Positions 1 through 64,000 are shown, numbered from the stretch's first letter. The stretch is DNA of 64,000 nucleotides from Phaeosaccion multiseriatum (GCA_965112735.1 OZ218958.1:2170001-2234000), one strand, 5' to 3'. The notes: generated from the letters alone by a model not told the origin. Program-made: numbers and translations.

Positions 1-439
1 CAGTGTCGAGTCTAATTTTTGTGTTTTGGGCCTCGCTTGTTTCTCATTCTCTCCCTCCTTCCCTCTCGCCCTTGATGGACTCTCAGGCGGGCAAATCATG
101 CGACCGTTCATCGGAGGTAAGTTGCGTCGCCTGTTTGACTCGTTTTGTTTTGTTTGACTTTGTACAGCTCCTTTCAGTTTGTTGACCCTAACCCTGACCC
201 TGGCCGCGGACTGTGTGCTTGTGCTCTTACTTGCAGGGGAACGAGGACGACGACCTCTCCTCTGTGACGGCCCTGCCCGAGCACGTCAAGAACTTGCACC
301 TGTGTGAGGAGTTCGTGGCGGAAAGGTGAGGGAGGGAGGTGGTGAGGCACCCGACCACCTACCTGCTTGCTCCCCCACCCGACCCCACCCGACCACCTAC
401 CTGCTTGCTCCCCCGACTCTCTCTCTCTCTCTCTCTCTC

Positions 440-474
<35 letters not shown>

Positions 475-1352
475 CCACTGCGCTCGATGGTATCTGGGGC
501 TTTGCTCTGATCTGTCTTACTCTCACACGACGTGTCAACGAAACAGATACTTTTCTGCAGCGCAGGCTGCCTACCTCACACACGCCTACATACAGCACTT
601 CCGGCATGGGGACGGGGACGAAGGGGCGTCCGAATCAGTGACGTGCCTCGTCGTCTCTCTGTTCAGCCGAATCGTGGACCTGCACAACTTTGACATTGTG
701 CTGGGAGTGCTCTCGGACAAGGAGAAGGCCGGCGTACACCATCGCGTGGGGCTGCTCAACATTATGAACATTTGCAAGCCGGAGGGGTGCTGGCAGCTCT
801 CACTCAATCGGAGGGAAGAGCGACAAGTGGCCAAGATCATCATCCACCTCGCCATTGTGGAGCCTGGAGACAACATGCTGGATATGTCCTTTCGCTGGTC
901 TCGGCACGAGCCACCTGTCGGGGGTTGGCAGCTGCCCCGGAGGTGGCTCACGGAAGAAGGGATACCAACGAGAGGCGTCATCTCGCTGACCTACGCCAGC
1001 ATCAAGCCCGACTGGGAGCTGCGAAGGACGCTGGCGGGTACTGTCACGCTCCCATCGCCCACCAAGGAAGCCATCAAGGTATGGTATGGTGTGTGTTTTG
1101 TTTTGTTCGCTGCAGGCACGTTGTCTTCAAGTGTTTGTAGGGAAGAGCTGTCTCCGGACGTGACCTTCTGTCTGTCTGGCTGTACTGCTCCCCTCCCTCC
1201 CCTTCCGGTTTTCCCCTCGGCAGGAGTGGGGCGGCAGCACGTTCATGAACTCGGACAGGGACGCCATCGACCAAGTGTGCGTGTCGCACGGGGTGGAGTT
1301 CTTCTACGGAGCCACGCCCGAGTGGTTCAGCCCGTCCAAGGAGGTTGTATAG
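1..1352 (+). CDS. 3' part of a multi-exon uncharacterised protein (DUF4476-like 'LFSRIVDLHNF' region); 5' end lies outside the window
   Basis: GT-AG exons at about 237-325, 547-1078 and 1224-1352 give a coherent protein (YFSAAQA...LFSRIVDLHNFDIVL...RVGLLNI...GGWQLP...EVV*), with TAG at 1350-1352. The family assignment is from memory only. Confidence 0.6.
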
Positions 1353-1450
1353 GAAGGAGCAGAGCACGTATGAACTTAAAAACCCTTCTCACTTCTCTGG
1401 AAGAAATGGGTTGGGCGGTCCTCGCTCCTCGTTCGATCGTCCTCTCAGAA

Positions 1451-1489
1451 TTTCGCGCCAGAACCATTTGGGGGCAATTTAAATTCAAA
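1451..1489 (+). promoter_or_regulatory. Candidate E2F site (TTTCGCGC) and CHR-like element (TTTGAA on - strand) upstream of the BARD1/BRCA1-like gene
   Basis: TTTCGCGC at 1451-1458 matches the E2F consensus TTTSSCGC. TTCAAA lies at 1484-1489. The ATG is at 1540. Confidence 0.35.
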
Positions 1490-1539
1490 CTCCCATCGGC
1501 CTTCAGCCCTCCCTTTCATTACTCTCCACCCTTTTAGAG

Positions 1540-4500
1540 ATGGACGAGGCTGGGGGTGGTGATGAAGGCATGGTCTGGAAGAGGGCTCCTGATCTCGGAA
1601 AGCTACGCAAGCTGGCGTTGTGTCCCCTCTGGTACGTCCTCTGCTGCTTGCAAGGTTTAAGGACCTTGGCGGGAATTAAACATCTCTTTTGCGCGCCTGC
1701 CCCTCTTTCTCCCCCTTTGGTGTGATTGAACTCTGTTCTCCTCAGCAAGGGGATTCTGCAGGACCCGCACAAGTTGAGGAGCTGCAACTGTGTGATGTGC
1801 AAGGAGTGCCTCGAGGAGAGGCTGTGGGACCAATCGGTGTGCCCTGACTGTGGGCTGCCCGCACTGCCCCAAGACATGAAGCCCAGCCAGCTCGTGGGGA
1901 ACATTGTTCGCAGTTACCAGGGGCTAGAGAAGGTCTATCAAGCGCATGTGCTTATGAAAGCCGGAAAAGGAGGGGGAATCGCTGCTGTTGGTAATTCGAA
2001 TGCGTGGGGCGGTGGAGGCTGTACAAGCAGCGGGAGGAGCAGCAGCAGCAGGGGTGGTGTTCAGCCAGACGCATCAAGGGGGGGGGGGGTAAACGTTAGC
2101 GAATCGTGGGTGGGGAGGGAGGCAGCTAGCCAAGACCTTTCTGAGAGGCTCAGTGCTGCTGCTGCTGCTGCCGAGACAGTGGCGCCCCTGCCTTTGAAGG
2201 AGAGAAGCCCAAATAGGAGGAGTACTGACATGCCCAACCCCACAGAGATGATGGACGACGGCCCGTGCCAAACGGAAAGTGTAGGTAGAGGGAGGGACTG
2301 CAACGACGTCACTTTAGAGGGTGGGTCTTGGCCGCAGGGAGGAGAAGGGACTGCGGAGGAGAGCTCGAGAGAGAGCAAGAAGGAGAGAGGAGGGGAAGAC
2401 GAAGAGGCAGTGGAAAGCACCACGACACTGGAGAATGGGGTTCCGGAACACGAAGGACAAGGAGAAGAGATGTCTGAATCAGAGGGTGGCGCTCTGCTAA
2501 TGTCCCTCGCGCCTCTGGTGAGAGAGGACGAGTCTCAGCGGCCCTCATCTTCCCCGCAGCGCTCGCCCCGAATAGCAGGGCCTGTGCCTGAGACTTTGCC
2601 TGAGGCCCTCCCATCTCAGGATGTGGCGGAGAGCTATGTATATGATGAGTTCTTGCTGGAGCATGCTCTTCCTGCTGCGGATCCTGTAGCAGACCTTAGT
2701 CAGGCAGTGGATGATCCAGACGCTGGAGAGGCGGTGTGCGACGAGGTCAGTGAGGGCATTGCCTCCCTTCACCACGAGCAAGCCCCCTTACCGCCGGAGG
2801 ATCGCAGTGAGGGGATAGAAGGGGATGAGGGAGAGGCAGCAGCAAGTCCTACTGCACCGGAGGAGGAGGATGATGACATGACTGCCCCACCCAGCCAGTT
2901 AGACCAACGGGGCGTCGCCGAGCGTCCGAATGCCAACATGAGCGCGAAAACGGGGGCAAGAGATGGACCCCAGAGTAACGACAACGAGCAAAGGCTAGCT
3001 CAGGAGGCCTCCCCTTCTGGATCGGCAGCTCCGCTAGGCGTGGAAAGGATGCAGGACGCTTCGGCCACCTCCCAACGTCGTGTTGCGAACCCTTACTCTC
3101 AGCAGTTGCACGATGTTCTCGCATTCCATAGCAGCGAGTCGGACCAAGGAGGACTAGCTGAGCATCCAAAGGCCAACACGCATGCAGAGGGGGGGGCAGG
3201 AGATGGATCCCAAACCAACACCGAGCAAGGGGACGCCCCTACTGAATCCGTAGCTCCGTTGGGTGTGGAAAGGAGGCAAGAAGCTTCGGTTACCTCTCAA
3301 CGTCGTGTTGCGAACCCTTACTCTCAGCAACTACACGATTATCCCACATCGAGCATCTTTGGCGGCGGCGGTGGCGGCAGGTCCTCGTCTCCTCGCTCAG
3401 AGTGGCAACATCGCCAAAGCGGGGGCGATAGTTTGCGTAGCTTTCGGCGTCCTCGCAACGAGAGCATGGCGAGCTTGCAGCCGACTCCACAGACTCATGA
3501 CGAGGGGGAGGTGTTAACGCCCGACACGCTGGAAGTTGAGAGCAACCTCAGGCAAGAAGAGTGGGGTGCTCTCGAGATGACGAGGGGGGGCAGTAGCAGC
3601 AGCGGTTTGATGAACATTCAGCGCTCACAGCGGGTGGGCATTGTCACTTCTGGGGTGGATGACGAGGACAAGTACTTTCTCTCTGAGCTGCTCCAAAGCG
3701 TAGGCCGGGAGGAGCTGCGGGTGTACAAGGCCATGAACGCCAATGTGACGCACCTTGTGTTGGGGAAGAAGAAGACCACTGTAACCGACGGCCTGTACCG
3801 GTACACTGACACACGTCCAGGCTGGAAGTACGTGATGGCGCTCGGCATGGGTCTGTGGATCGTCAGCATCGATTGGGTGAAGCGATGTCTCTGTGCCGAC
3901 CGCCCGCAGGAGGCGTTGCTTCTGCCGCCAATGCACGACGAGCTGGTGGGAGGTGGCGCAGAGGGGTGCAATTGCGCACCGAAACAAGCCCGAATGAGGA
4001 TGTGCTCTGGTGAGGGAACGCTCTTTAAGGGAGTGTACATTCATCTGGTGGTGGCCTCCGCCGCGGCTCCCCCAGGCTCTATACTGAACGGCGACGTGTG
4101 GTGCGCGCTCATTAAGGACAATGGCGGCTCTGCTACGCTGCACAGACAGGGGTCTGCGTCCCCTCTCGCTGCTGTGGGGGGCAAGAGCCGGCGTTTTGTC
4201 GTCCTCCTAGCAGACGCTCCGGAGGAGGTCCTGGTGACTATGGCTCATAAAGTGTGCCAAGACGTCGATGGGCAGGCTGTGGTGAAGCACACTTGGCTCT
4301 GCAACTGCTTTACAAGTCAGCGGGTACAAGCCCCCACCAGGAGAGAGAGAATGGTCCCTCCTGCAGCAGCAGTAGCAGCACCAGCATCAGAACCAGCACC
4401 AGCACCAGCAGAAAAAGCAAAGAGTCGGATTGTACCCCCCAGCGGCCGGAAGAGAGGCCTTGCCAAAGCTGCTGCTCAGGAGGATGATGACTGTCAAGAA

Positions 4501-4998
4501 GAGGGGCGACAACGTCACCAGCCGCAGGCAGGCATGACGCCTCCCAGTGACGCTGAACCCGATGGCTTTGACTTCTCGCGGGAGTCGGAGACTCGTTCGC
4601 GGGCTGCTATTCTGGAGGAAGAAGCACGTTTGGCGACGGACAGAGACTTTGGAGAAGGAGAATTGAGTCCAGGAGGAGGGCACAGCCAACAGCAGAAGGA
4701 AATCGAGTGTGCGAGGGAACTAGGCAAGCGCATGAGGAAGTGCGGCTACATTGACGCACACATGGAGAGGCACAGTCTGGAGCTCGCCATCTGTGGGCGC
4801 TTGTTTGACAGCGTCTTGAAACCGGAGGACGAGGACGTGTTGAAGAGGCGAGGAATCCCCTTTGCCATCGTGCGAGAGACAGCGAAGAAGTTCGGGCGCT
4901 TTAACGAGGCGGAACAGGAGCGGTTTGAGGATATGAGGCGCAAGTATGACGTGTGGCGCGCCCCAGACAAACACCAAAAGAACAAAGCTCACAAGTGA
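1540..4998 (+). CDS. BARD1/BRCA1-like RING + tandem BRCT protein
   Basis: Exon 1540-1631 spliced to 1746-4998 builds the RING CPLC-KGILQDP-x-CNCVMCKEC-x-CPDC followed by PALPQDMKP (BARD1-like). BRCT motifs are VTHLV...KYVMALGMGLWIVSIDWVKRC and LFKG...VVKHTWLCNCF. Confidence 0.8.
2902..3339 (+). repeat. Intragenic duplication (about 70 aa x2) in the BARD1-like linker
   Basis: Copies at about 2902-3114 and 3142-3339. An identical 32-nt core lies at 3073-3104 and 3298-3329 (SQRRVANPYSQQLHD). Confidence 0.9.
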
Positions 4999-5019
4999 GC
5001 TATAGATTAAGTTCCAGTG

Positions 5020-6857
5020 TCATCTCTCTGCTGCAATGTGCTTCTGAATCTTGGCGACTGCCTTAGATGCCAACGTGCGCACCGTAGAGACTGTCCACTT
5101 CCAGCCTGCTTGAACGAAGGAGCCGCTCGAGTCCTCGTCTGGGTAACCAAACTCCGTTGCTTCGTCACAGAGAGTGGGCGCCAGCTGACAAAACAGGCGG
5201 GTGCAGGTGGACTTGACAACGCGCCAAGTGGCCCGAAACTGGAATACGCCGTCTTCCGGACAGCCCAAGGCCCCCCAGAGGCACTGCCGATAGAGTGATT
5301 GAGTGAAGCAGCCAGGAAGGGGTGGTGGTGGTGGCGGTGGTTATCAGGGACAGTCATCACATGGAAGAGAGAGGAGCACTGGAGCAATGACGCAAGACAG
5401 CTGTTCAGCGAGTTAAGCTCACCTCGCTCATTGGGTCCATCGGCGAGTCTCCTCTGTAGACTGAGAAGCTTCCGTCTTCGCCCAGCACGGCGAAGTGAGC
5501 AGGGTTGAACATCGTCATCATGTCCACCTGCCACAGCACGCGCTTGTTAGGCAACACTTCCATGACTGTTGCGAGAGCATCTGAGATCTGTGATGGTGCA
5601 TCCCCTCTAATTTGTGGCCGCGCACCGCCCTCCACTGACCTTATTGCTGCTGAACAACACACCATCCACAAGGCTGGGTGTGCCTGACAGCACCACGAAA
5701 TTGCCATTCTTCTGCACTTCCGCGAAGCACTTCCCTGTCGCCTCATAAGATGCAGTCTCCCAGATCTGAAGGACATTGAATGAAGGAAGTACGTGTTACG
5801 TGCTGGCTGGGTGTACTATCTCAACTCCCTGGGTATGGGGTCTGTTTTGTGCGGAGGGGGAGACAGAGATATGATGTGAGCAACGTACCTTGCGAGCGTC
5901 TTGCGTCCGTTTCGAAGCGCTTGGTCGGCCCCGGCCTCGGAAGACGACAAAGTTGCAATCGTCCTGCAGCACAGCGTGGTACTTGCCCGTCACTGAACTT
6001 ATAAAGGCCCCCACTCCGAGGGACTCCCCCTCTCTAAGCACGTGATCACGCGCCGAACTATACCGCTGCTGCTTCTGCTGCTGGTCTCTCCTGGGCTTGC
6101 CCTGGCTCCCGCCTCTGTTGTCGTGGGTTGTGGAATAGTCATACGTTGCTGTTCTCTGTATGTATACCCCCCCCAAAAGCTCAAAGTCCTGAGCCGTCTT
6201 TTTCTCTCGACCGCCCTCCGAAACCGTTGTGACCACCCGCCGAAACTGCCGCCCCGCCTCATCTTCATAGTCTTGGTACTCCTCGAAGGCCTGCACATAC
6301 TCATCCTGCGGCTGCTGCCACTGCTGCCACTGCTGCTGTTGCTGCTGCCTCTGCTGCTGCCTCTGCTGCTGCTGAACTCCTCCATGAGGACTATAGCTTT
6401 CCCATGGCCAGCCCCAGTCCGCCGCTTCGTCCGAAAAGAAGTCTTCGAACAGGAAAGACGCATCTCCAAACCCTCCCTCGCCTCCCCACCCCTTCATCAA
6501 CTCGTCCTCCCATCGTAAATGGTCCTCCTGCTGTTTCTGCTTCTCGTCCTCCCTCCTCTTTTGCTGATGGCCCAAGAGCTCCCGAAAGCTGTCATAGTCC
6601 CTTCTGGTCTGCTGGTTAGACAGCACTTCGTTGGCCTCTGCAACCTCAGCGAATTTGTCGGTCGCCTCCGGGCTCCCCTTGTTCTTGTCAGGGTGCCAAT
6701 GCTGAGCCTGTTTCCTATAAGCCTTCTTGATTTCCTTCTCGCTGGCATCTTTCTCAACGCCGAGCACCTTGTAGTAGTCCTTCTTGGCGTACTGCTCCTC
6801 CAACTGGCCCCAAGCAGACAACAGCAGCAAGCAAGACAGCAGCAGGCAAAACAACAT
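5020..6857 (-). CDS. Signal-peptide DnaJ (Hsp40) protein with C-terminal bulb-type (B-) lectin-like domain
   Basis: Hydrophobic N-terminus followed by the J domain DYYKVLGV...IKKAYRK...HPDKN. Exons 6857-5889, 5765-~5640, 5527-~5423 and ~5284-5020 encode three repeats: [28 protein letters not shown] and [14 protein letters not shown]. Confidence 0.75.
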
Positions 6858-7067
6858 GCCTGCCTTCGCTGCGATACGGGCCGCGTAGGTCCCGCCTGCC
6901 CTAGGGCGAGAAAAGTGTACGAGGGGCGAAATGTGTTAGAGGGGACTGCCAGAAAGAAACAGGAGAGGGAATGACAGGGAAAGAGTCAAGGAGAGGCAAA
7001 GGTAGGGGGTTAGAGAGAGAGAAAAGAGAGAGAGGGGCGTGGGGGTGACTGAGAGAGACACACGAGA

Positions 7068-7133
<66 letters not shown>

Positions 7134-7134
<1 letters not shown>

Positions 7135-7279
7135 CAAAGCAGTGCGGGTGCAGCGAGAAGTAAGAGGAAACACGGGCCATGGACAATGGGCGCTGTGTAC
7201 GGCTAGCAAAGCAGTGCGGGTGCAGCGAGACATAAGAGGAAACACGGGCCCTAGACAATGGGCGCTGTGTACGACTAGC
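7134..7279. repeat. 72-bp tandem duplication following an (AG)n tract in a divergent intergenic region
   Basis: GCAAAGCAGTGCGGGTGCAGCGAGA...GGGCGCTGTGTACG.CTA starts at 7134 and again at 7206 with few mismatches. The (AG)n tract is at about 7073-7132. Confidence 0.9.
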
Positions 7280-7580
7280 GCACGAGACGCACCTGCCCTG
7301 TGGCAAGGCTGGCGTCTGTGTGCCCCTCGCCTCTCAAGGCTGCTCACAGTCCACTCTTGATGTCCTCTCCTGCTCGCTGTTTCCTCCCAGACCTCTAGCC
7401 TTACCTGTAGCGCGGAGCTGTTCCCTCCTTGCTTGTTTATTGTTTATGGTCCTCTACTCCAACACGTGGAGGGAAATATTTGGATTGCCTAAAAGTAACG
7501 TCTCGAGCGGTCCCCTTCACATGTTGTAATCCACCCCAACGGACACCCTCACTCTCCCCTTAATAATCCTCGTGCTTACA

Positions 7581-8316
7581 ATGTATGACCCTCCCGCTCG
7601 GCAGCAGTCCTGTGCGAGCCAGTGGCAGGCGAACTTTGACAAGCTAGTGAAGAGGACGGAGGTGAAGATCCAGAATCTGCGGCAGGCGACGGAAGACACA
7701 GCACCCGACAGACTGGAAGCTCCCTTGGTTTTTTCGGGGAGGGAACTGGACGACACTAAAGAGCGGGTGGAAAGGCTCTTGGAGCCTACCCGACAGAGGT
7801 CGAGCTGGACTGGGGATGCCTCTACGCAGACAGAGCTCTTTGGCGACGAGATGGCTGCACAAGGGCTGCGCCTCTCCAAGGTGGAAACCTTGTTCCCCCA
7901 GCAGTTGGACTCGGTCAATGAGAGGCTACGGGCTCTGACACGAGCCGTGGAGGCCATGCAGGAGAGTGTGGCCTCAACCATGAAGCAAGTCAAGCAGGCA
8001 GACAAACGACAGGCAATGCACCGGACACGCGCGGACGCTCAGCTCAGAGGAGAGCTGGACGAGCTCCGTAGTGCGCTCATCCTTAACGTCAAGCGCGGCC
8101 GGCAGCAGGGCAGCAAGAGGGAGAGAAATGGTTTCATGGCGCCAGAGACGCTGACAGCTGTGATGGTAGAGCCACGACCAACGTTCGCAGAGGATGACCA
8201 AAAAGCCTGTCTGAGTACATCGGGTGAGATTTCTTTTGGCGAAGGCTTTGGCGAAGCTGTTCTCGAGAGATATGCTACATGGTCAAACGAACTTGCTGGC
8301 GAGAGACATGAGATGA

Positions 8317-8350
<34 letters not shown>

Positions 8351-8586
8351 GGAGGAGGAGGAGGAGGAGGAGGAGGAGGAGGAGGAGGAGGAGGAGGAGG
8401 AGGAGGAGGAGGAGGAGGAGGAGGAGGAGGAGGAGGAGGAGGAGGAGGAGGAGGAGGAGGAGGAGGAGGAGGAGCCAGAGGAAGAGAAGGAAGTGATGAT
8501 GCGAGGAGAAGAAGAGGAGTTGAGAGATAGAAAAGAGGAGGTGGACGAGCGAGGGCAAGGCGAACGAGAATACAGAGAAGAGACGG

Positions 8587-8628
<42 letters not shown>

Positions 8629-9812
8629 AGGAGGAGGAGGAGGAGGAGGAGGAGGAGGAGGAGGAGGAGAAGAAGAAGAAGAAGAAGAAGAAGAAGAAGA
8701 AGAGGAAGGAGGAGGAGGAGTTGGTGGCGGTGGAGGAAGACGAAGAAGAGGAGGTGGTGGTGGTGGAGGTGGTGGTGGTGGAGGAGGAGGAGGCGGAGGA
8801 GGAGGAGGTAGAGGAGGAGGAGTTTTTCGTGCTTCGAGAAGAAGGGGACTTCAGACGCATAGAACAAGACGAACGAGAAGACGGAGAAGCAACGGAAGAG
8901 GGGGGGGAGGAGGAGGAGAAGGTAGTGGTGCGGGGAGAAGAAGTTGAGGTGCGAGGAGAAGAGGAGGTGGGCGAGGAAGAACAAGGCGAACGAGGTGGAG
9001 AAGAAACAGAGCAGGAAGAGGTGGTGGCGGAGGAGCAGGAGGAGGAGGAGGAGGGGGGGGGGGGGTGGAAGGAAAAGAAGGAGGAGGACGTGGAGGAGTT
9101 GGAGATGGTGGAGGAGGGGGAGGAGGTGGTGGTGGTGGTGGAGGAGGAGGAGGAGGAGGAGGAGGAGGAGGAGGAGGAGGAGGAGGAGGAGGAGGAGGAG
9201 GAGGAGGAGGAGGAGGAGGAGGAGGAGGAGGAGAAGGAGGAGGAGGAGGAGGTGATGGTGGAGGAGGAAGAGAAGGGGGAGGAGAAGGAGGAGGCGGAGG
9301 AGGAGGAGGGGGAGGAAGAGGAGGGGGAGGAAGAGGAGGAGGAGGAGGAGGAGTTGGAGGAGTTGGACGTGGTGGAGGAGGAGGTGTTGGAGGTGGTGGA
9401 ATAGGAGGTAGTGGAGGAAGAGGCGGTGGAGGAGAAGGAGCATGAGCAGCAGCACCAGCGTAGGGAAGAGAAGCTCGAGGGCGCATCTAGGCCAACCTCG
9501 TCTTGCTCTTACTCATCGACAAGAAGCGAGCTTGACGTCCTGGTGGATTCTCCCAAGAGGGTTGAGCTGGAGTCGTGCTCGTACTCCCCCACACCCTTCT
9601 CCTGGTCCGGCCGACGCCAAGGCTGCTTGTCGCCGCACTCTCCAGGGTCCGATGAGTCTGGTTCCACTGGCAGCATGAGCAGCAGTAGCAGGGGGAGGAC
9701 GAGGACGAGGAGCCCCAGCCCCATGCCGACCTTTACAAGCACGAGGGAGAACATGCGGAGGCTACGGGAGAAAGCCCGTGCCTTTGTTCTGTCTGAGTCA
9801 GACTCGGAATGA
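7581..9812 (+). CDS. Coiled-coil, extremely Glu-rich protein; one in-frame TAG at 9402-9404 (truncated gene, pseudogene or sequence error)
   Basis: ORFs 7572-9404 and 9411-9812 are in the same frame. A coiled-coil N-terminus is followed by long (GAG)n/(AAG)n runs. Confidence 0.45.
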
Positions 9813-10160
9813 TAATAGAGCCCGCTCTCCAAACTCGTCACCCCCATCACCCCAGCAGCAGGAGGAGCAGCTCTCTCTCTCTGTATGGCCCCTTCGCTTT
9901 GGCTGAGTCCTTGTTCCTTCAAACTCACACTGGCATACATTTTAAGTGTAATTGACACGGCCAGGCCAGCCCAAGGGCCGGAGCATGTCCCGCTGATTAT
10001 TTTGTTTGCCTCAACTACCACACGACTTTACTACACACCATAGAGAGATATACACACATAGAGAGAGACAGAGAGACGGAGAGGAGGACAGATAGACATA
10101 GAGAGAGACAGACACACAGACAGAGAGAGAGAAGAGAGTCAGCGAGAGAGAGAGAGAGAG

Positions 10161-12134
10161 TTAAACGCCCGCTATTCTCTGCTGCTGCATAGGGGCCTGT
10201 CCACCCGCTCGGCCGCCCCTCTTATCAGGAAGAAGCTCACAGATGGCCTCATCGAAGTCGAAATGAAGCTCTGTCTCGTGCACTGTGCTGCCCGGCGTCT
10301 GCACCCTCTGGGCTGACGAGGGCGGGGCGGCGCGGGGTACGGCTGCTGTTACTAAGGGCCTACCGAATCCTGTGGGCGTGCCTGGCACCAGGCTCGAAGG
10401 CGTGTTCTTGTCGCTAAAAGTATGCATCTCCACCTGCAAGGGGCTCTCCAGGGGTGCGCCGTGAACGCTCCACTGGCTTGCCCCCAGCCCGTGCGGCAGA
10501 GGCCTCTGCTGGAGACGAAGTGATTTGCGACGAGGAGTGTCCAAGTCCGCCGGCGGGGGAAGACTGATGCGCAGGTCCTCAGACCGTATGGCACTCGCGC
10601 CGTGAGCTTGGTGGGGCTGGAGCGGTAGAGAGAAGATGTTGCTGTCCTGGATGGTAACGTTCAACTTGCGCTTCTTCTTCCTCGCGCCGCTCGAATCTAT
10701 CTCGTCCCTGCCCCCCATCAATGCGCTGCTCAGAGCGAGACTCCGTACCAGCTTCCCCTTGGTTTGGTGCTGCTGCTGATGTTGTTGTATTTGCTGTTGC
10801 TGCTGGTGCCGCACAGTTGACATGGGAGCGGGCTCGTCGAAGCCGAACACTGCCCCCCCTCCGCCAGCATGTGCTCTCTGAGCCCCCGCCTGAGCCTGCG
10901 CCTGCTGTTCCACAGTCGGCTGGGGGGGCGCGGGACGGACAGGTTTGAGCTTTTGGCCCCGAGTGAGTTGAACGGGTGGGGGAAGCTCCATGTCGCCCGC
11001 ACTGTGCCCGCTTGCTGCTCCTGACCCACTGCTGCTGGTATTGATGCAGTGGATGCCCCCCGATTCTTCGAGCTTTGCCCTAAGGCGCTCCTTAAAAAAG
11101 ACGTTTCCGCTGGTGAGGTTGAGGGCCACCATCCGGCTGGGGCTGTGGTCAGGCGGGTTGGCCGTGCCTGCATCCACAATCTTCATCAAGTCCGCCCGAT
11201 CTACAGCGCTCAGGTCCTCCGGTCTGGCCTCCTGCAACAGCTCCTGCGCAGCGGCAGTGGCAGCCGAAAAGTAGCGCTTCAGCTCCGCCAGGTTGGCAGC
11301 CTTTCTACTCCGGCCCTTCTTCTTGCCGGGCCCCCCCGCAGCGGCATCTGCGTCGCCGTGTCCCTCCTGGCGCTCCCCCTGCTGCTGGTGCTGGTGCTGC
11401 TGCCCCTGACCAAGATCCCCAGCTGGTACTATTGCTGCGCCGCCTGTGGTATGGGCAGAGGCGACCATCCCATCTGCCCCGACTGCTGCCGCTGCCGCTG
11501 CTGCCGCCGCCGTGCCCGCCGCAGTGCCGGGCAGATGCAAAGGCTGCCCGTCATTCACTTCCCTATTCAGCCGACGCACGTTCCGGCGCATGAAAGAGTA
11601 CCAGTGGTTCTTCACGTGATTGTCCGTGCGCCCAGGCAGGCGCTTGGCGATCTCCGACCACCTGTTTCCCAGCTCTTTGTGCGCGTCCGCCATGATGCGC
11701 TCCTCCTCCTCCGTCCAAGCATTCTTGTTGATGCTGGGATCTGTCAGATCGGAATAAGAGGCGGGAGTGTCAGGAGGCAGAAAGGTGCAAAGGAACGGCC
11801 GCTCGCCTCGGACTGGACTCACCCAAGTGATTGTGCCAGCGCTCACGGCACTGCTTGCCGGAGCGGCCATGTATGTTATAGTCGGTGACAATATGCTCCG
11901 CAATGACCGACCAGCTGCGGGTGCCGTGCGTGCCAACAAGGGCCTTGATCGCCTCGTCCTCCTCCTTCGCCCACACGCGCCTGTGCAGGATGGGGTCATT
12001 GACATGGAAAGAACTATGAACTAATAGAGTCCAACTGGCGCGCGCTTCCCCCGGACGCGCCGCTCCGCTCTGCACCGGATCCGCCCCAGTCCTCTCTTAC
12101 CGGTCCGACCCACTCGCCCGAGCACCCTCCGCAT
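10161..12134 (-). CDS. R2R3-type MYB transcription factor
   Basis: The repeats WAKEEDEAI...WSVIA...[15 protein letters not shown] and [14 protein letters not shown]...[23 protein letters not shown] are joined by a GT-AG intron. A probable ATG at 12134 connects via a short upstream exon. Confidence 0.9.
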
Positions 12135-12557
12135 TCCTCGAGCGAGCTCCAACGCCCGGCGGCGACTTCTTCACAATGTCCTCCATCGCCTCCGTCAAGG
12201 TTCGGCGCTCTCTCGAGGGTGTTGATGTTCACACAAAAAAGAAAGGCTGGCTGCCGCTGCAGCTGCGACGGAACGGGACGCAGCAGAGCGCCAGGATCAG
12301 CGGCGGCGTCGCCCAAGGACAAGTATGTTATTTGTTATTTCTAATGGCCCTTGTGTGCGCACCTTTTCCCTTTTCACCTTTGTTGAGCTTTGCCAAATTG
12401 CTTTCACCGGTCAGGAGGCACAAACCAGTTTGCTTTTCCGTTTCATGGCCCATGCACTTGAAATTCTGTTTTGAAACTTTTCCTCCAGCAGCGCTGCAAC
12501 ACCTCTTTTACAAACCCTTCTATATACCCTCTTTCTCTCGCTCCGCTACACTACATA

Positions 12558-13947
12558 ATGAAGTTCTTGCAAAAAGTGAAGAAGGTGCGTGGGTAGGTCT
12601 CGGGCTGGTGGGGGCGTGTGTGTTTGCGGAAGGAATCCCCGACCGTCCCCGACCCCGTATCTTTCCTCCTCCCCCCACCAGCTTGGCAAGACCGTCCAGA
12701 AGGAGGTGGAGAAGCAGCAGGCAGCCGCCGCCAAGACTGCAACAGGGGGGGGGAAGAGTGATAACAAGAGCCGTGCGGCCTTTGAGGAGGATGCCAAGAA
12801 GGCTATTCCCGGCGACGTTCGGATGTTCTCAGGCTGCCAGGACCACCAGACCTCCGCTGATGTGGGCAACGTGGCTTCGTTCAAGCTGCCCACCGACAAT
12901 GGCGTGGGGGGCGCCGGGGGAGCATGCACGGCTGCCCTCGTTTCTACCCTCCAGGACCACAACAATGACTCCGAGAAGAGCAACGACGTGAACTGGATCA
13001 CGCTCCTCTCAGAGATGCGGAAGGTCCTGGGGAAGAAGGGCTACTCTCAGGTGCCCGAGCTCAGCACCAGCCGCGACATGGATCTGCAGAAGAATTTTTC
13101 TCTGATCAATGAGAGCGACAAGGATGGCAAGGGCACACACAAGTCGCTCTTTATTGGCATCAACTATGGCGGCCAGCAGGGGGAGCTCAAGGGCTGCCAC
13201 AATGATGTTGCCCACATGAAGTCCATGGTGGAGCGACACGGCTTTGTCATTGACGATGAGAAGAAGAGTCGCACGCTGATGGATGATGGAAAGAACACGG
13301 AGCCTACCGCCGACAACATGTTGGAGGGCTTCCAGTGGTTGGCCGAGGATGCCAAGGCGGGAGACTCTCTCTTCCTCCACTACTCCGGGCACGGAGGGAG
13401 CAAGGTCGACAAGGGAGGAGACGAGAAGGATGGCAAGGACGAGACTCTGATCCCCGTGGACTACCAAAAGTCGGGCCAGATTACGGACGATACTCTGCTG
13501 AAGCTGCTGGTGCTTCCCCTGCCCGAGGGCGTTACGCTCACCTGTGTGATGGACTGCTGCCACTCCGGTAAGCGATACATATCCTTGTTGTTTGTGTTCG
13601 TCTTTCTCCTTCGTTCCATTCTCCTCGCTCCTCTCACCTCTTTTGGTTTGGTGCCATACGTACATTCAGGAACTGTGCTGGACCTGCCGTTCATCATCAA
13701 AGCCGACGACGCCACCATGGTTCCCGTGGAGGAGGGGCAGACCACGGCACCCACCATGGCGCACAACCCGTCATTCTCCTTGGAGCACATCATGTCCATT
13801 GGCCAGGAGCTGCTCAAGATGAAGATGAGCGGCGCCTCCAACGCCCAGATGATGGCCGCCGCCAAGGCCAAGCTGGCCCCGCTCATCGCTGGGGCTGGGG
13901 GGGCAAGAGGCGTGATGAACATGGCCAAGGGCTTCTTAAAAAAGTAA
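12558..13947 (+). CDS. Type III metacaspase (p10 domain N-terminal to p20)
   Basis: Exons 12558-12584, 12682-13567 and 13670-13947. The p10 motifs MFSGCQDHQTSAD, GACT and QVPELSTS precede the p20 motifs LFIGINY, LKGCHND, HYSGHG (His) and DCCHSG (Cys). Confidence 0.92.
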
Positions 13948-14170
13948 AGGGGCTTTCGCTTTTGAGCCGCCAGTCTTTTGCCTCTGTGAGAAGTGTAGGC
14001 ATCATCACCATCATCAATGAGACTGGAGGTCAAGGAGAGAGTTTGTATTGTCGGTATTCGTTGAGCGCCTCCACTTGGGGCCATCACAGTGCACTGTGTG
14101 AACAAGGGGGCCGTCGAGAGGCGTGCAAGGGAAGGTAGCGTGTGAAATGGTAAATTTATAATTGATGTAC

Positions 14171-14312
14171 TCGACCCCTGACACACTATCGCCCACATTC
14201 TCGATAGCGCGGGCCGATAGCGGATAGCGTGCCGGCTGGCGCCGGCCGATAGCGGATAGCGCGCCGGCTGGCGCCGGCGATAGCGGATAGCGGATAGTGT
14301 GTCAGGGGTCGA
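14171..14312. mobile_element. MITE-like element A: 142 bp, 20-bp perfect TIR, 6-bp TSD ATGTAC
   Basis: TCGACCCCTGACACACTATC (14171-14190) and its exact reverse complement (14293-14312). ATGTAC lies at 14165-14170 and 14313-14318. Internal repeats are GATAGCG and GCCGGCTGGCGCCGGC. Confidence 0.9.
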
Positions 14313-14425
14313 ATGTACACGTGTTGGTGGTGTTCGAGGATAGAGAACTGAAACTTTTCGACCGGGCCGGGGCCTCTCCCCCGGCCCCCGATTGCCCCAG
14401 TCACTTCTGTGCATAGCGCGCCATT

Positions 14426-16826
14426 ATGGCCCATTCAACTTCGTGTATAGTGTGCTGCTTCCCCTTTGGTCCCGACAGGCTGGAGTGTTGCACTCCATGT
14501 AACCACGAGGGAGTATGCTCGCTCTGCTACCTAAGGCTGCGCTTGCTCATGGGCGAGTACTCATGCGTGCTCTGCAAGACGAATATGGACCAGGTGATGG
14601 CTTGCAAACCGGAGGATGTGCGCCCGTGGGCCGACTTGTCCATCTGGGGCAACGACGCTGGGCCTGAGAACGTGTGGCACGAAGAGTCCCGCATGTTCAT
14701 GCCCAAGGCGTACAAGACGTGGTTCGTTAATGAGGTGCAGGGCGCGGGCTGTGGGGTGAAGGACTGCAACGCGAAGCCAAGGAACATCCAGCAGCTGACA
14801 AAACACCTCCGCGATGTGCATCAGAGGTCAGTTACGGCTTTGTGGTCTCGGCAGCGCCTGCGGGATGGCTCTGTCTAGACCAGAAACCAACAACCAACCT
14901 GTATTCTTCTCACAAAACAGAACACTGTGCGGCGTGTGCGTCAAGTTCAAGAAGGTGTTTCTATCGGAGCAGGAGCGCTTCACCAGGCGAGGCTTGGAGG
15001 TGCATATTACGAAAGGGAACCCCAAGGTTGGATTCTACGGCCATCCTCAGTGCGAGTTTTGCAAGACTCGATTTTACGACAAGCAGGGCCTCTTCGAGCA
15101 CCTGACGAAGGATCATTACTCTTGTCACCTTTGTGAGCAGAACGGACATCACCACAAGTAAGTGTTACCCAATCAATTTGACTGCCTCTCTCTCTCTCTC
15201 TCTCTCTCTTCTCACACTCACACACCCACTACCAGGTACTACCGCGACTACAGTGACTTGGAGAGGCACTTTCGGGCCGACCACTGGCTCTGTGAAGACG
15301 CAGACTGTCTTGCGAAGAAGTTTGTGGTGTTCAAGAACGAGATTGACCTTAAGGTGCACCAGATGGAGCACCATCCGCACATGGCTTCGGCTCTGAATCG
15401 TACGGTCCAGGTGAATTTCAGAGTCAGACGCTCCGGCGAGCAAGATGAGAGCGCGGAGCAAGAAGCGGAAGATGCCCGGCAGCAGCAGGAAGAAAACAAC
15501 GAGTGGACTGTCTCCCCGCCGCGCAGCCCCACGGCTGGTGCTGCTGCTGCTGTTGCTGATGGTGATGGTGGAGATGGAGAGGGCACGGGCGTTGATGACT
15601 TTCCATCGCTGGCAACGGGTGCAGCTAGGCAAATCGCGCAATGGGCAAGAGCCGCACAGCAGCCTGACCTCAAGTCGAAGGAGGAAGATTTCCCTGAGTT
15701 ACCGACAGCATCGGCAAAGAGTTTAGAAAAGGCGATGGCCGCCCCTCCCTCCTATCGAGCCGCTGTCAAGCCCCTTCCTTCGAGGGCAATGCTATTGGCG
15801 GGAAATGACGAGGACAGATGGTCCTACACTGTACCCCCAGAGGCGACCCTGGCTGGTCGGATGGGCAACATGAAGATCAAGGTGAAGAAAAAGAAGGAGA
15901 AGAAGAAGAAGAAGGATGAAGTAGTGGCGAAGGAGGAGGTCCAGCAGGTCCAGCAGGTCCAGCAGGTCCAGGATGTACAGGAGAAGGAGGCGACGGCGGA
16001 GCAGAAGACAGGCGTGATTGAAGCCATACAGGAGGCTATTGGGCAAGACCAGTTCCAAGTCCTAAAGGAGATTAGTGGGCGGTACAGGCAAGAGGAGGAC
16101 ATGAGCGCTGAGGAGTACTTTGCGCAAGCCAAGGCCATCCTCCCTGCGCACAACTTTGTAGAGCTCTTTGTAGGCCTCGTCAACATGCTGCCGGAGGAGG
16201 GGAAACGACAACAGCTCAAGGAGTTGTTGCAAGGGGAAGTGGTGGCGACGGGTGGCAGAAGTGATGTGGCAAGGGTAGCCCCTCCTACTGCTCCAGCTGC
16301 TCCAGCTGCTCCTTTTGTGGCGGTTACCGCAAAGAAGAAGAATAAGAAGAGGCCTGCCGCTGGGCCATCCACAGGCATTGGCTCCGCTGCTGCTATGATG
16401 AGCAGTGTGTCTCGCAGAGGGCCCATCGTCGGGTCCAAGAGGACAGGCCTCTCCATCGTCAAGGCAGCTCCCGGGGGGCAGAGAGATGGGAAGGTCGCCC
16501 CTGGGGGGCAGGGAGACGGGAGGCAGGACCTCGCGCCCCCACCAGGAATGATGCTTCGTCGGAAAGAAAATGGCGGGCTTGGGGGAGCCGGAGGAGGAGC
16601 ATTATCATCACCATCACCACCACCACCAGCACCGCCACCACCGACCGCCCACCAGCAGTTGCCAAATGGGGCGGCTGACTTTCCGGCTCTGCCCCAAGCC
16701 CCGCCCGGGTTCGCAGCAAAGACTGGTGGAGGAGGGCAAGCAGTAGCAGCACAGGCCAAAACGAACAAGAAGAAGAAGAATTCCAAGCAGAGCGCAAGAG
16801 ACCTGGGAGGCCTCTTGTTTTCATAG
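14426..16826 (+). CDS. ZNF598: ZNF598/Hel2-like ribosome quality-control E3 ubiquitin ligase
   Basis: Exons 14426-14826, 14921-15157 and 15236-16826. RING CIVC...CNH..VCSLC...CVLCK; zinc fingers GHPQCEFC, HYSCHLC and HWLCEDADC..KKFVVF; repeated DFPxL motifs. Confidence 0.9.
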
Positions 16827-16836
16827 TAACGAAGGT

Positions 16837-18327
16837 TTAAGTGGAACTCTGAGCTTGTTTGGCCCCGCCGCGAGCCCTCCCCCCTGGCTTCCCCCGCCCC
16901 CTCCCTCCGCTACTGCCTCTCTTTCCTCCGCTCCTCTTCTCCGCCGCAGCCTCGTCGCGCGATGCGGTGGCGGTGCTGCTGCTGCTGCTGCTGCTGGCTT
17001 TGGGAGCTTGCTCTTCTTGGCTTTTGGACGAGTTGCCGTGATTAATGAGCAGCAGTCGCCGGTGCGGACTGTGAAGCTTGAGGTGCGTGGTGACTTGCTT
17101 GATGGGCTGGGCAGCCATAATCTTTTCGATGGACTCCACGGCCAGCCCCAGGCAATTCACGGGCCCTCGCAGGGTGAGGACGGCAAAGTTGGCCCGGTCA
17201 ATCTGCTGCACGGTTTCCGCGGGTGCCTCCGACGTGGCCACGAGCGTTTGCGGCGCATTGCCCTCCCCACGCCTGCCCCGCTCGAAGGCCTGCCAATACA
17301 CCGTGCAACCCGTGTACTTCTGCACCTCCTTGAGCATCCCGAAGCGCTTCTTGAGCCCCAAAAGCATCTTTAGCTTCATCTTGGAGGTCCCCGTGACGTC
17401 AATCTCCTTCTCGCCTTGCTCCGCGGAGGGCAGGGGCCCCGGCAGAGGCATGGTGACGCTGCAGCCGTTCTGCATCTGAGGGGCAGGGAAAGTGGCAATC
17501 GTTTCGCCCCCTTTTTGCTCCATCACAGCCGTTGCTGTCGACGTTCTGTTTTCTGGCCTCGTTTCTTTTGCAGGCTTCTTGCTGATACTGCTGCTGCTGT
17601 TACTGCTACTGTTGGCGGTGGTAGTGGTGGTGTTGGCGCTCGGGTTCACTTTTGGGGAGGATGCATTTGTGGGCAGCACACCTTCCCCTCCGGCGTCCGG
17701 CACAGGAAATGCCTTGATGAAAAATACAGCCTCCAAGATCAGCGCGAGAGCGGAGAAAACAGCGTCCGCCTCGCCCTCCAACTGAACGTTGCCTCCACCG
17801 CGAGCTTTGCCATCCTTCGTCTGCTGCGGGACGTTGATCCGCACCCCGGTACAGGCGCTGGTAGCCTTCACCGTTGCCCCCCCCTGCCCTATGATCAGGT
17901 GCTGCCGCTTGGGGTGGATGGGAAACTCTGCCACCACGTCGTCCACCTCTGCAAGTTGTTTTTCAAAAGAGAGGGTAAGCAAGCACACTAGGGTGAACCC
18001 CCCCCCCCTTCTTGTGCACTTACCGTCGACAAGTTGGGCGATTTGTTGGTAGGCACGGTACGTGTTGAAGGGGTCGCCTGACACCACAATCTCCGACCAA
18101 GCCTGCTCCCCATCATCCCCCGGGGTGCCACCGCTTGATGCCACACTGCGGGTAATCTGTGTAGCAGTCTCCCGCTCCACCTTCCCCTTGCGCTGCACGA
18201 CCAGCGCCACATGCTCCGTGGGCACCAGGAGCGACAGCGAGAACAGATTCTTCAGGTTGGGATGGTTTAGCTGCTGGCCAATGACACATCGCCGCCGCCG
18301 CTGCGGCTGGGGACTCGGTGCCACCAT
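16837..18327 (-). CDS. KH-domain RNA-binding protein
   Basis: One KH domain has an intact GxxG loop (LIIGQGGATVK...TGVRINVP) and two KH-like segments are degenerate. There is an in-frame intron near 17949-18023. The ATG is at 18327. Confidence 0.75.
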   Translation of the reverse strand: MVAPSPQPQRRRRCVIGQQLNHPNLKNLFSLSLLVPTEHVALVVQRKGKVERETATQITRSVASSGGTPGDDGEQAWSEIVVSGDPFNTYRAYQQIAQLVDGKCTRRGGGFTLVCLLTLSFEKQLAEVDDVVAEFPIHPKRQHLIIGQGGATVKATSACTGVRINVPQQTKDGKARGGGNVQLEGEADAVFSALALILEAVFFIKAFPVPDAGGEGVLPTNASSPKVNPSANTTTTTANSSSNSSSSISKKPAKETRPENRTSTATAVMEQKGGETIATFPAPQMQNGCSVTMPLPGPLPSAEQGEKEIDVTGTSKMKLKMLLGLKKRFGMLKEVQKYTGCTVYWQAFERGRRGEGNAPQTLVATSEAPAETVQQIDRANFAVLTLRGPVNCLGLAVESIEKIMAAQPIKQVTTHLKLHSPHRRLLLINHGNSSKSQEEQAPKASSSSSSSTATASRDEAAAEKRSGGKRGSSGGRGRGKPGGRARGGAKQAQSST

Positions 18328-18422
18328 TTCAGCGTTGATGGAGCTGAAGCTTGGGGGGAAAAAGGAAAAAGATGGCACCTCAAGTATCGCCCTCATTTTC
18401 AATTTCAAACAACCACATCATC

Positions 18423-19137
18423 ATGGCAAGCTCAGTAGGCTCCATGACGGTCGAGGATTTCCTCAACGCCCAGTGTGAGAGACTGATGGCCCGCATCGAC
18501 GAACATGCGCTGGGTCTGCAGCGGAAACTTCGCGCTGAGATGGAGCAGGGCCAGAGGGAGATTGAGGCAATGCTGGCTGCGAAGGACGGGGGCGGCGGGC
18601 CATCAGCGCCAGCAGAAGGGACGAAACTGCTCAATGTCATACTGCAAGGCACCGAGGGTCCATACCGAGGATTGGCTATGGAGTTGCAGACCAGCAAACG
18701 AGACGTCCTCATCGGACGGAGTGCAGCGAGAAAATTCACTGAGACACAGTGCAGCGTGGGGAAGGACAGGGAAGCCTCGACCACACACGGCAAGTTCGAG
18801 GCCAGAAGAGGCAAGTGCTTCTACACGGACATGGGGAGCACAAACGGAAGCGTCATCGATGGGTGAGTGACGAACTGACCCCACACTGCGTCAAGTGCTT
18901 TCCTCCACCAACATTTTCCTTTCTTCCTATCCCACACTGCGTCACGCTGATTCTTGGGTCTAATGGCACACCACCCTTTCTGTATCGCACAGCAAAGAGC
19001 TGGACAAACACACAACGAGCGAGCTCAAGAGCGGCAGCGTGCTCAGGATCGGCTCAAGCCAATGGACAGTCCAGCTGGTGGAACCTACTCCTTCCGTACA
19101 AGGCGCTGCTGCTGCTGCTGGGTGGAACGTATATTGA
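18423..19137 (+). CDS. Small FHA-domain protein with N-terminal coiled coil
   Basis: FHA motifs IGRS, S..HG and DMGSTNGS. Exon 2 (18993-19137) supplies ELKSGSVLRIG. Confidence 0.85.
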
Positions 19138-19280
19138 GGAACACCAGTTGCGATGCCTCCACTAAGAGCAAGCTTCTTCGTTCCTCTTTTTGAAAATCCT
19201 CACACACCGCCGCTTTCTTCTTCTCTATCTAATGTCTATGAATTATTTGTTAACGACCAAGTCCCTCAAGATGCAACTCT

Positions 19281-20509
19281 TCAGAGCTCGCCGCAGTCGC
19301 GGATCACAATGGTCTTAGAAGTCCTCCCGCTGTTGCTTCCGTACTTCTCAATTTCGTCGATGACGTCCATGCCCTCCACCACGGAGCCAAACACGACCTG
19401 TGGCGCAGAGGGGGCATGGGGACACGCGGCGAATAGAATGTGGGCATTGTGCACTCCCCTTTGGTTTTCGGTCGGAACTGCCGGCGCAGACTTACATGCT
19501 TTCCGTCAAGCCAAGGCGTGACCGCGGTGAGGATGAAGAACTGAGATCCGTTCGTGTTGGGACCTGCGTTATCGTAGAGCGTAGAAAGGATATGCACTGA
19601 GTACTCGACCACCCCCCCACACACACACCACGAGGGTGCAAACAAATGGACAAGCCTTCTCCGTACTCACCGGCATTGGCCATGGACAGCTGGCCCCTGG
19701 CAGTGTGCTTGAGCTGGAAGTTCTCGTCGGGGAAGGTACGGCCGTAAATGGACTCTCCGCCCGTGCCGTCTCCGCGTGTAAAGTCGCCACCTAAATGCGT
19801 TACAATCCCACACTTGGTTAGAGAACAAAGGCCTCTATCCAAAAAAGGAAATCCCTTCGCATCTTACCTTGGCACATGAACTCTGGAATGACCCGGTGGA
19901 AGCTGTGCGAGATCAGAGGCAGAAGCAGCAGGTCACAGATTCCTTGAGATGCAAGGCCTATCATTTCTACACTGATGTCCCTCGACGCACCTCGACCCCT
20001 TGTAGCCCTTGCCCGCCTCCCCCGTGCACAGCTGGCGGAAGTTCTCACAGGTCTATGCGGATTGAGAGACATGTGTGCATTAGCCACCAAAGCAGGCTCT
20101 CAACAGGAGACGCGCCCCCCAAACATACCTTAGGGACGACATCAGCATTCAGCTCAAACACAACGCGCCCAGCATCAGAGCCTCCGACGTCGATATCGAA
20201 GTAAACCTGTTTATCACACGGATTCCCGTCAGAAACACTGCCGCGCCTCCTTTCGCCGCGGAACTCGGCCTACCTTAGGGTTGGCTGCCATCTGCATCCC
20301 CGAAGATCCAGACTTGGAGGAGGATCCTCTGCTTGTAGCGGGAGACGCGGTGCGCATGAGACATCCCCGACTGAGAAAAATCTTGCATGTGACCGCCCCA
20401 ACACCTACCTTCCAAACGCTAAGGCGCGGCCAAAGGCATTCGGCGCCACGAAGCCGTGCACGGAGGACACGGTGGCATACACAACTGACAGGAATGAAAT
20501 GCACCTCAT
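19281..20509 (-). CDS. Cyclophilin-type PPIase, probably plastid-targeted (8 exons)
   Basis: The spliced protein contains [52 protein letters not shown] and WLDGKHVVFG. The N-terminus [19 protein letters not shown]|FVAP is a signal peptide + Phe motif. Confidence 0.93.
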
Positions 20510-20644
20510 CTTCTTTGGTACAGGGTGGGGTGTAGACGCAAAAGCAAAGGGCGAGGGAAATGTGGGGAGGTGGGAGCAGGGATTTGGCGACGACCGGGTA
20601 TTCGTGCACACACTTCCAGTTTCAGATTATAAAAAACGTAGTAC

Positions 20645-20699
20645 GCCGGCTGACGCTGGCTGGGGGCGCCGGCGATAGCAGATAGCACGTCAGGGGTCA
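20645..20699 (+). mobile_element. Decayed right end of a MITE-A family element
   Basis: GGCGCCGGCGATAGCAGATAGCACGTCAGGGGTC aligns with the right end of element A (GGCGCCGGCGATAGCGGATAG..GTCAGGGGTC). Confidence 0.7.
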
Positions 20700-21225
20700 C
20701 ATGCAAACGTACAAACCCACACAATCACACTTTGCACACACATCGACACACACACGCACACAATAACACTTTCACTTTCTTGATCTCTCTCTCTCAACCA
20801 TTTTGAACTACCGCTCCCGGGGTCGACCCCCCTTTCCTTCTCCCCGGGGTACAGACTACTAGACACAGCGGCAAACGGAGGGCAGGGTTATAGCTGGCAT
20901 ATGGGCAGAGATTGGGAGGGCCGGCGCTCTATGTAGTTCACACTCCCCCCCTTCACTCCCTCCCTCCCTCGCTCACTTACTGGCTCTCACTCACTTGTTC
21001 ACACTCACTCACACACTCACTTCAGCCAAGATACCTATTTGCGTCCACGGGAAAGTCGAGAAATGATCAAGTTCGGAGGGGGTGGAACGAAGACCCATCA
21101 ATCAGCGTTTCCGAAAGTCTCGCATTCCGCTTAGACGAAGGTGCATTCTCACGCACTTCTCATCTCTTCGGCCGCGGGTCGCCACCCCCTCTGCTGCGTG
21201 TTCAACAGGGCAGCAGACCTGGGGC

Positions 21226-22183
21226 TTACGAGCTCGATGTCTTTGCTTCTTCCGAGTCGTCTTGTCTACTTGTTGGGCTTCTTTTCCGCTTGCCTGCTTG
21301 TGTTCCATCTACCCTAAGGCCGTCCATGCTGCTGTCTGCCTTTGCGTGGGGGGCCTCTTGTGTGCTTTCTGCCCCCGCCACACCACCCCCGCCGTCTCCC
21401 CCCTCGTGGTGCGGCCGAGGTTCCTTGGAAAGAGACTCGAGCTCCCTAGTCACGTTGGCTCTGGCGTTGGCCTCGTAAAGGTCCCTCATCTCTTGCGTAG
21501 CGTAGATGTACTCTTTCGCCAGGAAGGATGCGAGCACCGCCGCCCTGCCCTTGTCCCACTCCTCGTTCGACAAGTGCCCATACTCCTGCCGGACGGTGCG
21601 TGTGTACGCATCGTATGCCTCGTTCTCCTCTCCCAGAATGGCCATATCCGCGTCAAGGAAAAGCAGTAGGTCCCCCCGCTCCTCGCCCCCTTCCCCTTCC
21701 GGTTGCGGCTCTACTGCATGGCTCTTCGTAGCGATTATGTAGTTGAAGACCAAGTCCGCGTCCTGCTGGCCCTGCCCTGCGTCCTCGGCAAATTCTCGAG
21801 ACAACTGCGCACTGTCCTCCTCGTTTGTCTTGCTCCTCGCATCGTAAATGGCACTACACGAGTGTATTTCCCGGCACACAAGAAACAGCGAGAGTCAGCG
21901 CTACGCAAAGAGGGCAAGGCGATGAGCCTTAACCTCATGTCACTCACTCGTGAAAGAAGACGGCGAGCTTCACTATCTCTGGTCTGCTCAGCAGCTCGTT
22001 AACCTCGTCCAGGGTCGAGAACATGTGCTCCAAATGGGTAAGCGAGTGGTAGTGCCTGGTACTTGTGCTGTACATCTTGCTCAGCCGCTCCCACCATTCC
22101 GTCTGCTCCTGCTTGGAGACCTCGAGGTGCTCACATAGCGTCTCCCATTCCCTTTGGCAACGCGTCTTCTCACTGATTGACAT
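21226..22183 (-). CDS. Metal-dependent HD phosphohydrolase (COG4339-like)
   Basis: RHYHSLTHL, FFHD (joined across an intron), AIYD...NEEDSA, IIATKSH, FLDADMAILG and VRQEY. The 3' end is uncertain. Confidence 0.85.
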
Positions 22184-22513
22184 CTTTTGGAAAGACAGAT
22201 AGAGGGAAGAGTGGCGGCGTCAGACACTGGACTGCAGCTTCGATCCGGATCGCCTTACCCCCCCCCCCCCCTGTATAAGCCTCCTCGAGTGGGGGGGTCG
22301 GGTCCGGGCTCAGGTGCTACTTGAGCCGTCAGCAAGTTGAGTTTGGGTTCGGCTTCGTCGGCAACTTCCTAAATAATTTCCTTCTCAATTTCAAAATATT
22401 GCAGTTTCAGTGTCAGTGCGCTTTCCTATTTTGATCGGGTCTTGCTTCTCGGGAATCGCTAATTTTTTTTTTTTCATCGCAGCGAAGCGCTCTCTCTGGT
22501 GCACTGTACGGGG

Positions 22514-23982
22514 ATGCCGCCCACGGAGCAGCAGCACCCGGTCGCCAAGGACCAGAAGGGCTGCTGGCTCTTGCGCCCTTGCGCCGCGTCTACTGCTGCT
22601 GCCGCTGACACCGGTGGGCCCACCGGCTTAAACGGATTTTTCGCAGCCGTGCAGGGAAGTGCTGCTGCTACTCCGCATTTGGCGATGGTCCCCGGTGCTG
22701 CTGCGGGGGGTGGGGACTGCGCCAAGCTCTATGCTCAGCGCCAGGGGGGTGGCACGGACGGGGCGGCGCTTGCTGCAAACAGTGGGGAGAACACGTGCCA
22801 CAGAAGAAAGATACTGGAAAATACCCGAGAGAGAAGAGCGAATGTGAAGCGGCTTCGGATCATGGTATCAAAGCGTGAGACGTACGCCATAGATGGCCGA
22901 CGTTTGGCAGCTGTGCTTGCCTCGGCGCCTGCAGGCAAGTCTTTTCTTGGAGGGGAGGAAATCTTTGTTCAACCTCACCTCACCCCACCTCACCCCCCAC
23001 CCCCCCCCCCTATTCCTTTCTGTATGAAGTCAAATTTCTGCGTTGCGCTTTTGTCCCTCTTTGGCGCTGAAGCTAACCTCTTTTCCTTTCTTCCCTGAAC
23101 AGAGGACATTCGGCGCTTGGTGGTCGAGTGGTTCATCCTTACTTCCCAAGATCATTCCTACTCACGCGAGGCGGTGGCCGTGGCATCCAACCTCTTCGAC
23201 CGGTTCCTGGTGCAAGAGTTTGGCGATGGAAGGGGACTGGACTATACTTCTGATGCTGCATTCTGGCGCACCATGCAGAGGGTCGCCGTGGTGTCGCTCG
23301 CCCTGGCCATCAAGATGGAAGAGCGTTGGCGTCAAGACGCGTCCGTGCTGTGCACCAGCTTCCGTAACCGTCTGCCTCCGTGTGACATGGATGTGCACGA
23401 AGCCACGCTGCTCGAGAAGGATATTCTGACGGCGCTGGACTGGCGCTTGGCCCCGCCGACTGCCTACGAGTTCGTCAATCACCTGATGGGGCTGTGCAGG
23501 CTCAGATTGGAGGATGGACGCTCAGTGTCCGTACACAAGTATTCTGGAAGGGGGGTAGGAGTAGAGGAGGAGATAGAGTTGGATCTTGCTGTCATATCTA
23601 CGCATGCCTGGGATTGTATTGACTTGTCGTTCTACGAAGCCCACCTGGTGTGCATGGGAGCTCCCCTTGTTGGGTTCGGCAGCATTCTCGTGGGCATTAG
23701 CGTCGCCAAGCGCGAAACCCAAGAGGGACAAGACGGACGGCAGAAACGGAAGCGGTACGTCTGCCGAACCCCCTTTGCTTTGTTGGTGTAGTAGTATCTG
23801 CGTGTGTTGCTAGCCGTCTAACACAGTGTTTATTATTCTGCAGGTACGAGTCGTGCGAAAGGGAGGTGCTCGACATGGCCGCCAAGTGCAAGCTGTCGCA
23901 GCGCGACCTCCACGAATCCGCTGAAGCCCTGCACGCGCTGCTCATGCCCTCTGCTCACCAATTTGAGGAGAGGCAATGTGAG

Positions 23983-24029
<47 letters not shown>

Positions 24030-24414
24030 TTCCCTGCCGCCCGTGCCACTGCATTCGCAGCTCGTCGGGGGCAAAGGGGAGGAGAGGGAGCTTCAGAGTC
24101 CCACCAGCGCAGCCGACATTGCCCGAGTGGAGAAGGAAGCAGCAACTGGGCCGCTCAGGACCTTTGCGGCTGTTCAACCGCAAGGCGCCTTGCCGAAGTT
24201 CGGCGAGACCGCTTCTCCTGGAGCTCTTTCAGGTCTGTTCCGGCCACTGGCCGCAAAAGCCACTGTTGGGCAAAGGCAGCCGACTGCAAAGGCCGCTGGT
24301 GCGGCAGAGCTTGCTGCCGGTGCTCCTTGGGGGTTCGGTGGAGAGGGCAGCTGCTTTGCGGCGAAGCGGGGGCTGGACGATACGGCACAGCCATGTAAGC
24401 GAGTGAGGCGGTGA
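22514..24414 (+). CDS. Cyclin (divergent, algal-type cyclin box)
   Basis: RRLVVEW...SREAVAVASNLFDRFL...SLALAIKMEE...EKDILTALDWRLAPPTAYEF. Intron 1 is GC-AG (22935-23102) and intron 2 is at about 23755-23843. Confidence 0.85.
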
Positions 24415-24988
24415 TTTATATACATTCATTAACGGCAGCGAGAGGCTTTCTCTCAAACTGTGACCCATAGAACAAAATATAAAAAAGGCATGCGCATATT
24501 TTCACGAGTGAAAAGGCTAACTCTCCTCTCGATATGCAGGTCCTATTTTCTCTTGCTGTTCCGTCTCACAGGGTCTTTCTGCAGTATCGCAAGCCAACAG
24601 CTCGCATGTAGTGACAGGAGAGGTGACCCATGGGGCCACATGCTTGGTACGCACGTCAGGCTGTTGTTGTTCAATACACGTACGCCTGGCACAGCGGGAG
24701 AAGGTTGGCGCAAGTTTGGCACACAACCGGAGGGCTGTTGTTTTCCGGCCTCCAGCAGCACACATCGTAGAAGAACGATGGGGGGGGGGCTACCTGGGGA
24801 TGATGGCCCCTCCCCCTCTGCCGCTCGCTCGCCTCTCCAAACCAAACATCCCGTAGCCGGGATTGGATAGATTCTCACGCTGAAGACAGGCCCCTCTCCC
24901 ACCAGGCAGCCCGTACAATGGGTGCGACGAGGCAGAGTGAGCTCCTACTCCAGCAGCTGCCAATGGAGGGAAAAGATTGGGGTCACGT

Positions 24989-25350
24989 CTACGTCCGTAA
25001 CGGAGGCGAGATGAGGATCACCACATCGCCACGGACAAACAACATCTCCACCGTTCTCTTGCTGGTCCTGACAATCTCTTCGTACGTGTCCTCGTCCACC
25101 TCCACCGTCGTCACCGTCTCCTCCACGTCCCCCAGCACCATGTTCAAGTGCTGGTCGTATGCCTGTGTAGTTGTTGGTGTGGTGTGTGAGCGAGGGTTTG
25201 AAGATCGGGGGTGGGATGGATCGGAGGGCGCAAGCATGACAAACTCACGTGCAACTTCCCGCGCAGCTCCCTGTCGCCTCGGCACTTGACGTGTATTCTC
25301 TCATCGAGGGAGAGCCTTATCAGATCCAGCGGCTCCTCCACGCCAGCCAT
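24989..25350 (-). CDS. LSM3: U6 snRNA-associated Sm-like protein LSm3
   Basis: [29 protein letters not shown]|[15 protein letters not shown]...[17 protein letters not shown]; one intron. Confidence 0.97.
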
Positions 25351-25581
25351 GGCAGCAGCAAAGCAGCCTGTCTGTCGCCAGGGGCGGGCAGATCCTGCTG
25401 ACCACCCCGACGTGGAAACTGAACGATTATTTCCCCAGACGCGCCAAGTGAGGTTATTCAAGTCAGAGAGAGAGAGAAGAAAACGCTGCCGAATAGCCTG
25501 CCAGGGGTCGACATGGGGGCTCGCATGAAGGTCGCAAAGTTGCGTTGATGGTTGGGAGAGGGGATACTACTTTCGTCCCGA

Positions 25582-26403
25582 ATGGCAACGGCATCGTTGC
25601 ACAGGATGGAAGGCGTTGGGCGATACCGTAGCGAGGAGGAGTGGCAGCAGACGTGCCACACCGTTGTCAGCCACCTCCAAGACGCAATGCAGATCAACTT
25701 CCTGGCGCTGGACTTCGACTTGACTGTGCTAGACGTCCACACGAGGGGCAGATGGACAGGCAGCGTGGAGGAGCTCACTGAGCGAATACGCCCCTTCTTC
25801 AGGTAGGTGCACCTTCCTGAGTCTAGTTTCGCCCAGCCGTGCTGAAGTGACAGCAGCAGTGACAGCAGTAGCAGCGGCCCTGCACTCTCAGCGCTTTCAC
25901 GGCCTTAGAAAGAGTCCCCCTCCCCCCTACATGTGATGGATTTGTCGCAGGACGCTCATCCCCATGGCGATGGACCGCGGCATGTGTGTAGCGATTGTGA
26001 CTTTCTCACCCCAAGTGTCGACCATCAAGCAAGTACTGGGATGCGCCTTTCCAGACATTGCAAACAGGATCCCAGTGAGAGGGGAAGATGGCATGTGGGA
26101 GTACGAAGGATCAGGCGCGAGAGCAGGCAAACAGGTACGTTGTGAGGGCGGCTGCGCTCCTCTGCTGCTTAGCGTGGCTCTGACCACGCCTGCTGCCCAT
26201 AATCCCCGCAGACGCACATTGCCTCAGCAGTGGAGGAGCTGACGGATAGATATGCAGTGAGCATTACCCGCAGCAGCACGCTGCTGGTGGACGACGACCT
26301 GAACAACGTGCAAAGTGCGCTATCTTCGGCTGTCAAGGCGGTCTGGTGCAACCCGGATGACGTGGACCGCATGGTCGACGAACTGCAGAGCATGAAACCA
26401 TGA
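25582..26403 (+). CDS. Uncharacterised HAD-superfamily phosphatase-like protein (3 exons)
   Basis: Motif I LDFDLT, motif II IVTFS, motif III GK and motif IV LVDDD..N; TGA at 26401-26403. Confidence 0.75.
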
Positions 26404-26897
26404 AAGACCTCTGGCGGGTGGCTACTGCGCCGTCTCTTACCACTGCCCACAGCCTCTGTGACAAGCACACGTCAAGACGATGCGAGGGAGCCGACCGAGC
26501 GAGCGGGCGAGTAGGCCATTGAAAGATTGACATAGACTCTCTTTCGCTGGGCACACCCTCTCAAGCGTCCCAGAAATTCAGCATTCGCTTGGACGAGACA
26601 AGATTTCGAGCCTCCTCGCTAGACGGAGGCCTCTCTGCAGTATGAGTTCAACGTACATTAGAAGGGAGAGGGGCGATTGCACCTTAGGAGGTCGAGAGTC
26701 ATGCGAGAAAACACAACAGAGGACTATACATTGTACACAACAAAAAAAAAATCACAGTGTACATTGAAGAAAATGGAAGGAAGTGGGCCTCCCCCCCCCC
26801 CCCAACCAGGCCAATTTGCTGCCTTACTGTCCCAAAGTCCTCACCCTCCGTTCGTTGACCTCCTTTTAATTTTTTTTTTTGCTCTCTCTGCGTGAAA

Positions 26898-29800
26898 ATG
26901 TGGGAATACCTTGTGGGTGGAGGCGTCGCTGCAGGATCCCTGCTTCTTGCAGCGCGTGTGTGCTGGGCAAACCGGCGACAGCAGCGGCTTCGAAGTCGAC
27001 GAGGAAGCACGGACAGTGGTGATACGCTACTTGGCGTGGTGAATGAAATGAGGCTCGGAGAGAACAATTGCTACTCTCTCCCGCTGGAGGGGGCCCCGGG
27101 AAACTGCTCGTCCGACATGCAGGTCACAGCAGAGGCTGTATCTGAGAACATTGCGTTTTTCACTTTCCACCGTGAGCGGCAGGAGGCAGGGCAAGACAGG
27201 ACGCCCGCGAGGAACTTGAAGCGGCAGCGAGCGCCAGCGGGACCGAATAGAAGTGTGTGGAAAATTGGACGAACGCGAGGCTACAATTGCCGGCTCATGG
27301 CGCTCTCCCGATTCAAGATTTGGTGGATGAAGCCCGCGCACTTTTGTCGAGAAAGGGACGTCCCCCCCGAGACGGTCATGCTCCTCTGTCGAGTTGACGA
27401 GCAGCCCGGCCTCGCTTCGTACAGTGTATTTATCCCCATGCTTGACGGCACAGCGCGCTGCCACCTTCGCGGGTACAGGCACGGGGGCATTTGGTCGTCG
27501 GCTCCGTCCGACCTGGATGGGCTGGAGCTGGTGGCGGAGACTGGAGATTCCCAGACGCCTCTACCCCAGAGCTGCACAGGCTTGTGCGTCGGCGTCGGGT
27601 CGGACCCTTACTTGCTGCTGCAGCAAGCCTTTGAGAAGGTCAGGGAGCACCACAGTGCCATCAGCAGCAGGGGCGCCTCTCCCCGAAGCCGCAACGGCGG
27701 ACACGCAGCCGAAGGAGAAAGAGGAGGAGGAGGGGGAGGAGGAGGAGATGACCATTACCAACTCTCTGCCCAAAGCAACGGTAGCCCTGGAAAGACCTTA
27801 ACCGAGGGCGGCAAGCAGCCCACCAAAGCCGCCACCGCAGCTGCTGAGGGTGCCAAAGGCCAGGACTACGGCTACGCGGACGGCTTCGGCTGGTGTACGT
27901 GGGACTCGTGCTACACGTCCGTGGACCACGACAAGGTCATAGAAGGGCTGCGTAGCCTCGCCGACGCCGGCTGCAGCCCCAGGTGGGTGGTTCTCGATGA
28001 CGGCTGGCAGAGTGTGGGTAATCCCGAGGCCAATAATGGGGAGCAGTGGCGGGACCGCATGACGGGCTTCGCCTCCAACCACAAGTTCGCGCGCTTGTCT
28101 GACACCGTCGCGGAGGCCAAGGACACGTACAGAGTGAAGCACTTCTTCGTGTGGCATGCGGTGCTCGGCTATTGGCTGGGCGTGGACGCCGACCAACCGG
28201 CCTTTGCCCCACTGCGGGCCCGCTGGGCAGGCATGTACGTGCCCCCGGGCATCGCCAAGTCAGATCCTGACTTTCAGCGCCTGCGCCTTGTCAACAAGTT
28301 CCTCTTAGAGCCTTTCAAGGCCATGCGGAGACGCTTCGGCTTTGGGCTCGTGCCGCCCGAGTACGTAGGACTGTTCTACGACGAGTACCACAGGCAAGAA
28401 AGAGGTCCCTCAGGCCAAGATACGAGGGGAAGGATGATGCAGTCGATAGCAGCAATCACCCACCTACCCACTTACCTCTCATATTCTCCAATCCATTTTT
28501 CTCCTTCCAGCTACCTCAAATCCCAGGGAGTGGACGGGCTGAAGGTCGACACACAGGTATCTAACCCAACCCAGTCAGTCCAGCCTATACCCCATGGGGA
28601 AGGACGACCAAGAAACGCTCGTTCTGCCCGCTGCTCTTTCCTGCCCTCTCCTGCTAACAAGCCAAGCGCGATGTGGTTTGGCTTCTCCCCTTCCCCTTTG
28701 TCGTGGTCAGGCCATGCTGGGTACCCTGGGCTCTGGAAACGGCGGGAGCGTGCACGTCACCTCCGTAGCACAGGCTGCGCTGCGGTCGAGCGTCGAGCGC
28801 CACTTCACAGGCGGGCAGAACATCATGCACTGCATGTGCCACGATAACCAAATCCTGCTGCCAATGGCGGGGCTGTACCACCGGCAGCAGCAGCAGAAGG
28901 AGGAGGGGGGAGGGGAGGGGGAAGGTGGCAGAGGCCCCCCCGGTCCCTTTGTTCGGGGAAGTGACGACTTCTACCCTAAGGACAAGGCTGCACACGGCCC
29001 CCACTTGTACGCCAACGCCTTCAACGCGCTTTACATTGTGGGCTGCGGCCTCTCTCAGTGCTGGGATATGTTCCAGACGTCGCTCGGCAAGGAGAGCATG
29101 ATGCACGCCGCCGCACGAGCCGTCAGTGGTGCGTACGTGCGCGACCCTCCTTCCCTCCCTCCCTCCCTCCCTCCCTCTTTTCGCACAAAAGGAGACCCTG
29201 GCCTGAGCCTAAACCCCTTTTCCCTCCCCGCATGTCGCGCTATGCATGCATGTGAATCCAAACCAAACCGCAGGAGGGCCAATCTACGTGAGCGACAAGC
29301 CCGGCTCTTCCAACATGGCCGTGCTCAAGAAGCTCGTGCTGGAGGACGGAAGTGTGCCCCGGCCTATGCAAAACGCCATGCCCACCGTGGCTTCGCTGTT
29401 CAACGACCCGCAGCACAACGCCGAGGAGCCCTGCCTCTTTCTGTGGAACCGCAATGCTGCCTCGCCGGGTGAGAGGGAGGAGGAGCAGCAGCAGCAGGAG
29501 GAGGAGGAGGAGGAGGAGGAGGAGGAGGAGGAGGAGGAGAACGAGGAGGAGAACGAGGAGAACGAGGATGGGAAGGAGGAGGAAGGGGAAGAGAAGGGGG
29601 AGAAAGGACAAGAAACAGCCCCATCTACTGTCAGCAAGAGAAGCATGCTCAAGTGTCCCTCCCCTCCCTCCCTCCCCTGCCCTCCCCTCCCATGCTATGC
29701 TTGCGCTGTGGGAACAAACGAGCGCAGGGCACGGAATCCTCGCGGTGTTCAACATCTACGGCAGCTCCTGGGACCAAAAGACGCGGGCCTATGAGTTCGT

Positions 29801-30455
29801 CAAGGGCTCGGCGCCACGGAAGGGGGTGACAGCGTGTCCTACCCTGTCGGCCAGGGACTGCTACTCGCTGGCCACGTCTCACTCAGAGGGTAACATGTAC
29901 GTCACCTACTTGCATCGCCAAGAGCACTTCGTGGCGGGGGGGCTGGATCACAGGGTGGAGCTACGGCCGCTGGGATGCATGGACTTTGAAGTGGCAATGG
30001 TGGTGCGGCTACGACTCTTGAGGGGGCAGCAGCAGGCGGAGCTGTCGGACAGCGACAATGGCAAGCACACGCAAGTCAGCGTTGCCGTCATTGGCTTGCC
30101 TCACCTGTACAACTCGGGCGGAGTCATTCAAGAGGAGGAGGTGCTGCAGGCCAGCGGCAAGAGGCTGCCTGACGGTGCCGCGGAAGGTGAAGGCTCGGCA
30201 CTCCGCGTAAGAGCGCGAGGAAGCGGAGTACTGCTTCTCGTGTGCTCTGCGCCCCCTCAGCGCGTGACGCTCGACGGACAGGAGGCAGTCTTCACCTTCA
30301 CCCGCCAGAGTCCGAGCCATAGCCCTGCGGCTCCTTCTTCGGCCCCTTCCAGCACGTCCCCTCCTCCCGGGGGGCATGCAGCGGGGAAGCTGCAGCTGGG
30401 GCGGCTCACAACGACTGTGGATGGCGGGGGGGGTGACCTAATCTTTGCATGGTGA
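26898..30455 (+). CDS. Raffinose synthase / seed-imbibition (Sip) family, GH36 alkaline alpha-galactosidase-like
   Basis: RFKIWW, FGWCTWD, LDDGWQ, WHAVLGYWLG, DGLKVD, CMCH, RGSDDFYP, WDMFQT, HAAARAVSGGPIYVSDKPG and AVFN occur across exons. A (GAG)n tract lies in an intron at about 29470-29727. Confidence 0.92.
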
Positions 30456-30689
30456 AGGAAATGTTCACACTTTGTATTCCTGACTGATGTAAATATGATG
30501 GACCCAACTCTGTACACACAACTCGATTGGAGCAAGCGCTCTTTCCGGAGCAGGAGCAGAGCAGGCTGTCGCTCTGTAAGCCAAGCTTCGCTTCTTGTGG
30601 CCAGTCTCATTGAAGTCCCTTTCTGCTCTCTGGCGTGTGTGTCTCCTTGGCCCTCTTCCCCCGCTTGGCACGACACGGCCACACACGGC

Positions 30690-33600
30690 TCATGCCCCCC
30701 CCCCTCTCTCGGCCTCAGCACCGCCCTCTTCCTCTTGGCCCATGTACAAGGCGCTGAGCATGAAGGCGACGCAATCGCGGTTGGACAAGTAGGAAGTGTG
30801 GCTGTACAGCGCACTGAGGTAAGGGTTGACAACGTCCGTGGTGCTCTCTTGGATCACGTAGTCAACTCTTCCGAAGCCATTGATGGCGAGACCCTTTTTC
30901 CCAGGGGCGGGCGAGGGGGGCTGCTGCTCGCCGCCTCCCTCCTCCTCCTCCTCCTCCTCCTCCTCCTCCTCCTCCTCCTCCTCCTCCTCCTCTACGCTGC
31001 TGCTGCCCGTTTCTGCGCGGGCGGCTCTGGCGAACCCGAAGCGCCCTCCGCTCCAAGTCATGCCCTTGAGGGCGGACTGGATGCCCATAACCTTCTCGAG
31101 GACCCCGTCTTGAAACTGTTTAAGGTGGACGTGGATGCGCTTGCCCCCCCCGCATAGAGGGAGGATGTGAGATTTGATGTTGGCGAAGGAGGGATCGAAG
31201 AAAGGCTCGAGTCGATAGGCCACAGGGTCTGATGCGTGGAAGATGTTGTAGAACTGAGACGAGGATGAGGCAAGAGAGCGACACACAGTCAGAGGAGAGG
31301 ACGAGAAGGAGGCAACAGAGCAAAACACAAACACACACACACACACACACACACAGAGAAATAAGAGAAGGGCGCGAAGGCCGTAGAGCTTCCGCCAAAT
31401 AGACAGAGGGGTCTCGTACGTGTCCCGACAGACGCGGGGTGGGAGGGGTGGAAGGTGAGGAGGTGGGGTGGTGGAGTGACACACCAAGCACATACACTCA
31501 TACGTACGCACCTGTGGGCAGGAAGGAAACTTGAACGTGCTCGGCAGGACCTCTCCTCGAATGGTGAGGAAGCAGCCCAGCGGGGACCCGAAGGCGAAAA
31601 AGGCAGAGGGCTGAAAAGTCAGGGCGTAGTCTTGGCCTTGCGCGTTGTGTTGCTCCGACTGCTGTATGGGGTGCGGGTTCTCCTCTTCTCCTCTCCGTCC
31701 TCGCCGCAGCTCTTGCTGTGGCGGTTGCTGACATTTCATGATGTCGAAGAGAATGACGCTGCCCAGAGAATGCCCCACAAGAGCGATCGTGCCCTGTTCA
31801 AGGCAGTGATTCGTGAGACACGTGTCAGTCGTCAGTATGGCCATCGCCCCTCCTCACCGCGACAGGAGCACAGGAGCAACGCAAAGCGATAAGGAACAGT
31901 GCAATCCTGCCTCCTCCCCACGAAACCACACTCTCTCTCCTTCCCTTCGTGTGTCCCTTCTCACGCTGCACTGCTCCTTTAACTTGCCTTGAAGTCGGGA
32001 TTGTAGTGGCGGAAGAGCGCCTCCACACGGTTCAACCTGTCCACCACACAGCGCAGAATGGCGCGTTTGTGGTGTTCCGTCAGATACATCTGTGGGATGG
32101 AGTGGGGCGGCAGGAGGGCAGGAGTGAGAGAGCAGAGCTCGGCATGCATCATCCTCGACTCTTTCCGCAGAGACAGAGAGATACGTCTCACGGACAGTGT
32201 TTGACGGTTTCGTTTCTCTTCTCACCATGGCGTCCAACAGCACGTTGTTGGTGAGGTCCCTCAGCATCTTCACTCCCGGCAATGTAATGCGCGATATCTG
32301 CGCGGGGAAGTCCGTCTGGTCCTCCTTCGGGGCATGGATGGCATCGAACCACTGCATACGTACAGGGTATGGGCAGGGCAGCGTGAGACAGGCAGATGGA
32401 CAGGGCAGGGGAAGACAGGGCAGGGGAGGGCAAGGCAGATCGGGGGAGAGAGCCGGAGAGGAGGTCAGGGGGCGGCGTGGGGCAGCAGCCCACCTCAACC
32501 CCCGTCATAGGGCACTCACTTCGATCGGCAGAATCTCCAGTCGCCCCTCCCTCTCCTGCTGCTGCCCCTCCTCCTCTGGAGGCGATGCCGCTCCCGCTGC
32601 CTCCTGTCTTTCGTCCACCCCTTGCCCTTCATCCGCTGGGGTGGGGGTGACGGCTCTCTCCCTGTCCTTGTTGCTCTCCCTGAGTTGCAAGTCCACACTG
32701 ATCTGCCGCATTGCAGCCGCGCCGCTCCTCAACGAGCCCGCCCCCTGAGACCAGTGCTTCTCCCCGATCCCGTGCACTATGAGTATCAAATGATCCACTG
32801 GGACATCTGGGTGTGTGTGCGGGGGGAGGGAGGGGGGGAAGAAAAGAAGGGTAGGGTTGGGTGGGGGAATCGATGGGTGGGAGCACTACTCAAAGCCCTA
32901 ACCTGACTCCTCCGCACTGATCTCTGCATCGGATATGTCGTATCCCCTCTTTGCGATGGACCACGAGCCTAGCGTGAGCAGGGCATGGCCAGTCTTCTTC
33001 TGATAGACTGACCAAGTCACTGTCCTGTACGGGGCGTCATCGGAGACCGGCGCTTCCGCCTCCTTGCCGTCACTACTACTACTGCCGCTCCTGCCCCCGC
33101 TCGTCCTCTGCATAACGATTTGGGTAGCAGGCTGCTCGGGCTTGACGCGAAGAGGAAGATCGATGTGTCCTGAGTCCTTCAAAAGGGTGGGCGCCAATTT
33201 GTGGAGCTCCTGCCAAGAGGCGAGGGCAGTGGGCGAGTCGTCGAGTGGTGAGGTAAGCTGAGGGGGAAAGAGAGGGTTACTCTAGGCCAGGCCCAGCGTA
33301 CCTCAATTTGCTGCGCATCATCCTCTTCAAAGGGCCTCCACCTGTCCCCCACGCGGAGGAACCAGGTGCCCCTTCTCACGCGACGATGGCGATTGGGCTG
33401 CTCGGCTGTTGGGAAGAAGAAAAAGGTGTAGTGAGATGAGGACTCCAAGCCTACACTTGATGGTGGGTGTGGAGGGAATGAGAGAACGTACTATCATTTT
33501 CCTCCCAATAGATTGGCCGGAGGCTTCTGGCCGCCAAGTCGATGATGTAGCGATTCCCATACACAAGCACTTCTGCAGCGTTCCTGTCCACCGCAGCTTG

Positions 33601-34252
33601 TACTCTGACCGAGTCAGCCTACCACCCCAAGCACACAGCGCAAGGAGTGGAGAGAGAAAGAGAAGATGAGAGGAGGCAGAGAGAAGATTATTAAAACAAA
33701 AGCGGCCCCCTACCCTCTCTCCTCACCATCACCCCTCCTTCTAACATCCCTTCCAGCCTCCTCCTCTCCTCACTCAATCCTCGCTCTCTTCGTGCGTCTT
33801 TCCACCATCTTTTGCAGGTACTCATGGATCGGAAAGCGGCGGATGGAATAGGGACCGAGACAGCCTCTGTTGCCTGCCTATTGTCCTGATTTCTCGTGCT
33901 CTTTGAACCCTGGCATCCCCGCTCCTCCCTCTAGCCCTCCACTGCCACCTCTCCTATCCTAGTTCCCTCTCTCTCTCCCTATTCTCCACCACTACAAACA
34001 CTCTTCACTCCTTCCCCTCCAACCCACTACTCCCCCTACGGTACCAGCTAGACTTTAAAGGGCGTTCTTTCTCTTCTTCTCTCAAATAATAACATAATAA
34101 CTAATAACAAAATGGAGTTTACCTCTTACCCGCCAAAGAGGAACCCACTCCCCCTTACACTCCGCGTCCTCGACCATCCATGTGGGCGCAACATTCTCTA
34201 GCGTATCAGCCTCCGAATACTCTTGATTGAGATCGCTGTGCACTGTAATCAT
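30690..34252 (-). CDS. DDHD-domain phospholipase A1 (PA-PLA1/SEC23IP-like)
   Basis: WVPLWR|ADS..RYIIDL..RPIYW, VRRGTWF, DHLILIVHGIG, GHSLGS lipase motif, FYNIFHASDPVAYRLEP, RVDYVIQ and SHTSY. The start is tentative. Confidence 0.88.
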
Positions 34253-34431
34253 CGATCCCCTTTTTTTCTTCGGTGTATCTTCGTTTTTGTACGTATAGAA
34301 GTTGGTGCGTGGCCGTCGCCATTTGAGCTTTCGTCCTTCTCCCCTCTTCAACTCTTGCCGTGCCTTGCCAGCCAACCCGAAGCGTTGCTGGCTGCTGACG
34401 ATGCAACTGCTGCTTCAGTCGCGGCGGCCTC

Positions 34432-35923
34432 ATGCTACCAGAAAACGGCGAGCCACAGCCTGAAGCAATGCCGAAGGACGATGGAGAGGTGGAGGCGGTA
34501 GGCTTGCGATTATTGCTCGCTGCGGAGCGCCACCAGAGGGTGGTGCTGGAGGCGAAACTGGAAGAGGCGCAGAGGCTTTTGCAGGAGCAGACGAGGGGAG
34601 AGCAGCAGACGAGGGAGGAGGAACAGGAGCACCAACCCAGTTTCGTTGCTCGGCCATGGCGCAAAATACTGTACAAGAAGCAGCCCTATAGAGACAATCA
34701 CGTGCCGGAGACCTTCTTAGAAGAGGTGTGTACTCGCGCTTGCCAGAATTTTTGGGAGACTTGATAATCACGAAAGGTGATGATGAACAACCCCATCACC
34801 CGCCCCCCCTGCCCTCCTGAATCAGCTGGTGACGAATGCCCAGCAGCGCAAGCCTGAGCTTGGGGCGTACATGACGAGCACGGCAGCCATTACGCAGCAG
34901 ATGAGCGCAGTGGCCGTTTTCCTCGTCGTGTTCATGTACCTCGGAGACGACCAGCTACCCGCAGGTGAGAGAGAGAGAGAGAGGGGAGCAGGCCTCCCTC
35001 TCTAAATTGCCCTTTGGTGGAATATATACTTTGGCCTCACACTCTGAAGCCCAAGACCGACGACCGAAGCCGCTGCTGCTGCTCAGGTGCACTCGTGGCG
35101 GCGGACATTACGCTGTTGGTGGGCGGATATGTCCTGCTTGCCGTGACCCCAGGCGGGGGCATGGGCAGGCAACAAGTGTTTGAGACGGGCGAGCTTTCAG
35201 GTAGGTGGCAAGCAAGCAAGGCAGAGCAAGCACGGCACGAGGCCGCCCGAGCCATGTTGGGCCCAAGACACACACGAACACACACCCTCCTTGGTAACGA
35301 ATATTCGTGCGGCCGTGTCGACAGGAGGGCTCGCGTCAGCCCTGTCTGCTGCTGCCAGTGCCTCTGGTGGTTCGTGTGGTGGCATGACTGCCGTGTCCTT
35401 GGGCCGCTGCTTGGTGGAGACCGTGGCGTCGTTCTTCCTATTCCTGGCCCTCTTGCGTATCATGGCGCCTGTCCTGCGCACCCTTACTGTGTCGTATAGC
35501 GACGACTCCATCTACGCCCTCGTCATTACACTCTGCGCCACTCATGTGGCCTTCCACGACTACTCTTACGCCAACGCCAAGACAACGCACTTCCAGGTAA
35601 GGTACAGACCGCGTGTGGAGGAAAGAGGGCAATCGGTAGATCAGTCCATCCGTCGGTCACTCGGTCGGCAGGTCGGTCGGCGTCTTCTTCGAACGCCCAA
35701 CACGCTCCCTCCCCCCCCCCGCCCATGCTCCCTCTGGTTGTGTAACTCTGTGTGTGCGTGTGACAGGGCACGGTGAGCCTGAACGCGGCCATGTTCGCCA
35801 CTGTGCTGCTCGCCTCCCGCCTCAAGACCAACGAGAGCGTTTTCTCCCTCGTGTTGCTTGCTGTCGAGCTCTTCGCCTTCCTCCCAATGGCCAGGTAGGT
35901 TGAGGGAGGGGGATGCACACTGT

Positions 35924-35958
<35 letters not shown>

Positions 35959-36461
35959 TGCACGCTGTGTGGCGAAGAAGAAGGTTGAGGGTCGGCTTGC
36001 TCTCTTACGCTCTCTTGTCCGTACCTACCTGCACACGCCTCTCGGCCTCTGCCAGGCACCCCGTTCAGCGCACCAACCCAATCCCAATCCTTCTCATACA
36101 CACCAACAGGCACCCCATCCGGCGGCACTCGCTTCTCACACACCTCTCCGTCACCTTCGTCGGGGTCGTTGCTGCGAGCGCGCTGCTTGCTCTCAGGGAC
36201 AGGTGAGGAACACAAGACAGACAGAGACAAGCCTGGAGCCAACGTGGTGCCTCACCACACGGCGTTGCCTCATTGCTGATGATCCCATTCCTCCCCTCCG
36301 TGTGCGTGCGATGGCATGGCAGGACTCTCCTGTTCGCGTACCTGGGCTCTGTCCTGTTCGTGAGCTTGGTGTGTCCCCTGTGGCTCGTCAGCATCGAGAA
36401 TTACAAGTTCCACATACAGGGCCCGTGGGACATTGCGTCGGCCTCGCCTGCTGCATTTTGA
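34432..36461 (+). CDS. PIGC: GPI-GlcNAc transferase subunit PIG-C/GPI2
   Basis: WRKILYKKQPYRDNHV..TFLEEL, PVLRTLTVSYSDDSIYAL, SLNAAMFATVLLASRL and K..IQGPWD.A; multi-exon. Confidence 0.92.
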
Positions 36462-36724
36462 GCGGGGAGGGAGGGGAGTGGGGAATGCCTCGCCTGCTGC
36501 ATTCTAGAGTAGGCTGGAGGGGAGTGGGGCATGAATGGCTCAAAAGCACTGCGATAGAGGGGTGTGTTGCTATAAAGTGGTGCAATACGAGTACAGGCAT
36601 TTTCCGCTTGTGCGCGAAAAAGAGAAGCGAGTTGGGGAGAGGCCTCATCCCTTTGGGGATGCTTCCTCCCCCCTCCCTGCTCGACGCTCATCCCTCACCT
36701 TTCCGTTTCCTAATCATTGTCGTG

Positions 36725-36800
36725 TACTTACTGAAGGTAGAAATAAAATATATATTGTAGTGTACTTACTGAAGGTAATAGTGTTTACTTACTGAAGGTA
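36725..36800. repeat. Three copies of TACTTACTGAAGGTA between convergent genes
   Basis: Exact copies at 36725-36739, 36763-36777 and 36786-36800. Confidence 0.9.
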
Positions 36801-36812
36801 GCAGGGAGTCCC

Positions 36813-38590
36813 TTACTGCCCCTTCTCCTGCCGCTTGGCCGCGATCTCTGCTTGCACCTCCGCCTCAACCCGGTCCCTCCTCACTTGGTAGTCCTCATCC
36901 ACAATCTGCAACAGCTCTGTTCGCACCTCCCGCTGCGACAAGATAGTCCGAGCCACACACACACACGGAGAGAGAGAAAGAGAGCAAGATAGCAGCACAG
37001 GGGTAACAGTGAGCGAACCGGACAGCGGCAGGGAATCGGAATGAGAGGAGCGCGGCGGCAACGCTGCATTCTGGACGCCTCAACCACATTGTGAAGCACA
37101 AACCTCCCAACCTGCCCAGCCCCCTCTGATACCCTCCTCACATCCTCACCAGCTTGGTCTCGAACTTCTCGTCGATGCGCTGCATGAGCTGTGCTCGCTC
37201 GTCCTCCAAAGCCGCCACTTTCTCTAGCCGCGAGAACTGCTCGTCCATGGTCAGTTCCAGTGGCACGTCATTGGCAAGCTCAGCGCCCTCACGTGGGGCG
37301 GCTGCTGCTGCCACCCCAGCGTTGGGGTTATTCGCAGCCCAGTCTGCCGCAGCTGCTGCGCCTTGGCTCTCCTCCGGGTCGGCCAACACGTCCTCGTTCC
37401 AAGAGCCAGACATTTGCTGCGAGAACTTGGAGGCGGAAGGAGCCCCCACGCCCGAGGTATCCCCCCCCTTCTGCTGACACACACACACGGGGCCAGCAGC
37501 AGCAACAGCGGGTGAGATAACAAGACGGGAGCGTGGTACGTAGAGCAGTAGAGCAGTGTTGTTGGCTCACCTCCTTCTTGTCCACGCCCTCGTCGCGGGT
37601 GAAGGCGCTCTTAAGCTGGTCGGCAGACTCCCTCAGAGACGAGAACAGGCCCTCGTCCTCATCCACCTTGGCGGGATTCTCTAGCCGGAATTGATCATCC
37701 TGCGTTCCGCAACAGCAGCAGCAGCAGCAAGCAGATGAGAGGAGACATTTCTTGAATGCACTGACCCGCGCGTACACACACACGCGCACTGCACTGCCTC
37801 ACCTCAATGATAATGTCCTCGTACTCGTCCTCCTCTTCCTCCTCCTCCTTCCCCTTGTTCCCATCACCGGGGCTACTCTGATAAGAGCTCTTGACGTTTC
37901 CCCACTCCTCGTCCAGCGACCTGGTGATGCCCTCAAAGCCCTTAGCGAGGTCGGCCTGCTCCAATTGCTTCTCCAGTACATCCTGTCGAGGAGGAGCGCA
38001 GGGCCATATGCGACCGCAGAGACGGGTGAGGGCGACAGAGAGAGATAAAGAAAGAGGGAGAGAGAGACGGAAGGGGGGGGCTCACGAACCGTCAAGCTCT
38101 TGGCGCTCCCCAGTCCAAAGTCCTTGAACTGTCCGAAGAGCTTGCCCACGTCTTTGACCAGCCGGTACAGGTCTGTTGGCCCCAGAGCAAAATACCCCAC
38201 TGCCAGCACGACTGCCAGCTCTGGCCCTCCCACACCGAAGAAGCTCTCTTGCGGCCCGAAAAACATGGACATACCCCCCCCTCTGCTCCCTGCCGTGCCC
38301 CCGTCTCTTCTCCTCCTGCTGCCGCCGCACGCCCGTTGTTTGCTCGCGGGAGCAAATGACACGACCCTACCCACAAACCCAGACACGCAAGGCGCCATTG
38401 CCATGGACATCTGAGGAGAGGACCTGCATCTGTGACCACCGCTCCTGCTGCTGCTGCTCCTGCTGCTCCTGCTCCTGCTGCTGCTGCTGCGTGCTGCAGC
38501 AGGATGTGAAACGAAGGCTTGGCCGCAGCGGCACACGCCAGCAGCCAGGCCCAGTGCGGCAAGGGAGAAGCCCAGGCCGGCAACCTTCAT
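36813..38590 (-). CDS. tatB: Plastid Tat translocase subunit TatB/Hcf106-like
   Basis: Signal peptide + QA|FV presequence; FFGVGGPELAVVLAVGYFALGPTDLYRLVKDVGK is the TatA/B transmembrane + amphipathic signature. The tail is long, acidic and multi-exon. Confidence 0.75.
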
Positions 38591-38676
38591 GCTGGATGTG
38601 AAGGTTCCGGCATCCAGGGGGGGGACACATTTTTGCCTAAAAGTATCAACCATCATCCCCATACGAAGAGGCCGCG

Positions 38677-41600
38677 ATGAAGCGCCCGCTGCAGGTCGCG
38701 ATGGTGATGCTGCTGTCGACGACCTCCTGCAGCTGCCTAAGCGGCGGCAGGAGAGGAGGAGGAGGGGGAGGAGGAGGAGGAGGAGGAGGAGGACGGGAGG
38801 GAGCAGTTGCCTACATTGGCGCGCCTACATGCACACCTCGAGCTGAGCAGCTCAGTTCAAGGGCCAAAGGAGGCCGTGCTTGGACCTACGCCCAGCGACG
38901 GGCTGTGTGGCAACCGCGGAGGGCGAGGAGAAGGAGCAGCGAGTGCTGGGCGAGCATGGAGGATGCAATGCTGGGCTTGGGGAGTAGTAGCGGCAGTAGC
39001 AGTAGCAGCAGCACGGCAGCCACAGAAGGAGGCAGCAGAGAAGGAGGACTGGGCGAGGACGGGAAGATTGGGCTGCCGACCGTGTCTCTTGCTCGTCCCT
39101 CCCCCAACAGACCGTGCGAGGCGAGTAATGGCCGCCTACTGACACTCCGGCCGACCTCTTCCCAGGACCTGCGCCGTGCCGGCCTCCCCGCCATGCTGCC
39201 CAGCGGGTCCATTGCGGTTGCTGCAGATGCTGCGGACGACCCCCAAGGTGAGAGGAGGAGCTGCGTCTGCTGCGTCTTGCTTAATGTCTGTAAGCGCCAA
39301 CACTCACGAAGTTATGTGTATGTCATTGATTGACCGCCCTCAGGAGAGACGCCTCTGGCGGGAGTGGCGCTCATTTCGCCCGTGGCAGGGGGCTTGGGCT
39401 CCTCCGTCTCAACCTTTGAGTACGAGATCCGAGTGTGGAGTGAGGAGCAGGCAGCGGGCGGGGGGTGGGGGGCGATAGCGCATGCCGTGACTCACGACGT
39501 CGTGAGCAAGTACCTCAGCGACGGAGCTCGCATTCGGCAGCTGCAGGTGCGAGCAGCAGCAGTTGGTGATACAGTAGGCGTGTCCCAGCAGGAGGCCACC
39601 ACGTTCTTCAAGGAGCACGGCCTCGTACAGGCGGAGCAAGGGCAGGGGCAAGGGCAGAGGCAGGATGGCGAGGTCCTGCTCGTGGGGACATTGGAAAGCG
39701 CCCTCACTGAGGTGGAGGCGCTGCTTGGTAGTACAAGTACTGGTACTAGTAGAAGTAGCAGTGAGGACAGCAGCACCGCCACAGGGGCCCAGGCGGCGCT
39801 GGCCACTCTCCTGAACATCAAAGCGCGCCTCCTGCACGACGCTGGGCGTCTCGAGGATGCCGTGGAGTGCTACTTGCAGGCAGGGCTTGCAGACCCGACC
39901 AGGGGAGACGTGTTCCGCTCGCTCGGGGGCGCGTACCAGTCGCTCAATCAGCCGCAGATGGCCTTCGCCGCCTTCCAGCAGGCTATCGACAAGGACAGCA
40001 CGGACTGTGTGGCCTATCTCAAGCTCGGCTTCCTCTACGAGCAGCTGGCAGTGGGCAAGTATGAGGAGGCGGGTGACCATGCCATCCAGTGTTTCCAGTA
40101 CTATCTGTTGCACTCGGGCATTGAGGACACCGACGTGCTCACCCGCCTCGGAAACCTGCAAGTGCGCCGTCTAGAGCCCGGCCAGGTGTGTGTGCGTGTG
40201 CGTGTGTGCGTGCGTGTGTGTGAGAGAGAGTTTGTGTGTCTGTGTTTGAGTGTGTGTGTATGCTTTCACTCGCCCTGTGCTCTGCTGCCCTTCTCACTCT
40301 GAACCATGCCGTTGTGTTTTGCCTGTCGTGGCGTTGGCTTTGGCTTTGACTCTCTCTCGAACAGGCCGTCAAGACATACGAGCGGGCCCTCGCCGTGGAC
40401 GGAGATATCCCCAACCTTTGGTTCAACCTCGCCAACGCACACTTGAAGCTGCAGAACAAGGACAAAGCCACGGAATGCCTGCGCAAGACGGTAGAGCTTG
40501 ACCCGGTAAGTAGGGCACCTCTCTCTTGGGCGACTGAAGAAAAGCGGAAGGAAGAAAGGCAGAAGACAAAGAGTATAGTTTGCAAACGCTCCCCCCTCCC
40601 CCGCACTCTTCTCCCTCCCTCCCCCCCCCCCCCACTCTCTCTCTCACACACACACGCACACGAACACGCACACGCACAGAGCATCACAGCGGCCAAGTAC
40701 CTGTTGGCCTCTGTGAGCGGCGACGACAGCGCAGTGTCTGAGGAGGACCAACACAAGTACGTGTCGGAGCTGTTCGACTTCTTCGCAGAGAGCTACGACG
40801 ATCACATGCGCAAGAAGCTGCTCTACACGGGGCCACGCATCGTCCGACAGACCATCAAGGTAAGCGCTTACGGGGATGGTGCCCATGGGGCGGTGGGGGG
40901 CGGTGAGGTGATGTGATTGGGTGGCGGTGAGGTGATGTGATTGGCAGGGCCGGCGCTTCGTTCCTCACTCACACCTGTCCTCGCTCGCTCTCCCTCCCTC
41001 CCGCCTCCCGGCTGGCTGCGTGTGTACACCTCACACCTCATACCGCACACAGGACCATTACAACGAAACGTACCTGAGCCTGCCCCAGGCCGACAGAGAC
41101 GCGCACTTCGCCGCCCTCCCGCTGGCCGTGCAGGAGGAGCAGGGCGGGCCCGGCGTGCTCTCTTGGCTCAATAAGTCTCTCGACATACTGGACTTAGGCT
41201 GCGGGACAGGCCTGGTGGGCAGTTGGCTGACGGACTACGCCAGAGAGGCCGTGGGGGTGGACATCAGCGACAAGATGGTCTCTATGGCCACCAAGAAGGT
41301 TGGTGCGCGTGCGTGCATGTCTTAGTGCCTTTCTACCTTCGTCCTTTGGTTGTTTGCCTTCGTTGTTGGCTGTTGGTTGGCGGCCAGCACGCACTCGACA
41401 CTCGGCACTCGGCACTCGGCCTTGACCGTCGCACAAGTCTTGGATGCTCCCCAAGTGTGCTCTGCTGCTTCTGTATCACCAACTGCTTCCTCGCCGCCTC
41501 GTGCCTGCTGCTCCCACCGACGGACAGGGGTGCTATACAGAGCTGAAGCGAACAGACTTGGAGGCTTACCTGCAGGCGGAGGCCTCCAAAGACGAGGGAG

Positions 41601-41962
41601 AGGGGCAAGGGGGGGGGAGGAGGTCCTTTGACGTGGTGACTGCGGTGGACTCTCTGCAGTATGTCAAAGGGCTCGAGCGCGTCTTCCCCCATGTTGCGGC
41701 TCTGCTGCGACCCGAGGGGATCTTCGTGTTCACCGTAGATAGGATGACCAGTGATGACGACGGCGATGGCAGCGGAGGGGACAAGGATGGGAGTGGGTAT
41801 CGGCTTGAGGAGGAGGGAACCTTCTCATACTCGCGGGCCTACTTGGAGCGATTGACCGCCGAGGCTGGGCTGGAGGCTGTGCAGTTACGAGAGCACTCCA
41901 CTCGGGTGGAGCGGAACGATCCCAAGCCAGGCTGGCTCGGGCTGCTGCGATTGCGGCGCTAG
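38677..41962 (+). CDS. TPR-repeat class I SAM-dependent methyltransferase (COG4976-like)
   Basis: Several TPRs (GRLEDAVECY, FRSLGGAYQ, WFNLANAH), YVSELFDFFAESYDDHM, LDLGCGTG, GVDISDKM and FDVVTAVDSLQY. Confidence 0.85.
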
Positions 41963-42356
41963 CTCGGAATGCCCAGAGGTGTGGGGGCACAGAAGCATTT
42001 TTTTATTTTGATGTATCGTACGATAGAACACCAGACGGACTCAACACCAACAACAATCCAACACTTAATATTAATTAATAATATTTGCGTGCCGTTACCC
42101 TCCTCTATTGCAGCGTTGGCCTGCCTGCAGCATTAAGTGTTGCGGTTGCGAAGATGAGCTGGCTCCCCCACCTGCTGTCCATCCACTCGGCATCTCAAGA
42201 CCCACCTCAGCCTGGGCAGAGGGCAGAGAGGAACTGCTCCACCACTTACATGTATGCTTTCGAACAACTAGTGTCTCGCTTCCTTCTTGTGCGTTCAGTG
42301 CTTCCTACTACTGTCCCACTGACTACTGGCTGCTGGACCAGCCCCCCCTGTGTGTG

Positions 42357-45300
42357 TCACTGTCCAACTGACTGCTGCTGTATCACCAACTGCTCGTCCA
42401 ACCTCCCCTCCAGCACCTCTAACTCGTGCTCCAGGTCGCTGCTCTTCGCACTCACGAGGCTCAGCAGGGTCACGCTCTGCTCCAGGTGCTGGCACGGGGT
42501 CCTCAGGGCTTGGCTGCTCAGCTGTTGCAATCAATGGTACAAGAGCGGCCGTGGCAAGCGTGTCATACAGAGGGCAGGGACGGAGGCTTGTTTTACACTT
42601 TGGTGTGGTGGTTGATTCTTCGAGTGTATCACACACACACGAGGCGACAGACAGACGGACAGATAGACAGACAATACAGAGAAAAAAAAGAGAGAAAGAC
42701 AGAAAGACAGACAGACAAGACAAGAGACACACACAAGGCGACACACACACACACACACAGGCCTTACTACCTACCTCCTTGGCGAGGGCCCTGCAGTCCT
42801 TGTCCACGCCCCCCCCCTCCTCCACAGCGGCCAAAAGAGAAGCGAAGGAGGCGTGCATGCCCACAAGCCTACGGTAGCTCTCCACCGCCTCCGGGGGGGC
42901 CTCCTTCGGTGGGGTGGGGTGGAGTGGAGGGTGAGCAGGAGGTGCGAGATGGGAGAGGGTGGAATGAGCAATCACGATGAGAGGCAGCAGTTCACGAGGA
43001 CGGGCAGATAGCCACAGAAGCGGGAGGGGTGGAGAGGGGAGGGGAGAAGTCTCACTGCACCACCACCAGCCTGCGCTGCCCCAACCAACACACGAGCCAT
43101 TATTGTTGTGAGTAGAGAGGCCTCCTCCCTGACTTACTAACCTTGGCCATGGCGGACTTGAACAAGAGGTCGTCAGCCTCCACCTCCGTCCTGCCGAGCT
43201 CTTCGCGCAGACTCGCGCTACTCCCTTGGCATTCACGCACCCTCATGGCCTGACTCGCCACGGCCACGTCCTGCGCACGCGAGGAACGGCGCGTGGTGGG
43301 TGGTCAACACAAGTCTTTCCTTCCTTGCATGCGACTGCCCTGCCCTTCGCCTCGCTTTAGCCCCCCCTCCCTTCCCCGCCTCTCTCCTCTCCCCTCCCCC
43401 CCCTTCCCCTACCCCCTGCTCCTCTTCTATCCCCTCCCTACCTGCTCGTTGGCCGCAGCCGTCATGTCCGTGATCCTCTGCTGCACGCTCTCTCTCGACA
43501 CGCGAGGGCCGAGCTTCTCCACTGCGGGCACCAAGCGCTCTCGAAGAAGCCTCTTGTTCCTCTTGATCTGCCGTGCGAGGCTGAGCATGGCCGCCTCTTT
43601 TCCCTCTGTTGTGCCGTTTGTGCCTTCTGTACCGCGCAACTCGCACACCGTCTCGAGGCATCGCTCCATGCGTCGCTCGTGCGCCCCTTGCTGTGCTCTG
43701 CAAGCGTTGTGTGTGTGGGGAGGGGGGGGCAAGAGAAGAGGGGCAAGGGTGTGAGGAGAAGTTAAAAGTCTGGCAGCAATTGCAAGCCCTCCTCTCCTCC
43801 CCACCCCTTCCTGACCACTAACCTGATGGCCTGCACAATCCCCCTATTCTTGCCCTCCCACTCCGTGCTCCCTGTCCGCAGCAGCCTCCGGGCCCTCTCT
43901 CCGCAGCTCTCCTGCAGGCTCCTGACCTGCTCCCCCCCCTCCCCCCTCCCTCTTGAGAGGGGCTCCAATGCCTTGACCCTGCTTGCCACCTCCTCCTCAA
44001 GAGTTTCCGCTTTGGCGTGCAGCCCCACCAGCTCGGCCTCCATCTGTGGGTGTCATGTGTTGTGTGTGAGGGGGCATACATTGAGACACACAGCACAGAC
44101 GAGACAAAACGAGACAGAAAAGGCGCGGTGAGGTCGGTAAAGCCACCACAACATATGCACACACACACACACACCATCTTGGTGCTCGTTGAAACGTTCT
44201 CCATCCTCTCCGACAGTTCCGCGACGGCCTGAGCTTTCAGCCTGACAGTCTCTTCCAAGGCGTCAGCCTCTAGCGATGACACCTCTCGCTCCGGCCGGCG
44301 AGCGGCTGTATCACCAACTGCACAAAGAAAAGCAACAGAGCAGGCGCAGGCGCGGGTGAGACGAACAACATGCGTGTACCTACCCAGCCTTGTGACAAAC
44401 TCACTCACTCGCTCACTCACCCGGCCGGTCTCTGGCTTGTCTGGCTTGCTCCTCCACACTGTCCAGGAGCGCCGCAAAACTCGGCACCGGCAGGCCCCCC
44501 TCCCTCCCCTTCTCCTCCCTCCCCAGCGCGGGGTGGCCGATGCCAACTCCTCTGCTCAGCCCCAGCTCCCTCCACTCTCCCCTCCCCTCCACGCCCCCTG
44601 CCGCAGTCCTACTGAGCTGTGCAAGAGACTGGCGGAGCTCCATTCTAGCGCGGGCCGGCAAGGTTGGTCTATCGCTGAAGCGGCTGTAGAGGCCCGAGCT
44701 GCAGAGCTCTGCAAGCCTATCGAGTGCGACTCCTTCCTGCAGCTCGTGCGCTGCGCTCTTCAGCGGCAGATGGGCCGACGCCTTATCCGCCGTCACCGCT
44801 GCAGCCTCGTCGTATAGTGTCGAGTAGGCCTCTCGGACTCCTTCCTCCTGCCCCCCCCGCTCCTCCTCCTCGTCGCTATGGTCGTCCCCCCCAGACTTAC
44901 AGCCCCTCTTGGTGCGTGTGCGTGTGTGCTGCTCCCCATCAAGCAGCCTCACGCGTATGAGGCTCTGCACCAACCACAGGAGCAACTTTCTCGTGGACGA
45001 CTCAAAGGGAAAGAGGATGCTGCAGGGGCAACAGGGAACAAAAACACAGCAAGATCACGACTAAGGCAGTCAGCACCATCATTCCACGCCCTCCCATCGT
45101 GCGGTGCGCATACCCTCCCTCCCCTTACCTCTCGTACGACAGATGCTCCGGGTAGCCCGCAGCCACAATGCCCTCGGACAGACGCAGGCAGCGCCGTTGG
45201 CGGGCGGCAATGTCTTCCGGCAGACCGAAAGGAAACTGCGCGAAGAAGGAAAACACCCCGACCATATCCAGTCAGTCCTCAGGGCTTCAGCTGCTGCGGT

Positions 45301-46306
45301 AGCGCTCTGGTGGCTGCTGAGCTCGCGCTCGCTCACTCACTCACTCACTCACCCACCCACTCACTCACTCCATCACTCACTCACTCACTCACTCACTCAC
45401 TCACTTACTCACTCAGTCAGGCAGTCAGTCAGTCAGTCAGTCAGTCAGTCAGCCAGTCACTAACTCACTTACTCACTCACTCACTCACTCACTCACACTC
45501 ACTCACTCACTCACTCACTCACTCACTCACTCACTCACTCACTCACTCTCACTCACTCACTCACTCACTCACTCACTCACTCACTCACTCACTCTCACTC
45601 ACTCACTCACTCACTCACTCACTCACTCACTCACTCACTCACTCACTCACTCACTCACTCACTCACTCCCTCACTCACTCCCTCACTCACTCACATTGAC
45701 CCTGCCTCTGCTGGTGAGAGCGAGCATCTTCGCGCAGGCCTCCGCCAACAAGTCCGTGCTAAATGCGCTCAGCGCTGGGACCCGGCGCGTCAGTGAGCTG
45801 CGAGAAGGAGCAAAGGAGAGATTAGAGATTCGAACAGCGGCATCCTCTTTGTCCACCTTCCTTCTCTAGTCGACTTACCAGCCCAGCTGCTCCATGGCAA
45901 GAAGCAGAACCTGAGAAACAAAGGACATAGAAGAAGGAGAGTAGAAGACGAGGAGAGTATGTGTGAGAAGAGAGGAGGAGGAAGGCGGAGAAGAGAAGGA
46001 GGGGGTGAGTCTGAGAGAGAAGCGAGACAGTGAGGATGAGAGAGAAAGAGAAAGAGAGAGAGAGAGAAGAGCGAGTACGAGAAGAGAGAGAAGAGAGAGA
46101 GAGAGGAGAGAGAGGGAGAGAGAGGGAGAGAGAGACAGAGACAGAGACAGAGACAGAGACAGAGACAGAGACAGAGAGAGAGTGAGAGGGAGAGAGAGAG
46201 AGAGAGGGAGAGGGAGATGGAGAAACAGAGAGAGAGAAGAACAAAGCAGGAGAAGGAGAGGACAGAAAGGTTTAAGGCATGCCTGGTCTGCATGAGGCTT
46301 GTCCAT
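42357..46306 (-). CDS. CCDC22: CCDC22 (Commander/CCC complex subunit)
   Basis: The hand-spliced protein HADQVLLLAMEQLGC...LSAFSTDLLAEAC...LPEDIAARQR...AGYPEHLSYESILFP...LLLWLVQSL and the C-terminal SRESVQQRI...LGRTEVEADDLLFK...AVESYRRLVGMHASF follow the CCDC22 N- and C-terminal patterns. Confidence 0.85.
45332..45694. repeat. (TCAC)n/(TCAG)n tetranucleotide microsatellite in a CCDC22 intron
   Basis: Direct reading; it generates a spurious (THSL)n ORF. Confidence 0.95.
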
Positions 46307-46426
46307 TTTTTTGGGGAGGGGGGTTGTTCCGTGAGGCCGATGTTTTGATGTTTTACTCTTAGACAGATGGCACTCAACAGTCCACGACTGTTTTCGATCT
46401 AAGCGGTGTGCTCTCCCTCCACCCCA

Positions 46427-46713
46427 TCGGCCCTGGAAGAGGTTACAGTATTCGCCGACCATAATCAGTAATCAGGCCGGCTGGCGCCAATAATCAGTAA
46501 TCAGGCCGGCTAGCGCCCGTCATAATCAGTAATCAGGCCGGCTGGCGCCGGTCATAATCAGTAATCAGACCAGGCTGGCGCCGGCCATAATCAGTAATCA
46601 GGCCCGGCTGGCGCCATAATCAGTAATCAGGCCGGCTGGCGCCGGCAGTAATCAGTAATCAGGCCGGCTGCGCCGGCCGTAATCAGTAATCTGATAACCT
46701 CTTCCAGGGCCGA
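46427..46713. mobile_element. MITE-like element B: 287 bp, 19-bp perfect TIR, 6-bp TSD ACCCCA, internal ~31-bp tandem array
   Basis: TCGGCCCTGGAAGAGGTTA (46427-46445) and its exact reverse complement (46695-46713). ACCCCA lies at 46421-46426 and 46714-46719. There are 7 full and 1 partial units of ATAATCAGTAATCAGGCCGGCTGGCGCC(GGCC). Confidence 0.92.
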
Positions 46714-47210
46714 ACCCCACGGGATGGAAACATGGAAACCCCCTAAGTGGTGATGGATGCGAGTTTAAGGTCGGAGTCTGTCCAAGTGTGGCATGGTGAG
46801 AGGTGTACGCTGTGGTCAAGGCCTCTTTATGGCCAGATAAGAAGTGATTGCAGTAGCTGAAAGGTGAGGGACGCGCCCACCTACTATGAGTTTCAATTTC
46901 CTCTGCCGAGTAGGTAGCAAAGACATTTCCACCCCAAACCACTGTTGAACATGCGCATCGTGTTGCCCTCGTCGAGACAAGTCGAATGAAAAGCCGGCAT
47001 CGTTGCCTCCTGCAACCTCCATCAAGTTCAGTTCTATGGCCCTGCAGCGTGGAGGCTCCGGTTCCTGCTTGCGTAAGGGCCATGCGGGTCTTGCGTAAGA
47101 GTGTCTTGTTGCAGCCCAGAGGGCCCTCCCTCAGCTGAGTTGAAGCAGCAGCTTTGGTTACGCGTCCCAGGTAGGGTTGGAAGGACTATTGGTCCCCAGA
47201 GATCAAAGCC

Positions 47211-47267
47211 ATAGCGGATCGGCTGGCGCCGGCGATAGCGGATAGCGGATAGTGCGTCACGGGTCGA
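47211..47267 (+). mobile_element. Right end of a MITE-A family element (no left partner seen)
   Basis: CGGCTGGCGCCGGCGATAGCGGATAGCGGATAGTGCGTCACGGGTCGA is nearly identical to the right end of element A. Confidence 0.85.
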
Positions 47268-47497
47268 AAGCAAGAGCCAGAAGCAGGTGCTGGCCACGCC
47301 CAACGCCTGGCGGCAAAACCCCAGAAGCTACAACCAAGGCCTATAAAAGCCGAAAGCCAGGCTAGCTACCTTCGGCCGTTCAAAAGCCCAAAAATTCTGC
47401 CGCGGCGAGCGCCGAATGCATTGTTCGACATTGTGACCCAACGCCACGCCGCTCCAGACTCCAAAATCTCAAAAGAAAGAAAAAAAAAGTGATGATG

Positions 47498-47519
47498 CCG
47501 ACCCCTGACGCACTGTCGC
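47498..47519 (+). mobile_element. Solo left-TIR of the MITE-A family
   Basis: CCGACCCCTGACGCACTGTCGC matches TCGACCCCTGACACACTATCGC at 19/22 positions. Confidence 0.65.
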
Positions 47520-47866
47520 ACTAGCGCACCCGCCTCTTTTTTCTCCTGATCGGATGTGGGACACAAATTCGAAATTCTAAAAATCTCCTTTTTCGTAAAA
47601 AAATGCTTCCCTGTCTCTCGTGCCCCCCTACATCAGCATAAAATCTCCCCAACCACAGCGAGACAAAAGGAGACATACAAGTACGACGAAAAGAGGGAAG
47701 TGATGTGGGGCAAGCTGCAGCATCGAGGGCAAGAGCAGCAGCAAGAACACGGCAACTCTAAGACGTCTGGGCAGCACCAGCCGCCGCGCAGGAGAAAGAG
47801 CAACACAAGTTGAAGCTCTTGAGAGGGAGGTGAGCCGGCGGAGCCAGCACAAGGAGCTGGAGGAGC

Positions 47867-48779
47867 ATGGAGGGGAGGGCCAGGGGGCCTGCTGGGGAGG
47901 GGCGCTCAATGGAAGGGCGGGGTCGGGAATGGGATTCGCAACAGCAGCAGCCGCAGCCTGTGGACCAGCAGGAGAGGGAGTCCGTGTCCTCGTCTGGAGC
48001 CACATCCGAGGAGGAGGGATGGTCTCCCCGTCAACAACACCCGCTGCCCCCCAACCGGCAGTACCAGCCCCAGCCTATTCTTTTCTCCCACCGACAGGAC
48101 GGGGCGGCGGCTCGAAGGCTTCGTGGGGGGTGCGAAGGGCAGAGTGCTCGCAAACCTGCAACAGTAGAAGAATTATCAACGAAGCGCTTCCGTAAGGGAA
48201 GCAGCCATAGGCCACGTTCCTCTTTTCAGAGCCCTACACACTGCTATGCATTGGAGGCTGCTGGCAAGGCTGCCCGTGGGTGGATCATTTGGGATGATGG
48301 TGCCAATTCTTCTTCCGGCACAGGAGAGAGGTGTAGGAAAAACAGCACCCAAGCGTTGAGCAGGGAACGCGACCGCCGAGTGGGGTCTTCTATGCAAGGA
48401 GGGGCCGAAGGAGGAGGAGGGTCGATGCACCACGCATCTCAAAGCCTCAGGAGGGGCGATTATTTGCCCCCCCCCGGCGAAGGTGAAGGAGCCTCAGGAG
48501 GCGAAGGACGAAGAGGAGCAAACGAGGGTCCATCACGGGAGGTGGATGAAGGAACCACCCAAGCCTCCGACGCAGAGAAGCGCCTTAAAAAGTGCAAGGA
48601 GCGTAATCGCCTGCAGGCTCGCAAGACGAGGGAACGAAAGAAGGCCCGGCTCACTGCATGTCACAAGAAAAAGGCGGAGGCCGAGAAGGAGCAAAGTCAC
48701 CTGCTGGCGTTGCTGGAGCACCAGCGCACGGCAAGGCTGCTGCTCTGCCTCTCCGTGGACACCGACAACCCTGCTGCTG

Positions 48780-48824
<45 letters not shown>

Positions 48825-50395
48825 CTTCTTCTTCTTCTTCGCCTAGGGCATCTGGCGAGGTAGGACATCAGCCTTACGAGGAGGAGGCGGAGGAGGGGGG
48901 GGGGGTCGCGGGGGAGGGAGAGGGCGCAGAAGTGGGGGAGGGGCAGCAGAAGGAGGGAGAGGAGGAGGAGGACGATGGTCGGATGGTCCTCGCGGCAGGA
49001 TTGCCCGCCCACCTCACTGGGGATCTCTCTAACCTGGCCCCGGAGAAGCGAGAGAGCATCAAGCGTGAGCGCAATCGGCTCCACGCCCGGCGCACTCGGG
49101 CACGCAAGAAGTTCGTGATGCTGGACTTGGAGAAGAAGATTACCACGCTTTTAGAGGGCAACAGGAAGCTGCGAGCGGCCCTGAGTGGCCTCGACAGCAC
49201 CACCCCCCCCTCTTCAGTTTCTTCTTCTCCCAGGGAGGGGGGAGCGGAGGCGGAGGTGGAGGTGGAAGGGGGAGGGACGGGCGGCTGGCAGGGTGCGGAA
49301 GGTGGGGGCGGCGTCGGGGATGGGCGAGGAGCACAAGAGCTGGTCGACGCAAGCCCCGCTCCCCCTGCCCAGCAGCATCAGTTCGGACATGCCCACCCCC
49401 AGAGCCCTCTGCACTTCTACCTCGACGCCAATCACCAGCCGGGGGGGGAAGAAGGAGCAATCAAGGGGCGGGGTGGTCAGCAGCGCAGGCGCCTTCGCTC
49501 TCCCCACAAGGTGCACAGCCAAGCGGAGCCTCAACCTCACGGGGTGGAGCGAGCAAATGGAACCCAAGAGCAAGAGCAAGGAGGGGGGCAGCTGCCGGGT
49601 TGCGTTCCATGTGCCCCCCCTGCCCCCCTGTCTGTCTCGTCCGAGGGCGGCGGGTCGACGGACGGTTTCGACGGCGGCAGCAGCAAGCAGCAGTCCGATG
49701 GGCAGAGGCGGGAGCCGTCTGGGGGGGTGGCGCTGCCCGTGTTGGCGGCGCACGTAGAGCCCTTTGGAAGGGAGCGCAATGACGCTGCTGACAGTCGCGG
49801 TGTGGGACGAGGCGTGCACGAGGATGGAGGAGGCGCGCTTCCGGCGATGCACAGGGGCGCGGCTTTGGTCAAGGACAAGAGGGGCAGCCAGATGCAAAGA
49901 GGGGGTGGTGTTGATGCGCCGTACCAACCGCTGCAGCAGCAAGGGAGTGTTGTCTTGGAGTCTACACCCCCGATACGCCGTACGGACCAGTGCGACGCTT
50001 TCGTCTCAGCGCAAGAGTTGCACAAGGCGCTTCTGCGGAGCATGTCTCCCGGGGGGCGGGTGGGGGCACCGGGCTTCGTCGGGGCCACCGACCACGAGTT
50101 TGCCCAGCAGCAGCAGCAGCAGCAGCAGCACAAGTTGGTGATACGGCAGCTGCAGTCGTATGGGCAGGCGCGGTTCGGGGGAATTTACTCTCCGCCTGTG
50201 GAGTACGGTACTGCCTCAGCGGCGGCAGCAGGCACTCAACCACAAATGGGTGGGTACTATGACGAGCACCAGGAGATGAATCGGCGAGCAATGGCAAACA
50301 GCTTCCTTCCGTCCGAGCATCTTCGAGCGGCCAAATCCAAACCCGTTGCCTGGGGCGGAGGAGGGTGGCCCCAGCAGCCCCACCAGCAGCAACAT

Positions 50396-50427
<32 letters not shown>

Positions 50428-50430
50428 TCA

Positions 50431-50472
<42 letters not shown>

Positions 50473-50692
50473 ACAGCAGCAACAGCAGCAACAGCAGCAG
50501 CAGCAGCAGCAGTTGGTGATACATCAGCAGCAACAGCAGCAACAGCAACAGCAGTTGGTGATACAGCAGCAGCAACAGCAGCAGTACGATGTGTGTGTCG
50601 AGAAAAGGGCACAGGCACACGCGGCCCCCACTGGCCACTCGGGGGGCCGGCCTCCTTGGCTGAGCGAGATGCACCAGATGCAGCAGCAGTAG
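47867..50692 (+). CDS. Transcription factor with two bZIP domains and a polyQ tail
   Basis: Basic regions KERNRLQARKTRERKK and RERNRLHARRTRARKK, each followed by a heptad segment; 941-aa ORF. The start is uncertain. Confidence 0.85.
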
Positions 50693-51543
50693 CACCAGCA
50701 CCAGCTCCTGCCCGGCCAACACGCGCACGCCTTTGAGGGCCGCCAGTACGCCACGTGGTAAGAGCGAGGGGAAGAAGGGGGGCATCGATTCGATCCGGTT
50801 TGTGGGCCTTGCTTTCCTCTCCCTCCTCCCTCCGAGAGGACGAGGAGCGTGGCCTTGATTTGGAGGGATGAGGGAGAGGGAAGGAACGTCCACTCTCGTG
50901 CCTCTCCCTCCGCCTCCCCAGGGGACGAGAAGCCACCGAGTCACCGAGTCACGGAGTCACCGCCCCCCTCCCCCGCATGATGTGAGGCGCTGCCTGGTGC
51001 GAATGGTGCCGTCCTGAACCTACAAACTACTCTAGTGTAAGAACGTGAGCCCAAGTTGAGCGAGATGCACCAGATGCACCAGATGCACCAGCACCAGCGC
51101 GCAACCTGGGCCCATGTTTTTATACTAGAGTAGTGAGTAGGGTCAGGACGGCACACCATTCGGGACCATTTTTCGAGTGATGGCAAGGGCCAGCACTCCC
51201 CCTCTAACCCCTCTAGACGGACGACTCATTGAAGAGAGGTGGCAGCTGCTAGCACTCTCCCCAACATTTTGAGACGTTTTTGTGCAGAGTGACATCAAGA
51301 TCTGTCACTCTGCTTAGAATAAAGGTCACTCTGCTTAGAAATAACACCACTCACCCTTCATTACTACTGTAAATATATCATAAAAAGAGTCATTTTTTGT
51401 GTGTGTCTATGTATAGTTTTAGATACGAAGAGACAGACAGAGAGAGAGAGAGAGAAAGAGAGTGTGCGTCTATCGCACTCACCCCACCTCAAGCCCAAGC
51501 CTCCTCCCTCCTTCCCCTCCTCCCTACCGTTCCTGCCTCCCAC

Positions 51544-52919
51544 TCACGCCAGCGAAGGCATGTCCGGCAGGGGCAGGTGCGAGGTCTTCGTCTTCATCAC
51601 TTCGTCGATGAGGCCATACTCCTTGGCCTCGTAGGGAGTCATGAAGAAGTCTCTGTCCGTGTCCCTCTCGAGCTTGCTTATTGGCTGGTCGGTGTACTTG
51701 GACATGTACGTGTTCAGCAGCGCCTTCGTGTACAGGATCTCTTGGGCCTGCGGATAGGGGTGGATGGGTGGGAGGGGTTGTGGAACCGGGTGGGTGAGTG
51801 GGCGGGTGGGTAGGAGGGAGCCAGATGAGCAATAACAGCGGGGGGGCGAGATGGTGGGAGAGCAGTGTGGAGGTAGGGTGAGAAACACCAGCGGTGGATG
51901 GGGGCAGGGAGAGCAGGGAGGGGGCACGGCGAGAATGCTGGCGGCTTACAGACGCGAGTAGCCAGTCTTGCATGCAGTCCCACTGCCCCCCTGCTCCTTC
52001 CAACCACATTCAGCCCCCAAAGCCCCTCTTCCCTCTCACAGCAAGATCCGCACTGCTTCGTCTGACGCACCGCAATTTCAATGTCGGCCGCCTGGCCTTG
52101 GGCACCTCCGAGCGGCTGATGGATCATGATGCGTGCGTTGGGCAGAGAGAGCCTCTTGCCAGGGGTGCCCGCTCCGAGCAGAAAGGCCCCCATGGAAGCC
52201 GCCATACCGAAGCATACCGTAGACACGTCGCAGTTGATAAACTGATCCACCCATCCATCAAATCATTGGTTCATTCGTTGGGGGCCAAAAGGCAGGGCAG
52301 CAAGAAAAGAAAGAAAGAGAGAGCAAGCTGTTAGAAGCGAGAGAAGAGGAGAGTCCTTTGCTTCGGGCAAGTTACGCTACCAAAGAGCAGGGACATTTCA
52401 TCTTCTTCCCGCCCCCCATCGTGAATGAATGTCACACACCTGCATGGTGTCATATATGGCGAGTCCTGCGGACACAGACCCGCCCGGAGAGTTAATGTAC
52501 AGCGTAATGTCCGCGTCGGGGTCGGCTTGGTCGAGGTAGAGAAGCTGAGCCACCAGCACGTTGGCCACCTCGTCGCTGACCTCCTGTCCGAGAAGCAGGA
52601 TGCGGTCCTTCAGCAGGCGAGACACCACGTCCATCTGTTCCGCCCCAGTGCCCACAGTGGGCATGGGAGGAGCAACACGTCTAGGAGGAGTGGGCTGCTC
52701 GGGAGGCGGTTGCGGCGGCTCCTCCGGCATGTGGATGCCGTGCCTCCTATCTGTCGCACCCCGTCTAATTGTGCTGCTGCTCCTTTCTGTCGTGCTGGTG
52801 CCCACCCTGAAACATGCCCCGCTGCTGATGCTACTGGTGGTGCCAAAGGTCCCAGGTGTAACAAAGGCGACGCATGTCGGACAGGCAAGAGCTGCCACTA
52901 CAGCTGCGATGGCCCTCAT
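51544..52919 (-). CDS. clpP: Nuclear-encoded plastid ClpP protease subunit
   Basis: VA|FVTP presequence; [26 protein letters not shown] (Ser), MIHQP (His) and DRDFFM (Asp); 3 exons. Confidence 0.95.
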
Positions 52920-53157
52920 CTTTTTGTCTGTGCAAATCGATGCTTGCACGCGATAATCTTACGTAATGGTGTGGTAGGAAATGAAATTTAAATCCAAATT
53001 TTGTCGTTTTGATTCTTGCTTCCTCTCTCTACCCTGTACCTTAGGCTGCTTTCGAGAGCACAGAAGCAAACCAAAATGGTTAATAAAATAGGGAGGAGGA
53101 GGAGGAGATTTTTTATTTTTTACAAAATCGAAACTGAAGACTCTGAAGACTACAATA

Positions 53158-54634
53158 CTACAGAGTGTGTGCGTACATGGTGGCCTCGTCCTCGTCCTCG
53201 TCCTCGTCCTCTCCCTCGGCCTCGTCCTGCTGCGCGTCCTTGAGCAAGCGCCGCATGTTTTTGTTGATGACCAGGTCGCCCTGAAGGTGAGGGGGGGGGT
53301 AGCACGGCAAAAGCAAATGGGGAGGAGCGTGGGGAGGACAGGAGGGTCGAGCACGCTGAGCAGGGCCTTGTTCGTGGGAGAGGCCAGTCGGAGAGCAGAG
53401 AAGCCGAGCGAGCGGTTGCAGAGCCTCCTGCCCCCGCCTACCGACCGTGCCCTGCGCACCGCGCCGAAGCATCAAATTCAGTAACAGCTTCGTCACCCTC
53501 TTCCAGCGTCCCGTCCCTCCCTCCTTCCTTCAAACAAGCAGACACTACGACCTTCTCACTGCCGCTGCGGCCGGACGGTTCCCCCCGCCTCTCCTCTCCC
53601 TGCCTCACTCACCAACTTGACATGATCATTCGAGCAGCCGGCCACCGGGCACTTGGTTGAGTTGACGCGCCCCTTGCACTTGCTCTTGATGTGTGATCGA
53701 ATGGCGTCCGCTTCGAAAGTGTGGCCGCACTGCTTGATCTTCAGCGGCTCCTTGATCTGCATCTGCGTGATGGGGCACTTGGTGCTAATCTCGGAGGGCC
53801 CCACGTCCATCTCCAGGTCATCGTCCACTTCGGTGCTTTCCTTAAACTCCCTGTACACGGGGTTGTTCGCGTACGCTCCTGCGTTGGCGGCTGCACAATA
53901 AAGGAGGAGGAGGAGGAGGAGGAGGAAGAAGAGGAGGGGGGAGTAGGTAAGACTTGGAAGGGAGGAGGAGAGGGTTGGGGGGGGGCGAGCAGGCTATCCT
54001 CGCCGAGGGCGGGAGGCTCTCCCCAGCTCATCGTACCAAACAGCCTCCGGACCGACCAAACCGACCTCTCGCTGCTAGACGTTCGTCAAACGCTGACTGG
54101 AGCATGGCGGCAAAGTCGGGGACCTCTCGGGGCTCCTGCGAGTAGGGAGGGCGGGCGGGGATAGACAACAGGCAAAGAGAGAGAGAGAGAGAGAGACAGA
54201 GAGAGGTAACTGTGAAGGCGGGGATCCCTCTAGCTGGGTACTAGTGCACCACTACAAGTAAGCTCTTCTCATTCGCTGCAGAGCACATATCCCCACCCCC
54301 CCCGTTCAAACCAGAGAGGGCTCACCTGGGAAAGTTCTTCATCGGTTGCCGCGCCCTTGGTCACCAGCTCTCCTCTGACCTTGTTCACTGCTTCCCCCAG
54401 GGCAACGGCCTCCCCATACAAGGCCGCGTTACGCTGGGCAAATGCGTCCATCTCCGCGTCCCGCTTGGCCTGCGCCTCCTGGGCCATTTCCTTCTTTGCC
54501 GCATCGAAGTAGTTCGCCTTGACCAGCTCCAGCAGCACTGTATGAGGATAATCCTTCAAGCTTCGCTGGAGGGTGTCTGTCGTGAGGCGCCACGCCTCCA
54601 GCACCGCCAGCGATGGGTGCCCTGCCTCTGCCAT
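53158..54634 (-). CDS. NSMCE2: NSE2/MMS21-like SP-RING SUMO ligase of the Smc5/6 complex
   Basis: ISTKCPIT...EP.....CGHTFEADAI...KCPVAGC SP-RING with an N-terminal coiled coil; 4 exons. Confidence 0.85.
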
Positions 54635-55037
54635 CCCCGGGAGCGATCGACAGCCCTGTTACCTTTTTGGGGGTCTTCCTACCGCTAATGTGCTGCGGGA
54701 GACGAGGAACAGCGGCTGTATCAGTAGTCACCCAAGGGAAGGAAGTTATTCTTGGCTTTGTTGTTGTCGCTGAAGAAATCGATTTTTAAAAAAATAGAGA
54801 GAGGTGCACGTGTTGCTCATATACTCCCCAGGGGGGCTTGCCAGCTGTGAGCGCCACAGGATCCTGGATCCTGCGCGCGCTATCGAAGCTGTACCTAGCT
54901 CCCCGTTTACGTACACCTTAGGACATATAAACCTGTAGTCTTTAGTGCTGCCACTTGAACGCTACCTCCTCGTCTGAGCTCTTTTCCAAAGCCAAAGAAG
55001 CCCCGTGAAAGGAGGAAAGAGAGAGGGAAGGGAGGCG

Positions 55038-57192
55038 ATGGACGCTGAGGCAGCGGCGGCGGCCTTTCTCGCAGAGTCGGGGCTGGGCAATGATGGGGGA
55101 TCTGGCGGCGCGGCGGAGAAGAAGAAGAAGAAGAAGAAGGCCGCGAAGAAGACGGGGGCTGGTGCTTCTGCTGCTGGAGAAGGAGGGGGGGCTGGAGCTG
55201 CTGCCGGAGGGGGCGGGGGTGCCGTGAAACAGACCGCCAAAGGAAAGGCTATTGCGGAGAGGCAGGCCAAGCTCAAGGAGGAGGAGGACAGGATAAGAAG
55301 GGAACAGGAGGAGGAGGAGGCGAAGCTCCGCGCAGAGGAGGAGGCGGAGGCCGCTAAGGCGAAGGAGATTGAGGAGGAGAAGGAGAGGAAGAGGATCGCC
55401 AAGAAGGAGAAGCTCGACAAAAAGAAGAAGGAAGGTGAGTCTTGGACGGACTGCGTCGACCCTTCCTGGGAGACTGCCTTTACTCCTCTTCTCCGTCCTT
55501 CCTAGAGGGGTGCTGCCGCTCCTCCTCCTCTTGCCCACGGCCCTCCCTCCCTCCCTCAGTCCCTCCCTCCCTCCTTCCCTCCCTCCCCGCACTTGCCCTG
55601 ATCAGGTACGTACAAGACCAAGAAGCAGAAGGAGCAGGAGGCTCGGGCACAGGCAGCCGTGGAAGCGATGAAGGCAGCTGGCATTGAAGGTGAGACTTAT
55701 TTACAGTATGCGCTTGGGATGTTTGATGCCCTCCATTCCTTCACATACACACACACACACTCTCTCTCTCTCTGTCTCCCAAACCGACTATGCAAATCAA
55801 TCTCCAGTGCCCACCGGGGACGACTCGCAGACGAAGAAGAGACCCATGTACGGCGGCAAGAAGAAGAAGAAGACCAAGGAGGAGCGCCTCGCGGAGGTGG
55901 GTTTTTGCAGTGATGTGTTCACTTGCCCGAGCTGAGGCGGCCGTACTTTGGGTTGCTGCTTGCTCTACGCACGTCCTTGCTTCTCTCCCCTAAGTTCCGT
56001 GTGAATTCAACGCGTCCGCCTTTCTTTCGTCTCCTCCGGGGTGAGCAGAAAGAGGGCAAGCCGGCAGCAGGGAGCGAGGAGGAGAAGCACAACGGAATAG
56101 AGGCAGAGGCAGGGGCGGTAGCAGAGCAACCGCCGGCCAAGGAGGAGGAGGAGGAGGAAGAGGAGGAGGGGGAGGAGGAGCAGAAGGAGGAGGAGAAGCC
56201 CGCTCTACCAGAGCCGCCCGCTATGGAAGACTGGTAAGTAGGACCTCTTCCTACTCCCCTCTGTGACGAGAAGACACCACAACCCACACACACTCTACCA
56301 CTTGCCTCATCCTCTCTTTCCACACACAGGGAGGATGCAGCGGCCGACGACTGGGACACGGCTGACGTCACTGATATCATAGGGAAAATCCAGGTGAGAG
56401 GAGGAATTTGCTTTGGGCGGGCAGGGCTGTCCTTCGCGAAGCAGAAAGACAAAACAAGAGAGAGAGAGAAGACGAGGGCTGCTCCTGGAAAGGGCAGGTC
56501 TCTCTGTCCCTTCTCCGCTCGTCCATTGCCATCCACAGTACCGCACCATCAGTATCGTTAAATACGAAACATCCATGCTGCCCCAGGTTAAGGAGGAGGG
56601 CTTCGACGACGAGGTGGACCTCATCGAGAAGGAGAAGGCGGACGAGCAGGAGAGGTGAGCAGGGACGGGATGGCAGTGCATGGACGGGGGGGGGAGAGAG
56701 GGCAGGGAGGAAGAGAAGCAAGCAGGAGGCAGGGGGCAAGTGAAGCGGGAGAGGAGGGAAGGAGGGAGGGGGGGAAGCAGGGAGGGCCGCCTCCGCGGTG
56801 CGTGTGGTGTGTGTGCTCTCCGCGGCTCGTCGTTCTTGTCCTGACCACCCCTTCCTGCTGTGCTGTGCTGTTCCGCTCGGCTCTCTCTGCCTTGTGTCCG
56901 TCTGCAACTGCTGAACAACATAGGTTACGGCTAGCTGGCATTGAGAGGAGGAAGCTTGAGGAGAGGCGGAGGATCGAGGAGGAGAAGTGAGTGTGTGGGC
57001 ACAAGCCAAGAGAGGACAAGACGACCAGTAAGCAGCGCAGACAATGAATGGGGGGCGGAGCTCTACCGCACGGACAGGGAGGGTTCTGCCTACGGCCCTC
57101 CCATAGACTGTCGTAAAGTGATTGATGAGCGCTCTGCGGGTGGCCGCCTCGTCGTGTTGGTATTGCTTGCCGCCGCCTCCTCTCGACGATAT

Positions 57193-57231
<39 letters not shown>

Positions 57232-60200
57232 ACCCCCCGTCGAGTCGAGCAGTCGTTCGGATGAGCCCCGTCCCCCCCGCGCCTCTTGCATTCTCACGCT
57301 CTGCTGCTATCGCTGCTGCTGCTGCTGCTACTGCTACTGCTACTGCTGCTGCTGGTCAGGCACAAGGCGGAGGAGGAGGAGCGCCAACGTGAGATCCTCG
57401 CTGTGGAGATGGCCAAGGAAGAGGCCAGGCGAAGGTAAAGGACGGAAGGGAAGGGAGGGAAGAAAGGGAGAGGCTGCATCCCCTGCCCACTTCTGCTCTA
57501 CTGCAGCGCTCGGCCCTGTACTGTACTGTACTCAACGAATCTATCCGTCCCACCCGCCTTGATTCGGTTGCGCGTTCTCCCTGTCTCTCTCCCATCTCTT
57601 TCTCTTAGCTCTTCGTCTTCCTCTCCCTCAACCCTCTCTCTCTCTCTGCCTGTCTCCCCCCCCCCTCCCCCCACTCTGTCCAGACGTCTTGCTCGAGAAA
57701 CAGAAGCCATGGAGGCTCGCTCTCCCGACGTGCTGCGCTCACCCATTGTATGCATCATGGGGCACGTAGACACCGGTACGTGCAGTGTACGCGCTGTGTT
57801 GGTGCATCGCAGGGCAAGGCATGTTTGCTCTCTGCTCTCGCCTTTCGTCCGGCTGGCTCTGGCTGGCTGGCTTGCTGGCCGTGTCAAGTGGGGGGTGAAT
57901 GGATACATAGGGAGCAGGCATGTGTAAGGGGGTGTGCATGCCCTACTGAGGGCACACCCACTTGCTTTGCGTCTTGCCTTGTCTTGCCTTGCCTTACTTG
58001 CCTCAGCTCTGAAGCGCCCCTCTTCGCCGCACACATACACGCACAACGCACAGGCAAAACGAAGCTGCTGGACAAGATCCGCCAGACCAATGTGCAGGAG
58101 GGAGAGGCGGGGGGAATCACGCAGCAGATCGGTACGGCAAGCACCAAGGAGGCTCAGGGGAGGGAGGGAGGGAGGAGGGGAGGGAGGGGAGGGAGGGGGG
58201 TAGTGGTGAGGGAGGGAGCCCCCGTAGTAACAGCCTGCTTGCGACCACCGCCACCGCCCTTCCCTGTCTGATGTTCTCTCTCCTCCTCTCTCCCCTCAAC
58301 TCTCTGCTCTCTTCACTGATGCTCTCTCTGTCACGCTCTACATGCTGTCCTCTCTTTCTGATCTTCCCCTGTCTGATGTGATGTGGTCAGGTGCCACCTT
58401 CTTCGCCAAGGATACGCTGCTCGAAAAGATGACCTCGGTCACCAAAGACACAGAGAGTGAGTCCTTCAATCCTTCAGTCATTCAGTCATTCCGTCAGTCA
58501 GTTCAGTCAGTCAGTCAGTCAGATAGTTGGAGTCATTCAGTCAGTCAATCAGTCAGCTAGAGTCGTCAGCCACTCAACTCTCTCAGTCACTTAGGAGTTG
58601 GCTTCAGTGCTCATTTATTTGCCCCTTTGCTTCTCTGCTCTTCACCCCCTCCCCTTTGCTCTGCGCTCTGCCTGCTTTAGACATGGACGCCATTGCCACT
58701 TTGATGTGCGGCGAGAAGAAGGCGTTCAACATGCAGCTGCCAGGCATGCTCATCATCGACACCCCAGGTGAGTGAGTGAGTGAGTGAGTGAGTGGGTGAG
58801 TGAGTGAGTGAGTGAGTGAGTGAGTGAGGAACGTGCGATGAACGTGCAGGAGGAGGGACTGGACGCGTGCTCCGGTCAGAGAGAGTGAGATCGAGCGAGA
58901 TGGAGGGAGAGAGGGCGTGAGAGCGAGAGGGAGGGAGTGTGTGTGTGTGAAAGAGAGAGAGAGCGACCGAGAGGAGACCTCCTTGCTATGACCAAGAGAG
59001 AGAGAGAGACCTCCTTGCTGCTTGCTTTTGTGGGGAGAGGTCCTGTTACATCATCGTTCTTCGTTCTCTTTGCGCGCTGGTGTGTCCCCGAGCGCCGCCG
59101 CTTACTTTGCTTTTCTGTCTGTATTTGTTTGTCTACCCCAATGTGCGTGTGCTTGCTCCTCACTCCCCCCCTCCCCCCCCCCCTCTCTCTCTCAGGTCAC
59201 GAGGCCTTCACCAACCTGCGGTCCCGCGGCTCCAACCTGTGCGACATGGCCATTCTGGTCATCGACCTCATGCACGGGCTGGAGCCACAGACCGTCGAGA
59301 GCCTCAACCTTTTGCGCTCCAAGAGAACGCCCTTTGTGGTGAGTGGGGACGTAAGGGGAGCGGGGTGGGTAGGGGTGGGGTGGTGAGCAGACATCGTAGG
59401 GGGGAGCGGGTTGGGTGGGGTGGAGTGGTGTGATGAGTGGACAGTGTTCAATTTTTGACCTGTCGAGGTTCATAACGGAATTGAAACTCAAGTACCACAC
59501 CTCTGGCCTTCCTTGATCTGGACACCTCTAAACTCCCTGTACCAACGTTAACACCCATTCCGATTCACAGGTGGCGCTGAACAAGGTGGACCGCTGCTAC
59601 GGCTGGAAGGCCACCCCCAACGGGCCTATGAGGGAATCTCTGGCCATGCAGGACCAGAGCACGAGGGACGAGTTCCATGACAGGACCGTCAAGATCAGGA
59701 CAGAGCTCATGGAGAAGGGCCTCAACGCGGTGAGTAGCGGGGAGCACCACCTTATAAAAGTCATTGGCTGCGGCCAATCGGAGGGCAGGGGTGGGGAATT
59801 GATGGAAGCCTTCCCCGGGGGGGGGGCTGGAGGGTGGGCAGTGGGTCGGGTGGTAGTGAGTGAGTGGGTAGTGAGTGGGTAGCGAGTGGCGAAAGTGAGT
59901 CGATCGCCTGAAACGCGCGCGCACATACACCACACACACACACACGCGTACAAATTTCGTTGTCTGCCTCCGTCTCCTCCGTCTCCTCCTCCTCCTCCTC
60001 CTCCTCCTCCTCCTCCTCCTCCTCCTCCTCCTCCTCCTCCTCCTCCTCCTCCTCCTCCTCCTCCTCCTCCTCCTCCTCCTCCTCCTCCTCCTCCTCCTCC
60101 TCCTCCTCCTCCTCCTCCTCCTCCTCCTCCTCCTCCTCCTCCTCCTCCTCCTCCTCCTCCTCAGTCTCATCCGTTTGCTTGCTTGCCGCTTCCGCTCAAC

Positions 60201-63200
60201 ACTCGGCTCAACCCCCACCCCACCCACCCCACCCCCGCCCTTCCACAGGAGTTGTACTGGGAGAACGAAGACCCCGCCTCCACCGTGTCCTTAGTGCCCA
60301 CGTCCGCCATCACCGGGGAGGGTGTGCCGGACATCCTCATGTGGCTGGTGCAGCTCACGCAGGAGAGGCTGTGCAAGAAGCTCATGTTTATGCCCTCCTT
60401 CCTGCAGTGCACCGTGCTGGAGGTCAAGGTCATTGAAGGTACGTGGATGCGTTGGTGCTCCGGCCTGTCTGTGGGGGTGTCTGTCTTCGTGCCTGTGATC
60501 TGTGGGGCTGTGGGTCCGTCTTTCTTTTTCTCTCTCTTACTCACTTTCTTTCGATTTCTTTCTCTCTCTCTCTCTCTGTCCCTCTCTGCTCAGGCTTGGG
60601 CACAACTGTGGATCTGATCATCGTCAACGGAAAGCTCCGCGAGGGAGACACCATCGTGGCGTGCACTCTCGACGGTGAGTGCCAACACACAGGGCCAACA
60701 CACAGTGCCAACACACAGTGCCAACACACAGGGCCAACACACAGTGCCAACACACACACAGTGTAAACACACAGTGCCAACACACACACAGTGCAAACAC
60801 AGAGAGAGGGCCAGAGAGAGAGGGCCACCCCACCACACGGGCACAGCCACACGCAACACATGCACCGCCCGAAACTATGCGCCCTCTCTCTGAAACTGAA
60901 AGTGCAAACTGCAACTCCCCCTTCCGTGCCCGTGCCCTGCCCCCCACACACACATCCTCCAGGCCCTGTGGTGTCGACCATCCGTGCTTGCCTGACGCCC
61001 CCCCCCGGCCGCGAGATGCGCGTCAAGGCGGACTACATCCACCACAAGGAGATCTCGGGGGCCATGGGTGTCAAGATATGCGCCAACGGCATTGAGAACG
61101 TGGTGGCAGGCACTCCCATCATGGTGGTGGGGCCTGATGATGATGAGAGTGACATCAAGGAGGAGGTGAGCAGTGGATGAGTGGGGGCAGGTTGGGGGGT
61201 TGGGGGGGAAAGCGTGAAGGGTCACACGATGGGATGAGGAGGCACGCTGCCACATGTTCTGCGTCGTCGACTCAAAGCGTCTACCTACTCTTACCTTTCG
61301 TTCCCCTCCCCCCTCCTCTCCGTCCTCCTCCTCTGGCCTGCCATGGCAATCCATCTGTGATCCCTGCAGGTGATGAAGGATATGACCATGGTCATGAAGC
61401 TCGACGTTGAGAAGACTGGCGTGCTTGTGCAGGTAGGCGGCGGGAGGGGGACGTGGAGGTGGAGGTGTCGGCTTCGTCTGCTTCGTCTGCTTCATCTGCT
61501 TCGTTTGCTTCCGCCTGCTTTGTCTCTCCTCTGTCACCCCCGTCCTGCTGTCCGTCTGCTTTTGTCTCTCCCCCGTGTCCCCCTCTGTCTGCTTGTGTCT
61601 CTTGCTCCGCTCACACACACGCGAGCGAGCAAGCGTGGTGGGACGGAGGGAAGTTATGCTCACTCATGTGCACACAGAAGCACGCACGCACACACGCACA
61701 CACGCACACACTCCCCCGCTGACTCTGTGTACACGCACCACGCACCCCCCCCCCCCTCTTCTCTGCTGTGCCCCCCCCTCAGGCGTCTACTCTGGGCGCT
61801 CTGGAGGCTTTGATGCAGTTCCTGCGCAAGGAGTGCGACCCGCCAATCCCCGTGAGCGGAGTGGGCATTGGACCCATCTTCCGCAGGGACGTGATGCGAG
61901 CAGGCATCATGGCCGAGAAGGGACACCCTGAGTACGCAACCATCCTCGCCTTTGATGTGCGCATCGACTCAGACGCCAGGTGAGTGGGGTGGGTGTGTTT
62001 GTGTGTGTGGGTGTGTGGGGGGGTTGGGTCGGTGGGTGGGTGGGTGGGTCGGTGGGTGGGTGGGTGGGTGGGTGGGTGGGTCGGTGGGTGGGTAGGTGGG
62101 TGGGTGGGTGGGTGGGTCGGTGGTTGGGGCTGGGTCGGGGCTGGGTCGGGGCTGGGCGGAGGAGGGGGGAGGAGAGTTAGGAATAGCCCTATGCTTGGCA
62201 TGACGAGCTTTACATCACTCTCGAAGGGGAGGTAGACAGAGGTAGCCCTCGCTCTGTCACTGTTTGGTTTGTTTTGTGTATTAATTGATTCGCTCTGCTC
62301 TGCCCATATACCCCCACCTGCCCCGCCCCACCCCCCCACCCGCCCTGCCCATACACCTCTACTCTGCCCTGCCCAGCACGTACGCCAACGAGAACAATGT
62401 GCGCATCTTCACGGCGGACATCATCTACCACCTCTTCGACCAGGTAGGGGGGTGAGGAGAGAGGGGAGGGAGGAGGGGAGAGGGAAGGGAGAGGAGGGGA
62501 GAGAAGAGGAGAGGAGAGGGGGGGAGAAGAGGGAAGAGGAGGGGAGAGAGGAGGAGAGGGGAGGGGAGGGAGAGGAGAGGGGAGGAAGGGGAAGGGAAGA
62601 TGGGAGCAGCTGAAGCCATGCTATAGATCTTGTCAGCGGCCGCCCCCTTCCCCTCTCGCATCACTCATGCCCTCGATGTCTGGTGTCTGTTGCCTGCGAA
62701 ACCCCTCCGCCGTCCACTGCCATCTTTCCAGTTCACGGCCTACATGGACGGCTTGATGGAGGGGCGGAGGGCTGACGCGGTCAACACGGCGGTGTTCCCG
62801 TGTATCGCCAAGGCGCTACCCGAGTTTGTGTTCAACAAGCAGGACCCCATCATTATGGTGAGTCAGTGATGAGTCAGTGGGGCAGTCAGAGGGCAAGGAG
62901 AGGCAGTGGGCAAGTCAGAGGGAGGACAGGGAGGCAGGCAGTGAGTGGGGTAGGCATTCGCTGGCGTTCCCTTCCTCTCTCCCTTCCTTCCGTGGCAAGG
63001 CCGCAGCAGTGCAGTGCGCCGACTGAAATATATGCAGAAATTGCAAGCGCACCTCAGTCATGTGCCCTTTGTGCGTTTCTTCCCCACCCCACCTCCTCCT
63101 TCCCTTGCCTGTAGGGCATGGAGGTGATTGAAGGCACGCTGCGAGTGGGCACCCCTCTCTGTATACCCAAGCTGGACGGGCTGGAGATTGGTCGAGTGGC

Positions 63201-63583
63201 GTCCATCGAGGTGAACAGCAAGCCCACCGACAAGCTCGCCAAGGGAGCGCAGGGGGCGGTGCGTATCGAGGACGCCAAGGGGGGCTCCACTCTGTGCTTC
63301 GGTAAGCAGTTCGATGACAAGAGCGGGGCCATCTACAGCTCCATCACCAGGGCCTCTATCGATGCACTCAAGCTCAACTTCAGGAGCCAGGTGGGTGGGT
63401 GGATGAGTGGGTGGGTGGGTAGGTGGGTGGGTGGGTAGGTGCGTGGGTGCGTGGGTAGGTGGGTGGGGGAGAGAGTGGGTGTGGTCGGGTGTGGGTGTGG
63501 GTGAGGGTGAGGGGGGGGGGGTTGGGCTTGTTTTCGGTGTAAACTCAGGACACGAGGACCAACTAACACATGGACGGCTTCCT

Positions 63584-63627
<44 letters not shown>

Positions 63628-63715
63628 ACACACGTACACACACACGCACATACAGGTGACGCAAGATGACATGAGGCTTCTGGTGCAGCTCAAGAAGGTC
63701 TTCAACATCCCCTAG
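55038..63715 (+). CDS. EIF5B: Eukaryotic translation initiation factor 5B (about 20 exons)
   Basis: [95 protein letters not shown] and SRASIDALK-like segments. Confidence 0.96.
59983..60162. repeat. About 60-unit perfect (CCT)n microsatellite in an eIF5B intron
   Basis: Direct reading. Confidence 0.95.
60678..60800. repeat. Intronic minisatellite of ~13-bp units (GCCAACACACAGT variants)
   Basis: Repeated GTGCCAACACACA/GGGCCAACACACA units begin at the splice donor. Confidence 0.85.
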
Positions 63716-64000
63716 TGGTGCCAATACTATGGTGTCGTTGATGTGGTGCCGTTCATGTAGAAGAGATCGATTATTGGTTAAGGTCTAATGAATGAACTGA
63801 TGACCTGCCCGGCGGCTGCTGCTGCTGCTTAGAGCAGGTGCCGTGTGCAGGGGGGTGCAGGGGCTGCTAGAGGAGAGGAGAGAGGCGTGGAATAGAAAGA
63901 CTGGACTGACTCTGTGGGAAAGGAAGGAAGGAGGAAAGGGGGGGCGAAAGGGCGGATCGAAGAAGCATCTATGGAGAGAGCGTCTGTCGTTGAAAGTTCT

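Follow-up and report, generated by a model that had tools for sequence, protein, structure and literature searches.

Two short intergenic elements, A and B, are very probably MITEs (nonautonomous DNA transposons with terminal inverted repeats, TIRs) and represent two related families in a stramenopile-like nuclear genome. Both lie in a window of 64 kb, by which we mean the whole stretch of DNA that was analyzed. Perfect TIRs were found at both ends of each element and a target-site duplication (TSD) of fixed length directly outside them; A and B are also small and noncoding, being too short for a protein and having interiors composed of 32-bp units. When the window was scanned for exact TSDs of 3 to 10 bp adjoining TIRs with at least 12 of 14 matching positions, A and B were the sole returns, with an exact TSD of 6 bp in both (n = 2). 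At this loose 12/14 threshold, 0.23 hits per window came from mononucleotide shuffles, and the arms of A and B match perfectly along 19 to 20 nt. Direct reading of the sequence confirmed the coordinates, TCG...CGA ends, and 6-bp TSDs that a first-pass annotation of this DNA had reported for the two elements.

Element A, recognized by its TIRs, TSD, and repeat array, is 142 bp long (14171..14312, plus strand) and sits in intergenic DNA 224 bp beyond the stop of a metacaspase ORF. An exact 6-bp direct repeat, ATGTAC, occurs directly outside the TIRs at 14165..14170 and 14313..14318. The left TIR (14171..14190, plus strand) and the right TIR (14293..14312, minus strand) match at all 20 of their 20 nt, and the element begins with 5' TCG and finishes with CGA 3'. 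Its internal array of heptamers and GC modules (14203..14292, plus strand) opens with a solo heptamer, continues with two units that each comprise two copies of GATAGCG and a 16-nt GC module, and closes with a final doublet that enters the right TIR. The two GC modules start at 14231 and 14263, a spacing of 32 bp, and both are exact over 16 nt. Seven heptamers are exact copies of GATAGCG and one reads GATAGTG; in the right TIR this variant occupies the inner 7 nt, as its inverted copy does in the left TIR. As a single strand, A is predicted to fold far more stably than its shuffles (z = -6.0) through pairing of the TIRs and of module with module.

Element B follows the same plan at greater length (287 bp, 46427..46713, plus strand), and was likewise recognized as a noncoding TIR element by its TIRs, TSD, and array. 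Its termini are also 5' TCG and 3' CGA, its 19-nt TIRs (left, 46427..46445, plus strand; right, 46695..46713, minus strand) match at 19 of 19 positions, and the exact direct repeat ACCCCA abuts them on the outside at 46421..46426 and 46714..46719. The internal array (46462..46693, plus strand) contains eight TAATCAG doublets with seven GC modules between them, at a period of 29 to 33 bp that is mostly 32. Fifteen of the 16 heptamers are exact TAATCAG, the other being TAATCTG. The modules are less uniform: a 13-nt core is exact in three of the seven and carries one or a few changes in the other four, and the full 16-nt module is exact at one place only. Changes affect 1 of 112 heptamer positions versus about 6 of 91 module-core positions in B, a borderline difference from one element (Fisher p = 0.047). 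Pairing between TIRs and between modules again makes the predicted single-strand fold far more stable than that of shuffles (z = -7.7). B is intergenic and, together with two A-like remnants, lies 0.35 to 1.4 kb upstream of the ORF at 47867-50692.

Several features are common to the two elements. Both have a TSD of 6 bp and an array unit of about 32 bp in which a heptamer doublet is joined to a GC-rich module of 13 to 16 nt, and their first seven terminal bases agree at six positions (1-3 and 5-7) and differ at position 4 (A in element A, G in element B). The first-pass annotation had described the GC module as identical in A and B. As the 16-nt module is exact just once in B, the exactly shared part is the 13-nt core; the statement holds for that core and fails for the full module. 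Comparison of TSD length, terminal bases, unit length, and GC core supports a relationship between A and B, and the earlier proposal that they are nonautonomous and related was upheld. From their arrangement, a transposase or integrase probably binds the heptamers as subterminal sites. Their earlier, tentative reading as family-specific binding sites is modestly supported, in that the heptamer constitutes the inner TIR end in A and is better kept than the modules in B, with a link between heptamer and TIR that is clear in A and only loose in B. The GC module may be left over from a common ancestor and have stayed uniform through turnover of the array, or it may serve as a structural or host-factor site.

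Decayed sequences resembling A occur elsewhere in the window. One is the right half of an A-family copy (47211..47267, plus strand), which shows 91% identity with A along 57 bp and lacks the left end; it retains the terminal bases and the GATAGTG variant, along with two exact heptamers and one module that has two mismatches. In a decayed right end (20645..20700, plus strand), a stretch resembling the module is accompanied by two GATAGCA heptamers, and this heptamer variant directly adjoins the terminus, which is degenerate. A solo left terminus (47498..47517, plus strand) has 3 mismatches in 20 and is followed by an unrelated interior, and a weak match at 25490..25511 (plus strand, 18 of 22 positions) is a possible right terminus. 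These three or four remnants, all one-ended and all intergenic, point to repeated insertion of the A family in this region, and A is the sole dispersed nonsimple repeat family of the window. No second copy of B was found in the 64 kb; a match to its TIR at 22000-22018 (2 mismatches) was rejected as a copy, being in-frame in a coding exon and having a chance expectation of about 1e-3. Each TIR had 3 to 4 matches in the window versus 0.01 expected from shuffles, and the GC module had 7 versus 0.10. The heptamers GATAGCG and TAATCAG were not enriched in the window outside the elements.

Judged from structure alone, A and B would be mobile. We propose that their ends would be recognized in trans by a transposase or integrase whose gene lies elsewhere in the genome, that this enzyme would cut the target with a 6-bp stagger and join the element to it, and that gap repair after insertion would create the 6-bp target duplication. 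The same enzyme may bind the family-specific heptamers, whose doublets recur every 32 bp, or about three helical turns; the heptamer is a candidate enzyme site because of this recurrence and because both TIR arms of A include it. The size of the array, 2.7 units in A and 7.5 in B, may change via slippage or unequal exchange. Ac/Ds, En/Spm, and P elements carry subterminal transposase-binding repeats at both ends and in both orientations. As a functional comparison only, A and B resemble them in having short repeated motifs inside their ends that are related to the inner TIR; unlike those systems, the copies in A and B are all oriented one way in a single regular array of 32-bp period, which adjoins the right TIR and is interleaved with a GC-rich near-palindrome. 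Among MITEs with internal tandem arrays, the likeness extends to short length, lack of coding capacity, perfect short TIRs, a fixed TSD, a position near genes, and several decayed copies. In contrast to known MITEs, the unit of A and B is two-part, the heptamer doublet being wholly different between the families and the 13-nt core the same.

To which superfamily the two MITE families belong is a separate matter, and we give roughly even weight to their being new families of a classified superfamily that can produce 6-bp TSDs, the candidates being the integrase-related group (IS3EU/GingerRoot and Polinton-like elements), MuDR, or an atypical hAT- or P-like lineage. TSDs are usually 9 to 10 bp in MuDR, 8 bp with rare exceptions in hAT, and 2 to 3 bp in CACTA. 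The 6 bp of A and B differ from the hAT length, and ATGTAC and ACCCCA do not fit the duplications of Tc1/mariner (TA), PIF/Harbinger (3 bp), piggyBac (TTAA), or CACTA. Published values are TA in the Tc1/mariner group, 4 bp in piggyBac, 0 to 4 bp in the Harbinger group, and 4 to 10 bp in MuDR (PMC10045372). The TSD of A and B is far from the usual MuDR length yet within this quoted range, and TSD length does not exclude MuDR as the first-pass annotation had supposed. A 6-bp TSD is usual in IS3EU/GingerRoot and Polinton (PMC10045372) and is linked generally to integrases of the retroviral-like, IS3, and IS481 types (10.1101/2024.09.03.611062), and terminal dinucleotides vary between lineages of the integrase-related group. 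IS3EU and GingerRoot share both TSD length and TIRs with A and B; however, IS3EU termini are "always" TA..TA and those of GingerRoot TA..TA or occasionally TG..CA (PMC10045372), whereas A and B have TC..GA and no integrase-type gene was seen in the window. Published descriptions bear out the earlier dismissal of IS3EU and Dada on the basis of their termini (PMC10045372, PMC3706591). Also counting against a classified superfamily, the TIRs of Polintons and Polinton-like viruses (PLVs) are hundreds of bp long, and there is no transposase to place: across the full 64 kb, the searches detected neither a transposase, integrase, or reverse transcriptase domain nor an autonomous element with the termini of A or B. 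Their superfamily is assignable only with an autonomous copy.

It is less probable, and on balance unlikely, that A, B, and the remnants are the nonautonomous tip of an undescribed superfamily or deep DNA-transposon lineage in a stramenopile-like protist. On this unlikely reading, the lineage would be marked by TCG..CGA ends, a 6-bp staggered cut, and modular subterminal arrays, with the heptamer setting the enzyme variant and the GC near-palindrome acting as a structural or host-factor site. Few eukaryotic DNA-transposon groups produce a 6-bp TSD, and the combination of this length with TCG..CGA ends matches no superfamily that could be checked against papers. The families had zero matches in metagenome, viral, and prokaryote collections or in the full-text literature, and the host lineage is poorly sampled, the best identities of window proteins being about 50% for the metacaspase and 30% for a raffinose synthase. 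Against this, odd-ended nonautonomous elements are common in under-sampled genomes and mostly belong to known superfamilies; moreover, there are two TSDs and no enzyme was seen in the window, and the superfamilies were compared by published descriptions rather than Dfam/Repbase. The undescribed transposon system put forward in the first-pass annotation is consequently not established, resting on two TSDs with neither an autonomous copy nor a transposase in the window. Such a system is possible but unproven; at present A and B amount to two new, well-documented MITE families and do not demonstrate a new system.

Still less credible is an origin of A and B as end-relics of large integrated elements of the Polinton/PLV or giant-virus type that have been internally deleted. 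A giant virus of Chlamydomonas reinhardtii has deleted relics with intact ACC..GGT termini and 6-bp TSDs (10.1101/2024.09.03.611062), and 5- to 6-bp TSDs are frequent in PLVs (PMC12220804). The Chlamydomonas virus resembles A and B in that its TSD is 6 bp, its terminal motifs are defined, short relics of it exist, and its enzyme is unknown; it differs in its ACC..GGT ends, a length of hundreds of kb, and viral genes (10.1101/2024.09.03.611062). No sequence or gene link between this virus and A or B was found. Polinton/Maverick elements and PLVs likewise have TIRs and a TSD range that includes 6 bp, but are 14 to 40 kb long, with TIRs of hundreds of bp (PMC12220804) and PolB, rve integrase, and capsid genes, in contrast to the 142 and 287 bp and the 19- to 20-nt TIRs of A and B. 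No PolB, rve integrase, or capsid Pfam family, or other virus-type gene, was detected in the window, and the module pattern was absent from the viral contig collection. The interiors of A and B are regular tandem arrays, not unique-sequence leftovers, and two families with several remnants occur among ordinary genes of a 64-kb stretch.

That A and B are immobile hairpin-forming minisatellites, with 6-bp repeats and inverted ends arising by local duplication or chance, would suit a window very rich in tandem repeats and a mobility judged from structure alone, but it is highly improbable given perfect 19- to 20-nt inverted ends that stop exactly at exact 6-bp repeats at two independent loci with different targets, and A-like ends at three or four further loci where shuffles predict 0.01.

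Two other systems were compared with the MITE families. Dada elements have a TSD of 6 to 7 bp, comparable to that of A and B, but they lack TIRs, carrying only short subterminal inverted repeats, and their insertion targets are tRNA or snRNA genes (PMC3706591); A and B have perfect terminal inverted repeats and are intergenic, and the window contains no tRNA gene or Rfam family. Introner elements of pelagophytes and prasinophytes lie within genes and carry or co-opt splice sites, with a TSD of 8 bp in Aureococcus (10.1101/2022.06.06.494994). An introner reading was rejected, as A and B are located between ORFs, their TSD is 6 rather than 8 bp, and no GT..AG pair at their boundaries restores the target.

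Searches outside the window returned no copies of A or B from the metagenome, viral, and prokaryote collections, which is weak evidence, as these collections include neither the source genome nor any close relative. Viral contigs gave zero matches to the TIRs of A and B, to the A unit, or to the double-core pattern, prokaryote genomes zero matches to the A and B units, and the full-text literature zero matches to five window motifs. Two GC cores spaced 15 to 22 nt apart were matched at 17 metagenome loci, all of them unrelated tandem repeats lacking the heptamer and TIR architecture; their contigs have 64 to 75% G+C and, from composition alone, are most likely bacterial. The genes of the window itself were most similar to those of stramenopile (ochrophyte) algae, and queries for the exact products of three of its ORFs returned no record. 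Using a single exon of the spliced ClpP gene of the window as query, we also considered the Logan contigs with the closest ClpP as close relatives, and rejected them since the ClpP exon alone aligns, at 74% nucleotide identity.

If the MITE reading is correct, this gene-dense stretch has no interspersed repeats other than the A and B families, and it comes from a protist lineage about whose mobile DNA very little is known. Insertions near genes would then number about one per 10 to 15 kb, and the families may have a major influence on intergenic DNA there. An autonomous partner, once found, would either broaden a known group of integrase-related transposons or establish a new group. A variable heptamer alongside a constant GC core would permit specificity to be compared with common sites across families from sequence only. 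Tandem repeats are very abundant in the window, and CAG/CTG repeats dominated the output of a generic inverted-repeat finder.

Two terminal inverted repeat (TIR) elements of the window, A (142 bp, 14171-14312) and B (287 bp, 46427-46713), were re-read in sequence, and the description that the first-pass annotation had given of their ends, 6-bp duplications and internal units was fully borne out. Element A is bounded by two perfectly complementary arms of 20 nt and flanked on both sides by ATGTAC; B has two perfectly complementary arms of 19 nt and ACCCCA on both flanks, and both elements start with TCG and end with CGA. Allowing up to three mismatches, the expected number of matches in window shuffles was 0.01 for each TIR. 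No other target site duplication (TSD) length can be obtained by shifting the boundaries, since the two flanks of each element carry different bases just beyond the 6-mer. A first finder, in which exact 10-mer inverted seeds were extended outward before a flanking direct repeat was sought, detected direct repeats longer than 4 bp at A and B only. From a second, looser scan of the window (exact TSD of 3 to 10 bp, 14-nt termini matching at 12 positions or more), A and B were the sole elements returned, each with a TSD of 6 bp.

Inside both elements, heptamer doublets alternate with a GC-rich module. In A, the left TIR is followed by 12 nt, a solo GATAGCG, 6 nt, two units (each GATAGCG GATAGCG plus a 16-nt GC module), a last doublet and GATAGTG, which makes up the innermost 7 nt of that element's right TIR and has an inverted copy at the inner end of the left TIR. 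The left TIR of B and a further 16 nt precede eight TAATCAG doublets with seven GC modules between them, the final doublet (TAATCAG TAATCTG) being separated from the right TIR by a single base. From one module start to the next is 32 bp in A and 29 to 33 bp in B. Element A has two exact copies of the 13-nt core GCCGGCTGGCGCC and B three, with none elsewhere in the window, and exact copies of the full 16-mer module number two and one, respectively; with up to two mismatches, a window scan recovered the 16-mer outside A and B only in the decayed A-like copies at 47218 and 20645. All 15 plus-strand occurrences of TAATCAG in the window fall within B, and the 10 of GATAGCG comprise seven in A, two in a single remnant and one elsewhere. 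Predicted single-strand folds of A and B were far more stable than those of shuffles (z = -6.0 and -7.7, respectively), with TIR-TIR pairing, pairing of neighboring modules, and the heptamer doublets left in loops.

Simple repeats aside, the A family was the sole dispersed repeat in a self-comparison of the window. At 47211-47267, an A-family copy survives as its right half, with 91% identity over 57 bp; it contains one module, two heptamers, GATAGTG, and the terminal bases. An isolated A-like left end (47498-47517) carries three mismatches, a more decayed right end (20645-20700) has heptamers of the form GATAGCA, and a possible fourth remnant (25490-25511) matches at 18 of 22 positions. None yields a TSD, as each preserves one end only. 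The first two share the intergenic region of B, where they stand in the same orientation and in "inside-out" order, separated by 230 bp of unrelated sequence; the pair may represent two independent insertions, both truncated, or the product of a rearrangement. A 12-nt palindrome (20819-20830), ~120 bp downstream of remnant 20645-20700, resembles an A-type right end (last 8 nt) and left end (first 8 nt) overlapping on TCGA. No 6-bp direct repeat was found on its flanks, and it may be a chance occurrence in G+C-rich DNA. A minus-strand 19-mer at 22000-22018 has two mismatches to the B TIR, a surprising match given our estimated chance expectation of ~1e-3. It occupies in-frame sequence of the first coding exon in a gene that bears an HD-type metal-binding motif and carries no other element features, and was therefore treated as a chance match rather than a copy of B.

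Together, the TIRs, TSD, small size, lack of coding capacity, and dispersed decayed copies mark A and B as miniature inverted-repeat transposable elements (MITEs). Their assignment to two related non-autonomous families, as originally proposed, is well supported by the TSD length, unit length, GC core, and six of the seven outermost bases that they have in common, the last an agreement expected by chance about once in 750 for two unrelated 7-mers. An enzyme encoded elsewhere would bind the ends of A and B and integrate them at target cuts staggered by 6 bp. The idea that the heptamers are binding sites gained modest support from three features, none of them proof, and we retain them as candidate subterminal sites. 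In A, both TIR arms contain the heptamer at their inner ends. In B, heptamers change less than the module core (1 of 112 positions versus ~6 of 91, by our count; Fisher p = 0.047), and the short spacers vary freely. Finally, at 32 bp each repeat unit spans approximately three turns of the helix, a spacing that would present successive doublets on one face of the DNA. Because slippage and unequal exchange homogenize such arrays, one founding unit per family would suffice to place wholly different heptamers beside an identical GC core; the heptamer difference beside that core is thus, by itself, no evidence that the core has a function.

That A and B represent an undescribed superfamily is possible but unlikely. 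MuDR, with a quoted TSD range of 4 to 10 bp (PMC10045372), remains a candidate as far as TSD length alone goes. The usual length in that superfamily is 9 to 10 bp. IS3EU/GingerRoot elements usually have 6-bp TSDs, but their ends are TA..TA, rarely TG..CA (PMC10045372), instead of the TCG..CGA of A and B. Similarly, an integrated Chlamydomonas giant virus, whose enzyme is not known, has 6-bp TSDs but ACC..GGT ends (10.1101/2024.09.03.611062). Polintons and polinton-like viruses are compatible in TSD length (5 to 6 bp), yet their TIRs are long and their coding bodies large (PMC12220804), whereas A and B have TIRs of 19 to 20 nt and no coding capacity. Dada elements are also compatible (6 to 7 bp) but target small-RNA genes and lack TIRs (PMC3706591), which are perfect in A and B. 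Aureococcus introners, found within genes, have an 8-bp TSD (10.1101/2022.06.06.494994). That of A and B is 6 bp. The usual TSD lengths of hAT (8 bp) and CACTA (2 to 3 bp) disagree with 6 bp. The same applies to the Tc1/mariner group (TA), piggyBac (4 bp), and the Harbinger group (0 to 4 bp; PMC10045372).

Searches for the element motifs in metagenome, viral, and prokaryote collections and in full-text literature gave no or unrelated matches, which says little since the host genome is absent from those collections. Among 261 stop-to-stop segments of at least 110 codons in the window, 213 passed a composition filter that excluded low-complexity segments, and Pfam detected no transposase, integrase, or reverse transcriptase families in them. 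Neither tRNA genes nor Rfam families were found in the whole window. The surroundings are gene-dense eukaryotic nuclear DNA (G+C 55-64%) with very many microsatellites and some introns, and encode, among others, Myb, KH, ZNF598-type, DnaJ, DDHD, metacaspase, raffinose synthase, cyclin, ClpP, GPI2, cyclophilin, CDC45, Nse2-type, and EF-Tu-type domains. A ClpP exon, searched singly, matched proteins from pelagophyte, brown, xanthophyte, and diatom algae at 83-87% identity. Less conserved proteins reached 30-52% identity at most in a collection of 5.8 billion clusters (best identities ~50% for metacaspase, 30% for raffinose synthase), and three ORFs had no exact product on record. Judged from sequence, the host is a poorly sampled eukaryote, probably a stramenopile alga. 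No part of the window resembled human DNA or viruses that infect animals, people or crops.

Element A lies 224 bp beyond the metacaspase stop codon, and the 1.4 kb upstream of ORF 47867-50692 contains B and two remnants. Just upstream of B are two large microsatellites, (CTCA) at 45328-45694 (~93 copies) and (GA) at 46013-46237 (~114 copies). ORF 47867-50692 itself (941 codons) has a weak bZIP match under the Pfam cut-off, and its CTG and CAG runs (48771-48861 and 50371-50584) create long imperfect inverted repeats inside the gene. The long ORF 7572-9404, with no Pfam match, includes a very long, imperfect AGG trinucleotide array (8317-9440, ~369 copies). Raffinose-synthase homology is divided between two ORFs (26892-28847 and 29352-30455) in different frames, and the stretch between them, rich in GGA and CCCT repeats, may represent an intron or an insert filled with repeats.
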